From positions 44,726 to 108,725 of the forward strand of contig CAVYIP010000007.1 of assembly GCA_963768605.1 (NCBI GenBank): a stretch of 64,000 bases of DNA, in the 5' to 3' direction. Source of the DNA: an uncultured Actinomycetes bacterium. GTDB lineage: Bacteria; Actinomycetota; Acidimicrobiia; IMCC26256; JACDBD01. The position numbers and the translations under genes are program-made. Numbering within the stretch: position 1 is the first letter of the stretch; each line of letters starts with the position of its first letter. The notes beneath the pieces were generated by a model. The model was not told where the DNA came from and did no database searches. It worked only from the letters and a program-made list of their open reading frames with translations. Shown in pieces: positions 1-64,000 of the stretch.

Positions 1-442
1 ACGACGCGCCTTGCGCAGCGGCGAGCGCGAGGTGGTTCCGCGGGTCAGCGACCTCGACGCGCTCGTCGCCTCGACGGCAGGGAAGATCGAGTTCGAGACG
101 CTCGACGACGGCCGCGAGGAGCAGGTGCTCGAGCGCATCGTCAAGGCGTCGGTGCTCGAGGTGTTCCGGGCCCGTACCCGACCCGAGCGCCTGGCGCGGC
201 TGGTGGCCGCGTTCGACGAGGGTGTCACGGTGAACACGGGCGAGGATGTCGCCGCGTCGGAGTACGCCGGGCTGCTCCCGAAGCTCGACGGCCTGCGCGA
301 TGCGCTCGCCGACCTCGGCGTGGGCGAGACGCCCGCCGGCGTCGCGTCCGCGGTCGAGTTCGTCCTCGAGGGACTCCATCTCTCCAAGCGCCTCAACAAG
401 GACGCCGTCGGCGGCAAGGCCACGTACCGCGGCCGGGGGTAG
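1..442 (+). CDS. AAA+ ATPase (ChlI/MoxR-like) C-terminal fragment; 5' end lies outside the window
   Basis: The ORF is open to the window edge and stops at 440-442. Its C-terminal helical segment (VLERIVKASVLEVFR ... AVEFVLEGLHLSKRLNKD) is typical of the ATPase that partners the YSRWDGTQ-type VWA protein at 2121-4136. Confidence 0.5.
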   Translation, partial: RRALRSGEREVVPRVSDLDALVASTAGKIEFETLDDGREEQVLERIVKASVLEVFRARTRPERLARLVAAFDEGVTVNTGEDVAASEYAGLLPKLDGLRDALADLGVGETPAGVASAVEFVLEGLHLSKRLNKDAVGGKATYRGRG

Positions 443-469
443 ACCACCGCAGCGCGGCACACTGGGAGT

Positions 470-1175
470 GTGAGCACGCGCCAGGCCGACATCGTCGACT
501 ACTACGCCGAGCTGGGAGTGGCCCCTGACGCCTCGCCGGCCGAGATCGGCTCCGCGTACCGCGCCCTGGCGAAGACGCTGCACCCGGATGCGAGGCCGAC
601 CGATCCCGCCGCCGACGACCGGTTCAAGCGCGTCGCAGCGGCATACCGGGTGCTCGCCAGCGTCGAGCGCCGTCGTGACTACGACGAGCGGCGGGCGCAC
701 GGGCTCGCGCCCGTTGCGGCCGCGGAGCGACCGGTCGCGACGACGCAAGCCGCGGCGCCGCCCAGCCGGCGCGGCGCCCGCTGGGCTGATTGCCGGCGGT
801 ATCGCGTGCCTCGTAGTCGGCGTCGCGGCGACGGCCCTGATCATCTCCTTGCAACGGCACGACGCCGACCTGCGCAGTCGCGGCACGCCCGCCACCGCGA
901 CGGTCGTGCTGGACGGCACCGAGCGGCGGCTCGAGTTCACGACCGCCACGGGCCAGACCGTCCACGCACCTGAGCCGGTGCGCACCGGCACAGGAGAGAA
1001 GCCGGTGGGTTCGCAGGTGCAGATCCGCTACGACCCCGATCACCCGACCGAGGTGATCACGAACGACGACAAGCTCGCCCGCGACATCACGCTCTGGATC
1101 GTGGCGGTGAAGCTGCTCGTCGTCGGCGCGTTCTTCGTCTGGTGGGGCGCGCGCCGCCTGCGCCGCCTCGCCTGA
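470..1175 (+). pseudogene. J-domain (DnaJ-like) protein with C-terminal DUF3592-type membrane domain; frame broken as assembled
   Basis: The N-terminus (DYYAELGV..AYRALAKTLHPD...RRDYDE) is in the frame of ORF 470-973. The TM and DUF3592-like part (LIAGGIACLVVGV...IRYDPDHP...LWIVAVKLLVV) is in ORF 588-1175. The frames switch around 740-790, in the +1 direction. Confidence 0.7.
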
Positions 1176-1187
1176 GCCACGCGCCGA

Positions 1188-1619
1188 TCAGATCCCGCCG
1201 CCGCCCTGGCGTTCGTAGAACCCGCACCCCTGGGCCGCGTACCGGTTCACGTTCTCGACGGCTCGTTTGACGTTCGGGTCGTCCTTGACCGACTTGTCCG
1301 TCTCGACCCGGCGCAACGCGTCGACGAAGGTCTGCGCGTCGGCCTTGATCTTGGCGGGCGCGGTGTCGACCATGCGCTGCACGAGCCCGATCTGCTCGTC
1401 GATCTTCGCGTTCCTCGATACGCGGTCGTCGTAGCGCGCCGCCGCCTTGCAGAACGCCAATGGCGCTTTGGGGGCGTCGCCACCTTCGGATCCACAGCCT
1501 GCGGCCAGCGTCGCGGCCGCAGCGACGACGACGACGATCGCGGCGACTCGGGCGGGCACGACATCGATTGTGGCGGAGTGCGCCGCCGAACCGGGAGTCG
1601 TAGGGTCGGCGCAGCGCAC
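1188..1619 (-). CDS. Hypothetical secreted lipoprotein
   Basis: 143-aa ORF with a hydrophobic signal segment followed by a lipobox-like LAAGC. No recognisable catalytic motifs. Confidence 0.55.
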   Translation of the reverse strand: MRCADPTTPGSAAHSATIDVVPARVAAIVVVVAAAATLAAGCGSEGGDAPKAPLAFCKAAARYDDRVSRNAKIDEQIGLVQRMVDTAPAKIKADAQTFVDALRRVETDKSVKDDPNVKRAVENVNRYAAQGCGFYERQGGGGI

Positions 1620-1633
1620 GTCAGGGAGGTGCG

Positions 1634-2101
1634 GTGATGGCAGCAGAGGGTATTGAGGGCAGGGCGACGATCCAGATCCAGGCGCCGCCCGAGAAGGTCT
1701 ACGACATGATCACCGACGTCAGTCGCATGGGCGAGTGGAGCCCGGAGACCGTTCGGGCCGAGTGGGTCGGCGGCGTCACCGGTCCGGCCGTCGGCGCCCG
1801 GTTCAAGGGCCACAACAAGCTCGGGCTGGCGAGGTGGTCGACCACGCCGACGGTGAAGGTCGCTGACGCCGGTAAGGAGTTCACGTTCGAGACCGGCAAG
1901 CCGGGCAAGGAAGCCACCCGCTGGACGTACCGGTTCGCGCCCAAGGACGGCGGCACCGAGTTGACCGAGTCGTTCGAGGCGCTCCGTTACGGCGCATTCA
2001 TGAAGATCACCGCCAAGCCCGAGAAGCGCACCGCGAAGCTCACCGGCGACATCCAGCAGACGCTCGAGCGCATCAAGCAAGCGGCAGAAGGCTCGGCGTG
2101 A
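1634..2101 (+). CDS. SRPBCC family protein (polyketide cyclase/dehydrase-like)
   Basis: 155 aa. The pattern IQAPPEKVYDMITDVSRMGEWSPE...FKGHNK...FEALRYG is typical of SRPBCC/START-fold proteins. Confidence 0.75.
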   Translation: MMAAEGIEGRATIQIQAPPEKVYDMITDVSRMGEWSPETVRAEWVGGVTGPAVGARFKGHNKLGLARWSTTPTVKVADAGKEFTFETGKPGKEATRWTYRFAPKDGGTELTESFEALRYGAFMKITAKPEKRTAKLTGDIQQTLERIKQAAEGSA

Positions 2102-2120
2102 GCCGGTAGCCTCGACGCAT

Positions 2121-4136
2121 ATGCGACTTCGGCGGCGTCAAGCGCGCGGGTTCCAGTACTCCCGCTGGGACGGTACCCAGACCGGGTTCGACCTCGACGC
2201 CGACGCCCTGCTCGAGGAGATGTCGGACGACCTCCTGTACCACGGCGACCTGAACGCCGCCCTGCGCCGGATGCTCCAGCAGGGCTTCCGCGACCGCAAC
2301 GACGAGGAGCTCATGGGGCTCCGGGAGATGCTCGAGCGGTTGCGGCAACGCCGGCGCGAGGAGCTGGAACGGCGCGACCTCGGCGGCGTCTACGACGACA
2401 TCGCCGAGAAGCTCCGCGAGGTCACCGACCAGGAGCGGGCCGGCATCGACCGGCGCGTCGACGAAGCCCAGCAGTCGGGTGACCGGCGCCGGCAGGAGAT
2501 CGTCGAGGACCTCGCGCAGCAGCGGCGGCAGGAGCTCGACGAGCTCCCGCCCGACCTCGCCAGCCAGGTGCAGGGGCTCCAGAACTACGACTTCATGGAC
2601 GACGCCGCTCGCCAGCGGTTCGAGGAGCTCATGGACGAGCTGCGACAGCAGCTGCTCGAGAGCTACTTCAACCAGATGTCCGAAGGGATGCGCGACGTCT
2701 CGCCCGAGCAGATGCAGCGCATGAAGGACATGCTCGCCGACCTCAACCAGATGCTGGAGCAGCGCGAGCGCGGCGAGGAGCCCGACTTCAAGGGCTTCAT
2801 GGACAAGTACGGCGACTTCTTCCCGGGCAACCCGCAGACGCTCGACGAGCTGCTCGAGCAGATGGCGCAGTCGATGGCGCAGATGCAACAGCTGATGAAC
2901 TCGATGACGCCCGAGCAGCGCGCCCAGCTCCAGGGGCTCGCCCAGTCGCTGCTCGAGGACCTCGACCTGCGCTGGCAGGTCGACGAGCTGGCGCGCAACC
3001 TGCAGAACGCGTTCCCGAACATGCCGTGGAACCGCAGCATGAACTTCTCGGGCGACGACCCGATGCAGCTCGGCCAGGTCCCCGGCCTGCTCGACATGCT
3101 CGGCAACATCGACGACCTCGAGCACCTGCTGCAGTCGGCGACCCAGCCCGGCGAGCTCGCCGAGGTCGACATCGACCAGGCCCGCGACCTGCTCGGCGAC
3201 GACGCCGCCCGCTCACTCGAACGGCTGCGCGAGCTCGCCCGCATGCTCGAGGAGGCCGGCCTGATCGAACAGCGCGAGGGTCGCCTCGAGCTCACCCCGA
3301 AGGGCATCCGCGCCATCGGCAACAAGGCGCTCGGCGACCTGTACCGCAAGCTGCTCAAGGACCGTGCCGGCCGCCACGAGATCGAGCGCTCCGGCGTCGG
3401 CAACGAGCGCGCGTTCGAGCACAAGCCCTACGAGTTCGGCGACCCGTTCCACCTCAACGTCGAGGAGACGGTCAAGAACGCCATCTGGCGCGGAGGCGGC
3501 GGAACCCCGGTGCGCCTCGCACCGACCGACTTCGAGGTCGAGCGCACCGAGCTCCTCAGCCGCTCGTCGACCGTGCTGCTCCTGGACGTGTCGCTCTCGA
3601 TGCCGATGCGCGACAACTTCTTGTCGGCCAAGAAGGTCGCGATGGCGTTGCACGCGCTCATCACGACCAAGTTCCCGCGTGACTACTTCGGGCTGGTGAG
3701 CTTCGGGCGCGTCGCCCGCGAGGTGAAGCCCGAGCTCCTCCCCGAGATGTCCTGGGACTTCGAGTGGGGCACGAACATGCAGCACGCGCTCATGCTCGCC
3801 CGGAAGCAACTCGCCCGCGAGGGCGGGACCAAGCAGGTGATCATGGTCACCGACGGCGAGCCCACCGCCCACATCGAGGGCGGCGAGGCCTACTTCCAGT
3901 ACCCGCCGTCGCCGGTGACGATCGAGGAGACGCTCAAGGAAGTGATGCGGTGCACCCGCGAGGGCATCCGCATCAATACCTTCATGCTCGACGAGAGCTA
4001 CTACCTCCGCAGCTTCGTCGAGCGCATGATGCGCATGAACAAAGGGCGAGCGTTCTTCACGACGCCCGACACGCTCGGCGACTACGTCCTCGTCGACTTC
4101 CTGGAGCAGAAGCGCGAAACCCGCCGCGCCAGCTGA
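2121..4136 (+). CDS. VWA domain-containing protein (COG4867-like)
   Basis: Intact 671-aa ORF. It has an N-terminal YSRWDGTQ motif, a long acidic coiled region, and a C-terminal VWA with a MIDAS-like LLLDVSLSM ... VIMVTDGEPTAH. Confidence 0.85.
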   Translation: MRLRRRQARGFQYSRWDGTQTGFDLDADALLEEMSDDLLYHGDLNAALRRMLQQGFRDRNDEELMGLREMLERLRQRRREELERRDLGGVYDDIAEKLREVTDQERAGIDRRVDEAQQSGDRRRQEIVEDLAQQRRQELDELPPDLASQVQGLQNYDFMDDAARQRFEELMDELRQQLLESYFNQMSEGMRDVSPEQMQRMKDMLADLNQMLEQRERGEEPDFKGFMDKYGDFFPGNPQTLDELLEQMAQSMAQMQQLMNSMTPEQRAQLQGLAQSLLEDLDLRWQVDELARNLQNAFPNMPWNRSMNFSGDDPMQLGQVPGLLDMLGNIDDLEHLLQSATQPGELAEVDIDQARDLLGDDAARSLERLRELARMLEEAGLIEQREGRLELTPKGIRAIGNKALGDLYRKLLKDRAGRHEIERSGVGNERAFEHKPYEFGDPFHLNVEETVKNAIWRGGGGTPVRLAPTDFEVERTELLSRSSTVLLLDVSLSMPMRDNFLSAKKVAMALHALITTKFPRDYFGLVSFGRVAREVKPELLPEMSWDFEWGTNMQHALMLARKQLAREGGTKQVIMVTDGEPTAHIEGGEAYFQYPPSPVTIEETLKEVMRCTREGIRINTFMLDESYYLRSFVERMMRMNKGRAFFTTPDTLGDYVLVDFLEQKRETRRAS

Positions 4137-4223
4137 CGCAGGGTGAGCGGCCGCCGCCGGTCATCGTCGGCGGGGCCCACCCAGCCCACCTCCGGCGTCT
4201 CGCTGCGCTCGCCGCCGAACCCC

Positions 4224-4241
4224 GCCGACGACGCCGTCGGC
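4224..4241. terminator. Candidate hairpin between convergent genes (VWA and macro-domain)
   Basis: GCCGACG-ACGC-CGTCGGC gives a 7-bp stem and 4-nt loop. There is no U tract. Confidence 0.3.
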
Positions 4242-4269
4242 GTCCGCTCACGGCATCCTGTCGAGTCCC

Positions 4270-4836
4270 CTACTTCCCGAGGGCAAGCTGATACGCGGCG
4301 AGCGTCCGGTCGTCGAAGCACACGAAGCGGATGAGGTCGACGTCGGTGTCGGCGTCCTGGCAGGTGCGGACGGCGATCGCGGTGGCGGCGTCGAGCGGGT
4401 AGCCGTAGATGCCGGTCGAGATGGCGGGGAAGGCGACGGATCGGGCGCCGAGCTCGTCGGCCACTGCCAGGGTGCGGCGGTAGGCGGAGGCGAGCTGATC
4501 GGGCTCGCCGGCGTCGCCGCCGCGCCAGACGGGGCCGACGGCGTGGATGATCCAGCGGGCGGGGAGGCGGAAGCCGGGGGTCGCCTTGGCGTCGCCGGTG
4601 GGGCAGCCGCCGACCTCGGCGCAGGCGGCATCGAGGTCGGGGCCGGCGGCGGCGAAGATCGCCCCGCACACGCCGCCGCCGCGGGTGAGGCCCGAATTGG
4701 CGGCGTTCACGATCGCGTCGACGGTTTCCCGGGTGATATCGCCCTGCACCGCCTCGAGCGCCGCCGCCACAAAAGCGCAGCCTAGAGCCGCCGATACCCG
4801 GCAGAAACGGGACGAATCGGACCGGCTCGGGCACAT
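4270..4836 (-). CDS. Macro domain protein (O-acetyl-ADP-ribose deacetylase-like)
   Basis: GDIT...[17 protein letters not shown]...IIHAVGPVW...[15 protein letters not shown] are canonical macro-domain motifs. The true start may be internal to the ORF. Confidence 0.85.
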
Positions 4837-4949
4837 TTCCCCTTGCGCCGCCGGCCCGGACGGGTCAGAGTGGCATTGTTGTAATTACATCGGCGTCATT
4901 TCCGGGGGGGCGGGCCCGTTCGGGGTGACAGACCAGAGGGGGATGGCCG

Positions 4950-5264
4950 ATGCGAGAGATCGTCCGAACAGAGGGTCTGGGTGCCCGTCCCGCCGGCGCG
5001 AACGGCGGGCCGGAGGAGCGTCGCTGGCAGGAGCAGGCCAACTGCCTGGGGGTCGATCCCGACCTCTTCTTCCCCGAGCGGGGCGCCTCCACCAAGGAGG
5101 CCAAGGCGGTGTGCCGGGGCTGTGAGGTCCGGGTGGAGTGCCTCGAGTACGCCCTCAGCCACGGCGAGAAGTTCGGCATCTGGGGCGGCCTGTCCGAGCG
5201 GGAGCGCCGCCGGGTCCGGCGCCAGCGGGCCCTCGAGCGCCAGCGCCGCGCCCTCACCGCCTGA
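4950..5264 (+). CDS. whiB: WhiB family transcriptional regulator (WhiB2-like)
   Basis: C-X..-CRGCEVRVEC four-Cys pattern plus GIWGGLSERERRR. An AT-rich island lies upstream at about 4875-4905. Confidence 0.9.
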   Translation: MREIVRTEGLGARPAGANGGPEERRWQEQANCLGVDPDLFFPERGASTKEAKAVCRGCEVRVECLEYALSHGEKFGIWGGLSERERRRVRRQRALERQRRALTA

Positions 5265-5277
5265 CCCGACGCGCCGG

Positions 5278-6138
5278 TCAACGCGCTTCGAGCCGGGCCT
5301 CGATCGTCTGGTCGTCGTCGAGATTCGCGCGCCGGCGAAATGCCGGACCGCAGTCCTCGAGCACGGCCCGGGGGAGCAGCCCGACCAGCTCGATCCGATC
5401 CAGCTCCGCGCCCTCGGCGCGCGCCTGGCGCGCCACCTCGGCGCAGGCCTCCTCGAGCCCGGTGGTCTCGAGGTCGGTGAGGTTCAGCGAGACCTGCACC
5501 CGGCGACGTGAGGTGAGCTCGAAGCCGAGGGCGCGCACGCCGGGCAATCCGCCCCCGCTCTCGCGCACGTCGTGGGCGATGCGGCGCGCGAGGTCGACGT
5601 CGTCACGGTCGAGCTCGCAGTTGACGGCGACCAGGGCCGGGCGAGCTCCCACCGCCGTCGCTCCCAGCCGCGGGTGGGGCTCGGAGGGTCCGTAGTCGGG
5701 CATCCGGCGCGCGAACGCGTCGCGCCGCAGCCTCGGGAGCGGACGCTCCTCGGGGTCGGCCTCGCCGTACAGGAACGTCGGCACGTCCAGAGCGTCCGCC
5801 AACCAACCCGCGAAGTAGTGCGCGGTACGCACCGCGCTGGCCCGCGCCTCGGGCGTCCCCGAGAGCGCGACGAACGGGACGACGTCGAGTGCGCCCAGCC
5901 GCGGGTGCACGCCCTCGCGCCAGGAGGTGTCGACGTGTCGGGCGACCGCTTCCGCGAGCTGAACTGCGGCGCGCTCGACCGCCTCCGGGGGATCGCCGGC
6001 GAGTGTGAACACCGACCGGTTGTGGTCCGGATCGGCATGCACGTCGAGCAGGGGACCCCCACACGCGGTGGCGAGCCGATCGACGACGTCACGGCGTCGC
6101 CCTTCCGACACGTTCGGCACGCATTCGAGCACCCGCAC
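5278..6138 (-). CDS. ftcD: Glutamate formimidoyltransferase
   Basis: The N-terminus MRVLECVPNVSEGRR and the length (286 aa) match the formiminotransferase domain family. Confidence 0.8.
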   Translation of the reverse strand: MRVLECVPNVSEGRRRDVVDRLATACGGPLLDVHADPDHNRSVFTLAGDPPEAVERAAVQLAEAVARHVDTSWREGVHPRLGALDVVPFVALSGTPEARASAVRTAHYFAGWLADALDVPTFLYGEADPEERPLPRLRRDAFARRMPDYGPSEPHPRLGATAVGARPALVAVNCELDRDDVDLARRIAHDVRESGGGLPGVRALGFELTSRRRVQVSLNLTDLETTGLEEACAEVARQARAEGAELDRIELVGLLPRAVLEDCGPAFRRRANLDDDQTIEARLEAR

Positions 6139-6180
6139 AGGTTACGAAGCGGCGTGCTGCCGCACGTAGGCTCGGCAGTC

Positions 6181-7171
6181 GTGCGTGTCGGCCTCGCGCT
6201 TCCTCAATACGACTACTCGGTACCGGGTGAATCGCCGCTGCGGTGGGGCACCCTGCTCGAGCACGCGCAACGGGCCGAGGCGCTCGGCTTCGACTCGCTG
6301 TGGCTCTCGGACCACTTGTTCCTCGACATCGCCAAGTACGGCGGGACGGCCGAGCCCCACGGGATCTACGAGCCCCTCGTCTCCCTGGCCGCGCTGGCTC
6401 GCACCGTCACCCGTCCCCGCCTCGGCACGCTGGTCGCGTGCGAGGCGCTGCGGCCGGCGTCGGTCCTCGCCAAGGCCCTCGCCACGCTCGACCGGATCTG
6501 CGCCGGCCGGCTCGACGTCGGTCTCGGCGCAGGGTGGTACGCGCCCGAGTACGAGGCCGTCGGGCTGGCGTTCCCGCCGCCCGCTGAGCGACTGGACCGT
6601 CTGGCCGAGGCGGTCGAAGTCGTCCGCGGCCTGCTCGGTGGCGGGCCGCTCTCCTTCGACGGTCGCTATCACCGCGCCGCGGGCGCGGTGAACCGGCCGC
6701 CGGCGGTGCAGGAGCCGCGACCGCCGGTGTTCGTGGGCGGGAAGGGCGACCGGCTCATCCAGCTCGCGGTCGAGCACGCCGACGGCTGGAACACGTGTTG
6801 GGTGTGGACGCCCGACGCGTACCGGGATCGCCTCGACGTGGTCGAACGATCGTGCGACAAGGTCGGGCGCGATCCCGCCACCGTGTGGCGCTCGCTCGGC
6901 TTGTACGCGCTGGCCGGGGAGGACCGTGCCGACCTCGAGCGCCGGTTCGCCCGCATGCGTGACCTCATGCCGGCCGGCGTCGTCAACGAGACGCTGGACG
7001 AATGGCGCGCCGGCCGGCTGGTCGGGACCGTCGACGAGGTACGCGCCCAGCGCGACGAATGGGACGGCGCTCGGCGTCGAGACCCTCATCGTCGGGGCCG
7101 GCCCGCTGCCCTTCTCGGTCACCACACTCGACGACGTCGAGCTGCTCGCCCACGCGCTCCTCTCCTCCTGA
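6181..7171 (+). pseudogene. LLM class F420-dependent oxidoreductase; one frame break
   Basis: GTG at 6181 (VRVGLALPQY..), then GFDSLWLSDHL ... GLGAGW. The C-terminal ALGVETLIVGAGPLPF continues in the frame of ORF 6926-7171. The break is near 7060-7070 (+1). Confidence 0.8.
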
Positions 7172-7259
7172 GCACACTGCAATGGGCAGCTGATGGTCGT
7201 CCGCCGAGACAAAGGGGTTAACCTCTGTTGGAAGTCCCGAATGGAAAAGGGCACGCCGC

Positions 7260-7442
7260 ATGAACCTGGGCCCGACCGAGCTGATCATCATCCTCGTGAT
7301 CGTCCTGGTGCTGTTCGGCAGCACACGACTCCCGAAGCTCGCCCGCTCGATGGGCCAAGCCTCCAAGGAGTTCAAGAAGGGCGTCAACGAGAGCGAGAAG
7401 TCCTCCGACGAGGACAAGCCGGAGAAGGAAGACTCGGCCTAG
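7260..7442 (+). CDS. tatA: Twin-arginine translocase TatA/E family protein
   Basis: 60 aa: ELIIILVIVLVLFGSTRLPKLARSMGQASKEFKKG followed by an acidic tail. Confidence 0.9.
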   Translation: MNLGPTELIIILVIVLVLFGSTRLPKLARSMGQASKEFKKGVNESEKSSDEDKPEKEDSA

Positions 7443-7487
7443 CTCGCCCCGGCGAGCTCGTCCGATCTGCCCGGCCTGCGGGCCGGG
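7441..7487 (+). terminator. Two tandem GC-rich hairpins after tatA (candidate terminator or attenuator ahead of the sigma factor gene)
   Basis: AGCTCGCC..GGCGAGCT at 7441-7458 and CCCGGCC-TGCG-GGCCGGG at 7470-7487, followed by a T-containing stretch GTTCTTTGTG. Confidence 0.3.
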
Positions 7488-7519
7488 AACCCGGCACCTC
7501 CCTCCCGTCGTTCTTTGTG

Positions 7520-8029
7520 ATGGCCGGCGGGGTCCCGACCTGGGAAGAAGTTGCCCGTGATCACGGGCGCTTCCTCTACAACGTCGCCTACCGCCTGGCC
7601 GGCAATGACAGCGACGCACAGGATCTCGTGCAGGAAGCGCTGCTGCGGGTCCGCAAGGGCCTGGAGCGCTACCAGCCCGGATCACTCGAAGGTTGGTTGG
7701 CCCGGATCGTGACGAACGTGTTCCTCGACGAGGTGCGACGGCGACGGCGACGTCCCGCCGACGCGCTCCCCGAAGACCCCGACTGGGTGCTCCCGCCCGC
7801 GCCCGCCGCCGACCAGGTCTTCACCGGCTTGTCCGATGACGTGCAGGCCGCGCTGGCGTCGCTGCCCGACGAGTTCCGCTCCGCCGTCGTCCTCTGCGAC
7901 GTCGCCGACCTGCCGTACGAGGAGATCGCCGAGTCGCTCGGCGTCCCGGTCGGGACCGTTCGATCACGGATCCACCGAGGCCGCCGGCTGCTGCGCGACG
8001 CACTCGTGAGCACAGGAGAGACGGCGTGA
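7520..8029 (+). CDS. sigE: ECF (sigma-70 family) RNA polymerase sigma factor, SigE-like
   Basis: Region 2 (DAQDLVQEALLRV..ERY..GSLEGWLARIVTNVFLDE) and region 4 (LPDEFRSAVVLCDV.DLPYEEIAESLGVPVGTVRSRIHRGR). ATG at 7520, with GTG 7517 as an alternative. It is followed by an anti-sigma gene with a 4-nt overlap. Confidence 0.8.
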   Translation: MAGGVPTWEEVARDHGRFLYNVAYRLAGNDSDAQDLVQEALLRVRKGLERYQPGSLEGWLARIVTNVFLDEVRRRRRRPADALPEDPDWVLPPAPAADQVFTGLSDDVQAALASLPDEFRSAVVLCDVADLPYEEIAESLGVPVGTVRSRIHRGRRLLRDALVSTGETA

Positions 8030-8473
8030 ACGGGCGTCCCGCTCCCGACGACCGGCTCTCCGCCTACCTCGACGGCGAGCTCGACGCTGCCGAGCGCGCC
8101 GATGTCGACGGCTACCTCGCCGAGTCGCCGGAGTGGCGCGCCGAACGCGACGCGGTCGCATACGCGCGCGACGCACTTCGCACCCTGCCCGTGCACGAGG
8201 CGCCGCCCGGCTTCTGGGAGGGTGTTCTCTCTCCGGAGTTGACCCGCGCCCGTGCGCCGACGCCGCTCACGGCTGCCGCGCCTCGTCGCAGCGGCCACTG
8301 CGGGCGTCGCCGTCGCCGCCGTCGTGATCGCGTCGCTCGTGATCCCGTCTCCGGATCGCGTCACGCCGCGCGTGCCTGCGCTCTCCGACTCGCACGCCGT
8401 GCGCACGTCCGTCTCCGACGAGCCCGTCAGCCAGCTGGCGGCCCTCAGCATGATCACTCCGTTCCGGCGATGA
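8026..8473 (+). pseudogene. Anti-sigma factor (RseA/zf-HC2-like, single TM); one frame break
   Basis: The N-terminus LSAYLDGELDAAERADVDGYLAESPEW is in the frame of ORF 8026. The TM part LVAAATAGVAVAAVVIASLVI is in ORF 8252-8473. The switch is around 8235-8290 (+1). Confidence 0.65.
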
Positions 8474-9510
8474 GCATGTGGTCGCCGCGGGGGCTGGCGC
8501 TGCTGGCGGGGGTCGCCGTGCTCGCCGGCCTGGCGCCTCTCGCCCTCTCGACAGAGCCGGCGGCGACGTCGCAGACGGGACCGGGCGTGCAGCTCCTCGA
8601 CGACGCCCGCCGGGCCGCGCAGGAGCAGGACTTCTCGGGCGTCCTCGAAGTGACGTGGTCGGACACTCGCGGTGAGCACAGCAGCGACGTGTTCGTCCGC
8701 AGCGCCAACGGCGTGCTCGCGCTGGGCGACCGGCCCCAGGTGATCGTCGAGGGCGCCCGCCGCTTCGTGCAGGGACCGGACGGGTGGCTGGCGGTCTGGA
8801 GCCAGGAGACCGCGCCGGAGCTGCCGCCTGCGTCCGACAAGTGGGTGTTGTCGGTCCGCGACGGCCCGACCGTCGCCGGCCGGCCGACGCAAGAGATCGA
8901 CGCCACCAACCGCCACGACAACCGCGTCCGCGAGCGGCTCTACCTCGACGAGTCGACGAACCTCCTCCTCCGGCGCGAGCAGCTCGACACCCGCGGGCGC
9001 ACGGTGCGCGCTGTCGGCTTCACGAGCATCGGCGAGCCCGCCGGTACGTTCGTCGGCGCGCTCCCGGCCGAAGCTCCGCACGCGCCGGCGCGCAGCACGA
9101 GCCGCCAGCCGCGCGTGCTCCGGGAGGTCGCGGCTCCGTTCCGCGCGCCCGGGACCGCCGGCGACCGGTTCCAGCTCGCCGGCCGGTACGACGAGGACCA
9201 CGACACGCTTCATCTCTTCTACAGCGACGGGCTCTTCAGCGTGTCGGTGTTCGAGCAGGAGGGCGACCTCGATCCCGCCGGCCTGCCCGCCGGGGCGGAG
9301 TCCCGCACGGTCGACGGGCGCGACGTCCGCCAGTACCACACGCCCGGCGGAGTGGTCATGGTGTGGCAATCAGGCGACGTCGTCTACACGACCGTGTCCG
9401 ATGCCCCCGTCGACCAGATCGACGACGTCGTCGCCGACTTCGGTCCGTCCGGATCACGCAACGCCCTCGACCGCGTCACCGACTTCGTCGTGGGGCCGTT
9501 CTCCTGGTAA
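8470..9510 (+). CDS. MucB/RseB-like sigma-E regulatory protein (secreted)
   Basis: ATG 8470 overlaps the upstream stop (ATGA). It has a signal-like LALLAGVAVLAGLAPLAL. The body and C-terminus (LAGRYDEDHDTLHLFYSDGLFSVSVFEQ) resemble the MucB_RseB family. Confidence 0.6.
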   Translation: MSMWSPRGLALLAGVAVLAGLAPLALSTEPAATSQTGPGVQLLDDARRAAQEQDFSGVLEVTWSDTRGEHSSDVFVRSANGVLALGDRPQVIVEGARRFVQGPDGWLAVWSQETAPELPPASDKWVLSVRDGPTVAGRPTQEIDATNRHDNRVRERLYLDESTNLLLRREQLDTRGRTVRAVGFTSIGEPAGTFVGALPAEAPHAPARSTSRQPRVLREVAAPFRAPGTAGDRFQLAGRYDEDHDTLHLFYSDGLFSVSVFEQEGDLDPAGLPAGAESRTVDGRDVRQYHTPGGVVMVWQSGDVVYTTVSDAPVDQIDDVVADFGPSGSRNALDRVTDFVVGPFSW

Positions 9511-9563
9511 CCCCTGCCGGCCCGGGCGCGGCCGCCCGGCGTCCCGTCCGCTGGTCGCGCGGC

Positions 9564-9854
9564 TCAGGAAGTGGGAGAAGGAGTGCGATGCTCGACGCGG
9601 CGGCGGCGGAGGATGCGCCGGCGTTCGCGCTCTGAGGCGCCGCCCCAGACGCCGTGGTCGATCCGGTAGGTGAGGGCGTACTCGAGACAGGGCTCCTTGA
9701 CCGGGCAGTCGGCGCAGACCTTGCGGGCCTGCTCGACGCCGACCCCGTCGGAGGGGAAGAAATCGTGGGGCGCCCGGCCGCGGCATTTGGCCTCGAGCAT
9801 CCACTGATGCTCCTGGTCGTCGGCGGGGGGCGAGGTGGGGAGGTCGAAATCCAT
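9564..9854 (-). CDS. whiB: WhiB family transcriptional regulator
   Basis: C-X..-CADCPVKEPC Cys pattern and GVWGGASERERRR. Confidence 0.9.
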   Translation of the reverse strand: MDFDLPTSPPADDQEHQWMLEAKCRGRAPHDFFPSDGVGVEQARKVCADCPVKEPCLEYALTYRIDHGVWGGASERERRRILRRRRVEHRTPSPTS

Positions 9855-10023
9855 AGCTTCAGGGGTTCAAACGGTGCCGGACGCGGTCCGGTTCCCGGAA
9901 TTGGGTGGGATCATGCGGGGGCGGAGATGAGAGCAACATGACAACGGTTCCAGGAACCTTCTACGGATCCGGCGGCGTTTGAGATGTCGATGGTGATGAA
10001 CGCCTTTCCTTGGAGTCAGACTG

Positions 10024-11241
10024 GTGCCTGATGACGTCGTACCCCCCGCGGACGTTTTGACCGTTCCCCCTTCGCCTCCGCCGGCGTGGCCGGACGAGCC
10101 GCCGACCGTCCCGCCGTGGCCCACGCCACCCGGTCCGCCGCCGCCTTCCCCCGAGCGCCCGAAGCGTTTCCGCCAGCTCCTCGTGGGCGCGTTGATCGGC
10201 GGCCTCTGCGGTGCACTCGTCGCGTCGGGCGCGTTCTTCGCGTTCGGCCGCGATGACGACAACTCTTCGACCTCGGCGCCGGCCAACAAGACCAATGAGG
10301 TCTCGCGCGAGTCGTCGACGATCAGTCGCAACGGAGACATCGCCGGCATCATCGCCAAGGTCGAGCCCGCGGTCGCCGCCGTCACCGTGAACGAGCGCGG
10401 CGGCCAGAGCGCGGGGACGGCCTTCGTCCTGTCGGAGGACGGCTATCTCGCGACGAACGCGCACGTAGTCGGCGACGCACAGACCGCCAAGCTCCAGCTC
10501 AACGACGGCCGCAGCCTCGACGCGCGTGTCGTGGGCCGCGATCCGAGCGCCGACGTCGCCGTCCTCAAGGTGGACGCCGGCAACCTCCCCGCCGTGTGCA
10601 CGGACGACTCCAACAAGGTGCAGGTCGGCGACGACGTCGTCGCGATCGGCAACGCCCTCGCGCTCGAAGGCGGGCTCAGCGTCACGCGCGGGATCATCTC
10701 CGGGCCGCCCCGTCCGGGGAGCGAGATCGGCACCGCGCTCGAGACCGTCCTGCAGACCGACGCCGCCATCAACCCCGGCAACTCCGGCGGACCGCTGGTC
10801 GACGCCAACGGCTGCGTCATCGGGATCAACACCGCCGTCGCTTCCGGCACCGGGACCCAGCCGGCGCAGAACGTCGGCTTCGCCATCCCGATCTCGTACG
10901 CCAAGCCTGTCGTCGACGACATCAAGGCGGGCCGGAAGCCGGCGTTCCTCGGCGTCGGCACGGCCGATCTCACCCCCGAGCTGAAGAACCAGCTCGGCGT
11001 GAACGTCGACGAAGGCGCCGTGGTCAGTGACGTGACCTCGGGCTCGCCCGCCGACGACGCCGGTCTCAAGCGCGGCGACGTGATCGTGCAGATCGGCGAC
11101 ACCCCGACCAAGGACAGCGGCAGCGTCGCCACCGCGGTGCGCAAGCACCGTCCCGACGAGAAGGTGACCGTCACCTACGTGCGCGGATCCGACCGCAAGA
11201 CGACCGACGTCACGCTGGTCCAGCGACCGGATTCCGGCTGA
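10024..11241 (+). CDS. htrA: HtrA/DegP-type trypsin-like serine protease with PDZ domain
   Basis: Proline-rich N-terminus, one TM, TNAHVV, DVAVLK and GNSGGPL catalytic motifs, and a C-terminal PDZ (GSPADDAGLKRGDVIVQIGD). Confidence 0.9.
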   Translation: MPDDVVPPADVLTVPPSPPPAWPDEPPTVPPWPTPPGPPPPSPERPKRFRQLLVGALIGGLCGALVASGAFFAFGRDDDNSSTSAPANKTNEVSRESSTISRNGDIAGIIAKVEPAVAAVTVNERGGQSAGTAFVLSEDGYLATNAHVVGDAQTAKLQLNDGRSLDARVVGRDPSADVAVLKVDAGNLPAVCTDDSNKVQVGDDVVAIGNALALEGGLSVTRGIISGPPRPGSEIGTALETVLQTDAAINPGNSGGPLVDANGCVIGINTAVASGTGTQPAQNVGFAIPISYAKPVVDDIKAGRKPAFLGVGTADLTPELKNQLGVNVDEGAVVSDVTSGSPADDAGLKRGDVIVQIGDTPTKDSGSVATAVRKHRPDEKVTVTYVRGSDRKTTDVTLVQRPDSG

Positions 11242-11270
11242 CCGGGAGCACCCGGTACCCTGGGCGATCT

Positions 11271-11546
11271 ATGAGTGTCGAGGGAGAAGAGCTCGAGCAG
11301 CTGCCGCCGCAGGGACACGTCAAGGTCGTGTACCTGGGCGCGGTCGCACCGCACTGGGATGTGCACGGCGTGTTCGGCGACGGGCGGCTCATCGACCAGT
11401 TCCGTCAGCGCGCACTCGCGCGGCTCCAGCTGCTCCCGCCGCACGACCCGCAGTTCCGGCGCAACCGGGAGCGGGTCGCACGCGACGCCGAACGTGAGCG
11501 CCTGATCCTCGAGTGGGACCTCGGCTACGAGGAGAGCGAGAGCTAG
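11271..11546 (+). CDS. Hypothetical protein
   Basis: 91-aa ORF with coding-like composition and no recognisable motifs. Its stop TAG at 11544-11546 abuts the inferred phoU stop. Confidence 0.4.
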   Translation: MSVEGEELEQLPPQGHVKVVYLGAVAPHWDVHGVFGDGRLIDQFRQRALARLQLLPPHDPQFRRNRERVARDAERERLILEWDLGYEESES

Positions 11547-12246
11547 CTAGTCGATCGACTCGTCGCGAACGCGGCGGGTGCTCGCCGGTCACCATGAAGC
11601 CGACGCGCTGCCCGATCGTGACGGCGTGGTCCGCGATCCGCTCGTAGTGCCGGCCCACCAGCGCGAGCTGCACGGCCAGGAGCACGTTGCCCTCGTCGTC
11701 GGCGCCCGGCCCGGATCCGGCGAGGATGTGCCGGAACAGGCTCTTGGTCAGGTCGTCCATCGTGTCGTCCATGTCGGCGAGCGCGAATGCCGCCGACGGG
11801 TCGGAGTCGGCGAACGCGTCGAGCGCGACTCGCGTCTGCGTGCCTGCCTGCTCGCCCATCCGCTGGATGATCCCCCGCAGCTTCGGGTCGAGGCTGTGCG
11901 GATAGAGGCGGCGAGTGGTCTTCGCGACGTTCACCATCAGGTCCGCCGACCGTTCGAGCTCGTGCACGATGCGCAACACGGAGACGACCGTCCGCAGGTC
12001 GGTCGCCATCGGCTGCTGGCGAGCGAGGAGCTGGTAGCAGCTGTCCTCGATCGAGTGGGTGAGGTCGTCGATGTCGTCGTCGTTCTCGATGACCTGCTCC
12101 GCGGCCGTGAGGTCGGCGTCGAGGAACGCCTGCGTGCCGGCGCCGATCGCCTCGGTCGTCAACGCGGCGAGCCGGATCACGTCGATCCGCAGCTCGTCGA
12201 GGGCGTCCTGGAAGCTCTTGCGGGCCTCGTTGGCGGTGTCGGTCAC
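11547..12246 (-). CDS. phoU: Phosphate signalling complex protein PhoU
   Basis: Two PhoU repeats (DDLTHSIEDSCYQLLARQQPMATDLR...ELERSADL; MDDLTKSLFRH...GRHYERIADHA). The listed ORF runs on to 11389 antisense to the neighbour. A +1-type break in the last ~10 codons would end it at TAG 11549-11547 (..RRVRDESID*), a normal PhoU length. Confidence 0.8.
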
Positions 12247-12305
12247 GGCGACATCATCCCATTCCGGCGCATGTGCCTCACTCGTCGACGCTCGACCTTC
12301 GGATC

Positions 12306-12327
12306 GTTCCGGCAGTGTTCACGATCT
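12306..12327. promoter_or_regulatory. PHO-box-like direct repeat pair 1 (GTTCCGGCAGT GTTCACGATCT)
   Basis: Two GTTC-headed units with exactly 11-bp spacing in the phoU/pstS divergent intergenic region. It is nearly identical to the pair at 12423-12444. Confidence 0.4.
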
Positions 12328-12422
12328 GGCCATTCCGACGCCATGATCGCGCCAGGATCGCGCGACGCGACGTCTGCACCGACAGCGAGGATTGCCCGAA
12401 TCCGCCGGACGTTCCCCCAACC

Positions 12423-12444
12423 GTTCCGGCACTGTTTACCGTTC
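12423..12444. promoter_or_regulatory. PHO-box-like direct repeat pair 2 (GTTCCGGCACT GTTTACCGTTC)
   Basis: Same architecture as pair 1, with a further GTTC unit at 12411. It lies ~80 bp upstream of the pstS ATG, which has an AGGAGG RBS near 12507. Confidence 0.4.
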
Positions 12445-12521
12445 GGCTACCTCGAAGCCACGGCCGCGCCAGCATCGCTCCGTAGCGTCCGCGCCGCGAC
12501 CTTCCAAGGAGGATCAACTCT

Positions 12522-13624
12522 ATGAAGCGCATCACTGGCTACCTGCGGTGGCTGGTACCCACGGCCTTGATCGTCGGCCTGGTTCCGTTGGGCGGAGCGA
12601 TCGCGAGTGCAGCTGATGCTCCTGCTCAAGGCGGCTCGGCGACGCTCAACGCGTCGGGTGCCACCTTCCCGCAGGCGTACTACGAAGAAGTGATCGGGGC
12701 CTTCAAGCAGAAGGACTCGAACGTCACCATCAACTACGCCGGCGGTGGCTCGGGCAAGGGCCGCCAGGACTTCGCCGACCAGGTCGTCGACTTCGCCGGC
12801 TCGGACGCGCCGTACAAGCCCGAGGACGCGCGCCGGCGTCAAGGGCGGCACGTTCTTCTACTTCCCGACGGTGGCGGCGCCCATCACGGTGTCGTACAAC
12901 CTCAAGGGCGTGAAGAAGCTGCAGCTCTCCGCCGACACGATCGCCAAGATCTTCTCGGGTGCGATCAAGACCTGGGACGACGCCGCGATCAAGGCGGAGA
13001 ACACGGGCGTGAAGCTGCCGTCCACCGCGATCACCGTGGTGCACCGGGCTGACAGCTCGGGGACGACGGAGAACTTCACGAAGTTCCTCACCGCGGCGGC
13101 ACCGACGTGCGTGGACGCTCGGCTCCGGCTCGACCGTGAGCTGGCCGGCCGACACGCAGGCGGGCCAGGGCAACCCGGGCGTCGGTCAGATCGTGAAGAG
13201 CACCGACGGCGCCATCGGCTACGTCGACTTCTCCGACGCCAAGGCGCTGAAGCTCCAGTTCGCGAAGATCAAGAACAAGGACGGCAAGTACGTGGCGCCG
13301 ACGCGTGAAGGCGACCACGGCGGCCGTCGACAAGGCGCAGGTCAAGGCCGACCTGACGTACGACCCGCTCAACGCGAGCGGCGCGAGTGCCTACCCGATC
13401 GCGGCGCCGACCTGGTTGCTCGTGTACCAGAACCAGAGCGACGCGGCGAAGGGCACGGCGATCAAGAGCTTCCTGAACTACATCTACGGGGACGGCCAGA
13501 AGCTGGCCCCGGAGGTGGACTACGCACCACTGCCCGAAGAGCCTGCTCGACAAGGCCAAGGCCCAGGTCAAGCAGGTCGGGGGCCGCGTCGAGCTCCACG
13601 GGCGCGAGCACGTCCACCACGTAG
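12522..13624 (+). pseudogene. pstS: Phosphate ABC transporter substrate-binding protein PstS; about 5 frame breaks
   Basis: PstS segments walk through frames 0>1>2>0>1>2: ATFPQAYY..NYAGGGSGKGRQDF; GGTFFYFPTVAAPITVSYN...HRADSSGTTENFT; SWPADTQAGQGNPGV..GAIGYVDFS; AYPIAAPTWLLVY. Breaks are near 12830, 13105, 13303, 13536 and 13580 (a G5 run). Confidence 0.9.
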
Positions 13625-13638
13625 CATCCGGCGAACAC

Positions 13639-13668
13639 GAGGGGCGGGCGATTCGTCGCCCGCCCCTC
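13639..13668 (+). terminator. Perfect 13-bp stem / TTCG-loop hairpin between pstS and pstC
   Basis: GAGGGGCGGGCGA-TTCG-TCGCCCGCCCCTC. The position matches the partial-terminator or mRNA-stabiliser hairpins known between pstS and pstC. Confidence 0.6.
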
Positions 13669-13690
13669 CTCGCCTTCCTGAAAGCTGGCG

Positions 13691-14672
13691 ATGGCGACCG
13701 ACGCTCCTGCCCTTCCCAAGAGCTTCACGAAGGGGACCCGACCGCCGGGGATCATCGCCGACCGGGGCTTCCGGATCCTCGCCCTGCTCGCGGCGCTGAT
13801 GGTCCTCGTGATCCTCGGCGCTGATCGCGCATCTCGACGACGCGCGAGGCGCTGCCGTGGTTCCGCGAAGAGGGCCTCGGCATCTTCACCGACAACTGGG
13901 ACCCGGCCAAGAACAGCTTCGGCGCGCTGGGCCTGATCTACGGCACGCTGCTGGTGTCGGCCATCGCAGTGCTCCTCTCGCTCCCGATCAGCATCGGCAT
14001 CGCGTTGTTCGTCACCGACGTCGCGCCGCAACGCCTGCGCCGGCCGATCGTGTACACGGTCGACCTCCTCGCCGCGATCCCGTCGGTCGTCTACGGGCTG
14101 TGGGCGCTCCTCGTCCTCGCCGCGCCGCTGGCGAACCTGTTCGAGACAGTGTCGGACGCGACCGCCGGCATCCCGGTCCTCAAAACGGTGTTCGGCGAAC
14201 CCCAGCGCGTCGGGCAAGAGCTTCATGACCGCCGGGATCATCGTCGCGATCATGATCACGCCGATCATCACCTCGATCACCCGTGAGGTGTTCGCGACCG
14301 TCCCGGCGTCGCAGAAGGAGGCCGCGCTCGCGCTCGGCGCCACCCGCTGGGAGATGATCCGGGGCGCGGTGTTCCCGCACAGCCGCAGCGGCATGGTCGC
14401 CGGCACGATGATCGGCCTCGGCCGGGCGATGGGCGAGACGATCGCGATCGCCCTGGTGATCGGATCGTCGCAGCGGGTGACGGCGAACATCCTCGGGCCC
14501 GGCGACACGCTGGCGAGCGTCATCGCCAACCAGTTCGGCGAGGCGAGCGGCACCCACCGCGCCGCGCTCATCGGGTGCGGCGTCGTGCTGTTCGTCATCA
14601 CGATCCTGATCAGCATGGCGGCGCGGGCGGTCGTCGGCCAGGACCGACCGACGGTCGGCGGGCGCCGCATGA
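13691..14672 (+). pseudogene. pstC: Phosphate ABC transporter permease PstC; about 4 frame breaks
   Basis: RILALLAALMVLVILG / REALPWFREEGLGIF..FGALGLIYGT..DLLAAIPSVVYGLW / SFMTAGIIVAIMITPIITSITREV..ALGATRWE lie in successive frames. Breaks are near 13820-13831 (two), 14215 and 14638. The inferred stop is the TGA of an ATGA overlap with pstA. Confidence 0.88.
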
Positions 14673-15575
14673 CCGCGCCGGCGGTGCCCCTCACGCAATC
14701 GACTCGCAAGGGCCGGCGCGAGCTCAAGAACGCCGTCGCGACCGGCCTGATCGTGGCCTCGTTCGTGATCGCGCTCATCCCGCTGACGCTCATCGTCATC
14801 TACGTCGTCCAGGCCGGGCGCGTCGTCGTTCAGCTGGAGCTTCCTGACCGAGGACCTTCCCTTCAGCAACCGGCGAGAGGGCGGCGGGATCTACCCCGCC
14901 ATCGTCGGGACCCTCGTGATCACCGGGACCGCGACGCGCGATGGCCGTACCGCTGGGGATCCTCGGCGGCATCTACCTGAACGAGTACGGCGGGCACGGG
15001 ATCTTCGCCCGGTTCGTCCGCTTCCTGGCCGAGGTCATGACCGGCGTGCCGTCGATCGTGATGGGCCTGTTCATCTACACGATCTGGGTCCTGCCCCGGA
15101 AGCAGGCGGGTCTCAGCGGGTTCGCCGGTGCGCTCGCGCTCGGTTGCCTGATGCTCCCGATCGTGATCCGGACCACCGAGGAGATCCTCAAGCTCGTCCC
15201 CGACGAGCTCCGCGAGGGGAGCTACGCGCTGGGGACCCGCAAGGCGCAGACGATCCGCACGGGTCGTGTTCCCGAACGCCGCCCCCGGGATCATCAGCGG
15301 CGCCCTGCTCGGCGTCGCCCGTGTGGCGGGCGAGACCGCGCCCCTGCTGTTCACGATCGGCATCGTGTCGACGGCGAACTTCAACGTCTTCGACGGGCCC
15401 AACACGGCGTTGCCGCCGCAGATCTACATCGAACGCCGGGACCTTCGGCGGCTTCCCCGCCGCACAGGACCGGGCGTGGGGCGCGGCCCTGGCGCTCATC
15501 CTGCTCGTCTTCCTGTTCACGCTGGTCGCCCGCATCGTCACGGCCATCTACACCCGCCGTTCGGCGGCGGTTTGA
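14669..15575 (+). pseudogene. pstA: Phosphate ABC transporter permease PstA; about 4 frame breaks
   Basis: Segments SWSFLTEDLPFSN..IYPAIVGTL / MAVPLGILGGIYLNEYG..EGSYALGTRK / VFPNAAPGIISGALLGVARVAGETAPLLFT / AWGAALALILLVF step +1 each time, near 14825, 14935, 15258 and 15428. Confidence 0.88.
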
Positions 15576-15590
15576 CCCTTGGAGCCGGAA

Positions 15591-16504
15591 ATGACCGACA
15601 CCGCGATCGCCGCCACTAAATTCGGCCCGGTGACCACGACTCGCGACGAATCCGTGGCCAAGGGTCCGGACGAGGCAGCTCCCCGGTGAGCCGTCTCCCG
15701 AGGAGAAGCCCGAGCGGGCGCGGCGAGATCGTCTTCCAGCTCTCGGACGTCGAGGTGAAGTACAGCGGCGTCACCGCCGTGCAGGACGTCAACGTCGACA
15801 TCGCCGCCAACGAGATCACCGCGTTCATCGGGCCGTCGGGCTGCGGCAAGACGACCGTGCTCCGCTCGCTGAACCGCATGCACGACATCACGCCCGGCGC
15901 CGAGGTGCTCGGGAAGGTCACGTACCACGGTCGAGGACCTCTACGGGTCCAAGGTCGACCCGGCCGAGGTGCGGCGGCGCATCGGCATGGTGTTCCAGAA
16001 GCCGAACCCGTTCCCGAAGTCCGTCTACGACAACGTCGCGTACGGGCCGCGCATCAACGGCACGAAGCGCAGCGAGGTCGAGGAGCGGGTGGAGAAGGCG
16101 CTGACCCAGGCCGCGCTCTGGGACGAGGTGCAACGGCAAGCTGCAGCACGAGCGCGCTGGCGCTCTCGGGTGGTCAGCAGCAGCGTCTGTGCATCGCCCG
16201 TTGCCTCGCCGTCGAGCCCGACGTGATCCTGATGGACGAGCCCTGCTCCGCCCTCGACCCGATCGCCACGGCGCGGATCGAAGACCTCATGGACGAGCTC
16301 AAGAACGAGTACACGATCGTGATCGTGACCCACAACATGCAGCAGGCGGCGCGCGTCTCGGATCGCACTGCGTTCTTCACCGCCGAGGTCGACGACGCCG
16401 GTCATCGCCGGGGTCGGCTGATCGAGTACGACGTGACCGAGACGATCTTCACGCACCCGTCCGACCCTCGCACCGAGGGGTACATCACCGGGAGGTTCGG
16501 CTGA
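15591..16504 (+). pseudogene. pstB: Phosphate ABC transporter ATP-binding protein PstB; 3-5 frame breaks
   Basis: Walker [40 protein letters not shown] and Walker B ILMDEPCSALD lie in different frames, with breaks near 15930, 16127 and 16149. ATG 15591 with a GGAG RBS, 15 nt after pstA, is the likely start if there are two more +1 steps near 15680 and 15715. Otherwise the start is GTG 15686. Confidence 0.88.
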
Positions 16505-17680
16505 TCGTCGCGATCGCCGTGACGGTCGTGATCGTCACGCTCGTCGGGGCAGTGGGGTTCCTCGCTTTCACGATCCGGTCACAGCGGCGCGAGCTCCGCC
16601 GCCTGGCGGAGGAGCTGGACGAGCCGCTCGACATGGAGCGCCGTGGGCCACGCGGCGACGTCGAGCGCGAGGCGCTCGCCGGTGCGGTGGCGGCGTTCGA
16701 GGACGGCGTGGTCGTCGTGGACGCCCGGGGCAACGAGGTCATGCGCAACGCCGCCGGCGAGCGCTTTCGCGGTGCCCGTCATGCGGACGCCCTCGTGGAG
16801 GACGCGATGCGCACGCTGCTCGCGCCGGCGCTGCGGGGCGAGCGCGCCGAGCGCGAGCTCCAGCTGTTCGGTCCACCGCGCGAGGTCCTCCTGGTCCGCA
16901 CGGGGCCTCTGTTGCGCCGCAACCGGGTGATCGGCGCGGTCGCGTTCGTCCGCGACGTCTCGGAGCTCCGACGGGTCGAGAGCGTGCGGCGGGACTTCGT
17001 CGCCAACGTGAGCCACGAGCTCAAGACGCCGATCGGCGCGTTGTCGCTGCTGGCGGAGACGATGGCGGCCGGGGACGACTCCCCGGTCAACAGCCAGCTC
17101 GCCGACCGGGTGCAGCGCGAAGCCAACCGGCTGGGGCGCATCGTCGACGATCTCCTCGATCTCAGCCTCATCGAGGCGCAGGAACGGCCGACCCGCGAGC
17201 CGGTCCCCGTGCACGTCGTGCTTGCACGAGGCGGCCGAGCGGGTGCGCGGCGCCGCCGACGCCGTCGGCATCCCCCTCAACGTCCCGCCGGTGGCGACCG
17301 ACCTGGTCGTGGCGGGTGACCGCTCGCAGCTGGTGAGCGCGGTCACGAACCTCCTCGACAACGCGATCAAGTACTCGGAGCCGGGCGAGCCCGTGGAGGT
17401 CGACGCCACCGTGGTCGACGGGAGCGTCTGCATCTCCGTGCGCGACCACGGCATCGGGATCCCCGCACGCGATCTCGAGCGGATCTTCGAACGCTTCTAC
17501 CGGGTCGACCGGGCGCGCAGCCGCGCGACGGGCGGCACCGGTCTCGGCCTCTCGATCGTGCGGCACGTCGCGCAGGCGCACGGCGGCGACGTGACGGTCG
17601 AGTCGACCGAAGGCGAGGGTTCCACGTTCCGTTTGCGCGTGCCGCTACCGTCGTCCAAGAAGCTCTCGGAGGCGTCCTGA
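16501..17680 (+). pseudogene. senX3: Sensor histidine kinase, SenX3-like; one frame break
   Basis: One TM, a PAS-like part, the H-box RRDFVANVSHELKTP, then after a break near 17220 the N/G boxes (NLLDNAIKYS, GGTGLGLSIV). The start is uncertain (GTG 16519 or upstream). It is directly followed by the regulator gene. Confidence 0.82.
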
Positions 17681-18402
17681 TGGCAGATGCGGCTCCGCTC
17701 ATCCTCGTGGTCGACGACGAGGAGTCGTACCGCGATGCACTCACGGTCGCATTGGAGCGCGAAGGCTTCCGCGTCGAGGTGGCCGCCGACGGCCAGGAGG
17801 CGATCGACCAGTTCGACGCGACCAACCCGTCGCTCGTGCTCCTCGACGTGATGTTGCCTCGCATCTCGGGTGTGGACGTGTGCCGCGACCTGCGGTCCCG
17901 TTCGCGTGTGCCGATCATCATGGTCACGGCCCGCAGCAACGAGATCGACGCCGTCGTGGGCCTCGAGGTCGGCGCCGACGACTACGTGTCGAAGCCGTTC
18001 CGGCTCCGGGAGCTCATCGCCCGCGTACGCGCCGCGTTGCGCCGCAGCGCCGACGAGGAGCCGGCCGGCATCACCAACCAGGAGGTGCTCGAGATCGGCG
18101 ACGTGCGTCTCGACGCCGGCCGCCACGAGGTCTTCGTCCGCGGCGACCCGGTGCCGCTGCCGCTGAAGGAGTTCGAGCTCCTCGAGCTGCTGCTCGCCAA
18201 CGCCGGGCGCGTCCTGACCCGCGACGTCCTCATCGACCGGATCTGGGGGCCGAACTACTTCGGCGACACCAAGACGCTCGACGTCCACGTGAAGCGCCTG
18301 CGGGCCAAGGTCGAGGAGGACCCCTCGAACCCCACCCGGGTCGTCACGATCCGGGGCGTCGGCTACCGCTACGAGAAGCCCACCCGCGTCGCCACCGGCT
18401 AA
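17680..18402 (+). CDS. regX3: OmpR-family response regulator, RegX3-like
   Basis: Intact. Receiver domain (LVVDDEES...LLDVMLP..SG) plus winged helix (LPLKEFELLELL...TLDVHVKRLR.K...I.T.RGVGY). Confidence 0.85.
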   Translation: MADAAPLILVVDDEESYRDALTVALEREGFRVEVAADGQEAIDQFDATNPSLVLLDVMLPRISGVDVCRDLRSRSRVPIIMVTARSNEIDAVVGLEVGADDYVSKPFRLRELIARVRAALRRSADEEPAGITNQEVLEIGDVRLDAGRHEVFVRGDPVPLPLKEFELLELLLANAGRVLTRDVLIDRIWGPNYFGDTKTLDVHVKRLRAKVEEDPSNPTRVVTIRGVGYRYEKPTRVATG

Positions 18403-18935
18403 CCGGCGGCCACTGCCTCCACGATCGGGCGCCAGTGCGAGAGAGGCGGGACGTCCCGGCCCGGCACCTTGGCGTCGTCGTCGGCGCGGCGGAGCGTGAG
18501 GAGGTCGTCGAGCCACGGCTCGGCGTCGAGGCGGGCTCGCTCGGCGTCGTCGAGCCGGCCGCCTTGGACCTCGAGGGTATGGATGCTCCCGGGGCTCAGG
18601 CGGGACGTGTAGTCGCCGTCGACCGTCACGAGATAGCGCTTGGCCTCGTCGTGGTGGCCGACGAGCCACGCGACCCGTTCGCCCAGCACGCCCGCCACCG
18701 CCGCCGCGCCGGCGCGGGCGTGCGTGCGGGGACGGCCCGGCCACAGCACGGTGCCCACGTCGTGCACGAGCCCGGCGACCTGGAGCTCGTGGTCGTCCGG
18801 CGCGGCCCCGGCGAGGAGCGCCGCGCACTGCAGCCCGTGCGCGAGCAGATCGACGTCCTCGGCGTCGGTCTCGCCGGCGCCGGACTCGAGCACGCCGAGG
18901 AGCGAGTCGACGCCCGTGATCGCCGCTTCCGTCAC
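18399..18935 (-). CDS. HD domain phosphohydrolase-like protein
   Basis: GTG start at 18935 overlaps the upstream stop. It has an H...HD motif (LLAHGLQCA...AGLVHDVG) and a later GHHDEAKRYL. Confidence 0.65.
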   Translation of the reverse strand: MTEAAITGVDSLLGVLESGAGETDAEDVDLLAHGLQCAALLAGAAPDDHELQVAGLVHDVGTVLWPGRPRTHARAGAAAVAGVLGERVAWLVGHHDEAKRYLVTVDGDYTSRLSPGSIHTLEVQGGRLDDAERARLDAEPWLDDLLTLRRADDDAKVPGRDVPPLSHWRPIVEAVAAG

Positions 18936-19899
18936 GTTGCGGGCAGGTAGCGGCCGCGCACGACTTGCCCCTCCTCGACGTCGAGGACCCACGTCGAGCC
19001 TTTGGGGAACCGCAGCTCGCTCGGCGCCGCGTCGTCGCCGGCGTCGAGCCGGACATGCTGACCGGCGAAGTGGTGCAGCAGGTCGCCGATCACGTCGCCG
19101 TGGGAGCACAGGACGGTCGGCTTGTCGGTCACCTTCTCGAGCAGGCGGAGAGCCTCGCTCAAGGGCGCGCCCTCGGACAGCGCGTCCGCGTCCTCGACCG
19201 GCAGGCCGAGGCGCTCGGCGAGGGGGGCGACGGTCTCGCGGCACCGGACGTACGGGCTGCTCACGATGCGGCCCATCGGCTCCTCGCGCAGCAGCTTCGC
19301 CAGCGCCACCGCCTGGCGGCGTCCGGCCTTGGACAGCGGCCGTTCCTCGTCGGGCCCGTCCCACGCGCTCCTGCTGCCAGCCTTGGCGTGGCGGACGAGA
19401 TAGAGCTTCAGGGAAGGGCCTCCGCGTCGCCGATCAGCTTTCGGTCGTGCTCGTGGTCCAAGAGCTTGCCCGCATCAGCGGCCGAGCACCAGCGCACCTC
19501 GTCGATCTCGTCGTTGGGCCGGAACTTGGGCGACTTGCCGTCGGCCGGCTCCATGAGCCAGTAGCGGACCTGCTTCAGCCGGCCCTTGCGATCCCGGTAC
19601 CTGGTCGACTCGAGCTCGGGGCCGAGCATGGCGCGCACGCCGGTCTCCTCTTCGACCTCGCGCAGCGCCGCCTCCTCGTCGGTCTCCCCCGGGTCGACCT
19701 TGCCCTTCGGGACACTCCAGTCGTCGTAGCGGGGACGGTGCACGAGCGCGTACTGCGTCCGGCCGTTCTTCGACCGGCGGCGGACGACGCCACCACCCGC
19801 CCGCACCAGCGGCTCGGCCTCGGCCTGATCCGGATGCGACCGGCGCCGCCACAACTTCAGAGCCACTGCCGGAGCTTCTTCTTGCTCGCCGCCTGCCAC
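18932..19899 (-). pseudogene. Nudix hydrolase fused to a histidine phosphatase domain (MutT1-like architecture); frame break at the domain junction
   Basis: Nudix box GKVDPGETDEEAALREVEEETG lies in ORF 19408-19899. The downstream frame encodes LYLVRHAKAGSR (RHG motif)...CSHGDVIGDL, with no ATG/GTG/TTG start of its own. The junction is at 19405-19411. An alternative Nudix start is GTG 19864. Confidence 0.7.
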
Positions 19900-21349
19900 A
19901 CCTTGCCCCAGGCGGCGCGGGTGCTCTCGATCTCGACGCGCTCGAGGGTCGCCAGCTGACCGGCCACGAACACCTCACGGCCGATCGTCGACGACGAGAC
20001 GTCGCGCAGCCACTGCTCGGCGACGACGGCGTCCTGGTGATCGCCGAGAACGTCCTGGACATCGGCGATCGCCTTGGCGAACGCGCGGGCCCGCTTGCCG
20101 ACCGCCGGCGCCACCGCCTCCGCCGCGTAGCGGCATCGCTTCGCCTTGATGCGTACGTGGTGGAGCGCCTCGTCGGTCGGGTCCTCGGGGAGCTCCTCGA
20201 CGGCGGTGAGCAGCTTCTCCCACGGCTTGCTCACGAGCGGCGGCAGGACGTCGGCGGCGCGGTCATCGGCGGCCGACGGGATGAGCGCCGGCTCGCGTGC
20301 GGCATCGACCAGGCGGTCGAGGAGCTCGGCGTATCCGCGTGCTCCCGAGCGCCTCGCGCAGCTCGGCTCGCGCCGTGTCCCACCGCTGGAGCAGCCGCTG
20401 GATGATCTTCCTGGCGGTTGCCTGATCGCCGGTCGGGAGGCGTTCGGCGTGGGCCCGCAGCCGGTCGAGGAGCACCTCGGTGTCGCGGACGGCGCCGAGG
20501 TCGTGGCCGACGCTCTTCAGGTCCCGTCGCAGCGATTGCGTCCACTCCTGATCGAGGAGGGAGTGGAACGTGCGCAGGTCGGAGCGCAGGCGGCGGGTCG
20601 CCACGCGGGCCTGATGCACGTCTTCGGGGTCGTCGCCGAGGCGGACGCCCGGGTCGTGGGCGACGAGCCGGGCCACCGACGCCGCCAGCGCGTTGCGGAT
20701 CACGTCGCCCGCCGACGGCGACGGTCCGAGCCGGCGCACCGTGGTGACGTCGGGCGGCTCCATCGCCCGCCAGCCGAGCGCGCGCACGATCTTGGGGCTC
20801 GAGTCGGGCGGTCCGGCGCCGGCGGCACGGAGGCGGGAGAAGAGTGTGTCGGCGAGGCCCGCGGGGGCGGCGTCGTCGACCTCGACCTCGAGCTCCCGGA
20901 AGCGGGCGGCGACCCGTCCACTCGCCAGCACCGTCACTTCGTCGTCGAGCACCTCGCCGAGTGTCTTGTCCGACGAGTCACGGAGCTCGACACGCCGACG
21001 GCGGGTCCGCAGACGCGCCACCGGCGCGACGCGGGCCGTGCGCACGAGCGCTCGCACCAGGTCGACGGCGGCCGGCGGCGGCTGGCCCGCCTCGCCTTCG
21101 AAGCGGTGCTCGTCGTGCCGGAGCTGCGGCCCGGCGACGGTCTCGCGGCCGAGTGTCACGACCCAGCCGTCGTCGCCGCGGTACAGCAGCGTCACGCCGG
21201 CCCGGGCCAGGCGCAGGTCGGGCGTGTCGTAGTAGGTCAGCTCGATGACGGTCGGCTCGGCCTCGACGGAGACGATCCCGTCCGCGACGTCGTTGAGCTG
21301 CGGGGAGATGAAACCCGGGGGGCGACGAGAGGGACTCGTGCGAGGTCAC
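19857..21349 (-). pseudogene. CYTH plus CHAD domain protein (polyphosphate-associated); 2 frame breaks
   Basis: GTG 21349 overlaps the ppk stop (GTGA). The frame is lost in a C6/G4 run near 21310. The CYTH part is [20 protein letters not shown]. The CHAD helices are VHQARVATRRLRSDLR and, after a break near 20337, HHVRIKAKRCRYAAE. Confidence 0.8.
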
Positions 21350-23489
21350 GCCCGCGGCTCGACGGCACGTGCGCGCTGGATGGCCAGCTCCTGGAGCTGG
21401 AGGTGCGTGTTGACACCGGCGGTGCGCGGCACCCGGCGCCACGTCCCGTCGTTCCCGAGCTCCCACGCCAGCGTGTCGTCGGCCAGGTTGATGGTGAGGA
21501 TCTCGTCGAGCCGGTCGCGCATCGCCGGCGCCGTCACCGGGACGAGCGCCTCGACCCGCCGGTCGAGGTTGCGCGGCATGAGGTCGGCCGACCCGATGAC
21601 GTACTCGGCGGTGTGCGGATCGGGACCGAACCGGTAGATGCGTGAGTGCTCGAGGAATCGGCCGACGATCGAGCGCACCCGGATCGTCTCCGACAGGCCC
21701 GGCACACCCGCGCGCAGGCAGCAGATCCCGCGCACGATGAGGTCGATCGGCGTGCCCGCCTGTGACGCCGAGTACAAGCGCGTCGATCATCTCGGGGTCG
21801 ACGAGGCTGTTCATCTTCATCGTGATGCGCCCCTCCGGCCCCAGCTCGGCTTGGCGCTCGATCCGCTTCAGGAGCTCGGGCCGGATCGTCACCGGCGCGA
21901 CGAGCAGCTTGCGGTAGCGACCCTGGCGGCTGTACCCGGTGAGGTAGTTGAACAGCTCGGTGACGTCGGCGCCGAGATCGGGATCGGCGGACAGCAACCC
22001 GAGGTCCTCGTAGGTCATGGCGGTCTTCGGGTTGTAGTTGCCCGTGCCGACGTGGCAGTAGCGACGGATCCCGTCCGGCTCCTGGCGGACGATGAGCAGG
22101 ATCTTGGCGTGCGTCTTGAGGCCGACCAGCCCGTACACGACGTGGACGCCCGCCTCTTCGAACAGTTGCGCCCGTTCGATGTTCGCCTGCTCGTCGAAGC
22201 GCGCCTTGAGCTCGACGAGCGCGACCACCTGCTTGTCCTGCTCGGCGGCGTGGATGAGCGACCGCACGAGCTGGCTGTCGGGGCCGGCGGTGCGGTACAG
22301 CGTCTGCTTGATCGCGAGGACGTCCGGGTCGCGTGACGCCTGCTCGACGAGCGCCTCGATGGAGGTCGCGAACGAGTCGTACGGGTGGTGCACGAGCACG
22401 TCGCCCTGCTCGAGGACGCGGAACATGTCATGCGGTCCGTCGGCGCGCGTGAGCGCCGGCTGCGTCTGCGGCGTCCACGGCTCGTCCTTCAGCTCGGGCC
22501 GATCGAGGTCGTACAGCCCGAACAGCCCGCTGAGGCCGAGGGGACCGTCGACGACGTAGACGTCGGAGTCGCCCAGCTCGAGCTCGCGACAGAGCAACTC
22601 GAGCACCTCGTCGCTCATCTTCCCGTCGACCTCGAGCCGCACGACGCGCCCGAACTTGGTGCGCCGGCGCAGGATGAGCTCCATCGCCTCGAGGAGGTCC
22701 TCGGCGTCGTCGGTCGAGCTCGAAGTCGGCGTCGCGGGTGACTCGGAACGGGTGGTGGGCGACCGTCTCCATGCCCGGGAACAGGCTGTCGAGGTGCGCC
22801 GCGATCACCTGCTCGAGCGGAACGAACCGCTCGCCGTCGGGCAGCACGAGGAAGCGGGGCAGCAGCGGCGGCACCTTCACCCGGGCGAAGCGTTCCTCGC
22901 GCGGTCGTCGGGTCGCGCACGACGACCGCGAGGTTCAGCGACAGGTTCGAGATGTACGGGAACGGGTGGGCCGGGTCGACCGCCAGCGGCGTGAGCACAG
23001 GGAAGACCCGCTCGTCGAAGACGCCGCGGAGGTGCTCACGGTCCGTCTCGGACAAGGCCGTCCCAGTCGGAGAACCCGATGCCGACCTCGTCGAGCGCCG
23101 GCGCGACCTCGCGGTTGAAGACGGCGGCCTGACGCTCCATCATCGGCTCCACCCGGGCACGGATCGCGCGCAGCTGCTCCCCGGCGTCGAGCCCATCGGG
23201 TGACGTGGCGCGGATCCCGGCGTCGAGCTGCTCACGCAGCCCGGACACCCGGACCTGGAAGAACTCGTCGAGGTTCTGGCTGACGATGGCGAGGAACTTC
23301 ACCCGCTCGAGGAGCGGGACGGCCTTGTCCGCGGCGACGCGCGAGCACGCGCGCGAAGTAGTCGAGCGCGGAGAGCTCGCGGTTGAGGAACCGGGATTCG
23401 GGCTGGAGTTGGGTCGGGGGATCGAGCGCAGGTCCGAGATCAGATGCGCTGCCCTCGACCGACACGTCGAGGCCGGCCATCGCCCTCAT
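21346..23489 (-). pseudogene. ppk1: Polyphosphate kinase 1; 5 frame breaks
   Basis: PPK1 segments appear in six consecutive ORFs: FLNRELSALDYF; KFLAIVSQNLDEFFQVRV; [20 protein letters not shown]; RFVPLEQVI; HHPYDSF...[12 protein letters not shown]...CHVGTGNYN; LIVRGICCL...[23 protein letters not shown]. Breaks are near 23335, 23050, 22895, 22710 and 21780, all in the same direction. Confidence 0.92.
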
Positions 23490-23740
23490 CGTAGTTCTGC
23501 CTCCCCGCCCGGGTTCTGAGCCCTGTGACCAGGCGCAACCTGCGGCGCCGTCACCACGCTGGCGACGACCTACCGGCCCGCCGATGGCGAGCCGGCAGGC
23601 CGCCGGGCTCGTCGGCCGGCGGGGGGACCCGGCCGACGGAGCGTTGCCGCTGCACGGCGCAGGGGCAGACAGCCGCGGAGCTGCAACGAGGACGGTACCG
23701 ACGGCACATGGCACCCAAATTGCCGTCGAAGGAACGGTGT

Positions 23741-23772
23741 GTGAACTCTGTTGCCCACCCCAATCGGTTCAC
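23741..23772. promoter_or_regulatory. Inverted GTGAAC ... GTTCAC hexamer pair in the ppk1/MFS divergent region
   Basis: TGTGAAC-N20-GTTCACA. The same GTTCAC core occurs in the pstS-proximal repeats. Confidence 0.3.
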
Positions 23773-23797
23773 AGCGACCGATATCGTTGCTTCGGCC

Positions 23798-25258
23798 ATG
23801 GCCACGGCACCGCCTCCTCGTCGCCCTACGCGTCCCGGCCCGACCGACTCCCGTTTCGCCGAGCCGACACCGTTCGCACGACTTGCGATCACCCACGCCG
23901 CGAGCATCTGCGGCGACGTCTGCCTGACCGTCTCGCTCGCCGGGTCTCTGTTCTTCTCGGTGTCGCCCGGTCAGTCGCGCGAGAAGGTGCTGCTGTACCT
24001 GATCATCACGATGGCGCCCTTCGCCGTCATCGCACCCTTGCTGAGCCCGCTGCTCGACCGGGTCCGCGGTGGCAGGCGGCTCATGATCTTCATCACGTGC
24101 GCGGTCCGCGGCGTGCTCTGCCTCTTCATCGCGCGTTATGTGAACGCGAGCGGCGCCGAGGCCCTGCTGATCTACCCGCTCGCGTTCGGGTTGCTCGTGG
24201 CGCAGAAGACGTACTCGATCGCCAGGAGCGCGCTCGTGCCTTCGCTCGTCAACGGCGAGCGCGAGCTCGTGGGCGCCAACTCGCGTCTGGCGATCATCAG
24301 CGTCGTCGGGGGCCTCGTCGGCGGCCTGCCGGCCGTCGGCATCTACCGGTTCTTCGGCGCCGAAGGCTCCCTGATCCTCGCCGCGTTCGTGTACGCGGTC
24401 GCCTCGATGCTCTCGTGGCGGATCCCACGGGTCGAACAGGAGCAGGCCGGGCCGGATACGGAGCTCGAGAAGGAAGAGCTCCACGCGCCGAGCATCATCC
24501 TGGCCGGCAGCGCGATGGGCCTGTTGCGGGGCGCGGTCGGGTTCCTCACGTTCTTCCTCGCCTTCGGGCTCCGCGACAACGACGAGGCGGCGTGGGTGTT
24601 CGGGGTCGTGCTCGTGGTCAGCGGCATCGGCGGCTTCCTGGGCAACCTCGTCGCGCCCCAGCTCCGGAAGATCACGCGCGAAGAGGTCATATTGGCCGGC
24701 TCGCTCGTCCTGCCCGCGGTCGGATGCCTGTTCGCGGCGCGCTCGTCATCGATCACGATGACGACATTCGGCGCGCTGCTCATCGCCGCCGGCGCCGCGG
24801 CCGGACGTGTCGCGTTCGACAGCCTCCTCCAGCGCGACGCGCCCGACGCCATCCGGGGGCGCAGCTTCGCCCGGTTCGAGACTCGTTTCCAGATCACGTG
24901 GGTGGCGGGAGCGCTCATCCCGGTTGCGATCCCGCCCGTGTACCAAGACCTCCGCATCGGTCTGTTCGTGCTCGCCATCGGGCTCGGCTTCGCGGGGCTT
25001 TCGTACATCGGCGGCATGCGCGCCGCTCGCGAAGCGGTCGCGCGTCGTCGCCGTCGCGTGGAGCGCACCCGGGAGACAGTCGGGCGCGGCTTCCGAGCCG
25101 GTCTCGCGCGGCTGCGTCGCTCGGGACGTCGCCCAAGAGACGGCGGCGAGACCGCCAAGGGCAGGGGAGAAATCGAGGCCGGGTCCGAACGAGGTCAAGT
25201 AGACAAGAGCCCGTGGCATCCGACTTCCTGCTTCGACCGGTCACACGCGACGAGCTGA
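23798..25258 (+). CDS. Multi-pass integral membrane transporter (MFS-like)
   Basis: Many hydrophobic helices separated by short basic loops (RVRGGRR, ..LRKITREE..). The tail is rich in Arg. ATG 23798 was chosen after a low-complexity N-terminus. The family call is by architecture only. Confidence 0.55.
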   Translation: MATAPPPRRPTRPGPTDSRFAEPTPFARLAITHAASICGDVCLTVSLAGSLFFSVSPGQSREKVLLYLIITMAPFAVIAPLLSPLLDRVRGGRRLMIFITCAVRGVLCLFIARYVNASGAEALLIYPLAFGLLVAQKTYSIARSALVPSLVNGERELVGANSRLAIISVVGGLVGGLPAVGIYRFFGAEGSLILAAFVYAVASMLSWRIPRVEQEQAGPDTELEKEELHAPSIILAGSAMGLLRGAVGFLTFFLAFGLRDNDEAAWVFGVVLVVSGIGGFLGNLVAPQLRKITREEVILAGSLVLPAVGCLFAARSSSITMTTFGALLIAAGAAAGRVAFDSLLQRDAPDAIRGRSFARFETRFQITWVAGALIPVAIPPVYQDLRIGLFVLAIGLGFAGLSYIGGMRAAREAVARRRRRVERTRETVGRGFRAGLARLRRSGRRPRDGGETAKGRGEIEAGSERGQVDKSPWHPTSCFDRSHATS

Positions 25259-26442
25259 CCGAGTTCACAATGACCCCCCTCATCGCGTTCGGTGAGCGCA
25301 TGGATCGCGCGCGCCTCGAGCTCGACTGGACGAGTCTCGAGCTCGACCGCACGCTCGCCGCCTTCGACGGCGACGAGATCATCGGGACGGGCCGGCTCTT
25401 CTCCTTCGAGCTGACCATGCCGGGCGGCAGGCTGTTGCCGGCGGCCGCGGTGAGCTGGATCGCCGTCCTGCCCACCCACCGGCGGCGAGGGATCCTCACC
25501 GCGATCAAGACCCAGCAGCTCGAAGACGCCGCCGAGCGCGGCGAGGCGCTGGCAATGCTGTACGCGTCCGAAGCCGGCATCTACCGCCGGTTCGGATACG
25601 GCATCTCGACGAGCTCGATGAGCGTGAGCGTCGAGCGCCGCCACTCGGCGTTCTTGCATCCGGTGCCGGAAGGACGCGTCCGCCTCGTCGAGGAGGACGC
25701 GGCGCGCAAGCTGTTCCCCGAGATCTTCGACCGCGCCCGTCGCGTCCAGCCCGGCGCGGTGCAACGCGTCGACGCCTGGTGGCCCGACCAGTTCTTCTGG
25801 CCCGATCCCGACGACAAGGGCACCGCGTTCTACTGCGTGTACGAATCCCCCGAGGGCGTGCTCGACGGGTACGCCGCCTACCGGTTCGAGCCACGTTGGG
25901 GAAACGGTCCCGAGGGCACACTGCACGTCGGCGATCTCGTCTCCGTCACCCCGGCTGCTCGGGCGGTGCTGTGGCGCTACCTGCTCGACGTGGACCTCGT
26001 CGCGACGATCACGGCGTGGGTCGTTCCTCTCGACGAGCCGCTGCGGTGGATGTTGCGCGAGCCGCGCCGCATGGCGGTCACGCGCGTGGGCGAGAGCCTC
26101 TGGGTGCGCGTGCTCGATGCGCCCGCCGCGCTGACGGCGCGGACGTACGCGGCTCGCGGGCAGGTGGTGTTCGAGGTCGTCGACGCGCTCCGTCCCGACG
26201 GCGACGCGGCCGGTCGGTTCGTTCTCGACGGCGGGCCCGACGGCGCCGAGGCTCGGCGCACGACCGACGAGCCCGACCTCGTGCTCGACGTCGCCGAGCT
26301 GGGCGGGATCCTGCTCGGCGGCGTGCGCGCGTCCGCACTGGCCCGGGCCGGGCTCGTCGACGAGCGCACCCCCGGAGCGCTGGCGATCGCCGATGCCATG
26401 TTCGCGGTCGAGCCATTGCCGTTCTCGATGACCGATTTTTGA
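25213..26442 (+). CDS. eis: Eis-family GNAT N-acetyltransferase (GNAT-GNAT-SCP2 architecture)
   Basis: AVLPTHRRRGILTAI...ASEAGIYRRFGYG and the C-terminal ...PFSMTDF closely parallel mycobacterial Eis (VAPTHRRRGLL...ASEGGIYGRFGYG...TAFEF). The start is GTG at 25213. Confidence 0.8.
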   Translation: MASDFLLRPVTRDELTEFTMTPLIAFGERMDRARLELDWTSLELDRTLAAFDGDEIIGTGRLFSFELTMPGGRLLPAAAVSWIAVLPTHRRRGILTAIKTQQLEDAAERGEALAMLYASEAGIYRRFGYGISTSSMSVSVERRHSAFLHPVPEGRVRLVEEDAARKLFPEIFDRARRVQPGAVQRVDAWWPDQFFWPDPDDKGTAFYCVYESPEGVLDGYAAYRFEPRWGNGPEGTLHVGDLVSVTPAARAVLWRYLLDVDLVATITAWVVPLDEPLRWMLREPRRMAVTRVGESLWVRVLDAPAALTARTYAARGQVVFEVVDALRPDGDAAGRFVLDGGPDGAEARRTTDEPDLVLDVAELGGILLGGVRASALARAGLVDERTPGALAIADAMFAVEPLPFSMTDF

Positions 26443-26544
26443 GGTCTGGCATACGCCCAGCCGACACATCCCGCCGAGGTGTTCAGCGGCGCGTCAGCCG
26501 CAATCAACCAGCCATTCATCCGCAGTCGGTACCGTCGAATTGCG

Positions 26545-28050
26545 ATGAGCAAGACGACCGGTTCTACCGACTGGATGCGTCGCCTCGCTGACCACTACGC
26601 CCGGTTTCGGCAGGGCTACCCCGACGATCGGCTCCTGATCGTCTTCGACATCGACGGCACGATCCTCGACCTCCGCTACATGGTCCGGTACGTGCTGCTC
26701 GATTACGACCGCGCCCACGGCAGCGACCTGTTCCACGGTCTGAGTGTCGAGGACATCGACGTGCACGAGAACCGTGTCGAGGAGTTCCTCGAGGGTCGCG
26801 CGCTCGCAGCCGAGACACGTGAGCACGTCCTGGCGTGGTACCTCGAGCGGCGGTGGCAGCCCGACTCGGTGCTGGCCGCCCACCGCCCCTACCGGGGCGT
26901 GCTCGAGGTCATCCGCTGGTTCCAGCTGCAGCCCGCGACGTTCGTCGGGCTCAACACCGGCCGCCCCGAGCAGTTGCGCGACGAGACGCTGCGGTCGTTG
27001 AACGCGCTCGGTCGGGAATACCGGGTCGAGTTCCGTGCCGATCTCCTCGCGATGAACGAGTCGGGCGAAGAAGGCGGTGTCATCGAGAGCAAGGTCGCAG
27101 GCTTGCGCACCTTCGCGGACGCCGGGTTCCGGACGTTCGCCGTCGTCGACAACGAGCCGGCCGTGATCGCCGCGCTGGCCGAGGCGGACGAATCGGGGGA
27201 GATCCTCTTCCTGCAGGCTCAGACGTTCTCCGAATCGCGGCGGGTGCCCACCCCGCGTACCGTGCGCGGACGGTCGTACGACCTCACCGCGCTCGTCACC
27301 GAGGAAGACCTCCCGCACCACGTGCAGCTCGTGTGGCACGGCGTCAACGACGAAGCGAACCTGCGCCAGTTCCTCGGCTCCCAGGTCCATTGGGCCGAGT
27401 GCGACGTGCGGCGCGACCCCCTGGGGCGGCTCGTGCTCCGCCACGACTCGTTCGAGCGGACCCCGTGGTCACGCACCGAGAAAGGGCTCGAGCTCGGCGA
27501 CCTGTTGGCGCGGCTGCGCGAGCAGGGCCGCGGCGTCAAGCTCGACCTGAAGGAGGGCGACGCGATCCTCGACGACGTGCTCGCCGCCGTCGACGCCCAC
27601 GGCTTCGACGACGCCGACCTGTGGTTCAACGCCCGGATCGAGGCGCTGGGTGAAGACGGGGTCGGCCGGCTCGTGGCGGCGCACCCCGACGCCATCGTGC
27701 AGTGCCCGGTCGACTTCCTCGCACCGCTGGTGCTCGCCGCCCCCGAGCGGGCCTGGGACACCATCAAGCTGCTGATGAGCTGGGGCGTCAGCCGCTTCTC
27801 CGTGAGCTGGGCGGGGGAGCACGCCCGCGCGCTGCTCGAGTCCCTCGAGGACTTCGGCTGCGAGGTCAACCTCTACGCCGTGCCCGACCTCGAGGCTTTC
27901 CTCCGCGCCGCGCTGATGCTCCCGACCTCGATCACGACGGACTTCAACTTCCCGGCGTGGCACTACTTCGGTCGGGGCGCAGGCGAGCAGCACCAGTACC
28001 ACCGCTACAAGGTCGACGCCCTCGTCCCCCCGACGACGGACGTGGCCTAG
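26545..28050 (+). CDS. Fusion protein: N-terminal HAD-like phosphatase, C-terminal PLC-like/GDPD-like (DUF2181/menorin-type) phosphodiesterase domain
   Basis: HAD motif I is VFDIDGTILD. Motif II-like is GLNTGRP. The Asp motif is AVVDNEP. The C-terminal half has WHGVNDEANL...HWAECDV..DP.GRLVLRHD, as in PLC-like TIM-barrel phosphodiesterases. The ORF is intact. An alternative start is at 26479. Confidence 0.5.
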   Translation: MSKTTGSTDWMRRLADHYARFRQGYPDDRLLIVFDIDGTILDLRYMVRYVLLDYDRAHGSDLFHGLSVEDIDVHENRVEEFLEGRALAAETREHVLAWYLERRWQPDSVLAAHRPYRGVLEVIRWFQLQPATFVGLNTGRPEQLRDETLRSLNALGREYRVEFRADLLAMNESGEEGGVIESKVAGLRTFADAGFRTFAVVDNEPAVIAALAEADESGEILFLQAQTFSESRRVPTPRTVRGRSYDLTALVTEEDLPHHVQLVWHGVNDEANLRQFLGSQVHWAECDVRRDPLGRLVLRHDSFERTPWSRTEKGLELGDLLARLREQGRGVKLDLKEGDAILDDVLAAVDAHGFDDADLWFNARIEALGEDGVGRLVAAHPDAIVQCPVDFLAPLVLAAPERAWDTIKLLMSWGVSRFSVSWAGEHARALLESLEDFGCEVNLYAVPDLEAFLRAALMLPTSITTDFNFPAWHYFGRGAGEQHQYHRYKVDALVPPTTDVA

Positions 28051-28790
28051 CCCCAGCCGGAGCTCGCCCCCTGCACCATGCCGAACGGGCCGGTGGGCCA
28101 GCGGAAGCAGTCCATCATCAGCTGGTCGACGTCCTCGGCGGAGGCGATGCCCTCGTTCACGACCTTCTGCGCCTCCGCGACCATCGCGAAGTAGACCCGG
28201 TTCGTCACAAACCCCCACGCCATCGGCGTGTCCCGGATCACGACGGCGTTCTTCCCGCACTTCGTCGCCACGTCGCTGACCGCGGCGACGGTCTCGTCGC
28301 TGGTCTCGCGGGTCGAGACGATCTCGGCCAGGCGCATCACCGGCGCCGGCGACGCCCAGTGCCAGCCGATCACGCGGTCGGCGCGGTCGGTCGCCGCCGC
28401 CAGGCCGGCGATCGCGAAGCCGGACGTGTTCGACGCGAGGATCGTCTCGTCCGGTGCAGCCCGATCGAGATCGCGGAAGACGCGTACCTTCAGCTCGAGG
28501 CGCTCGGGCACCGCCTCGACCACGAGATCGGTGGCAGCCGCCTCCTCGAACGAGCTCGTGAACGTGAGTCGCGCCAGAGCGGCGTCGGCCTGCTCGCGCG
28601 TCACCTTGCCGCGTTCGACGCCCCGCTCAATCCCGTACCGACCCGTCGTGACGTGCTCCCGACCCTTGTCGAGCGCGCCCGGGTCGACGTCGTAACAGAC
28701 CGTGTCGTACCCGGCCGTCGCCGTGACCTGGGCGATCCCGCTGCCCATCACGCCCGCTCCGAGCACGCCGATCTTCTTCACCGCGCTCAC
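28047..28790 (-). CDS. hbd: 3-hydroxyacyl-CoA (3-hydroxybutyryl-CoA) dehydrogenase
   Basis: GVLGAGVMGSGIAQV Rossmann motif, ..EAVPERLELK..., SNTSG, and MRLAEIV. The GTG start overlaps the upstream stop (GTGA). The C-terminus looks somewhat short. Confidence 0.8.
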   Translation of the reverse strand: MSAVKKIGVLGAGVMGSGIAQVTATAGYDTVCYDVDPGALDKGREHVTTGRYGIERGVERGKVTREQADAALARLTFTSSFEEAAATDLVVEAVPERLELKVRVFRDLDRAAPDETILASNTSGFAIAGLAAATDRADRVIGWHWASPAPVMRLAEIVSTRETSDETVAAVSDVATKCGKNAVVIRDTPMAWGFVTNRVYFAMVAEAQKVVNEGIASAEDVDQLMMDCFRWPTGPFGMVQGASSGWG

Positions 28791-29813
28791 TCGGCGACCT
28801 TGACGATGAGCTTGCCGGTGTTCTCGCCGCTGAACAGCGTGCGGAAGGCGGCGGGTGCGTTCTCGAGCCCGTCGACGACATGCTCGGCGTACCGGATCCG
28901 GCCGTCCTGCACCCACTGCGCGAGCTGCAGGATCGCGTCGAGGAACCGGTCCCGGTAGTCGAGCAGGATGAACCCTTCCATGCGCCCGCGCTGCGGGATG
29001 AGATTGAGGATGTTGGCAGGACCCGGCGAGAGGTCGGCCGTGTCGTACTGCGAGATCGCTCCGCACAGCACGATCCGCGCGTGCAGGCTGATCTGTCCGA
29101 GGACGGCATCGAGGATGTCGCCGCCGACGTTGTCGAAGAACACGTCGATGCCGTCGGGGCACGTCTCGCGCAGCCGCGCGCTCACGTCGTCGGCCTTGTA
29201 GTCGATCCATGCGTCGAAACCGAGCTCGTCGGTGAGCCATGCGCACTTCTGTCGGACCGCCGGCGATGCCGACCACGCGGCAGCCGAGGATCTTGCCGAT
29301 CTGGCCCGCGATCGACCCGACCGCACCCGCCGCGCCCGACACGACGACGGTGTCGCCTTCTTTCGTCTCCCCGACGTCGAGCATCCCGAAGTAGGCCGTG
29401 AGCCCGGTGACGCCGAACACGCTGAGATACGCGGTGACGGGATCTTGACGGGGCACGGCCATCATCCCGTCGGGGCCGGAGCCGGCGATCGCGTAGTCCG
29501 ACCAATCAACCATCCCGAGGACGAGGTCCCCGACCTGGTAGTTCGGGCTGCGCGACTGCACGACCTCGCCGATCGCACCGCCGCGCATCGCGTCGCCGAC
29601 TTGGATGCCGGGGACGTAGGTGTCGAAGCCGTTCATCCAGACCCGGATAGCGGGGTCGAGCGACAGGTACAGGGTTCGGACGAGCGCTTCGCCGTCGGCG
29701 GGCTCGGGAACGGGCGCCTCGACGATCTCGAAGTCGCTCTCCTTGACGGTCCCGGCCGGGTGCGCAGCCATCTTGATCACGCGCTGGGTCGTCGTGACCG
29801 GCGCGTCGGTCAC
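28787..29813 (-). pseudogene. NADP-dependent oxidoreductase (medium-chain reductase, YncB/PTGR-like); one frame break
   Basis: The N-terminal part ..YLSLDPAIRVWM...VSGAAGAVGSIAGQIGK is in the upstream frame. The rest (AWIDYK...VFFDNVGG...NAPAAFRTLFSGENTGKLIVKV) is in ORF 28787-29326. The break is near 29255. Confidence 0.8.
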
Positions 29814-31108
29814 GCCGTCTCCTCGGGGAGCTCGATGCGGGCCAGCCACAGACCGGGCGCGTCGAGCTCGGCCGGCGTCGGCAGCATCCGCTCGGACTCC
29901 CACAGCCGGTTCAACCCTTCCGGTCCTGCCCGCTCGATGACGCCGCGGCAGAACGCCGCCCCCTGCTCGTAGTGGTGGCGCTCGAGCTTCAGGCCGAGCA
30001 ATCCCTCGATGAACACCTCGGCCTCGCCCCGCTCCACCCGGTGTCGCTGCATCGCCTCGTGGATCTGCCGGAACGACGGGATGAGCTTCTCGCCGACGCG
30101 TTCGAGCACCGAGTCTGCGTAGCCCTCGATGACCGCCGTGAGCAGCTGGAGCTGCCGGCGCGGCTCGTCCTGGCGCGGCGAGTGCATCGCGCCGAGGAGG
30201 GCGTCCGGATCCTCGGCGATCGAGCCCAAGGTCGACGGGTCGCTGGGATCGACGGACCCGAACCGGTCCTCGAGCGCGCTCGGGTCCACCTCGTAGGCGG
30301 ACACGTACTCGGTCGACAGCCGCACGAGCCGGTCGCGCACCCACGGGACCGAACGCTCGGCGGCGTGCACGACCTCGTGCACCGCGAGGTAGAAGCGCAG
30401 ATCCGCTCGTTCGAGCGACCACGCCTCCTCGAACGCGTCGATGTTCTGCACGACGAAGCAGAGGCTCGGCTCGTCGCTCGTCGGAAGGGGCAGGTCGTAC
30501 CGCCCGAGGGCGTGCTGCGCGAGATAGCCGATCATCGAGCCCGCCTGCATCCCGAGCAGCGCCGGCGCCAGCATCTGCATCATCCCGCCGAGCATCTCGG
30601 GGCCGAACGGCCCGCCGCCGGCGGCGCCGGGGGATCCCGGCTCGCCGGATTCGAGCTCACCCGGCTCGGGCCCCGCCTCTCGCATCACCTGCCCGAGCGT
30701 GGTCGCGAGCGCCTCGAGCACCGGACGCAGCGCGTCGAGGTGGAGGTCGGCCCAACCTTGAGGTCCCAGCGTGCGGAGCGGCGCCGCCGCGAACGTGGCC
30801 GTCAGGTCGGTCTCGGCGACCACGTTCGTCTGCGCGGCGCGCGCCAGCTCGTCGAGCTGCTCGTGCGCGGCGGGATCGATCGCACGCTCGGTGCCACCCT
30901 CGAGGGCGACCCACGCTGCGATCTGGCGCGCCACGTCCCAGTTGATCGGGCCCTGCGACTGCAGCATGCGCATGAGCTGGGCGAGGTCGAATCCACCGCC
31001 CCCGAACGGCATCCCCGGAAGGCCGGACGACGACTGCGGCTCCGGCTCGTCGCGCTTCTCGGGTTTGCCGGGCTCGTCGGGGTCGCCAGGTTGAGGCCGG
31101 TCCGTCAC
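29810..31108 (-). CDS. Zinc-dependent metalloprotease-like protein (HExxH; DUF2342-like)
   Basis: Intact 432 aa. HEVVH motif in YLAVHEVVHAAERSVPW, an acidic Pro-rich N-terminus, and a stop overlapping the downstream GTG. Confidence 0.65.
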   Translation of the reverse strand: MTDRPQPGDPDEPGKPEKRDEPEPQSSSGLPGMPFGGGGFDLAQLMRMLQSQGPINWDVARQIAAWVALEGGTERAIDPAAHEQLDELARAAQTNVVAETDLTATFAAAPLRTLGPQGWADLHLDALRPVLEALATTLGQVMREAGPEPGELESGEPGSPGAAGGGPFGPEMLGGMMQMLAPALLGMQAGSMIGYLAQHALGRYDLPLPTSDEPSLCFVVQNIDAFEEAWSLERADLRFYLAVHEVVHAAERSVPWVRDRLVRLSTEYVSAYEVDPSALEDRFGSVDPSDPSTLGSIAEDPDALLGAMHSPRQDEPRRQLQLLTAVIEGYADSVLERVGEKLIPSFRQIHEAMQRHRVERGEAEVFIEGLLGLKLERHHYEQGAAFCRGVIERAGPEGLNRLWESERMLPTPAELDAPGLWLARIELPEETA

Positions 31109-31119
31109 GCGGCCAGTCT

Positions 31120-32170
31120 ATGGACGTGGTTGCGATTGCCGTCACCGGCGCATCCGGGCTCGTGGGGCAGCGGTTGCTCCCGCGATTGGCCGAGCAGGAG
31201 CAGGTGACGCGGCTGATCGGCCTCGATGTGCGCGACCCTCTGCGCCGCGTCCGGAACCTCGAGTTCCACCGGGTCGACATCGGCGGCGCCGAGCTCAAGC
31301 CACTCCTCGACGCGGCCGACGTGCTCGTCCACCTGGCCACGGTCGTCGACCCGATTCCCGACGAGACGCTGATGGCGCGCGTCAACATCGAGGGCACCCG
31401 GAGGGTCCTCGACGCCGCCGCCGCCGTCGGCGTGCGGAAGGTCATCCGCGTCTCGAGCGCGGCCGTCTACGGGGCGTGGCCCAACAACCCCGTGCCCCTG
31501 ACCGAGGACGCCACCCTGCGTCCCAACCCGGGCTTCGCACCCGCCGTCCACGCCGCCGAGGTCGAGCGACTCTTGGGCGACTGGCGCGAGGAGCACCCCG
31601 CGGTCACGGTCACGACCATGCGCTCTGCGCCCGTGCTCGGCGCCGGCGCCGAGCGGCTCCCGTCGCGCCTGCTGCTCGGACGGCCGCCGCTGCGCGTCCG
31701 GGGCGCCGGCCCGCCCGTGCAGGTCGTCCACGTCGACGACCTGGTCGGCGCGCTGCTGCTGGCGGTCGGAAGCGACCTCCCGGGCACGTACAACGTCGCC
31801 GCCGACGGGTGGCTGAGCGCCGACGACGCCCGGGCGCTCCTGCCCCGGTCGCTGCTGCCCGCGCTGCCGGCCGAGCTGCTCGAGCGGCTGCTGGCCCGCC
31901 TGTGGGCGAGCGGCCTGGGCGACGTTCCACCCAACGTCGTGCCCTACCTCGTCCACCCGTGGGTGGTCGCCAACGATCGCCTGCGGTCCGCCGGCTGGCG
32001 CCCGCAGCACACCAACGAAGAGGCGATCATCGAAGGCCTCGACTCCCTGCCACCTCCCTCCCACGCCGTGCGCTACGCCGGCGGCGCCGTGCTGGCGGCG
32101 ACGCTCGGCACCGCCGCCGGGCTTGCTGATTCGCTGGCGTCGCCGGCGAAGGCGCGCCTGCACGAGCTAG
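31120..32170 (+). CDS. NAD-dependent epimerase/dehydratase family protein (SDR)
   Basis: VTGASGLVGQ Rossmann motif and ..SSAAVYG... The listed ORF runs to 32796 antisense to a real gene. The end is set at an out-of-frame TAG (32168-32170), reachable by one +1 step, so it is uncertain. Confidence 0.65.
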
Positions 32171-32184
32171 CGCTCGCCGGATCC

Positions 32185-33297
32185 CTACGCGCCGGCAGGT
32201 GTGAGGTTCGCGCGGCGCCAGTCGTCCCACTCGTCGGTGAAGTAGCGCACGCGGGTCTTCTTGTACTCCTTGACCGACCACAGCAGCGCGTAGTCGTCGA
32301 CGCCGGTCTCGGCCTGGATGGCGGCGATGGTCTGCTCGCAGTCCCGGCCGTTGTGGCCGTGCACCATCGTGAACACCGAGTACGGCCAGTCGTCGTACGT
32401 CGGTCGCTTGTAGCAGTGGCTCACGAACGCGAAGCCGGCCATCCGCGGGCCCATCTCGTCGAGCTCTTCGTCCGGGACCGCCCATACGCCCATCGCGTTG
32501 GCCTTGTAGCCCGCGCTCCGGTGGTTCATCACCGCCGCGAACCGGCGCATCAGCTTGCGCTCCTTGAACGAACGCAGCATGGCGAGGAGCGTCTCCTCGT
32601 CGGTGCCGATCTGCTCGGCCTCGGCCGCGAACGGCCGCTCGACCAGCGGAAGGTCCTCCTGCGAGATGCGGATCGCCGCGACCTCGAGCTCGGACAGCTC
32701 GGGCGCCTCCATGTGCTCCCTGCGCTCGGGCCGCTCGTGCTCCAGCACCTCGACGCTGCGCGTCGGCCGGAGTCTGACCGGTCATGTCGAGCTTGACGCC
32801 GATCTTGTAGAGCTTGAGCGTCGGGAGCTTCCGAGTGACGAGCGCACCCGACGCGCGGTGCAGCACCTCGATGTGGTCGTCGAGCGAATCACCGGGGGGT
32901 ACCGCGATCGTGTACCAGAGGTTGTAGGCGTGGTTGCGCTTGTAGTTGTGGCTGACGCCCGGGTGCGCGCTGATGACCGCGGCGGCCTCGTCGACCCGGT
33001 CGGGATCGATCTTCGCCGCGACCAGCGACGAGCCGTATCCGAGCGCCCGCGTGTCGAAGATCGCCGAGAGCTGGCGCAGCACACCGAGCTCCTTGACGCG
33101 CGCGATGCGTGCGCGCACCTCGGCCTCGTCGGTGCCCAGCCGCTCGGCGAGCACGCGTACGGACGCGGCTCGAGCGGGAAGTCCCACTGGACGGCATTCA
33201 GCAGCTCGCGGTCGGCGTCTTCGAGTTGGTCGACGTGCAGTTCGCCGGCACGCGGCTCTTCGAGGAGCGGTTCCTCGCTCACGCTCATGTGCTCCAT
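32185..33297 (-). pseudogene. Fused siroheme decarboxylase-like protein (AhbA/AhbB, NirD/L-type AsnC-like halves); 2 frame breaks
   Basis: Half 1 is LNAVQWDFPLEPRPYA / LAERLGTDEAEV..LGVLRQLSAIFDTRALGY...HPGVSHNYKRNHAYNLWYT. Half 2 is ISQEDLPLVERPF...MRRFAAVMNHRSAGY...VSHCYKR. Breaks are near 33170 and 32770. Confidence 0.68.
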
Positions 33298-33325
33298 CGT
33301 GCCGAGGTCGCCCTCGCCCGGCAAA

Positions 33326-34489
33326 TCACTGCGCGTTGCCCGGTTCGGCGGGCACGGAGCCTGCGGTTGTGCCGGCGTCGCGTTGGTCGCCGAGCTCGAG
33401 GCTGATGCGGCGCTTCCCGCGGTCGCGATACAGCGTGACGTTCATCTTCTCACCGGGCTTGCGCCGCCCGACCTCGCTCATCAGCTGGGCGACGCTCGAA
33501 ATCGCGGTCGTAGAACCCGCTTTCCCGACGTCGACGATGACGTCTCCCTGCACGAGTCCCGCATCGTCGGCAGGGCTGCCGGGCACGACGCCCTGAACGC
33601 GCGCGCCGCCGCCGACGCGGTCGGTGTCGTCGGTGGCCCAGACGCCGAGCCAGCCGTGCTCGGCGCTCCCGCGTGCGGTCAACTGGGCGGTGACGTCGCG
33701 CGCCTCGTCGATCGGGAGCGCCAGTCCCGCGGTGGAGGAGTCCGGCGGCACGACGAGGATCCCGATGACCGCGCCCCGGCTGTCGACGAGCGCGCCGCCC
33801 GAGTGCTCGCCGCCGGCCGTCACGTCGGTCTGGATGAGCCCGGGCACCGAGACTCCTTGACCCCAGACGAACGCGTGGTTGAAGGCCCCGATCTCGCCGA
33901 CGTCGACCCAGCGGTGGCGTCCCGACGACGCCGCCGCCACTCCGACCACCTGCTGACCGACCTCGAGACCTGCCGACACCCCGAGTTGGGCGGGTTGCAT
34001 GTTCTTCCCGTCGACCGTAAGGACGGCGAGGTCGGAGACGGGATCACTTGCGTCGACGGCCGCAGGCATCGTGCGACCGTCGGCGGTGACGATCGACACC
34101 GTGTTCGCGCCGTCCACCGCGTGCGCGGTCGTGAGGACCTGGCCGGCCTGCACACAGACGCCCGACGCTCGTCCGGTCTCGTCACCGCGCGTCGTCCGCA
34201 CCGCGACGACGCTCGGCGCGAGCGCCGCCACGACCCGTTGGATCGCGCCGTTGCGCGCCTGCGAGGCAGGCCGGCCCGAGTCGTTGACGGTCATGACCGC
34301 GACGACGCCGGCCACGGCCGCCACCACGGCCACACCGGCGGCGAGCGCCACCCACCGACCGCGTCGCGACGAACGAGGCCGGCTCGTGGCCACGAACGAC
34401 GTCATCTCGCTGGGGTGGACCCACGTCCGATCGGACGGGTCGGGCGGCGGGCCGCCGGCGCGCTCGTCCTCAGGGTCGTGACCGGCCAT
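33326..34489 (-). CDS. HtrA-like trypsin-family serine protease with PDZ domain (second copy)
   Basis: ATG at 34489. It has one TM, TTAHAV, DLAVLTV, GGEHSGGALVD (catalytic Ser region) and a PDZ GSPADDAGLVQGDVIVDVG. Confidence 0.85.
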   Translation of the reverse strand: MAGHDPEDERAGGPPPDPSDRTWVHPSEMTSFVATSRPRSSRRGRWVALAAGVAVVAAVAGVVAVMTVNDSGRPASQARNGAIQRVVAALAPSVVAVRTTRGDETGRASGVCVQAGQVLTTAHAVDGANTVSIVTADGRTMPAAVDASDPVSDLAVLTVDGKNMQPAQLGVSAGLEVGQQVVGVAAASSGRHRWVDVGEIGAFNHAFVWGQGVSVPGLIQTDVTAGGEHSGGALVDSRGAVIGILVVPPDSSTAGLALPIDEARDVTAQLTARGSAEHGWLGVWATDDTDRVGGGARVQGVVPGSPADDAGLVQGDVIVDVGKAGSTTAISSVAQLMSEVGRRKPGEKMNVTLYRDRGKRRISLELGDQRDAGTTAGSVPAEPGNAQ

Positions 34490-34562
34490 GGTCGGGAGTG
34501 TAAAGCCGCGTTCTTCGTGACAGGCCGCGGCTCTCTTCGGGTGCCGCAGTACGATCGCGTGC

Positions 34563-35042
34563 GTGCTCGCGCCCCCTGCCGGACGCGACTGGGTCGCACT
34601 CACGTCGCTGCCGCTTCCGGTCGACGCCGCCAACGCCTGGGTCACGACGCCGGGCAGCGGCGCGGTCGTGTCCTTCCTCGGCGTCGTGCGCGAACACTCC
34701 GAAGGCAGGCCCGGCGTGCGCGGCCTGACCTACGAAGCGTACGAAGAGGCGGCGACGCGCCGGCTCGGGGAGATCGCGGAGGAGCTGCGACGGCGCTGGC
34801 CCGACGTCGAGCGGGTGGCGCTTCTCCATCGCGTCGGTGAGCTCGCGCTCTCCGAGCCGTCCGTGGCGGTGGTGGTGTCGGCGCCACACCGCGCCGAGGC
34901 ATTCGAGGCGGCGCGTTTCGGTATCGACACGCTGAAGGAGACCGTGCCGATCTGGAAGCGAGAGCACTGGGCCGACGGCTCCGAATGGGCCGAGCACGCC
35001 AACCCCGTTCGGCCGGTCCGCCCGTCGACCACGGCCGGGTGA
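34563..35042 (+). CDS. moaE: Molybdopterin synthase catalytic subunit MoaE
   Basis: GAVVSFLGVVR...YEAYEEAA...VAVVVSAPHRAEAFEAARFGIDTLKETVPIWKRE. Confidence 0.85.
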   Translation: MLAPPAGRDWVALTSLPLPVDAANAWVTTPGSGAVVSFLGVVREHSEGRPGVRGLTYEAYEEAATRRLGEIAEELRRRWPDVERVALLHRVGELALSEPSVAVVVSAPHRAEAFEAARFGIDTLKETVPIWKREHWADGSEWAEHANPVRPVRPSTTAG

Positions 35043-36056
35043 TCGGCCCTGGCCCGGGATCTCGCCATCGACCTCGGTACCGCCAACACCCTCGTCTACT
35101 CGCGTGGCGAGGGCATCATCATCAACGAGCCGACGGTGATCGCGCTCAACAGCCGCACGAACGAGGTGCTCGCGATCGGTCACGAGGCGTGGCAGATGAT
35201 CGGTCGCACGCCGGGATACATCGTGGCCGTCCGGCCGCTGCGCGGCGGCGCGATCACGGACTTCGAGATCACCGAGCGCCTGATGCGCATGCTCTTCCAG
35301 CGCGCGGGCGTGTCGCGCTTCTACCGGACGCGCGTGCTCATCTGCGTGCCGTCGGCCATCACGCACGTCGAGCAACGCGCCGTGCTCGAGGCGGCCCGGC
35401 GCGCCGGGGCCGCCCAGACGTTCCTGATCGAGCAGCCGATGGCCGCCGCCATCGGCGCGTCGCTGCCGATCCACGAGCCGCTCGGAAACATGATCGTCGA
35501 CGTCGGCGGCGGGACCTCCGAGGTCGCGGTCATCTCGCTGGGTGGCGTCGTCGCGCTCGAAGCGGTCCGCGTCGGCGGCTTCGACGTGGACGCCGCCATT
35601 CAGGCGTACGTGCGGCGTGAATACGGTGTGGCCATCGGCGAACGCACGGGCGAGGAGATCAAGATCGCGATCGGCTCGGCGTTCTCGAGCGGCGACCAGT
35701 ACAAGGCCGAGGTGCGCGGGCGTGACCTGACGACCGGCACCGCCAAGGTCATCGTGCTGAGCCCGGAGGAAGTGCGCGAGGCCGTCGACGAGCCCGTGCG
35801 CGCCATCCTCGAGATCATCGTGCGCGCGCTCGGGCAGACGCCGCCCGAGCTCGCCCAGGACCTCATCCGCCAGGGCGTCAACCTCGTCGGCGGAGGCGGC
35901 CTGCTGCGTGGCATGGATCAGCGCATCTCGAACGAGACCGCGCTGCCCGTCCACCTCGTCGACGCGCCGCTCGAGTGCGTCGTGCACGGCGCCGGTCGCT
36001 GCCTCGAGAACTTCGATCGGCTCAAAGAGATGTTCATGGACCGACCGCGCGCCTGA
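35039..36056 (+). pseudogene. mreB: Rod-shape-determining actin homologue MreB; frame break just after the start
   Basis: DLAIDLGTANTLVY...IVDVGGGTSEVAVIS...LVGGGGLLRGMD. The only start that keeps the phosphate-1 motif is GTG 35039, which overlaps the moaE stop and is one frame off. An extra base near 35045-35050 would reconcile the two. Confidence 0.88.
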
Positions 36057-36123
36057 GCGAGGAGCGACCCCTCGAGCTCGCCATGTCCACTGTCCCATCA
36101 GGAGGCTGTCGAAAGGTGTCCAC

Positions 36124-37001
36124 GTGAAGGTCGGAGTGTTCCTGCCGGTTGGTGCGGCCAACGCAGATCCGGAATTGCTTCAGACGGCGGGAAGGGAGAT
36201 CGAGGCTCGTGGCTTCGAGTCGGTCTGGGTCGCGGAGCACGTCGTGCTCTTCGACGACTACGACTCGAACTACCCGTACTCGCCCGACGGGCGCTTCCCG
36301 GGCGGCGGCGACGCCGGCCTTCTCGAGCCGTTCGTCGACGCTCACGTTCCTGGCCGCCGTCACCGAGCAGCATCCGCCTCGGGACAGGCATCTGCCTCGT
36401 CCCCCAGCGCAATCCCGTGTACACGGCGAAGCAGGTCGTCGACCTGGACGCGCTGTCGCGCGGTCGGGTCGACTTCGGCGTGGGCGCCGGCTGGCTGCGA
36501 GAGGAGTTCGACGCGCTGGGAGTCCCGTTCGAGCGACGGGGCGATCGCATGCGAGAGCACATCGAGGTGATGAAGGCCCTGTGGAGCGACGACGTCTCCG
36601 AGTACCAGGGCGAGCTCTACCAGCTCCGGAGTTGTCGTATGTACCCGAAGCCGGTCCAGCAACCTCACCCGCCCATCCACGTCGGCGGTGAGAGTGACGC
36701 GGCGCTCAGGCGAGTCGCGGACTTCGGGCAGGGCTGGTACAGCTTCAACCGGGCTCCCGACGATCTCGTCGCACCGCTGCGTCGTCTCGACGAGCTCGTC
36801 GCGGAGCGGGGACGCTCGCGCGGTGACGTCATGCTGTCGGTTTGTCCGTACCTGCAGCCGGTCGGGCCGGGAATGATCGACGGGTACCGGGAACGTGGTG
36901 TCGATCGCGTGATCGGCCTCTGCCTCGCCTTCGATCGGGACACGCTCCTCGCGTCTCTCGATCAGCTCGTCACCGACCTCCTCGAACCGGCCTCGCGCTG
37001 A
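36124..37001 (+). pseudogene. LLM class F420-dependent oxidoreductase; 2 frame breaks
   Basis: VKVGVFLPV...GFESVWVAEHV / TLTFLAAVTEQ / IRLGTGICLVPQRNP...GVGAGWLREEF..IHVGG lie in three successive frames. Breaks are near 36335 and 36378. Confidence 0.8.
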
Positions 37002-37019
37002 CCGGCTCCGTCCGCGGTC

Positions 37020-37670
37020 TCACTCCGCGAGCAGGTCCTCGGCCGCCTGTCTCACCTGCCAGTCGCGGTCTTCCAGGGCGGCGTGGAGGGCGGCTTCGAC
37101 GTCGGGGCCGTCGAAGGGCGCGAGCGCGAGCACGGCGCGGCGGCGCACCGCCGGCTTGTCCCGGCAGGCGGCGAGCACGGCGGGAAGACCGGCGGGGTGG
37201 CCGAGGGCGCCGAGCGCGGCCACTGCGGCCTCGCGGGCCAGTGGGTCCTCGTGCGCCCCGGCGATGGTGACGAGCGCGGGGACCGCGCCGGCGCGCACCG
37301 CCGCCGCGCCGAGCTCGCCGAGCGCCCACGCGCTCGCCTCGATCACGGTGACGTCGTCGTCGCCGAGGAGATTCACCAGCGGCCGAGCCGGTGCGCCGAG
37401 CCCGGGGGTGAGGTCGGCGGCGCGCCGGCGCACCGCCGGGTCGGCATCGGCGAGCGCGACGCGCCACGTCGCGGTTGCCCGTCGCCGCCCGGCGGCGCGG
37501 GCGAGCGCGCCGAGTGCCGCCGAACGCACGCGCGCGTCGGGGTCGTCACTGGCGGCGCGTTCGAGGTCGGCGGCTGCGCCCGCGGGGAGCCGCGCGCGCA
37601 TGCCGAGCGCTGCCGCGTCGGCGGCTCGTTCGACGGCCGTTCGCCGGTCGGTGCCATCGCGGGCGGGCAT
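37020..37670 (-). CDS. HEAT-repeat protein
   Basis: Repeated D.D..VR..A..ALG units (DPDARVRSAALGAL, DADPAVRRRAA, ...DRDWQVRQAAEDLL). ATG at 37670. Confidence 0.6.
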   Translation of the reverse strand: MPARDGTDRRTAVERAADAAALGMRARLPAGAAADLERAASDDPDARVRSAALGALARAAGRRRATATWRVALADADPAVRRRAADLTPGLGAPARPLVNLLGDDDVTVIEASAWALGELGAAAVRAGAVPALVTIAGAHEDPLAREAAVAALGALGHPAGLPAVLAACRDKPAVRRRAVLALAPFDGPDVEAALHAALEDRDWQVRQAAEDLLAE

Positions 37671-37728
37671 CCCCAGACCATAGGGAGCCGCGACCGTCGA
37701 CCGGGGTGGTGCATGGCAGGCTCTGTCG

Positions 37729-38851
37729 ATGAACGAGGAGAGGGGCGAACCCCTCCCGCCCCCGCCGTTCCCGCCGCCGCCGGCCCGGCGTCGCCGGCGC
37801 CCGCTCGTCGCCGCCGGCACAGTCGCCGCCATCATCGCCGTGCTCGTGATCCTCGGCGGTTCCCTCATCCGGCTCCCGTACGTGCTGATCGCCCCGGGGA
37901 CCGCCAGCTCAGTCGAGCGCGTCGTGAAGATCGAGGGCGCGCCGACGTACTCGCACCGCGGCCAGCTGCTGTTCCTCACCGTCTCCGTGTCGAGTGATCG
38001 TCCGAACGCGTTCGCGGTTCTCTCCGGCTGGCTCGACGACGACACGGACGTCGTCTCGGAGGACGAGGTCCTGCAGGGCCGTTCCCGCGCCGAGGATGCG
38101 CGGCTCAACAAGCTCGAGATGGCCGACTCGCAGATGACCGCCAAGCAGGTCGCGCTCGAACGGCTCGGATACACCGTCCCCGTGACGGGGGCCGGCGCCG
38201 TCGTCACGGCCGTGCAGAAGCGTTCCCCGGCCGACGGCGAGCTCCGGGTCGGCGACGTCATCACCGCCGTCGACGGCCAGCCCGTCACCCTCGCCGAGCA
38301 ACTCGGGCCGATCGTGCGCAGCCGGCCCTCCGGGTCAGCCGGTCACCTTCACGGTCGACCGAAACGGAAGCAGCACGCCGGTGACGGTCGTGAGCCGTGC
38401 CGCACAGGCAGGTCCCTGCCAGGGCCGGGCCCAGGTCGGCGTCCAGACGGCAACCCGCAGCGAGAAGTTCGACTTCCCGGTGAACGTCCAGATCGACACC
38501 GGCCGCGTGAGCGGACCGTCGGCGGGGCTCGCGTTCACGCTCACGATCCTCGACGAGCTCACCCCCGGTGACCTGACGGGCGGCAAGAAGGTGGCGGTCA
38601 CCGGGACCATCCGCGCCGACGGCACGGTCGGGCCCATCGGGGGCGCCGAGCAGAAGGCGGTGAGCGCCGGCCGGGCGGGAGCGAAGCTGTTCCTCGTCCC
38701 GACCGAGGAGGTCAAAGAGGCGCGCAGCCGTGCCGACGGGATGAAGGTCGTCGGCATCCGGAGCCTCGACGACGCCCTGACCGAGCTGAAGAAGTTCGGT
38801 GGCGACGACACCGGCGTGCCGCCCGCGGCTCCCGCCGCAGCCTGCCCTTAG
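37729..38851 (+). pseudogene. PDZ domain / Lon-like (S16) serine protease, YlbL-type; one frame break
   Basis: TM, PDZ (SPADGELRVGDVITAVDGQPV), then after a break near 38325 the Lon proteolytic motif VSGPSAGLAFTL and ..GTVGPIGG..QK. Confidence 0.8.
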
Positions 38852-38870
38852 TCCCAATACAGTTGCGCCG

Positions 38871-40819
38871 ATGTCGATCGAAGCGCCCCGCCCGGCCGGC
38901 TCGGACGAGCCCCGGCTCACGCCCGCTCAGATCGAGCGGCAGGACTTCCGGAAGGTGCGCAAGGGCCTCGACGAGCGGGAGGTACGCGCGTTCTTGCGGC
39001 GGGTGGCCGACGAGTTCGACGCGGTGAACCGGCGGCTCGCCGATCTCGAGAGCCAGGTCCGGCATCCGCCCCTGCCGTCCCGCGATCAGCTCGTCGAGCA
39101 GGTGGGGCAGGAGGTGGCCCGCACGCTGCGTTCGGCCGAGGAGTCGGCCGAGAAGGTGGCGCAGCGGGCGCGTGAGGAGGCCTCGAACGTCGAACGAGCG
39201 GCGCGGGAGGAGTCGGCACGCATCCGGACCGAGCAGCTCGAACTGGCGAACAGAGATTCGCGCGCCGTCGTCGAGACCGCGCGCGAACGGGGCCGGGAGA
39301 TGGTCGCCGAGGCGCGGGCGCTCCGCGAGCGCGTGCTGTCAGACCTGAACCGCCGTCGTGACACGCTGCGGGCGTACATCGATCAGCTGCGAGAGGATCG
39401 CGATCGCTTCGCCGAGGCGTACCTCGTCGTGCGGGACACCGTGTCCGATGCGAACGAGAAGCTCTCGCAATTCGGCGCCGGTCGACCGTTCCCACCGGTC
39501 ACTGCCGACGCCGGGCCGCACATCTCGTATCCGTCCGACTCCGAGCCGGCACTGGACCATCCCGCTTCGCGCGGTCCCGCGCCCGAGCCGCCGCCGTGGG
39601 TGCAACGCGAAGCACCGTCGGAACCGGAGCGCGAGACGCCGCCGCCGCAACCTCCGGTGCCGAGGCCACGGCCCGCGACCGGTATCGGTCTGGGCGAGCT
39701 ACCCGGCCAACGCGACGCGGAGCCCTCGTCGCCGCCCGCGCCACGCCAGACCCGAGCCCGAGCCGGAGCCGGAGCCGGAACCCGCGGCGGAGAGTGCATC
39801 GACCGCCGCGAGCGAACCCGCACCGGCACCCGAACCCGAACCGGAACAGGAACCCGAACCGGAACGCGAACCGCGAACCGGAGCCCGTCGCCGAGCGCGA
39901 GCCGGGCCCGGTGTCGGCGGGCGCGCCGGAGGCCGAATCGCAGGCGGCGTCCGAGCCGGACGGGGGAGTCGACGCCTTGTTCGAGCGCATTCGCGGCATG
40001 CGCGCGGACACCGTCGAGGAGCCCCGCATCGACTTCGACGAAGCCCGGGCCGACGACCATGGCGGTGCCGGTCGTGCCACGGACGCGGCGGAAGGCCAGG
40101 TCCTCGTCGAATCGGCGCCGGCACCCCGCCCGGCGACGACCGACGGCGACCCCGAGCTGCTGGCGCGGCGCGACGAGCTCCTGACGCCGATCGCCAACGA
40201 GCTCGTCCGGCATTGCAAGCGCGTCCTGCAGAACGAGCAGAACGAGATCCTCGACGCGCTCCGTCGCCAGCGCGGCCGCCTGACCACCGACAAGCTCATG
40301 CCGCCTCTCTCCCAGCAGGTGAAGGCCTGGTCGGAGGTGCTGACGCCGGCGATCGTCGAGGCGTACGCGGCGGCGCGGACCGCCGCCGCGCCGGACGGTG
40401 AGCCCGTGAACGGAGCACCGCAGCGCATGGTCACCGGCATGGTGGAGGTGCTCGTCACGCCATTGCGCGATCGTCTTCTCGCGGCCGTCGACGACACGCT
40501 CGGCGACGACGCCAACCCCGACGTGATCGCCCATCGGATCGGTGCGCGCTACCGCGAGTGGAAGGGACAGGAGCTCGACAACCGCATCCGCGATCTCCTC
40601 GCCGCGGTGTACGCGCGCGGTGTGTACGACGCCGCGCCGGAAGGCGCACGCCTGCGTTGGGTCCCCGCCGAGCAGGGCCAGTGTCCGGACGCCGACGACA
40701 ACGCGCTCGAGCCCACACGGCGCGGGGGCCGCTTCCCAACCGGCCAACAGTTCCCGCCGGCGCACCCTGGTTGTCGGTGCTTGCTCGCGGTCGTGCACGA
40801 AGAGCACAGCCCCGAATAA
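38871..40819 (+). pseudogene. DivIVA domain protein with PE-rich repeat and C-terminal Cys-motif domain; 2 frame breaks flanking the repeat
   Basis: The DivIVA N-terminus is LTPAQIERQDFRKVRKGLDEREVRAFLRRV, followed by a coiled coil. PEPEPEPE repeats lie in the next frame, and the C-terminal domain in the third frame ends CPDADDNAL...PPAHPGCRCLL. Breaks are near 39735 and 39880. Confidence 0.7.
39751..39885 (+). repeat. Imperfect hexanucleotide (CCSGAR) tandem repeat encoding a (PE)n low-complexity linker
   Basis: cccgagcccgagccggagccggagccggaa ... cccgaacccgaaccggaacaggaacccgaaccggaacgcgaaccg. Confidence 0.7.
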
Positions 40820-40905
40820 CGGCTGACGACGCGACCCGGAATTTCGATACCCCGGCAGTAGGCTTCCCCGGCGGACAGCGGCTTCGCCGACAGGAGAAAT
40901 AGTCG

Positions 40906-43860
40906 ATGCGCGTGCCCACAACCCCACGTCGCCGGCGCGGCTTCCGCGTGCGCGGATGGATCATCGCGGGGGTCATCCTGCTGGTGATCCTGCTGTTCAG
41001 CCTGCGCGGCCTGGCGGGCTTCTACACCGACTTCCTCTGGTTCGACTCCATCGGGCAGGGCGGCACGTGGCGAGAGCTCCTCTCGGCCAAGGTCGTGCCG
41101 GCGCTCGTGTTCACGCTGGTGTTCTTCGTGATGATGCTGGCGAGCCTGCTGATCGCCGATCGCCTGGCCCCGAAATACCGATCCATGGGCCCCGAGGACG
41201 AGCTCGTCGAGCGCTACCAGCAGTTCGTGTCGCCGTACCAGGGGCGGATCCGCGTCGGCGTCTCGCTGTTCTTCGCGTTGATCGCGGGCGTGGGGGTCTC
41301 CTCGCAGTGGCAGGAATGGGTGCTGTTCACCCACCGGGTCGACTTCGGTGTCAAGGACCCGCAGTTCAACCGGGACATCGGCTTCTACGTCTTCCAGCTG
41401 CCGTTCCTGCGCTTCATCGCCAACTGGCTCTTCGCCGGCCTCGTGATCGTGCTGTTCGTGACGGCGGTCGCGCACTACCTCAACGGCGGCATCCGATTCC
41501 AGAGCCCGTTCCAACGAGTGACCCCCCAAGTCAAGGCGCACCTGTCGGTGATCCTCGCCGTGATGGCGCTCGTGAAGACGGCGCAGTACTACCTCGACCG
41601 CTTCAACCTCGACTTCTCGCAACGTGGCGTCGTCACCGGCGCCAGCTACACCGACGTGAAGGCGCAGTTGCCGGCGCTGAACCTGTTGATCTTCATCTCG
41701 ATCGTGGCCGCGGGATTGTTCATCTGGAACATCTGGCGGCGGGGCTGGGTGCTCCCGATCATCGCCGTCGGCCTCTGGGGATTCGTCTCGATCGTCATCG
41801 GCACGATCTACCCGGCCGGCGTCCAGAAGTTCCGGGTCGAGCCGAACGAGTTCCAGAACGAGCAGGCGTACATCGAGCGCAACATCGCGGCGACACGCGG
41901 GGCGTTCGGGCTCGCGAAGGTCAACAACCAGCCCTTCAACTATCAGCAGAACCTCGACGCGTCCGTCGTCAGTCAGAACGCGGCCGTCGATCGACAACGC
42001 CCGCCTGTGGGATCCGAAGGTCATCCAGTCGACGTACCAATCACTCCAGGGCCTCCAGACCTTCTACAAGATCGACGACGTCGACATCGACCGGTACGGG
42101 GTCGGCGACCAGACCCGCCAGGTCGTGCTCTCCGCGCGCGAGATCAGCCAGGGTGAGCTTCCGAGCCAGTCGTGGGTGAACCAGCACCTCGTGTACACGC
42201 ACGGCTACGGGATCATCGCGTCGCCGACGAACGTCGCCGCCCAGGACGGGAACCCCGACTTCCTCCTCAGCGGGATCCCCGTCCCCAAGGACGCGCCGAT
42301 CGCGCTCAACCAACCCGAGTTGTACTTCGGTGAGCGCCAACCCGGGTACGCGCTCGTGGACGCCAAGCAACGCGAGTTCAACTACTCACGTCCCGGTCGC
42401 GCCGACGCGACGACGCGCTACAAGGGCAAGGACGGGGTCAAACTCGACAACCCGATCCGTCGGGCTGCCTTCGCGTTGCGCTTCGGCGACATCAACCCGC
42501 TCATCTCGGGGCAGGTCGGCGGGGGCACGAAGGTCCTGTACGTCCGCGACATCAAGGACCGGGTGAAGAAGCTCGCCCCGTTCCTCGACTTCGACGCCGA
42601 TCCGTACCCGGTCGTCAGCGGCGGCCGCGTCACGTGGGTCCTCGACGCGTACACCACGACGAGCCGTTACCCGTACTCGCAGATGACGTCGGGGCCGAGC
42701 GACACCGGTCTCAACCACAAATTCAATTACGTGCGCAACTCGGTGAAGGCGACGGTCGACGCCTACGACGGCACGGTGAAGTTCTACGTCATCGACCCGA
42801 AGGACCCGCTCATCCGGTCGTACCGGTCGGCGTTCCCGGACCTGTTCACCGACTTCAACAAGATGCCGAAGGACCTCCAGGCGCACCTGCGCTACCCGGA
42901 GGACCTGTTCCGGGTGCAGTCGGACATGTACTCCCGCTACCACGTCACCGAGAGCCGGCGCTTCTACCAGGGGAGCGCGAAGTGGCTCCTGTCCCCCGAC
43001 CCGGGCTCGGGTCGGCTGACGGCGGCACAGCTGCAGGCGGTGCACCGCCCCGGACTCGACGCCGGCCAGGAGAGGCGCAGGCGCAACCTCGACCGGCGCG
43101 CGCATGCGGCCCTACTACCTCTACATCAACCAGCCGGGGGAGTCGGAGCCGAGCTTCATCATCCTCCAGCCGTTCGTCCCGGTGTCGGCCGGGAACAAGC
43201 AGACGCGCCTGGTGTCGTTCATGACGGCGAGCTCCGACCCGAAGAATTACGGCCAGCTGTCGGCGTTCGAGATGCCACAGGGGGAATCGGTCCTCGGCCC
43301 GGTGCAGATCGACAACCGGATCAAGAGCACGCCCGAGGTCTCGCGCAACCTCACGCTGCTCAACCAGCAGGGCTCGACCGTGATCCAGGGGAGCCTGCAG
43401 CTCATCCCCGTCGGCAACTCGATCCTCTACATCCGGCCCTTCTACGTGCAGGCAGCCGGAGAATCGAGCTATCCGCAGTTCCGTTTCGTCGTCGTCGCGT
43501 ACGCCGGTCAAGACCCCGTCCTGGCGTCCACCGTCAACGACGGCCTGGCCCAACTGTTCGGCCAGCCACCGGCGCAGCCGCTGCCCGGTGGTGGCGCGGC
43601 GCCGACCACCCCCACCCCGCCCACGGGCGGGCAACGTGCAGGATCTCCTGAACCAGGCCTCCGCCAAGTACCAGCAGGCCCAGGATGCGTTGCGCCAGGG
43701 CGATCTGGGTACCTACCAGCAACTGATCAACCAGGTCGGCGACCTCATCAACCAGGCCCAGCAAGCGGCCGGGGGCGGCGGCGGCGGGACCGGCGCCACG
43801 ACGACGACCACGACGCCCGCCCGCCAGACGTCGGCCACGGGCGCGGCCGCCGAGCCCTGA
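40906..43860 (+). pseudogene. UPF0182 family multi-pass membrane protein; 3 frame breaks
   Basis: FYTDFLWFDSIG, FYVFQLPFL, and seven N-terminal TM helices. The large extracytoplasmic part continues in ORFs 42125, 43104 and 43588 (HLVYTHGYGII..., YYLYINQPGE...LIPVGNSILYIRPFYVQA). Breaks are near 41985, 43090 and 43630. Confidence 0.85.
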
Positions 43861-43923
43861 CCCGGCGGCGGGGGCGGGGAATCGAGCCGGAATCGAGCGG
43901 GGGAATTGGTCGGAGACCCCCGG

Positions 43924-43953
43924 GATTGTTACTATCTACGTAGTGGAAATTCC
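43924..43953. promoter_or_regulatory. AT-rich motif upstream of sufB (GATTGTTACTATCTACGTAGTGGAAATTCC), paralogous to 57706-57739
   Basis: It shares GATTGT, CGTAGTG and RAAAT(T)CC blocks with the site upstream of the second suf locus. It contains the CTACGTAG palindrome and lies ~70 bp upstream of the sufB ATG. Confidence 0.4.
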
Positions 43954-44020
43954 CGGAACCCCTGCCCCCGGGGACGTTCCGGACCCTGAGACCGCCACCC
44001 GGTAGCGGAGGCGAGGGCGC

Positions 44021-45430
44021 ATGGCTGTCAGTGGAATCGATCTCGGCAAGTACAAGCTCGGCTGGGCCGACAGCACGGACGACTACGCCTACATCCCGAA
44101 GAAGGGCCTGAACGAGGAGATCGTCCGCGAGATCTCCGGCCAGAAGTCCGAGCCCGACTGGATGCGGGACTTCCGGCTGAAGTCGCTGAAGCGGTTCGAG
44201 CGCAAGCCGATGCTCGAGTGGTTCGCCAAGAACATGCCGACCATCGACTTCGACGACATCTACTACTACCTGAAGCCGACCGACAAGGGAGAGGTCGCCG
44301 ACAACTGGGACATGCTCCCCGAGTCGATGAAGGCGACCTACGAGAAGCTCGGCATCCCCGAAGCGGAGCGGAAGTATCTCGCCGGTGTGACGGCGCAGTT
44401 CGAGAGCGAGACCGTCTACCACAAGAACCGTGACGAGCTCGCCAAGCAGGGTGTCCTGTTCACCGACATGGACACCGCGGTGCGCGAGTACCCGGAGATC
44501 GTGCGCGAGCACTTCGCAACGGTCATCCCGCCGGGCGACAACAAGTTCGCCGCGCTCAACTCGACGGTGTGGTCGGGTGGCTCGTTCATCTACGTGCCGC
44601 CGGGCGTGCACGTCGAGATGCCGCTGCAGGCGTACTTCCGCATCAACGCGGAGAACGCGGGCCAGTTCGAGCGGACGCTGATCATCGCCGACGAGGGCGC
44701 TTCGGTGCACTACGTCGAGGGATGCTCGGCTCCGATCTACACCGGAGACTCGCTGCACTCGGCCGTGGTGGAGCTCGTCGCCAAGCCCGGCGCGCGCATC
44801 CGGTACACCACGATCCAGAACTGGTCGCCGAACGTCTACAACCTGGTCACGAAGCGGGCCAAGGCCGAGCGCGAGGCGACCGTCGAGTGGATCGACGGCA
44901 ACATCGGGTCGAAGCTCACGATGAAGTACCCGTCGGTCGTGATGACGGGTCCGAAGGCGCACGGTGAGGTGCTGTCGGTCGCGTACGCGGGCGAGGGCAT
45001 GCACCAGGACGCGGGGGCCAAGATGACCCACGTCGCGCCCGACACGACCTCGATCATCGAGTCGAAGTCGATCTCGAAGGACGGCGGGCGCACGACCTAC
45101 CGCGGCCTGGTGAAGGTCGAGGAGGGCGCCCACAACGTGAAGAGCCACGTCCGCTGCGACGCGCTGATCCTCGACGAGGACAGCCGCTCCGACACGTACC
45201 CGTACATGGAGATCGAGGAGAAGGACGCCCGCATCGGGCACGAGGCCACGGTCTCGAAGGTCGGTGAGGACCAGATCTTCTATCTGATGAGCCGCGGGCT
45301 GAGCGAGCAGCAGGCGACGGCGATGATCGTGAACGGCTTCATCGAGCCCATCGTCAAGACGCTGCCGATGGAGTACGCAGTCGAGCTGAGCCGGCTCATC
45401 GAGCTCAACATGGAAGGAGCCGTTGGTTAA
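44021..45430 (+). CDS. sufB: Fe-S cluster assembly protein SufB
   Basis: Intact 469 aa, with characteristic ..KPMLEWF..., FERTLIIADEGASVHYVEGCSAP and IGHEATVSKVGEDQIFYLMSRGL. Confidence 0.95.
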   Translation: MAVSGIDLGKYKLGWADSTDDYAYIPKKGLNEEIVREISGQKSEPDWMRDFRLKSLKRFERKPMLEWFAKNMPTIDFDDIYYYLKPTDKGEVADNWDMLPESMKATYEKLGIPEAERKYLAGVTAQFESETVYHKNRDELAKQGVLFTDMDTAVREYPEIVREHFATVIPPGDNKFAALNSTVWSGGSFIYVPPGVHVEMPLQAYFRINAENAGQFERTLIIADEGASVHYVEGCSAPIYTGDSLHSAVVELVAKPGARIRYTTIQNWSPNVYNLVTKRAKAEREATVEWIDGNIGSKLTMKYPSVVMTGPKAHGEVLSVAYAGEGMHQDAGAKMTHVAPDTTSIIESKSISKDGGRTTYRGLVKVEEGAHNVKSHVRCDALILDEDSRSDTYPYMEIEEKDARIGHEATVSKVGEDQIFYLMSRGLSEQQATAMIVNGFIEPIVKTLPMEYAVELSRLIELNMEGAVG

Positions 45431-45437
45431 CGGCTCC

Positions 45438-46737
45438 ATGACCGCGTTCACGCCCGAAGCCTCACGCGCGCTCGGCGGGCCCGACTGGCTCGTCGAGCGT
45501 CGTCTTGCGGCGGCCGAGCAGCTCGACGGGATCACCTGGCCCACCGACGCCGAGGAGATCTGGCGCTACAGCCGCATCGACGAGCTCGACCTCGACCGCT
45601 TCCGACCGCCGTCGCGCGACGAGCTGGGCGAGCCCGGCCCGGAGTCGGCGCCCGGCGGCGGCCCGGTCGCAGCCGAAGCGGGCGAGCGCGCCGGCCTCGT
45701 GGTGGTACGCAACGGTCGGGTCGTGCACCACGAGCTCGACGACGCGCTCGCGGGGAAGGGCGTGGTCGTCTGCGGGCTCGCGACGTGCGAGGAAGCCGAC
45801 GTCGCCGAGGTGCTGGGGTCGTGCTCGCAGGCGTCGCCCGACGCGTTCACGGTCTTGCACGACGCGTTCCTCGCCGGCGGGGCGTTCATCAAGGTTCCTG
45901 CCGGCGTCGTCGTCGACAAGCCGATCATCGTCCTCCACTGGTCGGAGGGCGAGGGCCTCGTGACCTTCCCGCACACGCTGGTCGTCGCGGACGAGAGCTC
46001 GGAGATCACGGTCGTCGACCGCTTCGGCACACCCGATGTCGGTGGTTCCGGCCATCTCGTCGATGCCGTCGTCGAGCTCGCTCGTCGGCGACAACGCCCG
46101 GCTCCGGTACCTGTCCGTGCAGGAACACGGCCCCACGACGTGGCAGGTGGCGCTGCAGCGCGCGCACGTCGGGCGTGACGCCTCGCTGCACTCGTCGGCA
46201 GTCGCGTTGGGGGGCGACTACGCGCGCCTGCGGAGCGAGTCGCTGCTCGGCGGCGACAACGCCGAGAGCGATCTGATGGCCGTCTACTTCGGCGACCACA
46301 CCCAGATGCTCGACTTCCGCACGCTCCAGGACCACGACGCCCCCAACACCCGCAGCGATCTGCTGTTCAAGGGCGCGGTCGAGGATCAGGCGCACTCGGT
46401 GTACTCGGGGCTCATCCGGCTCCGCCCGGACGCGCGCAAGGCGGTCGCGAACCAGACGAACCGCAACCTCGTGCTGACCGAAGGCGCGGGGGCCGACTCG
46501 ATTCCCAACCTCGAGATCGAAGCCAACGACGTGAAGTGCTCGCACGCGAGCGCGGTCGGGCCCATCGACGAGGAGCAGCTCTATTACCTCGAGAGCCGCG
46601 GCGTTCGACCGGAGGACGCCGAACGGCTGATCGTCCTGGGATTCTTCGACGACGTGCTGGACCGACTGCCCGTCCCGACGCTGGTCCGGGCGCTCCGGCG
46701 CAGCGTGGTCGAGAAGGTCGAGCACCGCCGTGGGTGA
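45438..46737 (+). pseudogene. sufD: Fe-S cluster assembly protein SufD; one frame break
   Basis: The N-terminal half is in ORF 45423. The C-terminal half (NTRSDLLFKGAV.D.A.SVYSGLIR..P.A.K..A.QTNRNL.L...A.ADSIPNLEI.ANDVKCSHAS.VGP) is in ORF 46036-46737. The break is near 46080. Confidence 0.9.
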
Positions 46738-47044
46738 CCTGCGCGTGTGCTCGGTCAAGGACGTCGAGGCGGGATCCGCCAGGCGCTTCGACGTCGACGG
46801 TCAGCGCCTGTGCGTCGTGCGCATCGGCGACGACTTCTACGTCATCGACGACACGTGCTCGCACGCCGACTACTCGTTGTCGGAGGGCGACGTCTGGGAG
46901 GACGACCTCGAGATCGAGTGCCCGAAGCACGGGTCCACGTTCTCGCTCGAAACGGGCGAGCCGGCGACCCTGCCCGCCACGCAGCCGGTGCGGGTGTACG
47001 ACGTCAAGATCGACGGCGACGACGTGGTGGTGACGAACGCGTGA
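46730..47044 (+). CDS. Rieske [2Fe-2S] ferredoxin-like protein of the suf operon
   Basis: CSH...17 aa...CPKHG Rieske motif. 104 aa, overlapping both neighbours. Confidence 0.85.
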   Translation: MGDLRVCSVKDVEAGSARRFDVDGQRLCVVRIGDDFYVIDDTCSHADYSLSEGDVWEDDLEIECPKHGSTFSLETGEPATLPATQPVRVYDVKIDGDDVVVTNA

Positions 47045-47868
47045 GCACGCTGCGGATCGCGGGGTTGCGGGTCGCGGTCGACGGACAGGAGATCCTGCGC
47101 GGCGTCGACCTGGAGGTCTCCTCGGGCGAGGTCCACGCACTGATGGGCCCGAACGGCTCGGGAAAGTCGACGCTCGCCCACGCCCTCATGGGTCGGCCGG
47201 AGTACGAGGTGCTCGGCGGCTCGGTCACCCTCGACGGCGAGGAGCTGTTGGGCCTGCCGACGTGGGAGCGCGCCGCCAAGGGGCTCTTCCTCGCGATGCA
47301 GTACCCGGTCGAGGTGGCGGGCGTGCGCCTGGTCGACTTCCTCGGCGCGGCGATCCGCGGCCGGGGCGGAGAGCCGAACGGCCTCGCCGAGCGACTCGCC
47401 CGGGAGGCGGAGCGGCTGTCGGTCGGCGACCAGTTCCTGACCCGAGGCGTCAACGTCGAGTTCTCCGGCGGCGAGCAGAAGCGCGCCGAGACGCTCCAGC
47501 TCGCCGTGCTCGAGCCCAAGATCGCGGTGCTCGACGAGATCGACTCCGGCCTCGACGTCGACGCGCTCCGCGACGTCGCCCGGCGGGTCGAGGCGATGAC
47601 CGAGGAGAGCGGCCTCGGTGTGCTCGCCATCACCCACTACGCGCGGGTGCTCAACGAGCTGCGCGCCGACCGGGTGCACGTGCTCATGGCGGGACGCGTC
47701 GTGACCAGCGGCGGTCCCGAGCTCGCCGACGAGCTCGAACGGGTCGGCTACGAGGGCCTCGCCGAGGAGCTCGGCGTGGAGACGCTCGCCGTCGAGGCGC
47801 CCGCCGAGCCCGACCCGTTCACCGACACGACGATCGAGTCGAACCCCTTCGCGGATCCGCTCGCCTAG
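47041..47868 (+). CDS. sufC: Fe-S cluster assembly ATPase SufC (copy 1, actinobacterial type)
   Basis: GTG at 47041. Walker A GPNGSGKST, GLFLAMQYPVEV, FSGGEQKR, Walker B VLDEIDSGLD and ITHY. Confidence 0.88.
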   Translation: MSTLRIAGLRVAVDGQEILRGVDLEVSSGEVHALMGPNGSGKSTLAHALMGRPEYEVLGGSVTLDGEELLGLPTWERAAKGLFLAMQYPVEVAGVRLVDFLGAAIRGRGGEPNGLAERLAREAERLSVGDQFLTRGVNVEFSGGEQKRAETLQLAVLEPKIAVLDEIDSGLDVDALRDVARRVEAMTEESGLGVLAITHYARVLNELRADRVHVLMAGRVVTSGGPELADELERVGYEGLAEELGVETLAVEAPAEPDPFTDTTIESNPFADPLA

Positions 47869-48522
47869 CGCGTCGATTGCCTGCGTGCGTCGGTCGTCGA
47901 CGGCGCTGTCTTCGACGCCCATCGCGTCGTAGAGGAACGCGAGCGTCGAATCGAGCATCTGATCCGTCACCGCGGACGGGTTCACGAGCCGATCGAGCCC
48001 CAGGCCGTTGAAGAGAGCCAACGAGATCTCGGCGAGGTCACTCGTCGGGTAGCTCGGGCTGACGCCGACCATCGCGTATTCGTGCTCGATGAGCTCCTGC
48101 ACCCGCGCGTGCGACAGCCGGGCGCTGTCCGCCAGCTTCCGTTGGGCCTCGGGATTTCGCCGGGCGTAGAGGACGAACTCGAGCCAGAGGGTGAGGAAGT
48201 CGTCGCTCCAGAACATGTCGCTCCGGAAGATCTCGCGGATGCGGGGGAACTGCTCGGCGGCGTCGTGGGAGCCGGTCTCCAGGACCTCGCTCACGACGGC
48301 GAACTGCCGCTCGATGCGGTCGTCGAGCAGCGCGACGAACAGGTCGTCCTTGCTCTTGAAGTTCGAGTACACGGCGCCCTTGCTGAACCCGGCCGTGGCG
48401 GCGACCTCGTCGAGCGTCGAGCCGTGGAACCCGTTGCGGGCGAAGACGATCGCGGCGGCGTCGAGGAGGTGCTGGCGGGTCATGGCCCGCCGGCGCTCCG
48501 GGGTGAGGGGCTCGAACGTCAC
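47865..48522 (-). CDS. TetR/AcrR family transcriptional regulator
   Basis: The HTH is LLDAAAIVFARNGFHGSTLDEVAATAGFSKGAVYSNFKSKDDLF. The listed ORF continues antisense through sufC. The end is placed at the minus-strand TAG that shares CTAG with the sufC stop, which needs one +1 step. The start is GTG 48522, with 48558 or 48483 as alternatives. Confidence 0.75.
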
Positions 48523-48534
48523 CGGGGCTCCTTC

Positions 48535-48563
48535 TTGACGCACCGGCCCTGCGCCCACATACT
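48535..48563 (+). promoter_or_regulatory. Candidate sigma-70-type promoter for a leaderless P450 mRNA
   Basis: TTGACG-N17-CATACT ends 7 nt before the ATG at 48571, and no RBS is visible. Confidence 0.25.
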
Positions 48564-48570
48564 CATCGGT

Positions 48571-49863
48571 ATGCAGACGACGGATCGGAATCTGATGGAC
48601 CAGAGGGTAGCCGACGGACCCGTCCAGTTCGACCCGTTCGAGCTGCCCGACACGATCCAGCTCGGCGGCATCGACGATCCGTATCCGTATCTCGCGGCGG
48701 CGCGCCGGCAGGGCTCGGTGGCTGGCGGAGTGGCCGTTCCCGGGCGACGTGGTGGCGCTCGACGAGGACGCCGAGAGCGTCGTCGGCAGTCGACCCGTCG
48801 TTCAACGTGGTGGGGCACGACGACGTGATGACGGTGTTGCGTGATCACGAGACGTACTCGTCGACGGTGCTCTCCGAGATCATGGGCCCGATGCTCGACC
48901 ACACGATGATCGCGATGGACGAGCCCGAGCACCGGGCCCACCGCGCGCTCGTCGCGCCGGCGTTCCGTCCGAAGCTCCTCGCGCGGTGGCAGGAGGACCT
49001 CGTGCGACGTGTGGTCGACGAGTTGATCGACTCCTTCGCGCCGCTCGGTCGTGCCGATCTCGTCCGCCGCCTGACGTTCGCGTTTCCCGTGCGTGTGATC
49101 GCCCGCATCCTCGGGCTTCCGGAACGTGACGCCGAGCAGTTCCAACGCTGGTCGCTCGAGCTCATCAGCATGGTCGTCGAACTGGGACCGAGGCGTCGCG
49201 GCGGCGCACGCGCTGCGCGACTATTTCGCCGAACAGGTCGCCGAACGCCGAGCGCGGCCACGAGACGATCTCATCAGCGAGCTCGTGCAGACGGAGGTCG
49301 ACGGGCAGGGCCTGACCGACGAGGACATCTTCGCCTTCCTCCGACTGCTGCTCCCGGCCGGCATCGAGACCACCTACCGCTCGCTCGGCAACCTCCTGTT
49401 CGCCTTGCTCACCCACCCCGATCAGCTCGACGAGGTCACCCGGCAACCCGAGCTGCGCGGCGCCGCCATCGAGGAGGCGCTGCGCTGGGAGACACCGGTC
49501 GTCATGGTCCCGCGCCAAAGCGTCCGGGACGCACGATTGGGCGGCGTCGACATCCCCGCCGGCCGAGTCCTCAACCTCTTCATCGGCTCGGCCAATCGCG
49601 ACGAGAGCCAGTACGAGGAGCCCGACCGGTTCGACATCCACCGCACGCCCGCACCGCATCTGTCGTTCGGGTCCGGACCGCACATGTGCCTCGGCATGCA
49701 TCTCGCGCGCATGGAGACTCGCGTCGCACTCGATGCCACGCTCGAGCGACTCCACGATCTCCGAATCGACCCTGATGCCCCACGGCCCCAGGTCGTCGGC
49801 ACCGCCTTCCGGTCGCCCGACGCGCTCCCGGTCCGCTTTCTGGCGGACGGCGGCGAGTCCTAG
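48571..49863 (+). pseudogene. Cytochrome P450; about 3 frame breaks
   Basis: Segments lie in ORFs 48082 (tail), 48807 and 49126: MDEPEHRAHR, ..AGIETT (I-helix), EEALRWETP (ExxR), and heme loop FGSGPHMCLGMHLAR. Breaks are near 48725, 48790 and 49185. Confidence 0.9.
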
Positions 49864-49872
49864 GACTGCAAC

Positions 49873-49891
49873 GTCAGCCGGTGAAGAGCGG
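49873..49891. repeat. Direct repeat copy A (GTCAGCCGGTGAAGAGCGG)
   Basis: Identical to 50340-50359 apart from one extra C in copy B. The two copies bracket the SnoaL gene. Confidence 0.85.
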
Positions 49892-49940
49892 TTAGCAGTG
49901 CGGCCGGGCTGACACGAGGAAGCCGGGCATCTCCCGTGCC

Positions 49941-50330
49941 CTATCGACTCAGGGCCTCGAGCATCGCCGGGGTGTCGATGTACGACTGGTACCGCACGAC
50001 CTTGCCGTCACGCAGCTCCCAGACGTGCACCTCGGGGACGTCGAACGAAGCGCCGTTGGCCCGCACGGTGCCGCGGGTACGGCCGGTCTGCACGACGTGG
50101 TCGCCGGCGGCGAACAACGACTCCGTCGTCACCTGCGATTCGATGTGCTCGACCAACGTCAGGAAGAACGTGAACACGCCGTCATGGCCTTCGTAGTTGC
50201 CGCCCCAGGGGAGCTCGGGGCTCTGCCAGATCACCGCGTCGGGCGCGAAGAGCTCCTGGATGACGCTCGCATCTCGCGCCGCGAGCGCGTCGTAGAGACG
50301 CCGGATCGCGGCGACGTTGTCGTCGGGCAT
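49941..50330 (-). CDS. SnoaL-like / NTF2-fold protein (ketosteroid isomerase-like)
   Basis: 130 aa. NVAAIRRLYDALAARD...FAPDAVIWQSP...VHVWELRDGKVVRYQSYIDT is typical of the SnoaL_2 fold. Confidence 0.75.
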   Translation of the reverse strand: MPDDNVAAIRRLYDALAARDASVIQELFAPDAVIWQSPELPWGGNYEGHDGVFTFFLTLVEHIESQVTTESLFAAGDHVVQTGRTRGTVRANGASFDVPEVHVWELRDGKVVRYQSYIDTPAMLEALSR

Positions 50331-50339
50331 GCCCAGACT

Positions 50340-50359
50340 GTCAGCCGGTCGAAGAGCGG
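50340..50359. repeat. Direct repeat copy B (GTCAGCCGGTCGAAGAGCGG); includes the stop codon and last codons of the L,D-transpeptidase gene
   Basis: See copy A. The spacing between copies is 467 bp. Confidence 0.85.
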
Positions 50360-51513
50360 GACGCGGGTCGGTGATCGGCGAGGGCTGGCCGGTCGGTGGG
50401 CTCAGGCGGGGTCGGCTGCGGCATGGGCGTCGACGAGGTGATGTTGGCGGGCTTCCCTCCGTACACGTGCACGGGGTCACCGCGGTGCACGAGATCGTGG
50501 AAGTACTCGGAGATGTGCATCGGGATCCGCACGCAGCCGTGCGAAGCAGGCGTGGTCGGCACCGAGTCGTAGCCGTGCACGGCGATGCCCTTGTTGAAGT
50601 AATACGGGTTATACAGCTGTCCGAGCGGTGACTTGTCCCAACCGGCGCGGAACTCGGTGTACGTGAAGTCGCCGGACGGCGTGTTGGCGTCCTCGCACAC
50701 GTGACTGGTCGGGTTCTCACGGGGCGTGTCGTAGCAGTAGTTCTCGCCCGAGCCCGACGACATGGTCGTGATGAGCTTCGGCTGGTAGTTCTCGTACAGG
50801 GTCAGCGTCTGTCCCGTGATGTCGACCTCGGTCCGGTTCGGCTCCGGCGGCGCCGCCATCGGGTCCTTGAACCGGAAGAAGCTGAGCGCGAACACGTCGG
50901 CGTCGTTCATGCGACCGCTCGGGTACCCGCCGCCGTACTTCTGGAGCGTCTGCGCCGCGTAGACGGTCTTCTGGTCGTAGACGCCGTCGACCGGGCCCGG
51001 ATCGAAGCGGATGTCGGCCATCCGCTGCTCGTACGCCTGCACCTCGGGGCCCTGCGCGCCGAGCCCGATCACGCCACCCGGCACCGGGGGCAGCGACGCC
51101 CACGGCGGCTGGATGATCGTCGTGGGCGGAAGGGTCGTGGTCGTCGGCGCCGGGGCCGTGGTCGTCGTCGGCGCCGGAGCGGTGGTCGTCGTCGGCTGGG
51201 CGCGCTTCGTGGTCTTTTCGTCGCGCAGCGCCGAGCCGGCGGCGGCGATGCCCGACACGAGGAGCGCCGCGATCACCAACGAGACCAGCACGGGGGGTCG
51301 AAAAACCTGCCTCAGGGTCGCTCCTGTCGCCGCTCGGAAGTGTGCGAATCGTACCGGGGCGGGTACGCCGGCCCGCGCACTCGGGATTCCGAGGGCCCTG
51401 CCCGGCGGTCGTCCAGGACGAGACTTGACCGCCCGGTCAAGGGTAATAGGGTGACGCCGGTTCCAGGAGCCGGACCGGGGGGTCGCCGTGCGGTTCTTCT
51501 CGTTCCACCTCAT
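50341..51513 (-). CDS. L,D-transpeptidase (YkuD) with peptidoglycan-binding-like domain; start uncertain
   Basis: PG_binding-like GAQGPEVQAYEQRMADIRFDPGPVDGVYD and the YkuD catalytic HGCVRIP. There is a TM near LVSLVIAALLVSGIAAAG, so the true start is probably around 51300-51400. Confidence 0.8.
   Translation of the reverse strand: MRWNEKNRTATPRSGSWNRRHPITLDRAVKSRPGRPPGRALGIPSARAGVPAPVRFAHFRAATGATLRQVFRPPVLVSLVIAALLVSGIAAAGSALRDEKTTKRAQPTTTTAPAPTTTTAPAPTTTTLPPTTIIQPPWASLPPVPGGVIGLGAQGPEVQAYEQRMADIRFDPGPVDGVYDQKTVYAAQTLQKYGGGYPSGRMNDADVFALSFFRFKDPMAAPPEPNRTEVDITGQTLTLYENYQPKLITTMSSGSGENYCYDTPRENPTSHVCEDANTPSGDFTYTEFRAGWDKSPLGQLYNPYYFNKGIAVHGYDSVPTTPASHGCVRIPMHISEYFHDLVHRGDPVHVYGGKPANITSSTPMPQPTPPEPTDRPALADHRPASRSSTG
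51131..51200. repeat. Tandem ~24-27 bp repeat, about 2.5 copies, encoding the TTTAPAP linker of the L,D-transpeptidase
   Basis: gtggtcgtcggcgccggggcc / gtggtcgtcgtcggcgccggagcg / gtggtcgtcgtcggc. Confidence 0.6.
51424..51441. promoter_or_regulatory. Perfect palindrome CTTGACCG-CC-CGGTCAAG upstream of the LLM/hydrolase operon
   Basis: 8-bp arms, ~45 bp upstream of GTG 51488, followed by TAATAG. Confidence 0.3.
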
Positions 51514-52659
51514 GCCCTACACGCAGCTGTCGCCCGACTACGACGGCCCGGCCTGGGTGACGTGCCCCAACGAGCTGTACGACCCGCAGCTCGGCCACGA
51601 GCTCTACAACACCTACCTCGACGAGCTCGTCTACGCCGAGGAGGTCGGGTTCGACGGCGTGTGCGTGAACGAGCACCACCAGAACGCCTACGGCAACATG
51701 CCGTCCCCGAACCTCATCGCTTCGATCCTCGCCCGGCAGACGAGCCGGATCCGGATCGCCGTCGTCGGCAACGCGCTGCCGCTCTACGACCCGCCGACGC
51801 GCGTCGCCGAGGAGTTCGCCATGATCGACGTGATCAGCGGCGGGCGCCTCATCGCCGGCATGGTCGTCGGCGGCGGGCCCGGAGTACTACTCGTTCTCGG
51901 TGAACCCCGCGCACGCCCGGGAGCGCTTCCAGGAGGCGCACGACCTCATCACGAAGGCGTGGACGACGCCGGGCCCGTTCGAGTGGGTGAGCAAGCACTA
52001 CCGCATCCGGTACGTGAACCCATGGCCCCGTCCGATCCAGCAGCCGCATCCGGAGATCTGGATCCCGGGCGCGGGCTCGATCGAGACGATGGAGTTCGTC
52101 GCCCGCAACCGCTACGCGTACATGGGCATCCCGTACTTCCACCTCGACGTGTTCAAGCGGTACTTCTCGATGTTCCGCGACGCGTGCGAGTCCGAGGGCT
52201 ACGAGGCCGACCCGCTCCAGGCGGGATGGCTCGTGCCCGATCTACGTCGCCGAGACCGACGAGCAGGCCCGGCGCGAGTACGAGGAGCACCTCTGGTACT
52301 TCGTGAAGCGGCTGCTGCCGGGGATCACGATCCAGCCGCCCGGGTACACGTCGGTGCGGTCGCTCGCCAGCATCATGAAGGCGGCCGGCACCTTCATGCT
52401 CAACGTGGAGACGTGGGAACAGATCGTCGACGGCCGCTACGCGATCGTCGGCTCGCCCGAAACCGTCACGGAGCAGCTCGTCGACGCGCTGAGTGCGTTG
52501 GGGACGGGCAACCTGCTCGGCTTGTTCCAGCTCGGCAGCCTGCCCGACCATCTCACGCGCAAGAACATGGCTCTGTTCGCGGAGCAGGTCATGCCGAAGC
52601 TGCGCGCCGAGTTCCCGGAGGGCAAGCCGGTGTACCGGCCGCAGGCGGCGGTGGCGTAG
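51488..52659 (+). pseudogene. LLM class flavin-dependent oxidoreductase; 2 frame breaks
   Basis: MRFFSFHLMPY...GVCVNEHHQNAYG...GGRLIAGMVVGGGP / NPAHARERFQEAHDLITKAWT...IWIPGAGS / KRLLPGI...AIVGSPETV lie in three frames. Breaks are near 51885 and 52235. Confidence 0.85.
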
Positions 52660-52661
52660 CC

Positions 52662-53474
52662 ATGCCGCAGACGCTCACCGAGGAGCGCGTCGACGCGCCC
52701 ATCGGCAAGATCCAGGTGTTCCGGGCCGGTTCGGGCGACCCGCTCGTCTATCTCCACTCCGCCGGCGGTGAGCCCACGAACCCGGCACTCGAGGACCTCG
52801 CCGACTCGTTCGCGGTGACGGTGCCGGTGTTCCCCGGCTTCGGCGAGTCGGAGGGCATCGACCAGATCGACGACATGGAGGACGCCGTCTTCCACCTCCT
52901 CGACATGTGGGAGCTGCTCGGGCTCGACGCGCCATTGGTCGTCGGCCTGTCGCTGGGCGGGTGGATGGCGATGGAGCTCGCCACGCGCTACCCGGAGCGC
53001 GTCGGGAAGATGGTGCTCGTGAACCCCGTCGGCATCCACATCGACGGCGAACCCATCGCGGAGATGTTCGGGCGCACCCCCGCCGAGCTTGCCGAGATGC
53101 TGTTCGCCGACCAGTCGCACCCGATCGCACAGGCGATGCACGCGATGTCCGAGTTCACCGGCGACGTCGGCCGGGAGGTCGAGATCCCGATCGAGATGGT
53201 GCTGCCGATGTGGAAGGCGATCAGCGCGACCGCCAAGCTCGGCTGGGACCCGTACCTCCACAACCCGAAGCTGCGCGGCCGCCTGCGCCGCATCACCGCG
53301 CCGACGCTCGTGGTCGCCGGCGCGCAGGACGGGCTCGTGCCCCCCGTCTACGCCGAGACGTTCGCGGCCGAGATCCCCGACGCGCGCCTCGAGGTCATCG
53401 CCGACGCCGCCCACTGGCTCCCCTTCGAGAAGCCCGCCGAGCTCGCCGCCCTGGTCCGGGAGTTCGCCGCCTAG
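52662..53474 (+). CDS. Alpha/beta hydrolase
   Basis: Intact 271 aa. Nucleophile elbow GLSLGG, a C-terminal D...H (AGAQDGLVP...DAAHWLPFEKP), and 2 nt after the LLM stop. Confidence 0.85.
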   Translation: MPQTLTEERVDAPIGKIQVFRAGSGDPLVYLHSAGGEPTNPALEDLADSFAVTVPVFPGFGESEGIDQIDDMEDAVFHLLDMWELLGLDAPLVVGLSLGGWMAMELATRYPERVGKMVLVNPVGIHIDGEPIAEMFGRTPAELAEMLFADQSHPIAQAMHAMSEFTGDVGREVEIPIEMVLPMWKAISATAKLGWDPYLHNPKLRGRLRRITAPTLVVAGAQDGLVPPVYAETFAAEIPDARLEVIADAAHWLPFEKPAELAALVREFAA

Positions 53475-54299
53475 GCGACGATCGTGACCGGGGTGCCGAG
53501 CGGCGCTTGGGCTGCGATCTGCTCGATGATGTCGTTCGGGACGCGGACGCAGCCGTTCGAGATGTTCTGGCCGACTTGGCCCGGGTTGCTCGTGCCGTGC
53601 ACGGCGAGTTGGCCGGGGCCGCCCTTGAAGGACGTCAGCACGTCCGAGTAGCCGGAGATGCCGAGCGCGAACACGCCGTACCCGGCGTTCGGCTGGCTGT
53701 GCAGGTCGAGCGGATCGGTGACGTAGAACTTGCCGGCCGGGGTCGGCGTCTTGTCGGCGCCGATCACGACGCCGGAATCGAGGACGGGCTGCCCGAGTTT
53801 CAGGAGCGTGAGCTTGTGCGCGCCGAGCTCGATCCTGATCTCGTAGTCACTCTTGCCGAGGGTGACGTCGCTCGCTTTGACCCAGCCGCTCGCGCCGTTG
53901 GGTCGGATCGGGAGGAGCACGTTGAGCCATCCGGGGCGGGAGCTCTGGTCGGTGACGAGGTAGGTGCGGGGGAGGTTGTACTCGGTCTTGTCCGACAGCT
54001 TGGTGACCGGCGTCGACGTCTCGACCGCGTCCTGGTACGCCGTGAGCTCCGGGACCTTCTGGGTGGCCGTGACCGCGCCCACGGGCACCGGGGCGGCGGT
54101 AGTCGCGGTGCGTCGTCGGTGCCGCGGCCTTCTTCTTGGGTGTGGCCTTGGCGTCGTCGCGCAGCAGCGCCCATCCCGCCACGCCGGCGACGGCGAGGAG
54201 GGCGACCACGCCGGCGGCGACGGCAGCCCGCATCCGGGTGCGGTGCTCACGCCGCTCAGAACGCGCGGAGCGAGGAGACGAAGGGGTTGTACCCGCCAT
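53471..54299 (-). pseudogene. L,D-transpeptidase (YkuD), second copy; one frame break
   Basis: The signal/TM (MRAAVAAGVVALLAVAGVAGW) is in ORF 53847-54299. The catalytic part (..LAVHGTSNPGQVGQNISNGCVRV) is in ORF 53471-54250. The break is near 54110. Confidence 0.8.
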
Positions 54300-54358
54300 G
54301 GGGTCCGCAGACTACCGAACAGGGACGAGGCGACAGGCGTCGCCCCGACCTCGCGGGC

Positions 54359-54538
54359 TCAGTTCCCGGCGTGCGTGGACTCCTGCTCGAGCAGCTGCTC
54401 GAGGGGGTCGCTGTCGGGGTTGATCGCGGCCAGACGAAGGTCGAGCAGGAAGTCGACCACCTCAGCCGCCGAGACGAGGTCGCGGCTCCGGTACTGCTCG
54501 AGTGCCGAGTCGATCATCGTCACCAGCGCCTCGCTCAT
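54359..54538 (-). CDS. Small hypothetical protein (59 aa from ATG 54538)
   Basis: Coding-like acidic helical ORF with no known motif. The listed ORF begins at 54595. Confidence 0.35.
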   Translation of the reverse strand: MSEALVTMIDSALEQYRSRDLVSAAEVVDFLLDLRLAAINPDSDPLEQLLEQESTHAGN

Positions 54539-54611
54539 CTCAGCCCCTTCCCAGTCGGCCTTCCGAGTGTTCAACGTACTCGGTCCGCGTTCCATACCCG
54601 TGTCACGTTTA

Positions 54612-54644
54612 TGACCAGGGTGTGAACGACGTCACCCCTGGTCA
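54612..54644. promoter_or_regulatory. Operator-like inverted repeat TGACCAGGGTG-N10-CACCCCTGGTCA
   Basis: The arms are 11/12 nt and perfect apart from one extra C in the right arm. It lies in the divergent region between the small ORF and the redoxin gene. Confidence 0.35.
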
Positions 54645-54677
54645 GCGGGGCGTTTCGACCCGAATAGCCTGAGCACG

Positions 54678-55133
54678 ATGCTCGCCGCCGGAGACCGCGC
54701 TCCTTCGCTGGTGCTACCCGACGCCGCCACCGGCGAATCCGTCACCGACCCGTGGCGGGAGGGCCCGGTCGTGCTGGCCTTCTTCAAGACCACGTGCCCG
54801 GTCTGCCAGATGGCCGCGCCCAAGGTGCAGGCGCTGGCCGAGGCGGGGGTGCGCGTCGTCGCGGTCGGCGAGGACGCGCCGCCCGAGATCCAGTCGTACG
54901 CCGAGCGGCACGGGCAGAAGGTCACCACCCTGAGCGAGACCGCTCCGTATCCCGCCTCGGACGCCTTCGGCATCGACACCGTCCCGACGCTCTTCCGCGT
55001 CGACGAGGACGGCACCGTCCGCGACGCGGTGGTGTCGTGGGATCGCGACCGGTGGAACCGACTCGCCGAGGCCGCCGGCGGCGCCGCAGTGTCCGACGAG
55101 GGCGACGGTCTCCCTCCGTTCCGCCCCGGCTGA
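54678..55133 (+). CDS. Thioredoxin-fold redoxin (TlpA/AhpC-TSA-like)
   Basis: VVLAFFKTTCPVCQ CxxC motif. 151 aa. Confidence 0.75.
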   Translation: MLAAGDRAPSLVLPDAATGESVTDPWREGPVVLAFFKTTCPVCQMAAPKVQALAEAGVRVVAVGEDAPPEIQSYAERHGQKVTTLSETAPYPASDAFGIDTVPTLFRVDEDGTVRDAVVSWDRDRWNRLAEAAGGAAVSDEGDGLPPFRPG

Positions 55134-55147
55134 AACAGCCGCAACGC

Positions 55148-55165
55148 CTGACCCGGTCGGGTCAG
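55148..55165. terminator. Hairpin between convergent redoxin and sufU genes
   Basis: CTGACCC-GGTC-GGGTCAG gives a 7-bp stem. Confidence 0.4.
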
Positions 55166-55178
55166 CACGCTCCGAGGG

Positions 55179-55670
55179 CTAGGCGTCGACCGACTCGCGT
55201 TCGTCGAGGCCCTGCTGGAGGGTGTTCCAGGCGAGGGTGGCGCACTTGATGCGCACCGGGAACTTCACGACGCCCTGGAGCGCCTCGAGGTCGCCGAGGC
55301 GCGCGCCCTCGAGCTCGGCGGTGAGGTCGGAGCCGTCGCTCTCGCCCTCGAGCTTCGACTCGTGGATCGACATCAGCGCCTTGAACGCGCGGATGAGCTT
55401 GCGGGCCTCGTCGACCGGCTTCCCCTTCACGGCCGAGCTCATCATCGACGTCGACGCCTGGCTGATCGAGCAGCCCTGACCGTCGATCTTGACGTCGCGC
55501 ACGACCTCGGAGTCGGGGTCGATGTCGAGATAGAGCACGACCTCGTCGCCGCACAGCGGGTTGAACCCCTCGGCCTTGGTGGCCGGAGGCACCGACAGCT
55601 CGCCGCGGTTCCGGGGCGAGCGGTAGTGGTCGAGGATGATCTCTCGGTAGAGGTCTTCGAGGCCGGGCAT
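55179..55670 (-). CDS. sufU: Fe-S cluster assembly sulfur-transfer/scaffold protein SufU
   Basis: LYREIILDHYRSPRN, NPLCGD, and IDGQGCSISQAS...KCATLAW Cys ligands. ATG at 55670. Confidence 0.9.
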   Translation of the reverse strand: MPGLEDLYREIILDHYRSPRNRGELSVPPATKAEGFNPLCGDEVVLYLDIDPDSEVVRDVKIDGQGCSISQASTSMMSSAVKGKPVDEARKLIRAFKALMSIHESKLEGESDGSDLTAELEGARLGDLEALQGVVKFPVRIKCATLAWNTLQQGLDERESVDA

Positions 55671-55684
55671 CGGGGACTCCGTTC

Positions 55685-56923
55685 TCAGATGGCGAAGAAC
55701 TTCTCGGCCTTGGCCAACGACTCGACGAGCGCGTCGGCGTCGCTCTCGTCGTTGTACACGTAGAGCGAGGCGCGGGTGGTGGCGGGCACGCCGAGCACCC
55801 GCATCAGGGGCTTCGCGCAGTGGTGTGACGCCCGCACGCACACGCCGTCCTCGTCGAGCACCTGGGCGACGTCGTGGGCGTGGATGCGGTCGAACAGGAA
55901 CGAGATCGCGCCGCCGCGGTGGTCGACGTCGCGGGGGCCGTGGATGTGCAGCCGGTCCTCGAAGCGCTCCTCGAGCACGCGGAGCGTGTACTCGGTCAGC
56001 TGCTTCTCGTGGGCGCGGACGGCGTCCATGCCCAGCGCCGAGAGGTAGTCGATGGCGGCGGCGAGACCACTGGCCTCGACGAACGGCATGGTCCCGGCCT
56101 CGAACTTCCACGGCACCTCGTTGGGCTCGAAGCCGTCGAAGCGCACGTCGGTGATCATCTCGCCGCCGCCGAGGAACGGCGGCATCGCGTCGAGCAGCTC
56201 GGCCCGGGCCCACAGACCGCCGAGACCGGTCGGGCCGAGCATCTTGTGGCCGGTGAAGCCGACGAAATCGGCGTCCCACGCCTGCACGTCGACCGGCAGG
56301 TGGGGGACGGCCTGGGCGGCGTCCACGTTCACGAGCGCGCCCGCCGCGTGGGCGGCGTCGGACAGCAACCGGATGTCGTTGAGGGTGCCGAGCACGTTCG
56401 ACATCGCGGTGACCGACAGCAGCTTCGCACCGTCGAGCAACCGGTCGAGGTCGGTGAGGTCGAGCTGGAAATCGTCCGTGATGGGGATCCAGCGCAGCTC
56501 GACGCCGCGCTCTTCGACGAGGATGTGCCACGGCACGATGTTGGCGTGATGCTCCATCTCGGTGATGACCACCGGGTCGCCGGGGCCGAGGTTCTTGCGG
56601 GCCCAGGAGTACGCGACGAGGTTCATCGCCTCGGTGATGTTCTTCGTGAAGACGATCTCGCCCGTAGCACGTGCGTTGAGCAGCTTGGCCACCTTGGCGC
56701 GAGCTCCCTCGTAGGCGGCGGTCGACTCCTCGGCGATCGTGTAGATGCCGCGGTGCACGTTCGCGTAGTGGTGGCGGTGGTGGTGCTCCATGGCGTCGAG
56801 CACCGCACGTGGCTTCTGGGACGACGACGCCGAGTCGAGGTACACGAGCGGCTTGCCGTTGACCTTGCGTTCGAAGATCGGGAAGTCGGCCTTGACTCGG
56901 CTGACGTCGAGGACCTCGGTCAT
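55685..56923 (-). CDS. sufS: Cysteine desulfurase SufS
   Basis: FPIF....GKPLVYLDSA..SQKP, NVHRG, FTGHKMLGPTG (PLP Lys), and RASHHCA (active Cys). The ATG overlaps the sufC2 stop (ATGA). Confidence 0.92.
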   Translation of the reverse strand: MTEVLDVSRVKADFPIFERKVNGKPLVYLDSASSSQKPRAVLDAMEHHHRHHYANVHRGIYTIAEESTAAYEGARAKVAKLLNARATGEIVFTKNITEAMNLVAYSWARKNLGPGDPVVITEMEHHANIVPWHILVEERGVELRWIPITDDFQLDLTDLDRLLDGAKLLSVTAMSNVLGTLNDIRLLSDAAHAAGALVNVDAAQAVPHLPVDVQAWDADFVGFTGHKMLGPTGLGGLWARAELLDAMPPFLGGGEMITDVRFDGFEPNEVPWKFEAGTMPFVEASGLAAAIDYLSALGMDAVRAHEKQLTEYTLRVLEERFEDRLHIHGPRDVDHRGGAISFLFDRIHAHDVAQVLDEDGVCVRASHHCAKPLMRVLGVPATTRASLYVYNDESDADALVESLAKAEKFFAI

Positions 56924-57700
56924 CCGCCGACCTCCGCGGTGCGGAAGGCGTCGAAACCCTCGCGCTCGAGATTGTCGGCGAGCTCGCGGCCGCCGGAGGC
57001 GACGATGCGCCCGCCGAGCAGGATGTGCACCGCGTCGGGCGTGAGGTGCTCGAGGATCCGCCGGTAGTGCGTGATGAGCAGGATCCCGAGCTCCGGCCGC
57101 GCCTCGCGGACCGCGTCGATGCCGCGCGGCGACGACGCCGAGCGCGTCGATGTCGAGACCGGAGTCGGTCTCGTCGAGCACGGCGAAATCGGGCTCCATC
57201 ACCGCCATCTGGAGGATCTCGTTGCGCTTCTTCTCACCACCCGAGAACCCCTCGTTGAGGTATCGCTCGATGAACCGGGAGTCCATGCCGAGGCGCTTCG
57301 CCCAGTCCAGGACCGCCATTCGGACCTCGAGCACCGAGAAGTCGTCGATGCCCTTCCGGGCCGACATCGCCTGACGCAGGAAGTTCAGCACGCTCACCCC
57401 GGGGATCTCCTCGGGGTGCTGGAAGCCGAGGAACAGCCCCCGGCTGGCGCGCTCGTTGGTCGACAGGGCGGTGACGTCCTCGCCCTCGAACAGGATCCGC
57501 CCCGCCGTCACCTCGTAGGCGGGGTTCCCGAGGAGCGTCGCCGCCAGGGTCGACTTGCCCGAGCCGTTCGGGCCCATGAGGGCATGGACCTCGCCGGCGG
57601 GCACGGCGAGCGACACTCCCTGGAGAATCTCCTTGCCCTCGACCGCGACGTGGAGATCGTCGATCTCGAGCACGGGGTCGGGGTTCGAATCCGAGGCCAT
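56920..57700 (-). pseudogene. sufC: Fe-S cluster assembly ATPase SufC (copy 2); one frame break
   Basis: GPNGSGKST, GLFLGFQHPEEIPGV, NEGFSGGEKKRNEILQM and LDETDSGLDIDAL. After an extra base near 57125 the C-terminus (RGIDAVRE..LLITHY..GGRIVASGG) continues one frame off and ends at TGA 56922-56920. Confidence 0.9.
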
Positions 57701-57705
57701 GGCCC

Positions 57706-57739
57706 GATTGTAATAACACTACGGACGTAGTGAAAATCC
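57706..57739. promoter_or_regulatory. AT-rich motif upstream of sufC2-sufS-sufU (GATTGTAATAACACTACGGACGTAGTGAAAATCC)
   Basis: It contains the perfect inverted repeat CACTACG-GA-CGTAGTG and shares GATTGT / CGTAGTG / AAAATCC blocks with 43924-43953. Confidence 0.4.
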
Positions 57740-57786
57740 TCGGTCGGTTCCGGCGTCTCGGCGGCGTCGACGGGGTCGTCGGGCAA

Positions 57787-58788
57787 CTACCAGCGGATCA
57801 GTGCACTCCCCCAGGTCATCCCGGCTCCGACGCTCGACAGGAGGACGAGGTCACCGCGCTGGATGCGACCTTCGCGGGCCGTCTCGGCGAGGCCGATCGG
57901 GATCGACGCTGCGCCCGTGTTCCCGTAGCGGTCGATGTTGAGGACCACGCGCGCTGGATCGATGTGAAGCTTCTCACCCACCGCCTCGATGATTCGGAGG
58001 TTGGCCTGGTGGGGGACGAACCACTTGACCTCGGAGAGGTCCACACCGGCGCGAGCGAGCGTCACGTCGATCGATTCGACGAGAGCGCCGACGGCGAACT
58101 CGTACACCGCCTTGCCCGTCATGTGGATCCGGTAATCGCCGCTGGCGACGACTTCGGGCGTGACGGGCATCGCGCTCCCGCCGGCGCGAATTCCCACGAT
58201 GTCGGTGAGGGAACCTTCGCACCCGAGGTCGGAAGAGAGGATCCCTGCGCCGTCGTCGACGGCCCGGTCCAGGACGAGAGCGCCGGCGCCGTCTCCGAAG
58301 ACGACTGCCGTGCCCCGGTCCTGCGGGTTGATGAAGCGCGAGTACGCCTCGACCCCGATGAGCAGGGCCCGGTTCACGGGGCTCGCGTTCAACAGCGCGC
58401 CCGTGACGACGAGCCCGTACACGAATCCCGTGCAGGCGGTGTTGAGGTCGAACGAGCCGCACGAGATGCCGAGCTCGCCTCCGACGAACGCGGCCGTGTG
58501 GGGCGCCAGCTGCGCCGGCGTGCACGTCGCGACCACGATGAGGTCGATGTCGGGCGGCGCGAGCCCTGCGCTGGCGAGCGCGGCGCGGGCGGCGTTCGTG
58601 GCGAGGTCCGCCGACGACTGCTCGGGTGCGACTACTCGCCGCGCGCCGATGCCGGTTTTCGAGTGGATCCAGCCCTCGTCGACGCCGAAGCGTTGTTCGA
58701 GCTCCTCGTTCCCCAGGACGGCCGAGGGAACGTCGGATCCCCATCCGGCGAAGTGGACGGGCGTTTCACAGGTCGACATGTCGTCCAC
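57787..58788 (-). CDS. fabH: 3-oxoacyl-ACP synthase III (FabH-like KAS III)
   Basis: Intact. Cys in LNTACTGF, His in VPHQAN, Asn in YGNTGAAS. Confidence 0.85.
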   Translation of the reverse strand: MDDMSTCETPVHFAGWGSDVPSAVLGNEELEQRFGVDEGWIHSKTGIGARRVVAPEQSSADLATNAARAALASAGLAPPDIDLIVVATCTPAQLAPHTAAFVGGELGISCGSFDLNTACTGFVYGLVVTGALLNASPVNRALLIGVEAYSRFINPQDRGTAVVFGDGAGALVLDRAVDDGAGILSSDLGCEGSLTDIVGIRAGGSAMPVTPEVVASGDYRIHMTGKAVYEFAVGALVESIDVTLARAGVDLSEVKWFVPHQANLRIIEAVGEKLHIDPARVVLNIDRYGNTGAASIPIGLAETAREGRIQRGDLVLLSSVGAGMTWGSALIRW

Positions 58789-58791
58789 CTT

Positions 58792-59725
58792 CTATGTACG
58801 AACGGATACTGGGACCGCACGGGCAAGGCATTGCTTCACCTGTGCGACGCCGTAGGCGGCTTCTTCCGAAGAGCTCGCGACCGGTTGCAGATGGAACGTG
58901 CGGACGCCGGCCTCGACGTACGGCACGAGCGCAGCGGCGATGTCCTCGGGCGTTCCCGCCGGGCTGTAGCGGTCGAGGGCGTCGAACGGCATGCCGTAGA
59001 AGCGCTCCATCGCAGGGGCGAGCCTGGCGCGGCCGTCCTCGACGGTGGGCCCGAAGCCGCACCACAGCTCGAGCGAGTGTCGCCATGCGACGTCCTCGCG
59101 GCCGGCGCTCTCGGCGTGCTCGGCGATGCGCGCGATGGACTCGGCGCAGCGCCGCGGGGAGGAGAACACAGCGGTCCACCCGTCACCGAGCGTCGCGGCC
59201 CGCACGGAGCGCAGCGTCGCTCTTGCCGCCGACGATCAGGGGAACCCACGGATCCGGGGCCGGCAACACCTGCACGTCTTGCAGACGGAAGAAGTCGCCG
59301 TCGAGCGTGACCGACTCGCCGGCAAGAAGCCGGCGCAACACGTACAGCGACTCCGTGGCGCGGCGACCGCGCGTGCGCATGTCGACACCGCAGCTCTCGA
59401 CCTCACGCGGGTCTTCGCCCGCGATCCCGACGCCGAAGGTGAGCCGGCCCGGCGCGAAATGCGCGAGCGTCGCCACCTGCCGGGCGACGGCGACGGGATG
59501 GCGTAGCGGCAACTGGTAGACGCCCACGTACAAGCCGATCGTGGGGTCGAGACCGGCATACGTTGCGACCGTGGTCAAGCCGTCGACGCCGTATCCGCCT
59601 TGGAAGCACACGTGGTCGGTGCTCCCGACGAAGTCGAGGCCGGCGGCCGCCGCGATCGCCACGCGATCGCGCGCGTCCTCATTCAGCGTCTCGACCGTGA
59701 GGATCCCGACGCGGATATCGCTCAA
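58792..59725 (-). pseudogene. LLM class F420-dependent oxidoreductase; one frame break
   Basis: ORF 59183-59725 (..GLDFVGSTDHV...FGVGIAGE...LIVGGKSDAAL) continues in ORF 58792-59205 (RAATLGDGW...GTPEDIAAAL). The break is near 59200. Confidence 0.8.
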
Positions 59726-59860
59726 GCTTCCGTCCTTGCCACCCGGGGGGCCGGACGGCTGCTATGCGACCTTGCGGGTGGACAGTTGACCCGAGACCAT
59801 CAACGGTCCGATGGACCATTGGGTCTGTAGACCCCCAAACCCTAACGAACGTTACGGGCG

Positions 59861-60891
59861 TCAGGCAGGGAGCCGAAAGAGACAGCGCGAAGTCGCCGCC
59901 GGGGTCGGTCCACCAGGCAGCAACGGCGAGGCCGGCGGCGGCAAGCTCCGCCTCGACCCGCTCACGGCGGAACTTGGCGCTGATCTCCGTGCGCATCTCC
60001 TCGCCGTCGGCAAACTCGACCCGCAGATCGAGCTCGCGCACGCGCACCGTTTGTGCGCCTTGCGACCGGAGGCGCATTTCGATCCACTCGTCCGCCGGGT
60101 TCCACCGCGCGATGTGCGTGAAGCGTTCCGGCGCGAAGTCGGCCGCGAGCTCCCGATTCAGCACGGAGAGGACGTTGCGGTTGAACGCCGCCGTCACCCC
60201 GGCGGAGTCGTCGTACGCGGCTTCCAGCCGGCGGGGGTCCTTGACGAGGTCGGTGCCGAGCAGGAGCGCGTCGTCCGGCGCGAGCCCGGCCGCGATGCTC
60301 CGGTAGAAGCGCGCCCGGCCGTCCGGGTCGAGGTTGCCGATCGTGCTGCCGAGGAACGCCACGAGGCGCGTGCCGCCCGTGGGCAGGCGGTCGAGGTGGC
60401 GCTCGAAGTCGCCGACGACGGCGTGCACGTCGACGCCGGCGTACTCGGCCTCGATCGCGCTTGCCGCGTCGCGCAGGGTCGGCTCGCTGACGTCGAACGG
60501 AACGAACCGCCGCAGCGAACCGTGCGCCGACAGCGCGTCCAGTAGCAGCCGCGTCTTCTCCGACGTGCCCGAGCCCAGCTCGACGAGCGTGTCCGCGGAC
60601 GTGCGCGCCGCGATATCGCCGGCGTGCCCGGCGAGGATCACGCGCTCGGTACGCGTCGGGTAGTACTCCGGCAGCCGAGTGATCTCGTCGAAGAGCAGGC
60701 AGCCTTCCTCGTCGTAGAACCACTTCGGCGGCAGGACCTTCGGGCTCGCGGTGAGCCCGCCGCGCGCGTCGGCACGCAGCGCGGCGGTGAGGTCGTCGGG
60801 CCCGAGGTGGACGTCGACGCGAGACGGCGATGAGGTGGGGGAGATGGCGGACCTCTCGATCAGAACGGGCGGACTTCGAGCTTGTCGTCAC
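59861..60891 (-). pseudogene. egtD: Histidine N-alpha-methyltransferase EgtD; start and stop both displaced from the main frame
   Basis: [47 protein letters not shown] and [14 protein letters not shown] match EgtD. The main frame has no ATG/GTG/TTG upstream of the conserved N-terminus and no stop until 59679. GTG 60891 and TGA 59863-59861 each become in-frame with one +1 step. Confidence 0.82.
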
Positions 60892-61609
60892 CGAGCTCGA
60901 CGACGGAGCCGTCGTCGACGACCGCCCAGCTCGGGTCGTCGTCGTACGGCTCGGACGCGATCACGACCGCCCCGGTGAGCTGGCGATCGTCGAGCACGAA
61001 GAGCGAGTTTCGGCACGCAGTGGCCGCGACCCGCTCACCGTCGGTCAGCAGGAAGTTCAGGCGCGCCGTCGTGAGCTCGTCGACGAGTCCGACGACGGAG
61101 ACCAAGGCCTCGGCGGGCGGCGCGCCGGCGTCGAGACGGTCCAGCACGAGCGCGAACAAGAGCTCGGAGTCCGTCGCGCCCGCCATCGCGTGCACACGCG
61201 TCTCGCTGACCTTGCGCCGCAGCTCCCGGCCGACGCCGGTGCTGAATCCCGGCACGAACCCGTTGTGCGAGAAGAGCCACGGGCCGTCCGTGAACGGCGG
61301 GGTGCACGTCTCCTCGACCGCCATGCCCGGTGAGGCCGATCGCACCGCGGCGAGAACGGCGTTCGAGCTCACGAGGCCGGCGATGCTCGCGAACGAGGGG
61401 TCGGCCCAGATCTGACGCGTCGTGCGGTAGCGAGCGGGCTCGGCCCGCTTGTCGCGGTCGTACCAGCCGACACCGAACCCGTCGGCGTTGATCGTCCCGT
61501 GGGTCTGGTAGCGCGGCGCGAACGCTTGTTGCAGGAGCGAGTGCTCCGGCTTGATGATCAGCTTCTCGAGCGTGACCGAAGGTCCGACGTAGGCGAGGTG
61601 GCGGCACAT
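60860..61609 (-). CDS. egtC: Ergothioneine biosynthesis amidohydrolase EgtC (class II glutamine amidotransferase fold)
   Basis: The N-terminus is MCRHLAY (nucleophile Cys2), with ..[10 protein letters not shown].. and ..LFSHNG.. Intact, 249 aa. Confidence 0.88.
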
Positions 61610-61615
61610 GTCGGT

Positions 61616-62824
61616 CTAGGCGTCGGCCGCGCAGCGGAAGCCGGCGAAGATCTGCCGGCGGATCGGATAGTCCCAGTTCCGGAACGTGGCGCGACGCACG
61701 CTGTCGTCGCTCGCCCACGATCCGCCCCGCAGCACTTTGTACTCGGGGCCGAAGAACACCTCCGAGTACTCGCGGTACGGGAACGACACGAAGCCCGGGT
61801 ACCCGGCGAAGTCGGTGGCCGTCCACTCCCATACGTCGCCGACCATCTGCTGCGGCCCATCGGGCTCGCCGTCGCGCGCCGCCGCCGTCTCCCATTCCGC
61901 CTCGGTCGGGAGACGGGCGCCGCGCCACGTGGCGAACGCCTCCGCCTCGTGCCAGCAGACGTGCTGGACCGGCTCGTCGAGCGGCAGCTCCTCCCGCCGA
62001 CCGAAGCGACGGCGCGACCAGTCGCCGCCCCCTTCGCGCCTCCAGAACTGCGGTGCCTCGACCGCCGCATCCTGACGCCAGTCCCACCCCGCGGCGCTCC
62101 ACAGCCGTGCGTCGCCGTAGCCGCCGTCCTCGACGAAGGCGAGGTACTGGCCGTTCGTGACCGGCGTGCGGTCGATCCGGAACGGCGGCATCTCGACCGC
62201 GTGCCGAGGACGTTCGTTGTCGTACACCCACGCGTGCTCGTCCGTGCCGATCGCGTACGTCCCTCCGTCGATCGCCACGTTTTCCGGGACGCCGGACGGG
62301 GGAGCGCCCGGTTCGCGGCCGAGAACGGGCGTCGGGTGCCACCCGTCGGCATCGGGATGGGCGAAGTTCTCCATGAGCTGGATGGTGGCGAGCATCGTCT
62401 CGTCGTGCTGGTGCTCGTGCTGGACGACCATTCCGTACACGAAGCCGTCGCGCACCAGCGGATCGTCGCCGTCGAGATCGATCGTCGCCAGCGCGTCGAG
62501 CACGCGCTTGCGCACGCCGGCGACGAAGGCGCGAGCTTCCGGCGGTCCCAGGATCGGCAGTGACGGGCGGTCCCGGCGCGGGTGCTTGAACGCGTCGTAG
62601 ACGTCGTCGAAGAGCTCATTGGTCGGGGCGGCGCCCACGACGTTGCGCAGCAGCCACAGCTCTTCGTAATGGCCGATGTGCGCGAGGTCCCAGACGAGGG
62701 GCGACATCAGCGGAGAGACCTGGTCGACGAGGTCGGTGTCGGCGATCGGCGCGAGGAGCCCGAGCGTGCGCGCCCGCGCGCCCTCGAGCCCGGCCTCGAC
62801 GCGGCTGGTGGTGTCGACGGTCAC
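61616..62824 (-). CDS. egtB: Ergothioneine biosynthesis sulfoxide synthase EgtB (DinB_2 plus FGE-sulfatase domains)
   Basis: The GTG at 62824 overlaps the egtA stop. Motifs are LVWDLAHIGHYEELW, VVQHEHQHDET, and the C-terminal GDVWEWT...RGGSW. Confidence 0.92.
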   Translation of the reverse strand: MTVDTTSRVEAGLEGARARTLGLLAPIADTDLVDQVSPLMSPLVWDLAHIGHYEELWLLRNVVGAAPTNELFDDVYDAFKHPRRDRPSLPILGPPEARAFVAGVRKRVLDALATIDLDGDDPLVRDGFVYGMVVQHEHQHDETMLATIQLMENFAHPDADGWHPTPVLGREPGAPPSGVPENVAIDGGTYAIGTDEHAWVYDNERPRHAVEMPPFRIDRTPVTNGQYLAFVEDGGYGDARLWSAAGWDWRQDAAVEAPQFWRREGGGDWSRRRFGRREELPLDEPVQHVCWHEAEAFATWRGARLPTEAEWETAAARDGEPDGPQQMVGDVWEWTATDFAGYPGFVSFPYREYSEVFFGPEYKVLRGGSWASDDSVRRATFRNWDYPIRRQIFAGFRCAADA

Positions 62825-64000
62825 GCCCACGTCGCCGCCGCGAACTGGTCGGGCTCGGGGATCAGCGTCCCGTCGTCCTGCCACGCGTCGAGTCGGTCGT
62901 CGGCGGGGCAACGGCCGCGGTCCACGTAGCGGTCGACGAACGCCTCGACCGCCAGCACGGTGGTCGCGTCGGTGCCGAGGCGCACCATCGCCTGCAGCGC
63001 GACGTCGAACGCGTCCCGGGCGGCACCGGCGAGATCGGGATGGCCGAGGCCGTGGCGGGCGGCGTCGAGCCAGCGCCCACGCGTGGGTGCGATCGCGTCC
63101 GCGGCGGCCTCGGCCGCCGTGTCGTCGCACACGAGCGTGGTGGAGACGGCTACGGCGGCGCGCCACCACGGGTCGGGAAGCGAGTCGATCATCCGCATCT
63201 CGAGCCAGCCGCGCGGCCGCACGGGTGGGAACAGCGTCGTGAAGTGGTACTCGACGTCGTCGAGGGTCGGGAAGCCGAGCTCGTGGCCGTCCGCGATCCA
63301 GTCGCCGAGCGTCAGCGGCTCGAGGATGGGCACGTAGCGGGACTCGTCCCGGCGGATGAACATCACGCGCGCCGCGAGCGCGTAGTCGGTCCACTGCCGC
63401 ACCGGGTCGGGCTCGCCGTTGCCGTCGGCGGCGGTGGTGCGGCACTCGTCGACGTCGGTCCAGACCGCCAACCGGCGCGAGCGCCACCCGCTGGGCGCGC
63501 CATCCGACAGCGGCGAGTTGGCGAACGCGGCGGCGAGCAGGGGGCCGGCGTCGTGGGCGCGGTGCCAGCGCCGGGCGGCGTCTTCGGGGGTCGGCCCGAG
63601 GTCGACGTTCACCTGCACGGCGGCGGTCGATCGCATCATCGTGCGACCGGCGGCGCACTGGGCGTCGAAGTAGGCCTCCATCGCCTCGTAGCGGGGCGAG
63701 TCGACGCAGCGGGCCCGGGCGGGGCCGGGATCGAGGCCGAGCCCGACCAGGCCGACGCCGTGGTCCGCGAGGGCGGCGGTCAGCGCGGCGGCGTCGGCGG
63801 CGATGGACGCGCACGCGGGGCCGATGCCGCGCAGCGGCGGCGAGCTCAGCTCGACCTGGCCGCCGGGCTCGAAGGTGAGGCGGCTGCCGGCGGGAAGCTC
63901 GGCACCCGCCTCACCCACGACCTCGGGCCGTACCGGTTCGGTCGGGTCGGCCAGGCAGACGGCCAGCCACTCGATCTCGACGCCGACCCGCCCCGAGGGC
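62821..64000 (-). CDS. egtA: Glutamate-cysteine ligase family protein EgtA; 5' end beyond the window
   Basis: The GCS2-type body is (FEPGGQVELSS...STAAVQVNVD...RMFIRR..) and the frame stays open upstream of the listed Met to the window end. Position is directly upstream of egtB. Confidence 0.82.
   Translation of the reverse strand, partial: PSGRVGVEIEWLAVCLADPTEPVRPEVVGEAGAELPAGSRLTFEPGGQVELSSPPLRGIGPACASIAADAAALTAALADHGVGLVGLGLDPGPARARCVDSPRYEAMEAYFDAQCAAGRTMMRSTAAVQVNVDLGPTPEDAARRWHRAHDAGPLLAAAFANSPLSDGAPSGWRSRRLAVWTDVDECRTTAADGNGEPDPVRQWTDYALAARVMFIRRDESRYVPILEPLTLGDWIADGHELGFPTLDDVEYHFTTLFPPVRPRGWLEMRMIDSLPDPWWRAAVAVSTTLVCDDTAAEAAADAIAPTRGRWLDAARHGLGHPDLAGAARDAFDVALQAMVRLGTDATTVLAVEAFVDRYVDRGRCPADDRLDAWQDDGTLIPEPDQFAAATWA

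Follow-up and report, generated by a model that had tools for sequence, protein, structure and literature searches.

The window that we have analyzed, a stretch of 64 kb from a contig of uncultured soil Acidimicrobiia, contains many genes which are divided among several frames, according to a codon-usage Viterbi frame model. Are these genes broken in the organism, or only in the assembled sequence? An earlier note had counted about 50 frame switches in about 28 genes, practically all with the sign of one extra base, and had attributed them to an insertion-biased consensus error. Our results agree with this proposal. The frame breaks are not a real biological feature, and the genes are intact in real organisms. 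Judging from sequence comparisons, the extra bases are very probably consensus errors of a metagenome assembly in which different strains have been collapsed, often with two strain alleles in tandem.

Number and sign of the frame breaks

About 60 single extra bases are found in the window, against four single missing bases (our own tally). The ratio of insertions to deletions is about 15:1, with about one spurious extra base per kb of consensus. About 53 of the extra bases are within 26 genes, which sustains the earlier count, and about seven more are in non-coding DNA (Table 1). Essential genes and non-coding DNA are affected alike, pstB, sufD and ppk1 among them. The non-coding share of the insertions is about 7/60, and about 7% of the window is non-coding by the frame model. 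Gene by gene, the numbers coincide with those suggested previously: five in pstS and ppk1, four in pstA, three in the P450 and UPF0182 genes, two in the DivIVA and CHAD genes, and one in both the second sufC copy and the luciferase-like monooxygenase (LLM) gene at 58.8–59.7 kb.

Some of the proposed breaks correspond to natural features. Eight of nine positions suggested for checking are real (12830, 13106, 13302, 15933, 16130, 21301, 22902 and 57127). The ninth, 35047 in mreB, shows no indel when compared with relatives, and the mreB start is a natural CTG start. Among the genes cited as indispensable, sufD and pstB are affected, but mreB is not. Two exceptions to the uniform sign had been mentioned: the one near 33170 is real, with one base missing at 33155/6, but that at 19408 is no frame break and reflects a natural boundary between genes. 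The Nudix/SixA junction is a natural CTG start. Two of the three claimed non-coding defects, an extra C in the palindrome at 54612–54644 and a PHO spacing of 12 at 12411, are natural, to judge from the alignments: relatives have the same asymmetry and the same spacing, with no indel. The third position, 50340, falls in a strain-variable stretch. Natural CTG starts and stop/start overlaps should be discarded in scans for frame breaks, prior to counting.

Table 1. Single-base insertions and deletions in the window. Further sites found with metagenome contigs are marked m.
Feature	Position (strand)	Extra bases	Missing bases	Comparison
DnaJ/DUF3592 gene	468..1172 (+)	788/789		Absent in 3/3 references; L091 has A, L092 and L093 have G, window GA
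LLM-1	6030..7165 (+)	7066		Absent in 2/2 references; Viterbi step +0 to +1
Non-coding, between tatA and sigma-factor gene		7469		Absent in 2/2 references
Anti-sigma factor gene	8026..8475 (+)	8256/8257		3/3 references; alleles C and G, window GC
phoU	11560..12258 (-)	11569 (abolishes stop)		Absent at three reference loci from two independent contigs; ORF restored
pstS	12522..13626 (+)	12830, 13106, 13302, 13536, ~13585 (m)		L087, L088, L091; metagenome contigs leave out 1; single ORF after repair
pstS-pstC spacer	13636..13655	13636, 13655/6		13636: L088 alone; 13655: 2/2 references, tandem GT allele pattern
pstC	13691..14690 (+)	13816, 13829, 14195, 14639		2/2 references each; ORF restored
pstA	14690..15575 (+)	14827, 14936, 15259 (m), 15429		ORF restored
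Non-coding, directly beyond pstA stop		15578		
pstB	15590..16507 (+)	~15680 (m), 15723, 15933, 16130, 16145		ORF restored
SenX3-like histidine kinase	16510..17680 (+)	17220/1		3/3 references; L090 (Illumina, JGI) has G, others C, window GC; ORF restored
CYTH-CHAD gene	19860..21358 (-)	20337, 21301		ORF restored
ppk1	21356..23500 (-)	21779, 22716, 22902, 23060, 23340		L087, L088; ORF restored
MFS transporter	23790..25210 (+)	25162 (close to 3' end)		2/2 references; ORF restored
Quinone-oxidoreductase-like gene	28789..29830 (-)	~29252 (m)		Viterbi frame step; 1 left out at 29251, 29252, 29253 in three runs
Epimerase-like gene	31187..32200 (+)	32125 (m), 32134 (m) (abolish stop)		One metagenome contig; removal regains stop
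AhbA/B-like (NirD/L) gene	32201..33300 (-)	32757 (m)	33155/6	Extra base 3 runs; missing base 4 runs, L082 likewise -1 at 33158
LLM-2	36116..36995 (+)	36338 (m), 36369 (m)		Three runs each, L081, Viterbi steps
PDZ/Lon_C protease gene	37721..38818 (+)	~38329		L081, L082, metagenome contigs
DivIVA gene	38869..40711 (+)	~39748, ~39871 (m)		Net +2 shift within low-complexity repeat; +4 at 39748 against L081 and L082; run X25 contig without 10+1 bases; whole (646–651 aa) in L082 and L083
Non-coding			40817, 51315, 54344	
UPF0182 gene	40906..43854 (+)	41983, ~43041 (4 = 3+1), 43631		4/4 references, including Illumina contigs L084 and L086; protein-level frame chain 1>2>3>1
sufD	45430..46730 (+)	46079/80		5/5 references; L085 has G, others C, window CG
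TetR-family gene	47868..48526 (-)	~47877-47880 (abolishes stop)		L085; removal regains stop
Cytochrome P450 gene	48570..49857 (+)	48720, 48775 (4 = 3+1), 49179		L082, L085
LLM-3	51459..52656 (+)	51881, 52236		L081, L082; protein chain to Illumina MAG L001, 87–89% identity over three frames
Second sufC copy	56924..57703 (-)	57127/8 (m)		Window CG
LLM-4	58832..59740 (-)	~59205 (m)		L094, run X3
egtD 3' end and spacer beyond	59745..60820 (-)	59872 (m; abolishes stop), 59825 (m), 59811 (m), 59745 (m)		Stop regained at 318 aa once 59872 is removed

Comparison with related strains

The references are related strains, 90–99% identical to the window and not the same clone, with only two to five reference strains per site. 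By nucleotide alignment to near-identical contigs (95–99% identity), we have counted the sites where each covering reference (at least two independent ones) lacks exactly one window base. In 44,175 bp there are 41 window-specific +1 sites and a single -1 site. This split has a binomial probability of about 1e-11 (our own arithmetic), and the uniform sign claimed earlier is thus confirmed.

The extra bases are found in the window alone, and are absent from L084 (98.6% identical), L085, L086, L089, L090, L092, L093 and L094, and also from the Logan Illumina contigs of eight runs. Illumina metagenome contigs with 93–96% identity or better leave out one base at the predicted sites and show almost nothing else. 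In Illumina-derived contigs from 95–99% identical populations, the genes are whole and the extra bases are missing. For example, pstS, pstC, pstA, pstB, ppk1, sufD and the UPF0182, P450 and TetR genes are intact in relatives, whose orthologues are unbroken, in a single frame, at every site.

Other assemblies have private bases of their own. An example is L081, a long-read-style contig of a related strain (ENA, with a "contig_" name), which has 20 extra and four missing private bases, and fragmented genes. L082 has six extra bases against one missing. No private extra bases are found in five Illumina contigs (L083–L086 and L093), and L092 has four, three of them within a strain-variable stretch of 4.2 kb.

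Every ORF tested was restored when the extra bases were removed. Deletion of 32 bases gives nine single ORFs (phoU, pstS, pstC, pstA, pstB, histidine kinase, CHAD, ppk1 and MFS), and stops are regained in three further genes (TetR, egtD and epimerase). Four genes without a stop had been thought to need one step each, which is the case for phoU, TetR and egtD, but the epimerase gene needs the removal of two bases. The intact relatives, the private bases, the sign bias of the siblings, the ORF repair and an insertion frequency in non-coding DNA no lower than in coding DNA all support a consensus error instead of biology.

Natural gene decay is deletion-biased and of mixed sign. It is very improbable that the window represents real mutations, in a lineage with massive, recent, insertion-only pseudogenization: About 60 one-base insertions against four deletions are unlike natural decay, and pstSCAB, ppk1 and sufD are affected, with up to five insertions per gene. 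Every fragment retains its full codon bias and protein identity, none of the 95–99% identical populations has the extra bases, and the sibling assembly carries other private insertions. Programmed ribosomal frameshifts or transcriptional slippage have a practically negligible probability. We have found no slippery motif common to the insertion sites, as many as five shifts in succession would be required in several genes, and the orthologues, unbroken at the same positions, refute such shifts.

Strain alleles at the insertion sites

The earlier note had suggested that the sign and context of indels should be tabulated against the closest complete genome. Compared with the related contigs, the indels are strongly insertion-biased and mostly outside homopolymers: The inserted base is unlike both neighbours in 29/39 cases, while random insertion would place 51% beside an identical base. 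The longest homopolymer run involved is 3. On these figures, we have rejected the homopolymer-length error that is classical for a Nanopore or HiFi consensus.

Many insertions in the window consist of the two alleles of a strain SNP in tandem. Of the 41 sites, 14 have either X or Y in the references where the window reads XY; only 1.78 such sites would be expected by chance (Poisson P about 7e-9). Metagenome contigs reveal the same pattern at no fewer than five additional sites. The five ppk1 sites are the sole indels of this gene in four Illumina metagenomes, and their placement alternates between neighbouring positions: The gap switches at 21778/9, 22715/6, 22902/3 and 23339/40. In the second sufC copy there are two haplotype contigs, one without c (57127) and the other without g (57128). 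Both are found in three of four runs, and a single haplotype in the fourth. The 14 tandem sites point to a consensus over mixed strains. At about two thirds of the sites a second allele is not seen among the available references, and since there are only 2–5 reference strains per site, some of these may be plain random insertion errors.

The insertions are not evenly distributed: They accumulate in regions of high strain divergence, the pst island above all. The pst island has 44–130 mismatches and 5–8 insertions per kb, against about 10 mismatches and 0–1 insertions per kb in its flanks.

With regard to the platform and to the software step involved, we infer that the contig most likely comes from long error-prone reads of mixed, closely related strains. 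Where these differ in a SNP or a small haplotype block, both alleles would be written in succession (X/Y becoming XY) during consensus building or polishing, which would add one base and shift the reading frame. Two alleles written in tandem would account for the uniform +1 sign and for the position of most insertions outside homopolymers. The inserted bases are rich in G/C, which may be due to the fact that G<->C are the commonest strain SNPs here, mostly, we assume, in third codon positions. A collapsed-strain consensus would also explain why insertions are clustered in the pst island, where the strains vary, why coding and non-coding DNA are equally affected, and why the siblings have different private sets.

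It is unlikely that generic random insertion errors, in a low-coverage and insufficiently polished long-read consensus with no strain mixture, are the explanation. The many sites with no known second allele and the sign bias shared by sibling contigs would agree with them, and raw PacBio CLR errors are mostly insertions (proovframe preprint, bioRxiv 10.1101/2021.08.23.457338). Nevertheless, such errors do not predict tandem alleles, either at the 14 sites (1.8 expected) or at those, at least five, where the pattern recurs in metagenome contigs. The clustering in the pst island would require a separate cause, for example a local drop in coverage. We know of no mutational mechanism for the tandem-allele composition, which also argues against real mutations. 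A real insertion-only process, which would turn mismatched heteroduplexes of inter-strain recombination into tandem XY and would recently have disabled dozens of genes, is extremely improbable.

Significance and comparison with known systems

The extra bases have no biological consequence. Nevertheless, the window contig and its public siblings (the ENA contig behind L081) put truncated or chimeric proteins into databases, and such contigs lower completeness estimates. The tandem-allele signature may serve as a simple, reference-free diagnostic of collapsed-strain consensus errors.

Pseudogene-rich decaying genomes, such as Mycobacterium leprae, also present many broken actinobacterial genes, important ones included. 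The lesions of natural decay are of several types (deletions, insertions, nonsense mutations, larger losses) and are shared among isolates. In the window, on the other hand, almost all lesions are +1; they belong to a single assembly and are equally frequent in non-coding DNA. Genome-decay pseudogenes were rejected on the sign and private character of these lesions. Programmed frameshifting (+1 in prfB, -1 in dnaX) also changes the frame within a gene. Programmed sites are conserved, motif-dependent and found once per gene, whereas the breaks in the window have none of these features.

Residual indels which cause frameshifts in long-read genome and metagenome assemblies are well documented (PMC9262707; bioRxiv 10.1101/2021.08.23.457338). 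The window resembles the indel errors of long-read-only assemblies (PMC9262707; 10.1101/2021.08.23.457338; Kastor, PMC12007338), where genes are fragmented by single-base consensus indels and are whole in relatives and short-read assemblies, and where removal of single bases restores the frame. Low coverage and heterogeneity of the population aggravate such errors. The classical long-read error affects homopolymer length, often as Nanopore deletions, whereas insertions in the window predominate and are mostly outside homopolymers. Unlike base-calling errors, at least one third of the sites in the window correspond to two SNP alleles in tandem.

Extra bases and repair of reading frames

The window has a G+C content of about 70%, and the SufB it encodes has 87% identity or less to those of GTDB species representatives, the closest being soil Acidimicrobiia MAGs. 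Near-identical populations were located in public assemblies by exact-protein look-ups. These references include Illumina contigs assembled with SPAdes, MEGAHIT or at JGI (L084, L085, L086, L089, L090, L092 and L093; L084 is 98.6% identical to the window in nucleotides) and long ENA contigs with Flye-style 'contig_' names (L081, L082, L087/L091 and L088; assemblies ERZ25039533, ERZ25039536 and ERZ25039591).

Under a Viterbi model of codon usage over six coding frames, many genes fall into several consecutive frames, and pstS is visibly dispersed across four ORFs. A tblastn search with all stop-to-stop ORFs of relatives was overwhelmed by shadow-frame matches in this 70% GC DNA, with few clean frame chains (UPF0182, the luciferase-like monooxygenase LLM-3, sufD and the second sufC). 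For this reason we used nucleotide alignment with 14 close contigs instead, keeping a site if all covering references agreed and at least two contigs were independent. Over the 44,175 covered bases, the window is exactly one base longer at 41 sites and one base shorter at a single site. Logan contigs from Illumina soil metagenomes, which also reach parts of the window without reference contigs, confirm the aligned sites; the best runs cover 31–54% of the 31-letter words of the window. In ppk1 and CHAD, the six predicted sites are the sole indels in four metagenomes. The tally is about 53 extra bases across 26 genes plus about 7 in non-coding DNA, which is also affected, and four single missing bases.

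The many frame breaks described in the earlier note, nearly all equivalent to one extra base, are thus borne out. Its step counts agree gene by gene (pstS 5, pstA 4, P450 3, UPF0182 3, DivIVA 2, ppk1 5, CHAD 2), and so does one of its two exceptions, near 33170, where one base is missing from the window at 33155/6. Another proposed defect does not hold: the PHO unit spacing at 12411 has no indel against three references and one metagenome contig. The extra C proposed in repeat copy B at 50340 is at most a candidate, as relatives differ there by multi-base indels.

Once the 32 extra bases at 11.5–25.3 kb are removed, nine genes become single ORFs with proper ends (phoU, pstS, pstC, pstA, pstB, histidine kinase, CHAD, ppk1 and MFS). 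Four genes were said to reach a stop after one step each. This is correct for phoU, and TetR and egtD recover their stops once one base is deleted; the epimerase needs one or two deletions. Relatives share none of the window's extra bases, and their genes are whole: pstS (365–366 aa), pstC (325), pstA (300), pstB (302), ppk1 (712), UPF0182 (977–982), sufD (432) and P450 (422). The window contains two suf clusters, so the broken sufC is the second copy.

Features of the window (positions along the window unless stated)
Feature	Position	Observation
Extra bases, pst region		Metagenome contigs: only single-base 'left out 1' gaps, at predicted places
Extra bases, 28.3–33.4 kb	~29252, 32125, 32134, 32757	Logan metagenome contigs
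Extra bases, 36–41 kb	36338, 36369, 38329, 39871	Logan metagenome contigs
Extra base, 56.9–57.4 kb	57127/8	Logan metagenome contigs
Extra bases, 59.2–64 kb	~59205, 59745, 59811, 59825, 59872	Logan metagenome contigs
Missing base, coding	33155	
Missing bases, non-coding	40817, 51315, 54344	
Alternating gap positions	21778/9, 22715/6, 22902/3, 23339/40	Closer metagenomes
Macro-domain gene 3' end and adjacent spacer	4130–4310	Many small indels of both signs among near-identical strains
phoU-pstSCAB island	12000–17000	Much more strain-divergent than flanks
IS481-family transposase	L087 2876–3805	Inserted adjoining phoU in strain L087
Nudix TGA stop (-)	19410–19408	Overlaps next start
SixA-like CTG start (-)	19411–19409	GGAGG 7 nt upstream (19408–19425)
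moaE TGA stop	35040–35042	
In-frame CTG	35049–35051	Two codons after moaE stop
DivIVA repeat	39500–39900	Low-complexity Pro/Asn/Arg (…PNPNRNRNPNRNANREPEP…); length differs by 3–34 bases between strains
First suf cluster	44021–47853	sufB-sufD-Rieske-sufC
First sufC	47040–47853	Intact
Imperfect palindrome	54612–54644	TGACCAGGGTGTGA…TCACCCCTGGTCA, between divergent genes
Second suf cluster	55180–57703	Second sufC-sufS-sufU
Ergothioneine cluster	59880–64000	egtD, egtC, egtB, start of egtA; intact

Sibling assemblies

Errors of this type are also found in L081 (ENA ERZ25039536 contig_48176), from a strain 94% identical, whose UPF0182 and sufD genes are fragmented (692 + 310 aa and 122 + 85 + 68 aa, respectively). 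Its private single-base indels are 20 extra and 4 missing, or 12 and 2 under stricter rules. In contrast, five Illumina contigs (L083–L086 and L093) have no private extra bases; L092 has four, three of them inside a strain-variable 4.2 kb stretch. With L081 as reference, eight extra bases were implied at 36.3–37.0 kb, but metagenome contigs back only 36338 and 36369, so the others are defects of L081 itself. Assemblies like this one place truncated proteins in public protein collections.

Sequence context and clustering

The inserted bases (n = 39) are G in 19 cases, C in 13, A in 5 and T in 2. An identical base would adjoin 51% of random insertions; 29 of the 39 are unlike either neighbour, which excludes a homopolymer-length error. 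About 27 insertions lie within the 3.4 kb pst island, where strain divergence reaches 44–130 mismatches per kb; the flanking DNA has about 10. No indels were found at 60–64 kb against four metagenomes, which shows that error density is very uneven across the window.

Among the 41 robust sites, 14 show a SNP, X or Y, between reference strains and both alleles in tandem, XY, in the window; 1.78 such sites are expected by chance (Poisson P ~7e-9). Gap placement in the closer metagenomes alternates between neighbouring positions at four sites. The window reads cg at 57127/8, where one haplotype bubble contig is without the c and another without the g; both occur together in three of the four runs.

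The divergence of the phoU-pstSCAB island suggests allele exchange or recombination. The indels near the Macro-domain gene look like natural variation, distinct from the extra-base artefact.

Natural gene starts and a palindrome

The earlier note listed mreB as broken, but it is not: the window runs collinear with L081 and L082 at this gene. From the sequence, the in-frame CTG appears to be the mreB start; it is equally distant from the DLAIDLGTANT motif in nine relatives (including L001, L002, L005, L006, L008, L081 and L082). Because of this CTG start, gene callers shorten MreB to 306 aa, a protein without the phosphate-binding motif.

The other exception, at 19408, reflects a natural overlap (CTGA) of the Nudix gene with that of a SixA-like histidine phosphatase. 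The junction sequence is unchanged in four relatives, including the Illumina contigs L089 and L090. Gene callers begin the phosphatase too late (125 aa), and its RHA catalytic motif is lost. This arrangement mirrors mycobacterial MutT1, a fused Nudix/His-phosphatase adjoining ppk1.

The palindrome had been credited with an extra C, but spanning Illumina contigs have no indel there despite the one-base bulge. A repeat search over it gave no match, since its arms differ by this bulge. Folding and sequence reading give a hairpin of -29 kcal/mol (z -2.5), which may be an operator or terminator-like element.

Origin of the extra bases

The extra bases are an assembly artefact and not a biological feature, as indicated by the private sites, the whole genes in relatives, the errors of L081, the contrast with Illumina contigs and the changes in non-coding DNA. 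This supports the interpretation in the earlier note, to which the tandem alleles add a likely mechanism. No criterion of natural pseudogenisation or of programmed frameshifting fits the extra bases, and there is hardly any chance that the extra bases are real in the organism.

A collapsed-strain consensus error fits the pattern. A consensus or polishing step on mixed-strain reads most likely kept both alleles. This would account for the clustering of the insertions, their uniform +1 sign and G/C bias, and the separate private errors of each assembly. The G/C bias would follow from the commonest strain SNPs, which are G<->C changes.

Frameshifts in long-read assemblies are documented (PMC9262707; bioRxiv 10.1101/2021.08.23.457338), and raw PacBio CLR errors are mostly insertions (bioRxiv 10.1101/2021.08.23.457338). 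The errors in the window belong with the indels and frameshifts that arise as errors in metagenome assemblies of long reads, although they differ in kind from the classical homopolymer-type errors of long reads.

Follow-up and report, generated by a model that had tools for sequence, protein, structure and literature searches.

Clustered +1 insertions in a phosphate-homeostasis gene block of an uncultured actinobacterium probably represent strain alleles written in tandem

The block at positions 11547-23489 of the window, the 64,000-nucleotide stretch of contig CAVYIP010000007.1 analyzed here, is an intact-type, ordinary Pho-regulon and polyphosphate neighborhood in a host with a G+C content of 70%. 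NCBIfam and Pfam gene content confirms that, as an earlier note on this DNA had claimed, phosphate-homeostasis genes lie back to back in about 12 kb. Its description of sensing, uptake and polyphosphate metabolism as one physical unit is also correct, the unit being conserved in relatives and representing a known actinobacterial arrangement (PMC8003754). For the NCBIfam equivalogs, scoring used unbroken orthologues from the same species (89-100% identity to the window) in place of the broken window copies. PhoU, PstS, PstC, PstA, PstB and Ppk1 all score above the curated cut-offs. The components of a PstSCAB-PhoU uptake system comprise phoU on the minus strand (11547-12246; TIGR02135, 182 bits, cut-off 130) and, on the plus strand, pstS (12522-13624; TIGR00975, 312 bits, cut-off 205), pstC (13691-14672; TIGR02138, 293 bits, cut-off 196), pstA (14669-15575; TIGR00974, 286 bits, cut-off 193) and pstB (15591-16504; TIGR00972, 377 bits, cut-off 343). 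These scores are those of the orthologues on the conspecific contig L082, to which the window copies align over their full length by tblastn.

Downstream of pstB, the plus strand encodes a PhoR/SenX3-like sensor histidine kinase (16519-17680) and a RegX3/PhoB-type OmpR-family response regulator (17680-18402) whose product is 100% identical to those of the conspecific contigs L081 and L082. No phosphate-specific equivalog scores above its cut-off for either protein: the best kinase models are PnpS (281 bits, cut-off 400) and PhoR (270, cut-off 334), while the regulator reaches 224 bits for PhoB (cut-off 296) and has MtrA as its top match (260 bits, cut-off 300). The two genes are putatively assigned as senX3-regX3 based on the ranking of kinase matches and the location beside pstSCAB, at scores below the equivalog cut-offs.

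The remaining genes are found on the minus strand. The HD-domain protein (18399-18935; Pfam HD E = 4.8e-6), taken for a phosphohydrolase in the earlier note, does carry an HD domain but is closest, below threshold, to PhnZ-type HD oxygenases (TIGR03276, 116 bits, cut-off 214) and not to a generic phosphohydrolase. It is followed by a SixA-like histidine phosphatase (18932-19414) and a Nudix hydrolase (19408-19866; Pfam NUDIX E = 1e-21), which had been read as one gene and are really two with a 4 nt overlap. The His_Phos_1 match of the phosphatase starts at residue 3 and its RHA motif sits upstream of the first canonical start, so that translation likely begins at a CTG overlapping the Nudix stop codon (CTGA); in relatives the codon at this position is GTG, ATG or TTG. 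A single frameshifted MutT1-like fusion of the two genes was considered and rejected, as two frames are present in short-read relatives too, where a canonical start codon replaces the CTG of this clade. Further along lie a CYTH-CHAD (phosin-like) protein gene (19857-21349; Pfam CHAD E = 8.7e-60, CYTH E = 5.8e-9) and ppk1 (21346-23489; TIGR03705, 787 bits, cut-off 466, for the L081 orthologue). The ppk1, CYTH-CHAD and Nudix genes are thereby adjacent, all on the minus strand and near pstSCAB, as in the Streptomyces-type ppk-CHAD-Nudix arrangement. Both regX3 and the HD gene are unbroken, as previously stated, and so are the histidine phosphatase and Nudix genes.

The other genes of the block are broken in the window sequence. 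Through comparison with up to 17 related contigs, we recounted the breaks and identified 27 coding and two intergenic (13655 and 15576) window-private frameshifting indels between 11547 and 23489, 18 of them in pstSCAB. The whole window contains approximately 50-57 breaks, about 25 of which fall in the roughly 50 kb beyond the block. These numbers agree with the earlier estimates of about 25 of some 50 breaks for the block and about 18 for pstSCAB. A strict count, accepting only events with at least two comparators all showing the same non-zero change modulo 3, yields 25 events inside and 18 outside the block over 55,967 covered bases. Clustering beyond uniform random error, which the earlier note had asserted, survives the recount (binomial p = 1.7e-7). 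Three further events are located at 28.4-34 kb, with a few more under lenient criteria. The stretches 2121-4136 and 23798-28790, reported to be free of breaks, are indeed clean except for an indel at 25162/25163 which the sister species also has.

Every break in the block is a +1 insertion and the majority are not in homopolymers. phoU carries one near its 3' end (11568; 700 nt in the window, 699 nt in the orthologue), with residues 1-226 of 232 in a single frame. Five are found in pstS (12830, 13107, 13302, 13536, 13586; 1103 vs 1098 nt; frame path 3>1>2>3>1), four in pstC (13816, 13829, 14196, 14638; 982 vs 978 nt), four in pstA (about 14811-14836, 14936, 15259, 15429; 907 vs 903 nt) and five in pstB (15680, 15722, 15933, 16132, 16145; 914 vs 909 nt). 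The pstB open reading frame stays open by chance despite its insertions, with a frame-3 island at 15894-16130 visible in both tblastn and the GC3 frame plot. The kinase gene switches from frame 1 to frame 2 at 17220, the CYTH-CHAD gene has insertions at 20338 and 21301, and ppk1 has five (21779, 22716, 22902, 23061, 23340; 2144 vs 2139 nt), its tblastn alignment consisting of six HSPs in alternating frames. tblastn frame hops, also seen in pstC and the CYTH-CHAD gene, agree with the excess lengths over orthologues (PhoU +1, PstS +5, PstC +4, PstA +4, PstB +5, SenX3 +1, CYTH-CHAD +2, Ppk1 +5), while the Nudix gene aligns in a single frame.

When the extra bases are set aside, all genes are full length and contain no stop codon. 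In PstS, PstC, PstA, PstB and SenX3 all codons align without stop or gap. Values of dN/dS for window genes lie between 0.03 and 0.35, the range of intact-vs-intact comparisons, and differences are found chiefly at third codon positions. The signs expected of pseudogenes, namely dN/dS near 1, stops and deletions accompanying frameshifts, were not observed. These data bear on genuine inactivation of the Pho system, in which the strain would have lost high-affinity phosphate uptake and polyphosphate synthesis via many true frameshifts. Such a loss could be read from the breaks truly present in the sequence of the linked pstSCAB, senX3, phoU, CHAD and ppk1 genes, with regX3, the HD gene, the histidine phosphatase and the Nudix gene spared. 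It would however require 27 independent +1 insertions without a nonsense codon, a deletion or relaxed constraint. In addition, all breaks are private to the window: pstSCAB frames are intact in short-read orthologues, with unbroken pst genes in 26 of 26 short-read contigs of the clade (20 JGI contigs and six MAGs). We therefore reject inactivation, one of the causes offered in the earlier note, as very improbable; the cluster of breaks is almost certainly no real biological feature.

Other Nanopore MAGs of the clade are broken at different places and possess their own private +1 insertions, and this occurrence of the same kind of error in unrelated genes is a further argument against inactivation. 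In MFD05176.bin.2.14, the stretch matching window positions 30.7-33.9 kb contains 13 private +1 insertions, whereas short-read MAGs have none in the same stretch. The private indels of a third Nanopore MAG of the clade are likewise mostly +1. The closest relatives of the window are Microflora Danica contigs, the assemblies of that project having been built by metaFlye from R10.4.1 Nanopore data and polished once with Medaka (PMC12313526).

The identity of the inserted bases is informative. Of 28 insertions, 17 add a base identical to the alternative allele of L081, L082 or a further comparator, L001, at an adjacent position; local random insertion gives 2.8 ± 1.6 such cases and never more than 9 in 5000 runs. 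Using 17 comparators for the segment from phoU to senX3, the inserted base matches the alternative allele of an adjacent population SNP in 17 of 20 cases (local random insertion 4.1 ± 1.8, maximum 11 in 3000 runs). Doublets of this kind also account for 12 of the 13 insertions of MFD05176.bin.2.14 (null 1.9). As inserted bases correspond to neighboring alternative alleles, the consensus appears to hold both alleles in tandem, a pattern far above chance that no mutational process behind a real inactivation predicts. No single public contig carrying all second alleles was found among the comparators; the second alleles are common population variants. When the pst consensus of the window was examined as a possible fine-scale chimera of L082-like and L001-like sequence, most L001-like sites proved to be simply private changes of L082. 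About one third of the insertions have no doublet explanation from the sampled alleles (e.g. 11568, 16145, 21301, 21779 and 22902). Some of these are one-base homopolymer extensions, indicating that a second, ordinary error mode contributes.

Ordinary long-read noise could in principle also account for the breaks as a whole, if coverage dipped locally or polishing was incomplete, leaving random or homopolymer indels with no mixing of strains. Nanopore-only consensus sequences come close to finished quality at about 40-fold coverage (PMC9262707), and a minority of events are indeed one-base homopolymer extensions (e.g. 11568, 14638, 16132, 7066 and 41982). Most sites are nevertheless located outside homopolymers, and between 11541 and 28408 the window has 26 private single-base insertions against only 2 private single-base deletion columns (the corresponding insertion counts are 4 for L082 and 1 for L081). 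Doublets exceed every local-null run, and insertion density tracks within-species SNPs and not sequence context. Noise of this type is thus an unlikely sole cause. Methylation-linked basecalling errors at a restriction-modification motif enriched in the block are less likely still and can practically be set aside. Several sites first seemed to lie near GATC or TCGA, but GATC is present within 8 bp of 4 sites with 4.0 expected, and of the motifs tested (GATC, CCGG, TCGA and others) only CGCG is enriched (11 vs 5.8 expected), an enrichment we discount because C/G doublets themselves create CGCG.

Insertions coincide with strain-level variation. A hypervariable segment among conspecific strains extends from pstS to senX3 (12000-17500) and contains 20 insertions. 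Within this segment 26-94 sites per 500 bp distinguish L081 from L082, compared with 4-15 in most flanking bins, and dS between these two conspecific contigs is 0.23-0.49 in pstS-senX3 and 0.01-0.11 in other genes. This makes pstS-senX3 the most strain-variable segment, with a SNP density 5-10 times that of the flanks, while parts of ppk1 are moderately raised. Insertion counts in 500 bp bins rise with the number of within-species SNPs (rho = 0.78, p = 1e-7 for L082; rho = 0.74 for L081), in contrast to divergence from the sister species, for which no correlation is seen in these bins (rho = 0.04). At 34-64 kb the comparators are 5-8% divergent throughout and insertion density is nonetheless low, indicating that the distance to public relatives reflects diversity within the sample only indirectly.

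Doublets could also arise if two similar pst loci of one genome had been merged into one consensus. Several pst copies are present in some actinobacteria, and a pile-up of merged paralogues would give the same doublets. A search of the species-representative genomes of the clade, however, found one pstA locus per related MAG (matches of at least 55% identity) and no second high-identity pstA, at odds with the duplicated pst locus proposed earlier. Errors of this type also affect ppk1, the CHAD gene and other genes of the window, the second alleles recur as common variants of the population among single-copy orthologues from many samples, and a 4 kb operon is normally spanned by long reads. Collapsed paralogues are hence about as improbable as a true inactivation, and strain haplotypes are favored as the merged entities. 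Among the three causes put forward in the earlier note, the artifact side is the one favored here, in the form of strain-haplotype collapse, which is more specific than a coverage or polishing gap; collapse of paralogues is not.

Overall, the breaks are private, exclusively +1, enriched in allele doublets and linked to SNP density, and they lie in genes compatible with purifying selection. The explanation that best fits these observations, to which we assign a probability of roughly 0.9, is that the block is real and ordinary and that its breaks are consensus errors of a long-read metagenome assembly in which both strain variants were written side by side. Reads of two or more co-occurring strains would have been assembled into a single contig. 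Wherever the strains differ by a SNP, the consensus step may have placed the two alleles, X and Y, in neighboring columns with half the support each and retained both. The consensus would then read XY although any real genome has only one of the two bases, resulting in exactly one extra base and a shifted frame. The number of doublet errors would scale with the local strain-level SNP density, and breaks would cluster in pstS-senX3 and parts of ppk1 because strain-SNP density is higher there than in the flanks. For the window itself, we infer from the sequence comparisons which sequencing platform was used, that its sample contained mixed strains and which consensus step wrote the doublets.

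Taken at face value, the window would describe a soil actinobacterium without phosphate sensing, high-affinity uptake or polyphosphate synthesis, a false metabolic inference. The practical value of the analysis lies in the error signature, a +1 insertion that sets the two alleles of a strain SNP side by side. This signature inflates pseudogene counts precisely where population diversity is highest and can be recognized and flagged without reads through comparison with relatives. The underlying biology is modest: a conserved and for the most part known Pho/polyphosphate neighborhood, together with a hot spot of within-species allelic divergence in pstS-senX3. There is about an even chance that pstSCAB-senX3 functions as an exchangeable cassette within this Acidimicrobiia-like clade of soil bacteria, given conspecific strains whose pst alleles, under purifying selection, diverge as much as those of another species (dS 0.3-0.5) between flanks that are approximately 98-99% identical. 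If so, the doublets would be a read-free footprint of two pst alleles co-existing in one soil sample and would point to between-species recombination or to alternative phosphate-uptake alleles kept over the long term, possibly driven, for example, by phage or niche pressure on PstS.

A full-text literature search found no paper describing the exact doublet artifact. The closest known case is that of indels in Nanopore-only MAGs (Sereika et al., 2022, PMC9262707; PMC12313526). As there, breaks are confined to a single assembly, do not occur in short-read assemblies of the clade and lead to split gene calls, and the Microflora Danica pipeline (PMC12313526) is the source of the window's closest relatives. 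The error in the literature is however the homopolymer indel, while the dominant error in the window is a non-homopolymer +1 allele doublet, and errors that are strain-SNP doublets consequently cluster in strain-variable and not in homopolymer-rich segments. Pseudogene clusters of bacteria undergoing reductive genome decay similarly contain many frameshifts in functionally linked genes. In contrast to these, the window exhibits no relaxed selection, stops, deletion bias or sharing of breaks with relatives, and its inserted bases copy population alleles. With respect to gene content, Streptomyces possesses a ppk-pptA(CHAD)-Nudix operon beside pstSCAB under PhoR/PhoP control, and histidine phosphatases are among the common neighbors of ppk (PMC8003754). 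In the window, ppk1, the CHAD protein gene and the Nudix hydrolase gene are likewise co-oriented near pstSCAB. The window differs from the Streptomyces system in the additional N-terminal CYTH domain of its CHAD protein, in the SixA-like phosphatase, PhnZ-like HD protein and senX3-regX3 genes situated between the ppk run and pstSCAB, and in the divergent orientation of phoU and pstS.

The frame-break cluster in the phosphate block (window 11547-23489) is present in the sequence, yet we consider it to be a consensus artefact with a probability of about 90%. A GC3 frame plot shows frequent frame hops at 12.4-17.6 kb. Tracing by tblastn, with intact conspecific proteins as queries, followed PstS through frames 3>1>2>3>1 and PstC through frames 2>1>2 and found both PstA and PstB broken, the latter with a frame-3 island in an otherwise continuous ORF, which remains open by chance. 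SenX3 contains one hop, CYTH-CHAD two, Ppk1 five and PhoU one close to the gene end; RegX3, the HD protein, the SixA-like phosphatase and Nudix each occupy a single frame. Excess length relative to orthologues is +1 base in PhoU and SenX3, +2 in CYTH-CHAD, +4 in PstC and PstA, and +5 in PstS, PstB and Ppk1. The block thus holds 27 coding and 2 intergenic breaks, with 18 in pstSCAB. Under a strict rule requiring at least two comparators, all with an identical non-zero change modulo 3, 25 events fall inside the block vs 18 outside (55,967 covered bases of the window). The stretch at 28.4-34 kb adds 3 events and a lenient rule a few more, and the whole-window total is ~50-57. The breaks are clustered in the block (binomial p = 1.7e-7), so that this recount bears out the break numbers and clustering reported in an earlier note.

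The RegX3-like protein shares 98% identity with its counterpart in a Nanopore MAG from Microflora Danica (MFD), which bears the label 'uncultured Actinomycetes bacterium', and farther neighbors carry the label Acidimicrobiia. This MAG (L001) represents a sister species because its DNA is only ~90% identical to the window. Exact-protein look-ups yielded two conspecific ENA contigs (L081 and L082) with 98-99% identity to the window in the flanks, and short JGI contigs as further conspecific matches. Window 1-11 kb and 33-54 kb were compared with additional contigs, some of them from short-read assemblies made with SPAdes or MEGAHIT, and 28-34 kb and 50-64 kb through genome-collection scans.

Once the extra bases are ignored, all codons of PstS, PstC, PstA, PstB and SenX3 align without stop or gap, their differences lie mainly at third positions, and dN/dS of the window genes is 0.03-0.35, equal to that of intact-vs-intact pairs. 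Each pst gene forms one unbroken frame in 20/20 JGI short-read contigs and 6/6 short-read MAGs. The open frames, low dN/dS and intact short-read assemblies led us to reject a pseudogene reading of pst-senX3, and genuine inactivation of the Pho system, proposed as one option in the earlier note, fails on the same constraint and intactness in short-read relatives. A second pst copy, another option, is disfavored as a search of related genomes turned up no further pstA locus of high identity.

Compared with L081 and L082, nearly all window-specific indels are single-base insertions, most of them outside homopolymers. Between 11.5 and 28.4 kb, the window carries 26 private single-base insertions vs 2 private single-base deletion columns; L082 and L081 carry 4 and 1 private insertions, respectively. 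On inspection, the inserted base usually equals the alternative allele of a SNP at the neighboring position. At 13302 the window reads C+G, with G in L082 and C in L081 and L001, and similar doublets are seen at 13829 (G+C), 15933 (C+G) and 23061 (G+T). Doublets account for 17 of 28 insertions, vs 2.8 ± 1.6 (maximum 9 in 5000 runs) for random insertions placed at most 150 columns from the real sites. With 14 short-read JGI contigs added, the proportion in phoU-senX3 is 17/20 (null 4.1 ± 1.8). C/G makes up most of the doublets, as expected of third-position SNPs in a high-G+C genome (~70% in the window), and this predominance explains a slight CGCG excess. Methylation-type motifs, including GATC, are not enriched near the insertion sites.

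Within pstS-senX3, L081 and L082 show 26-94 differing sites per 500 bp, compared with 4-15 in most flanking bins; here the two contigs lie as far apart as either does from the sister species. Their dS is 0.23-0.49 in PstS to SenX3 and 0.01-0.11 in other genes, with dN/dS of 0.14-0.24. Window 12000-17500 (pstS-senX3) represents a within-species hot spot of allelic divergence with persisting purifying selection, and its sequence pattern points either to recombination with other lineages or to alleles that have persisted for a long time. Window insertions per 500 bp follow within-species SNP density (rho 0.78 and 0.74) and are uncorrelated with between-species divergence (rho 0.04). The consensus likely wrote the two alleles of strain-level SNPs in tandem, and tandem writing would be commonest where strains differ most, leading to clustering in pstS-senX3. 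The artefact option of the earlier note is retained in this more specific form.

The clade's Nanopore MAGs carry breaks elsewhere, each at private positions. In the stretch matching window 30.7-33.9 kb, one of them (L347, MFD05176.bin.2.14) possesses 13 private +1 insertions, 12 of which are doublets (null 1.9), clustered in genes that have no link to phosphate. No private +1 insertions occur there in short-read MAGs. Assemblies of this kind thus seem to make the error systematically. MFD contigs are generated from R10.4.1 Nanopore reads using metaFlye and one Medaka round (PMC12313526). For the window, we infer the platform, the mixing of strains in the sample and the software step that wrote the doublets.

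Window 39500-39900 and 43040-43090 vary in length among all comparators, often by multiples of three, and contain CCGGA(A/G)C-like repeats, located in relatives' DivIVA-domain gene annotation and UPF0182. Dense indels relative to two conspecific contigs (L091 and L092) are found at window 4140-4310, at or after the 3' end of a Macro-domain gene, with only 1 indel relative to a third (L093). The pattern seems to mark a short stretch of true variation rather than a cluster of errors.

The block itself is a genuine, mostly known Pho and polyphosphate neighborhood. PhoU, PstS, PstC, PstA, PstB and Ppk1 exceed NCBIfam equivalog cut-offs, and Pfam matches comprise CHAD+CYTH, NUDIX, His_Phos_1 and HD, confirming the gene list first proposed except that a single 'Nudix/histidine-phosphatase' is two separate genes. 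The kinase has PnpS and PhoR as top-ranking families and the regulator belongs to the OmpR family; neither reaches an equivalog cut-off. In the SixA-like histidine phosphatase, the catalytic RHA motif sits 5' of the first canonical start. The apparent start is a CTG overlapping the Nudix stop as CTGA (window 19408-19414, minus strand); gene callers place it 34 codons downstream and lose the motif. The start codon is CTG in this clade and GTG, ATG or TTG in more distant relatives, and the CTG is real because short-read contigs of the clade carry it too. The HD protein (window 18399-18935), previously labelled a phosphohydrolase, instead has PhnZ-type phosphonate-degrading HD oxygenases as its best family (TIGR03276, 116 bits, under cut-off), which hints at possible organophosphonate use and not simple phosphohydrolysis.

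At window junction 11546/11547, L081 (2876-3805) carries an IS481-family transposase (rve, HTH) between a 91-aa gene and phoU, an insertion absent from the window and L082. L001 (10721-11444) contains an insertion of ~720 bp between regX3 and the HD gene (window 18400-18403) holding a 204-aa ORF, which may resemble RibD_C/dihydrofolate-reductase-like proteins. The entire block is syntenic in relatives. An arrangement of ppk-CHAD-Nudix adjoining pstSCAB is already known from Streptomyces (PMC8003754), and the window likewise has it beside pstSCAB.

What the first reader, a model, noticed from the sequence alone, without database searches (positions are those of the whole stretch)
43924..43953. 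Shared AT-rich motif upstream of both suf loci (site 1, upstream of sufB)
GATTGTTACTATCTACGTAGTGGAAATTCC stands out as an AT-rich island in very GC-rich DNA. It shares three blocks in the same order with 57706-57739, upstream of sufC2-sufS-sufU: GATTGT, CGTAGTG and RAAAT(T)CC.

The core is palindromic (CTACGTAG here, CACTACG-GA-CGTAGTG at site 2). This fits a dimeric regulator co-controlling the two halves of the split suf system. It does not resemble the CAAC-N6-GTTG SufR operator described for cyanobacteria, and no regulator gene is adjacent.
Basis: seen in the sequence. Interest (0 to 1): 0.65.

Follow-up and report, generated by a model that had tools for sequence, protein, structure and literature searches.

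The report
Shared operator of two suf operons
A 26-base palindromic DNA site sits on the promoters of both operons that build iron-sulfur clusters in this soil actinobacterium and most of its relatives, so it is very probably where one still-unidentified repressor binds to switch the two operons together.

Summary
The shared unit is a 26-bp palindrome, ATTTC[C/T][C/A]CTA[C/T]-N4-[G/A]TAG[G/T][G/A]GAAAT, at 43925-43950 (before sufB-sufD-Rieske-sufC1) and 57712-57737 (before the minus-strand sufC2-sufS-sufU). A matrix built from relatives scores them 34.8 and 31.4 bits. The next best position in 64 kb scores 0.3, and the best of 200 random 64-kb sequences scored 7.8.

The window is from a soil Acidimicrobiia bacterium. 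The site precedes sufB in 70 of 80 related genomes. It also precedes sufC2 in 67 genomic or metagenomic loci, sufD in two, and an nfu carrier gene in one lineage. It precedes nothing unrelated in high-GC DNA.

The site always overlaps core promoter elements. At sufB its left half is an extended -10 (TGnTACTAT). At sufC2 it abuts, or lies exactly 13 nt upstream of, the -10 of a leaderless promoter. This fits a dimeric repressor.

The regulator was not found. No transcription factor is linked to these loci. SufR-family (COG2345) genes of this class sit beside other Fe-S genes and carry different palindromes. The site shares its A/T-tract frame and an ATTTTCAC half-site start with the M. tuberculosis SufR operator.

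Verdict: a new operator and regulon of a known kind, moderately interesting.

The parts
43925..43950 (.). Operator site 1, ATTGTTACTATCTACGTAGTGGAAAT (26-bp imperfect palindrome)
   Evidence: Scores 34.8 bits with the symmetric matrix. It is the only conserved block in the alignment of sufB upstream regions. The same site is present in 70 of 80 relatives.
43927..43935 (+). Predicted extended -10 of the sufB promoter (TG-T-TACTAT). The predicted transcription start lies about 43941-43943, inside the operator.
   Evidence: TGnTACnAT is present upstream of sufB in 68 of 81 sequences. The -10 ends 32-96 nt (median 51) before the start codon. This is inferred from the consensus; the start site was not mapped.
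43906..43911 (+). -35-like TTGGTC, 18 nt upstream of TACTAT
   Evidence: A TTG at a 16-18 nt spacer occurs only in the window and its closest relatives (11 of 68).
44021..45430 (+). sufB
   Evidence: Pfam SUFBD_core, E = 1.3e-88.
45423..46737 (+). sufD, split into two reading frames by an apparent frameshift
   Evidence: SufBD_N falls in 45423-46178 and SUFBD_core in 46036-46737.
46730..47044 (+). Rieske-type ferredoxin
   Evidence: Pfam Rieske, E = 6.5e-19. It is conserved after sufD in relatives.
47041..47868 (+). sufC1, last gene of operon 1
   Evidence: NCBIfam TIGR01978 SufC, 271 bits against a cutoff of 212.8. It is 54% identical to sufC2.
57712..57737 (.). Operator site 2. + strand: AATAACACTACGGACGTAGTGAAAAT. 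Gene orientation: ATTTTCACTACGTCCGTAGTGTTATT.
   Evidence: Scores 31.4 bits. Close relatives have the same architecture.
57707..57712 (-). -10 hexamer TACAAT of the sufC2 promoter. Six nt separate it from the ATG at 57700, so the mRNA is predicted to be leaderless.
   Evidence: The promoter scan finds TTTTCA/TTCACT-N18/16-TACAAT. In 65 of 67 sufC2 sites a TAnnnT is followed by 6-8 nt and an in-frame ATG or GTG.
56936..57700 (-). sufC2. The C-terminal part is out of frame, so the ORF runs on into sufS.
   Evidence: Pfam ABC_tran. The translation becomes Arg/Pro/Ala-rich after about residue 190, and relatives align only to residues 1-190.
55685..56935 (-). sufS (cysteine desulfurase)
   Evidence: Pfam Aminotran_5, E = 6.8e-129.
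55179..55650 (-). sufU
   Evidence: Pfam NifU_N, E = 2.7e-24.

Best explanation
The two sites are operators for one homodimeric winged-helix repressor. That repressor co-regulates the Gram-positive-type SUF Fe-S assembly genes of Acidimicrobiia: sufB-sufD-Rieske-sufC1 and sufC2-sufS-sufU, plus sufD or nfu in some lineages.

Shown here:
- A 26-bp two-fold symmetric site with invariant CTA/TAG cores 10 bp apart and ATT/AAT ends 22 bp apart.
- Conservation of that site across the class.
- Restriction of the site to Fe-S assembly genes.
- Overlap with core promoter elements in every context.

At sufB the site covers the extended -10 and the predicted start site. At sufC2 it covers about -37 to -12 in one group of loci and about -51 to -26 in the other, relative to a leaderless start.

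Inferred:
- Recognition helices read the CTAY/RTAG cores in successive major grooves.
- Wings or AT-hooks sit in the terminal A/T minor grooves.
- The bound dimer excludes RNA polymerase.
- By analogy with SufR, IscR and RisR, the protein carries an Fe-S cluster, and loss of the cluster under Fe-S demand releases it and derepresses both operons together.

The regulator is encoded elsewhere in the genome and is not identified.
For: Specificity. Only two hits occur in 64 kb, at 34.8 and 31.4 bits; the next scores 0.3 and the null maximum is 7.8.

Conservation. The site precedes sufB in 70 of 80 Acidimicrobiia genomes. It precedes sufC2 in 67 loci. It precedes sufD in L020 and L077 and nfu in L097, L102 and L210. 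The flanks are unconserved.

Symmetry. L062 has a perfect palindrome, ATTATTCCTATCT|AGATAGGAATAAT. At sufC2 sites both halves change together between clades, CCACTAC...GTAGTGG against CTCCTAT...ATAGGAG.

Position. The left half at sufB is TGnTACTAT. In 65 of 67 sufC2 sites a TAnnnT follows, then 6-8 nt, then a start codon. The gap between operator and -10 is quantised at -1/0 (24 sites) or +13/14 (41 sites). Centres near -4, -24.5 and -38.5 all lie inside the polymerase footprint.

Precedent. Holo-SufR and holo-RisR repress suf promoters through palindromes with A/T-rich flanks (PMC8371249; 10.64898/2025.12.26.696629; PMC9973013).
Against: No protein was identified, and no binding or expression data exist.

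No transcription factor gene lies within 10 kb of either operon in any of about 150 loci.

Metatranscriptome contigs do not map a start site. Two begin at 43929, and low-depth contigs span the site (43888-44085). That would not fit a start at about 43942 if they are RNA of this organism.

The near-invariance of the left half at sufB is explained by the promoter, so symmetry there is partial.

Fourteen loci with a sufC2-like gene lack the site, and ten lack it before sufB.

For the +13 class alone, a centre near -38.5 would also suit an activator.
Confidence: 0.8

Rival explanations
1. The regulator is a SufR-family (COG2345) protein: a [4Fe-4S] winged-helix repressor with an AT-hook. It could be the SufR homologue of Acidimicrobiia or an unlinked paralogue. 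The site would then be a diverged SufR operator.
For: The M. tuberculosis SufR operator is ATTTTGTCACACT-N5-TGTGAAAAT, 27 bp. Site 2 is ATTTTCACTACGTCCGTAGTGTTATT. The two share the ATTTTCAC start and A/T tracts about 22 bp apart.

SufR depends on A/T-rich flanks read by an AT-hook.

Acidimicrobiia encode at least two COG2345 proteins. Both sit next to Fe-S genes, and both have 25-26 bp ATT...AAT palindromes in their promoters.
Against: No COG2345 gene lies in the window or in about 150 loci.

The SufR homologue (BAN02115 type, 25% identical to Mtb SufR) sits beside a paralogous fdx-sufB-sufC-sufD cluster whose SufB is only 43% identical. That locus has different palindromes and no match to this matrix at 6 bits or above.

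The second paralogue (BAN04159 type) has ATTTTACCGGCGAATGCCGTGTAAT and scores -9.9.

The core is neither CAAC-N6-GTTG nor ACACT-N5-TGTGA.
Confidence: 0.3
2. The regulator is an Rrf2-family (IscR/RisR-like) Fe-S repressor encoded elsewhere in the genome.
For: Rrf2 proteins have been recruited to SUF or ISC control repeatedly. RisR represses two operons through GAC-N7-GTC with AT-rich flanks, and its cores are also 10 bp apart.

From memory only, the half-site ATAGGAA(T) resembles the B. subtilis CymR box.
Against: The only Rrf2 gene found in 2.4 Mb (L015) has no cysteines, lies beside sulfate ABC transporter genes, and has no site nearby.

The core spacing differs from the E. coli IscR type 2 site (about 15 bp, recalled from memory).
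Confidence: 0.25
3. The site binds a transcriptional activator rather than a repressor.
For: In 41 of 65 sufC2 promoters the site ends exactly 13-14 nt before the -10. That centres it near -38.5, close to class II activator positions.
Against: The same motif overlaps the -10 and the predicted start at sufB, and abuts the -10 in 24 sufC2 promoters. Binding at those positions blocks the polymerase.
Confidence: 0.07
4. The blocks are only generic -35/-10 promoter elements. Alternatively, the palindrome is an RNA hairpin: a terminator of the upstream gene or a 5'-UTR element.
For: TGTTACTAT is an extended -10, and TACAAT follows site 2.

The site-1 region folds better than shuffles, z = -2.67.
Against: There are no further matches in 64 kb or before unrelated genes.

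At sufC2 the site lies upstream of a leaderless start, so it is not transcribed with the gene.

At sufB the left half stays TTGTTACTAT while the right half changes, which breaks pairing.

Site 2 folds no better than shuffles, z = -1.08. No terminator-like site was found and there is no Rfam match.
Confidence: 0.04

Closest known systems
M. tuberculosis SufR (Rv1460) operator, ATTTTGTCACACT-N5-TGTGAAAAT
   Same: It is a palindrome in a suf promoter with terminal A/T tracts about 22 bp apart. Its half-site begins ATTTTCAC. It acts as a repressor site near the start site, and the target is the actinobacterial sufBDCSU-type system.
   Different: The cores differ: CTAY-N4-RTAG 10 bp apart here, CACA...TGTG 11 bp apart there. 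Here the core is strongly conserved, whereas Mtb SufR tolerates core mutations. No sufR gene is in or next to these operons. Here two separate operons are controlled.
Cyanobacterial and Streptomyces SufR operator, CAAC-N6-GTTG
   Same: It is a dimeric repressor site in a suf promoter, flanked by A/T-rich DNA.
   Different: The core sequence is unrelated. [quoted passage not shown] The Acidimicrobiia homologue of this SufR sits beside a different, paralogous suf cluster.
Myxococcus xanthus RisR (Rrf2) sites, T(t/g)GAC-N7-GTCC(t/a)
   Same: One Fe-S-sensing repressor controls two separate Fe-S assembly operons through a shared palindrome. The cores are 10 bp apart, the flanks are AT-rich, and the sites overlap promoter hexamers.
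   Different: The sequence differs. risR is the first gene of the suf operon. The two targets there are isc and suf, not two halves of one suf system.
E. coli IscR type 1 / type 2 sites
   Same: They are 25-29 bp two-fold symmetric sites before isc and suf promoters that sense Fe-S status.
   Different: The consensus and core spacing differ (recalled from memory, not tested). At the E. coli suf promoter IscR activates. No iscR-like gene was found here.

Membership tests
SufR (COG2345) operator / regulon | Palindromic site with A/T-rich flanks overlapping the suf promoter | tested here: met
   A 26-bp palindrome with ATT/AAT ends overlaps the -10 or -35 region at both operons. The frame matches that described.
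SufR (COG2345) operator / regulon | Core CAAC-N6-GTTG (cyanobacteria, Streptomyces) or ACACT-N5-TGTGA (M. tuberculosis) | tested here: not met
   The core is CTAY-N4-RTAG in about 140 sites. Only the outer ATTTTCAC of site 2 matches the Mtb half-site.
SufR (COG2345) operator / regulon | A sufR gene adjacent to, or first in, the regulated operon | tested here: not met
   tblastn and HMM searches with two Acidimicrobiia COG2345 families and Mtb SufR find nothing in the window or the loci.
SufR (COG2345) operator / regulon | Bound by a [4Fe-4S] SufR dimer | not testable with these tools
   This needs an EMSA or footprint with anaerobically purified protein.
Rrf2 (IscR/RisR/NsrR) operator | An Rrf2 gene with three cluster-ligand cysteines linked to the Fe-S assembly genes | tested here: not met
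   A phmmer search with E. coli IscR over about 2.4 Mb gives one hit, in L015. That protein has no cysteines and lies beside sulfate ABC genes.
Rrf2 (IscR/RisR/NsrR) operator | Match to a described Rrf2 consensus (IscR type 1 or 2, RisR GAC-N7-GTC) | tested here: inconclusive
   The RisR motif does not match in sequence but shares the 10-bp core spacing. The IscR and CymR consensus sequences were only recalled from memory.
Housekeeping sigma-factor promoter elements only | The same blocks occur before many unrelated genes | tested here: not met
   No other hit of 10 bits or more occurs in the window. In the loci and the metagenome scan, high-GC hits precede only suf or nfu genes.
Known structured RNA (Rfam) | Match to a curated covariance model | tested here: not met
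   The whole window gives 0 matches at gathering thresholds.

The most novel reading that the evidence does not exclude
The site is read by a regulator that is neither the canonical SufR nor an IscR-type Rrf2 protein. It could be a third, unlinked Fe-S sensor: a new COG2345 specificity class or a new family.

Acidimicrobiia would then run a three-tier Fe-S network with three distinct 25-26 bp ATT...AAT operators:
- one for the SufR-linked fdx-sufBCD cluster;
- one for apbC and an A-type carrier;
- this one for the sufBD/sufCSU system and nfu.
Probability: 0.2. Interest if true: 0.65.

Novelty: new member of a known kind. Interest (0 to 1): 0.45.

Why it matters
Fe-S cluster assembly is essential. 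Its control is understood mainly in proteobacteria, cyanobacteria and a few Actinomycetes.

Acidimicrobiia are abundant in soil, freshwater and the sea, and few are cultured. Nothing about their suf regulation was found in the literature held here.

This site gives a precise cis-element with half-sites, spacing and promoter geometry. It shows how a suf system split over two loci is kept coordinated. It gives a ready probe, the 26-mer, for fishing out the missing regulator. It also shows that sufC2 mRNAs are leaderless across the class.

The result is a solid comparative-genomics regulon. It is not a new principle.

Tried and rejected
- TetR gene downstream of operon 1 (48558-47869, minus strand). 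It has no homologue in any of 80 related loci, so it was rejected as the regulator.
- ORFs next to sufB in relatives. They encode a GATase, an esterase, a luciferase-like protein, a ferredoxin and an arsenic island with ArsR in L007. None is a conserved regulator.
- The gene divergent from sufC2 in many relatives. It is a large ORF of more than 390 aa, not a regulator (no Pfam scan was run on it).
- The orphan 4-Cys 114-aa protein after sufB. It is present in 61 of 80 loci, including loci without the motif, and absent from the window. It has no Pfam, NCBIfam or PDB match. Rejected as the regulator.
- SufR homologue and second COG2345 paralogue. Their loci carry other palindromes.
- Cysteine-less Rrf2 protein in L015. 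There is no site nearby.
- RGRP plus Cys regular-expression search for SufR-like ORFs. The result was swamped by GC-rich shadow ORFs.
- Microbacterium 'plasmid' as a source of a sufR seed. None is annotated there.
- Metatranscriptome contigs for start-site mapping. They were too fragmentary and mixed-strain.
- Extending the window through exact-protein look-ups. The proteins are not on record.
- First metagenome pattern.
- Metagenome hits inside nrdR coding sequence and in low-GC DNA. These are chance matches.

Full report
**What is in the sequence.** The window is 70.2% GC. It holds only five 30-nt stretches with GC at or below 40%, and two of them are the reported sites.

Site 1 (43924-43953) lies 68 nt before sufB (44021-45430, + strand). 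After sufB come sufD, which is split by a frameshift, a Rieske ferredoxin, and a first sufC (47041-47868).

Site 2 (57706-57739) lies between fabH and a minus-strand ORF starting at 57700. That ORF is a frameshift fusion of a second sufC and sufS, and sufU follows it.

In gene orientation the sites align without gaps: GGATTGTTACTATCTACGTAGTG against GGATTTTCACTACGTCCGTAGTG. The motif is itself a palindrome, so both alignments work.

**Origin and conservation.** SufB retrieves 80 loci from species-representative genomes. Nearly all are labelled Acidimicrobiia, at 74-87% identity. Public runs that hold the sequence are soil metagenomes.

Upstream of sufB, TTGTTACTAT-N5-TAG(G/T)(A/G)GAAAT is present in 66 loci by regular expression and in 70 of 80 by matrix. 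Alignments show that it is the only conserved block.

Many relatives keep the same split layout. A 60-80% identical sufC2-sufS lies 7-10 kb away on the other strand, preceded by a more symmetric version such as ATTCCTCCTATGCCCGTAGGAGAAAT. L062 carries a perfect 26-bp palindrome.

**Specificity.** I built a symmetric 26-nt matrix from 102 half-sites; the half-site is ATTTC[CT][CA]CTA[CT]. It scores 43925-43950 at 34.8 bits and 57712-57737 at 31.4 bits. The third best position scores 0.3. In 200 simulated 64-kb sequences the maximum averaged -5.5 and never exceeded 7.8.

In the 80 loci (1.6 Mb), hits of 14 bits or more precede only sufB, sufC2 or sufD, apart from a second site before sufB in L011 and two weak hits that were not followed up (L062, 14.4 bits; L063, 15.6 bits).

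One metagenome-wide scan for TTTCYMCTAC-N4-RTAGKRGRAA returned 119 loci:
- About 55 are high-GC loci with the site directly before sufC2-sufS, or before sufS alone.
- The low-GC hits are chance matches, and several fall inside nrdR coding sequence.
- L097 and L102 have the site before an nfu (NifU C-terminal domain) gene downstream of typA.

An 85% identical nfu in L210 has the same site. Other nfu lineages do not. The regulon is therefore confined to Fe-S assembly genes.

**Promoter geometry at sufB.** TGnTACnAT, an extended -10, forms the left half of the site in 68 of 81 sequences. It ends 32-96 nt before the start codon. The close relatives of the window add a TTG at the -35 position. The operator therefore spans the -10 and the predicted start site.

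**Promoter geometry at sufC2.** In 65 of 67 sites a TAnnnT follows, then 6-8 nt, then an in-frame ATG or GTG. This is a leaderless architecture.

The gap from the operator end to the -10 takes only two values: -1/0 in 24 sites, including the window, and +13/14 in 41 sites. The promoter scan independently finds TACAAT ending at 57707.

All three operator positions, centred near -4, -24.5 and -38.5, fall inside the polymerase footprint. The first two are incompatible with activation.

**RNA rivals.**
- There is no Rfam match.
- No terminator-like site was found at either location.
- Site 2 folds no better than shuffles.
- At sufB the left half stays fixed while the right half changes between clades, which would break any stem.

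**The regulator.** No transcription factor is linked to these loci. The TetR gene beside operon 1 has no counterpart in relatives, and the neighbours of sufB and sufC2 in relatives are not regulators.

SufR is the known actinobacterial suf repressor. Its M. tuberculosis operator is ATTTTGTCACACT-N5-TGTGAAAAT, and a recent cryo-EM study shows that AT-hooks read the A/T flanks. Site 2 shares the ATTTTCAC start and the same A/T-tract spacing.

That study's supplement lists two COG2345 proteins from the Acidimicrobiia species Ilumatobacter coccineus.
- The SufR-like protein is 25% identical to Mtb SufR. In three contexts it lies divergent from a paralogous fdx-sufB-sufC-sufD cluster whose SufB is only 43% identical to the window's. 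Those loci have different palindromes.
- The second protein lies between apbC and an A-type carrier gene, with ATTTTACCGGCGAATGCCGTGTAAT in its promoter.

Neither locus matches this matrix, and neither family occurs in the window or the loci.

The only Rrf2 gene found has no cysteines and belongs with sulfate uptake genes.

The regulator is therefore unlinked and unidentified. I rate a further COG2345 paralogue at about 0.3, an Rrf2 protein at about 0.25, and something else for the remainder.

**Comparison with what is known, and verdict.** The arrangement works like SufR in actinobacteria and like RisR in Myxococcus, where one Fe-S repressor controls two operons through a shared palindrome with AT-rich flanks.

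It fails two defining tests for a canonical SufR operator, namely the core sequence and linkage to a sufR gene. It also fails the linkage test for Rrf2.

Searches of the held literature for the motif strings, and for suf regulation in Acidimicrobiia, found nothing relevant.

I file it as a new operator and regulon of a known kind. It is well supported as a repressor site, with the protein still to be found.

Noticed in passing
window 45423-46737, 56936-57130, 40906-43860, 58792-59725, 49126-49863: Many genes are split or fused by apparent frameshifts: sufD, the C-terminus of sufC2, UPF0182, a luciferase-like monooxygenase, and a P450. This looks like an error-prone long-read assembly rather than real pseudogenes.
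   Followed up: partly
window 4871-4904 and 4950-5264: A third AT-rich island (TGGCATTGTTGTAATTACATCGGCGTCATTTCCG) lies between a divergent macro-domain gene and a WhiB-family gene. It does not match the suf operator matrix.
   Followed up: no
L045:11469-11813 and 60 other loci (absent from the window): A conserved 114-aa protein with four cysteines (MPMREECKHFQSRTY...CPDDCP...) and a basic tail is encoded right after sufB in 61 of 80 relatives. It has no Pfam, NCBIfam or PDB match. It may be an uncharacterised Fe-S assembly accessory protein.
   Followed up: partly
L082, L085-L088 (around 2800-3000): Acidimicrobiia carry a second, paralogous SUF cluster: ferredoxin-sufB-sufC-sufD, with SufB 43% identical to the window's. 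It is divergent from a SufR-family gene. The intergenic palindromes differ, for example ATTTTGCAAC-N6-CTTGCGCAAT and TTTTCGCA-N9-TGCGAAAC.
   Followed up: partly
L089:4962-5000, L090:4962-5000: A second COG2345 regulator lies between an apbC/Mrp-like gene and an A-type Fe-S carrier gene. The 39-bp intergenic region holds a conserved ATTTTACCGG(C/T)GAATGCCGTGTAAT palindrome, which is probably its own operator.
   Followed up: partly
L057, L047, L050, L029, L024 (upstream of sufC2): In these lineages sufC2 is preceded by a different palindrome, CTGACTAAAACGGTAAGCTTTTAGC, instead of the operator. Their sufB keeps the operator, so the two operons appear to be uncoupled there.
   Followed up: no
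window 43953-43982: A GC-rich inverted repeat, CCGGAAC-N16-GTTCCGG, lies in the predicted sufB 5' UTR. It also reads as an ECF-sigma-like GGAAC-N16-GTT. It is not conserved in the closest relatives.
   Followed up: no
window 59679-63918 (minus strand): Ergothioneine-type genes lie just upstream of fabH-sufC2: an EgtD-like histidine methyltransferase, an EgtC-like amidotransferase and a GCS2 glutamate-cysteine ligase. A redoxin gene (54678-55133) converges on sufU. This is a thiol and redox neighbourhood.
   Followed up: no
L204:790-815: A chance pattern hit, CTTTCTACTACGAACGTAGTAGGAAG, sits 24 nt upstream of a BlaI/CopY-like repressor gene that is paired with a BlaR1-like gene in an unrelated high-GC bacterium. 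Its core resembles the suf operator core. The family assignments here come from reading the translations; no domain search was run.
   Followed up: no
L096, L100, L106, L112, L121, L160, L190, L193, L198, L199: The search pattern recurs inside the nrdR coding sequence of unrelated bacteria. It encodes a conserved peptide (…EISTTDIGEM…). This is a coding-sequence artefact to exclude in any motif scan.
   Followed up: yes
L007:7419-9429: An arsenic-resistance island is inserted between UPF0182 and sufB in one close relative. By reading the translations (no domain search), it encodes a MIP channel, an ArsC-like reductase, ArsR and a glyoxalase-like protein. The suf operator is left intact.
   Followed up: partly
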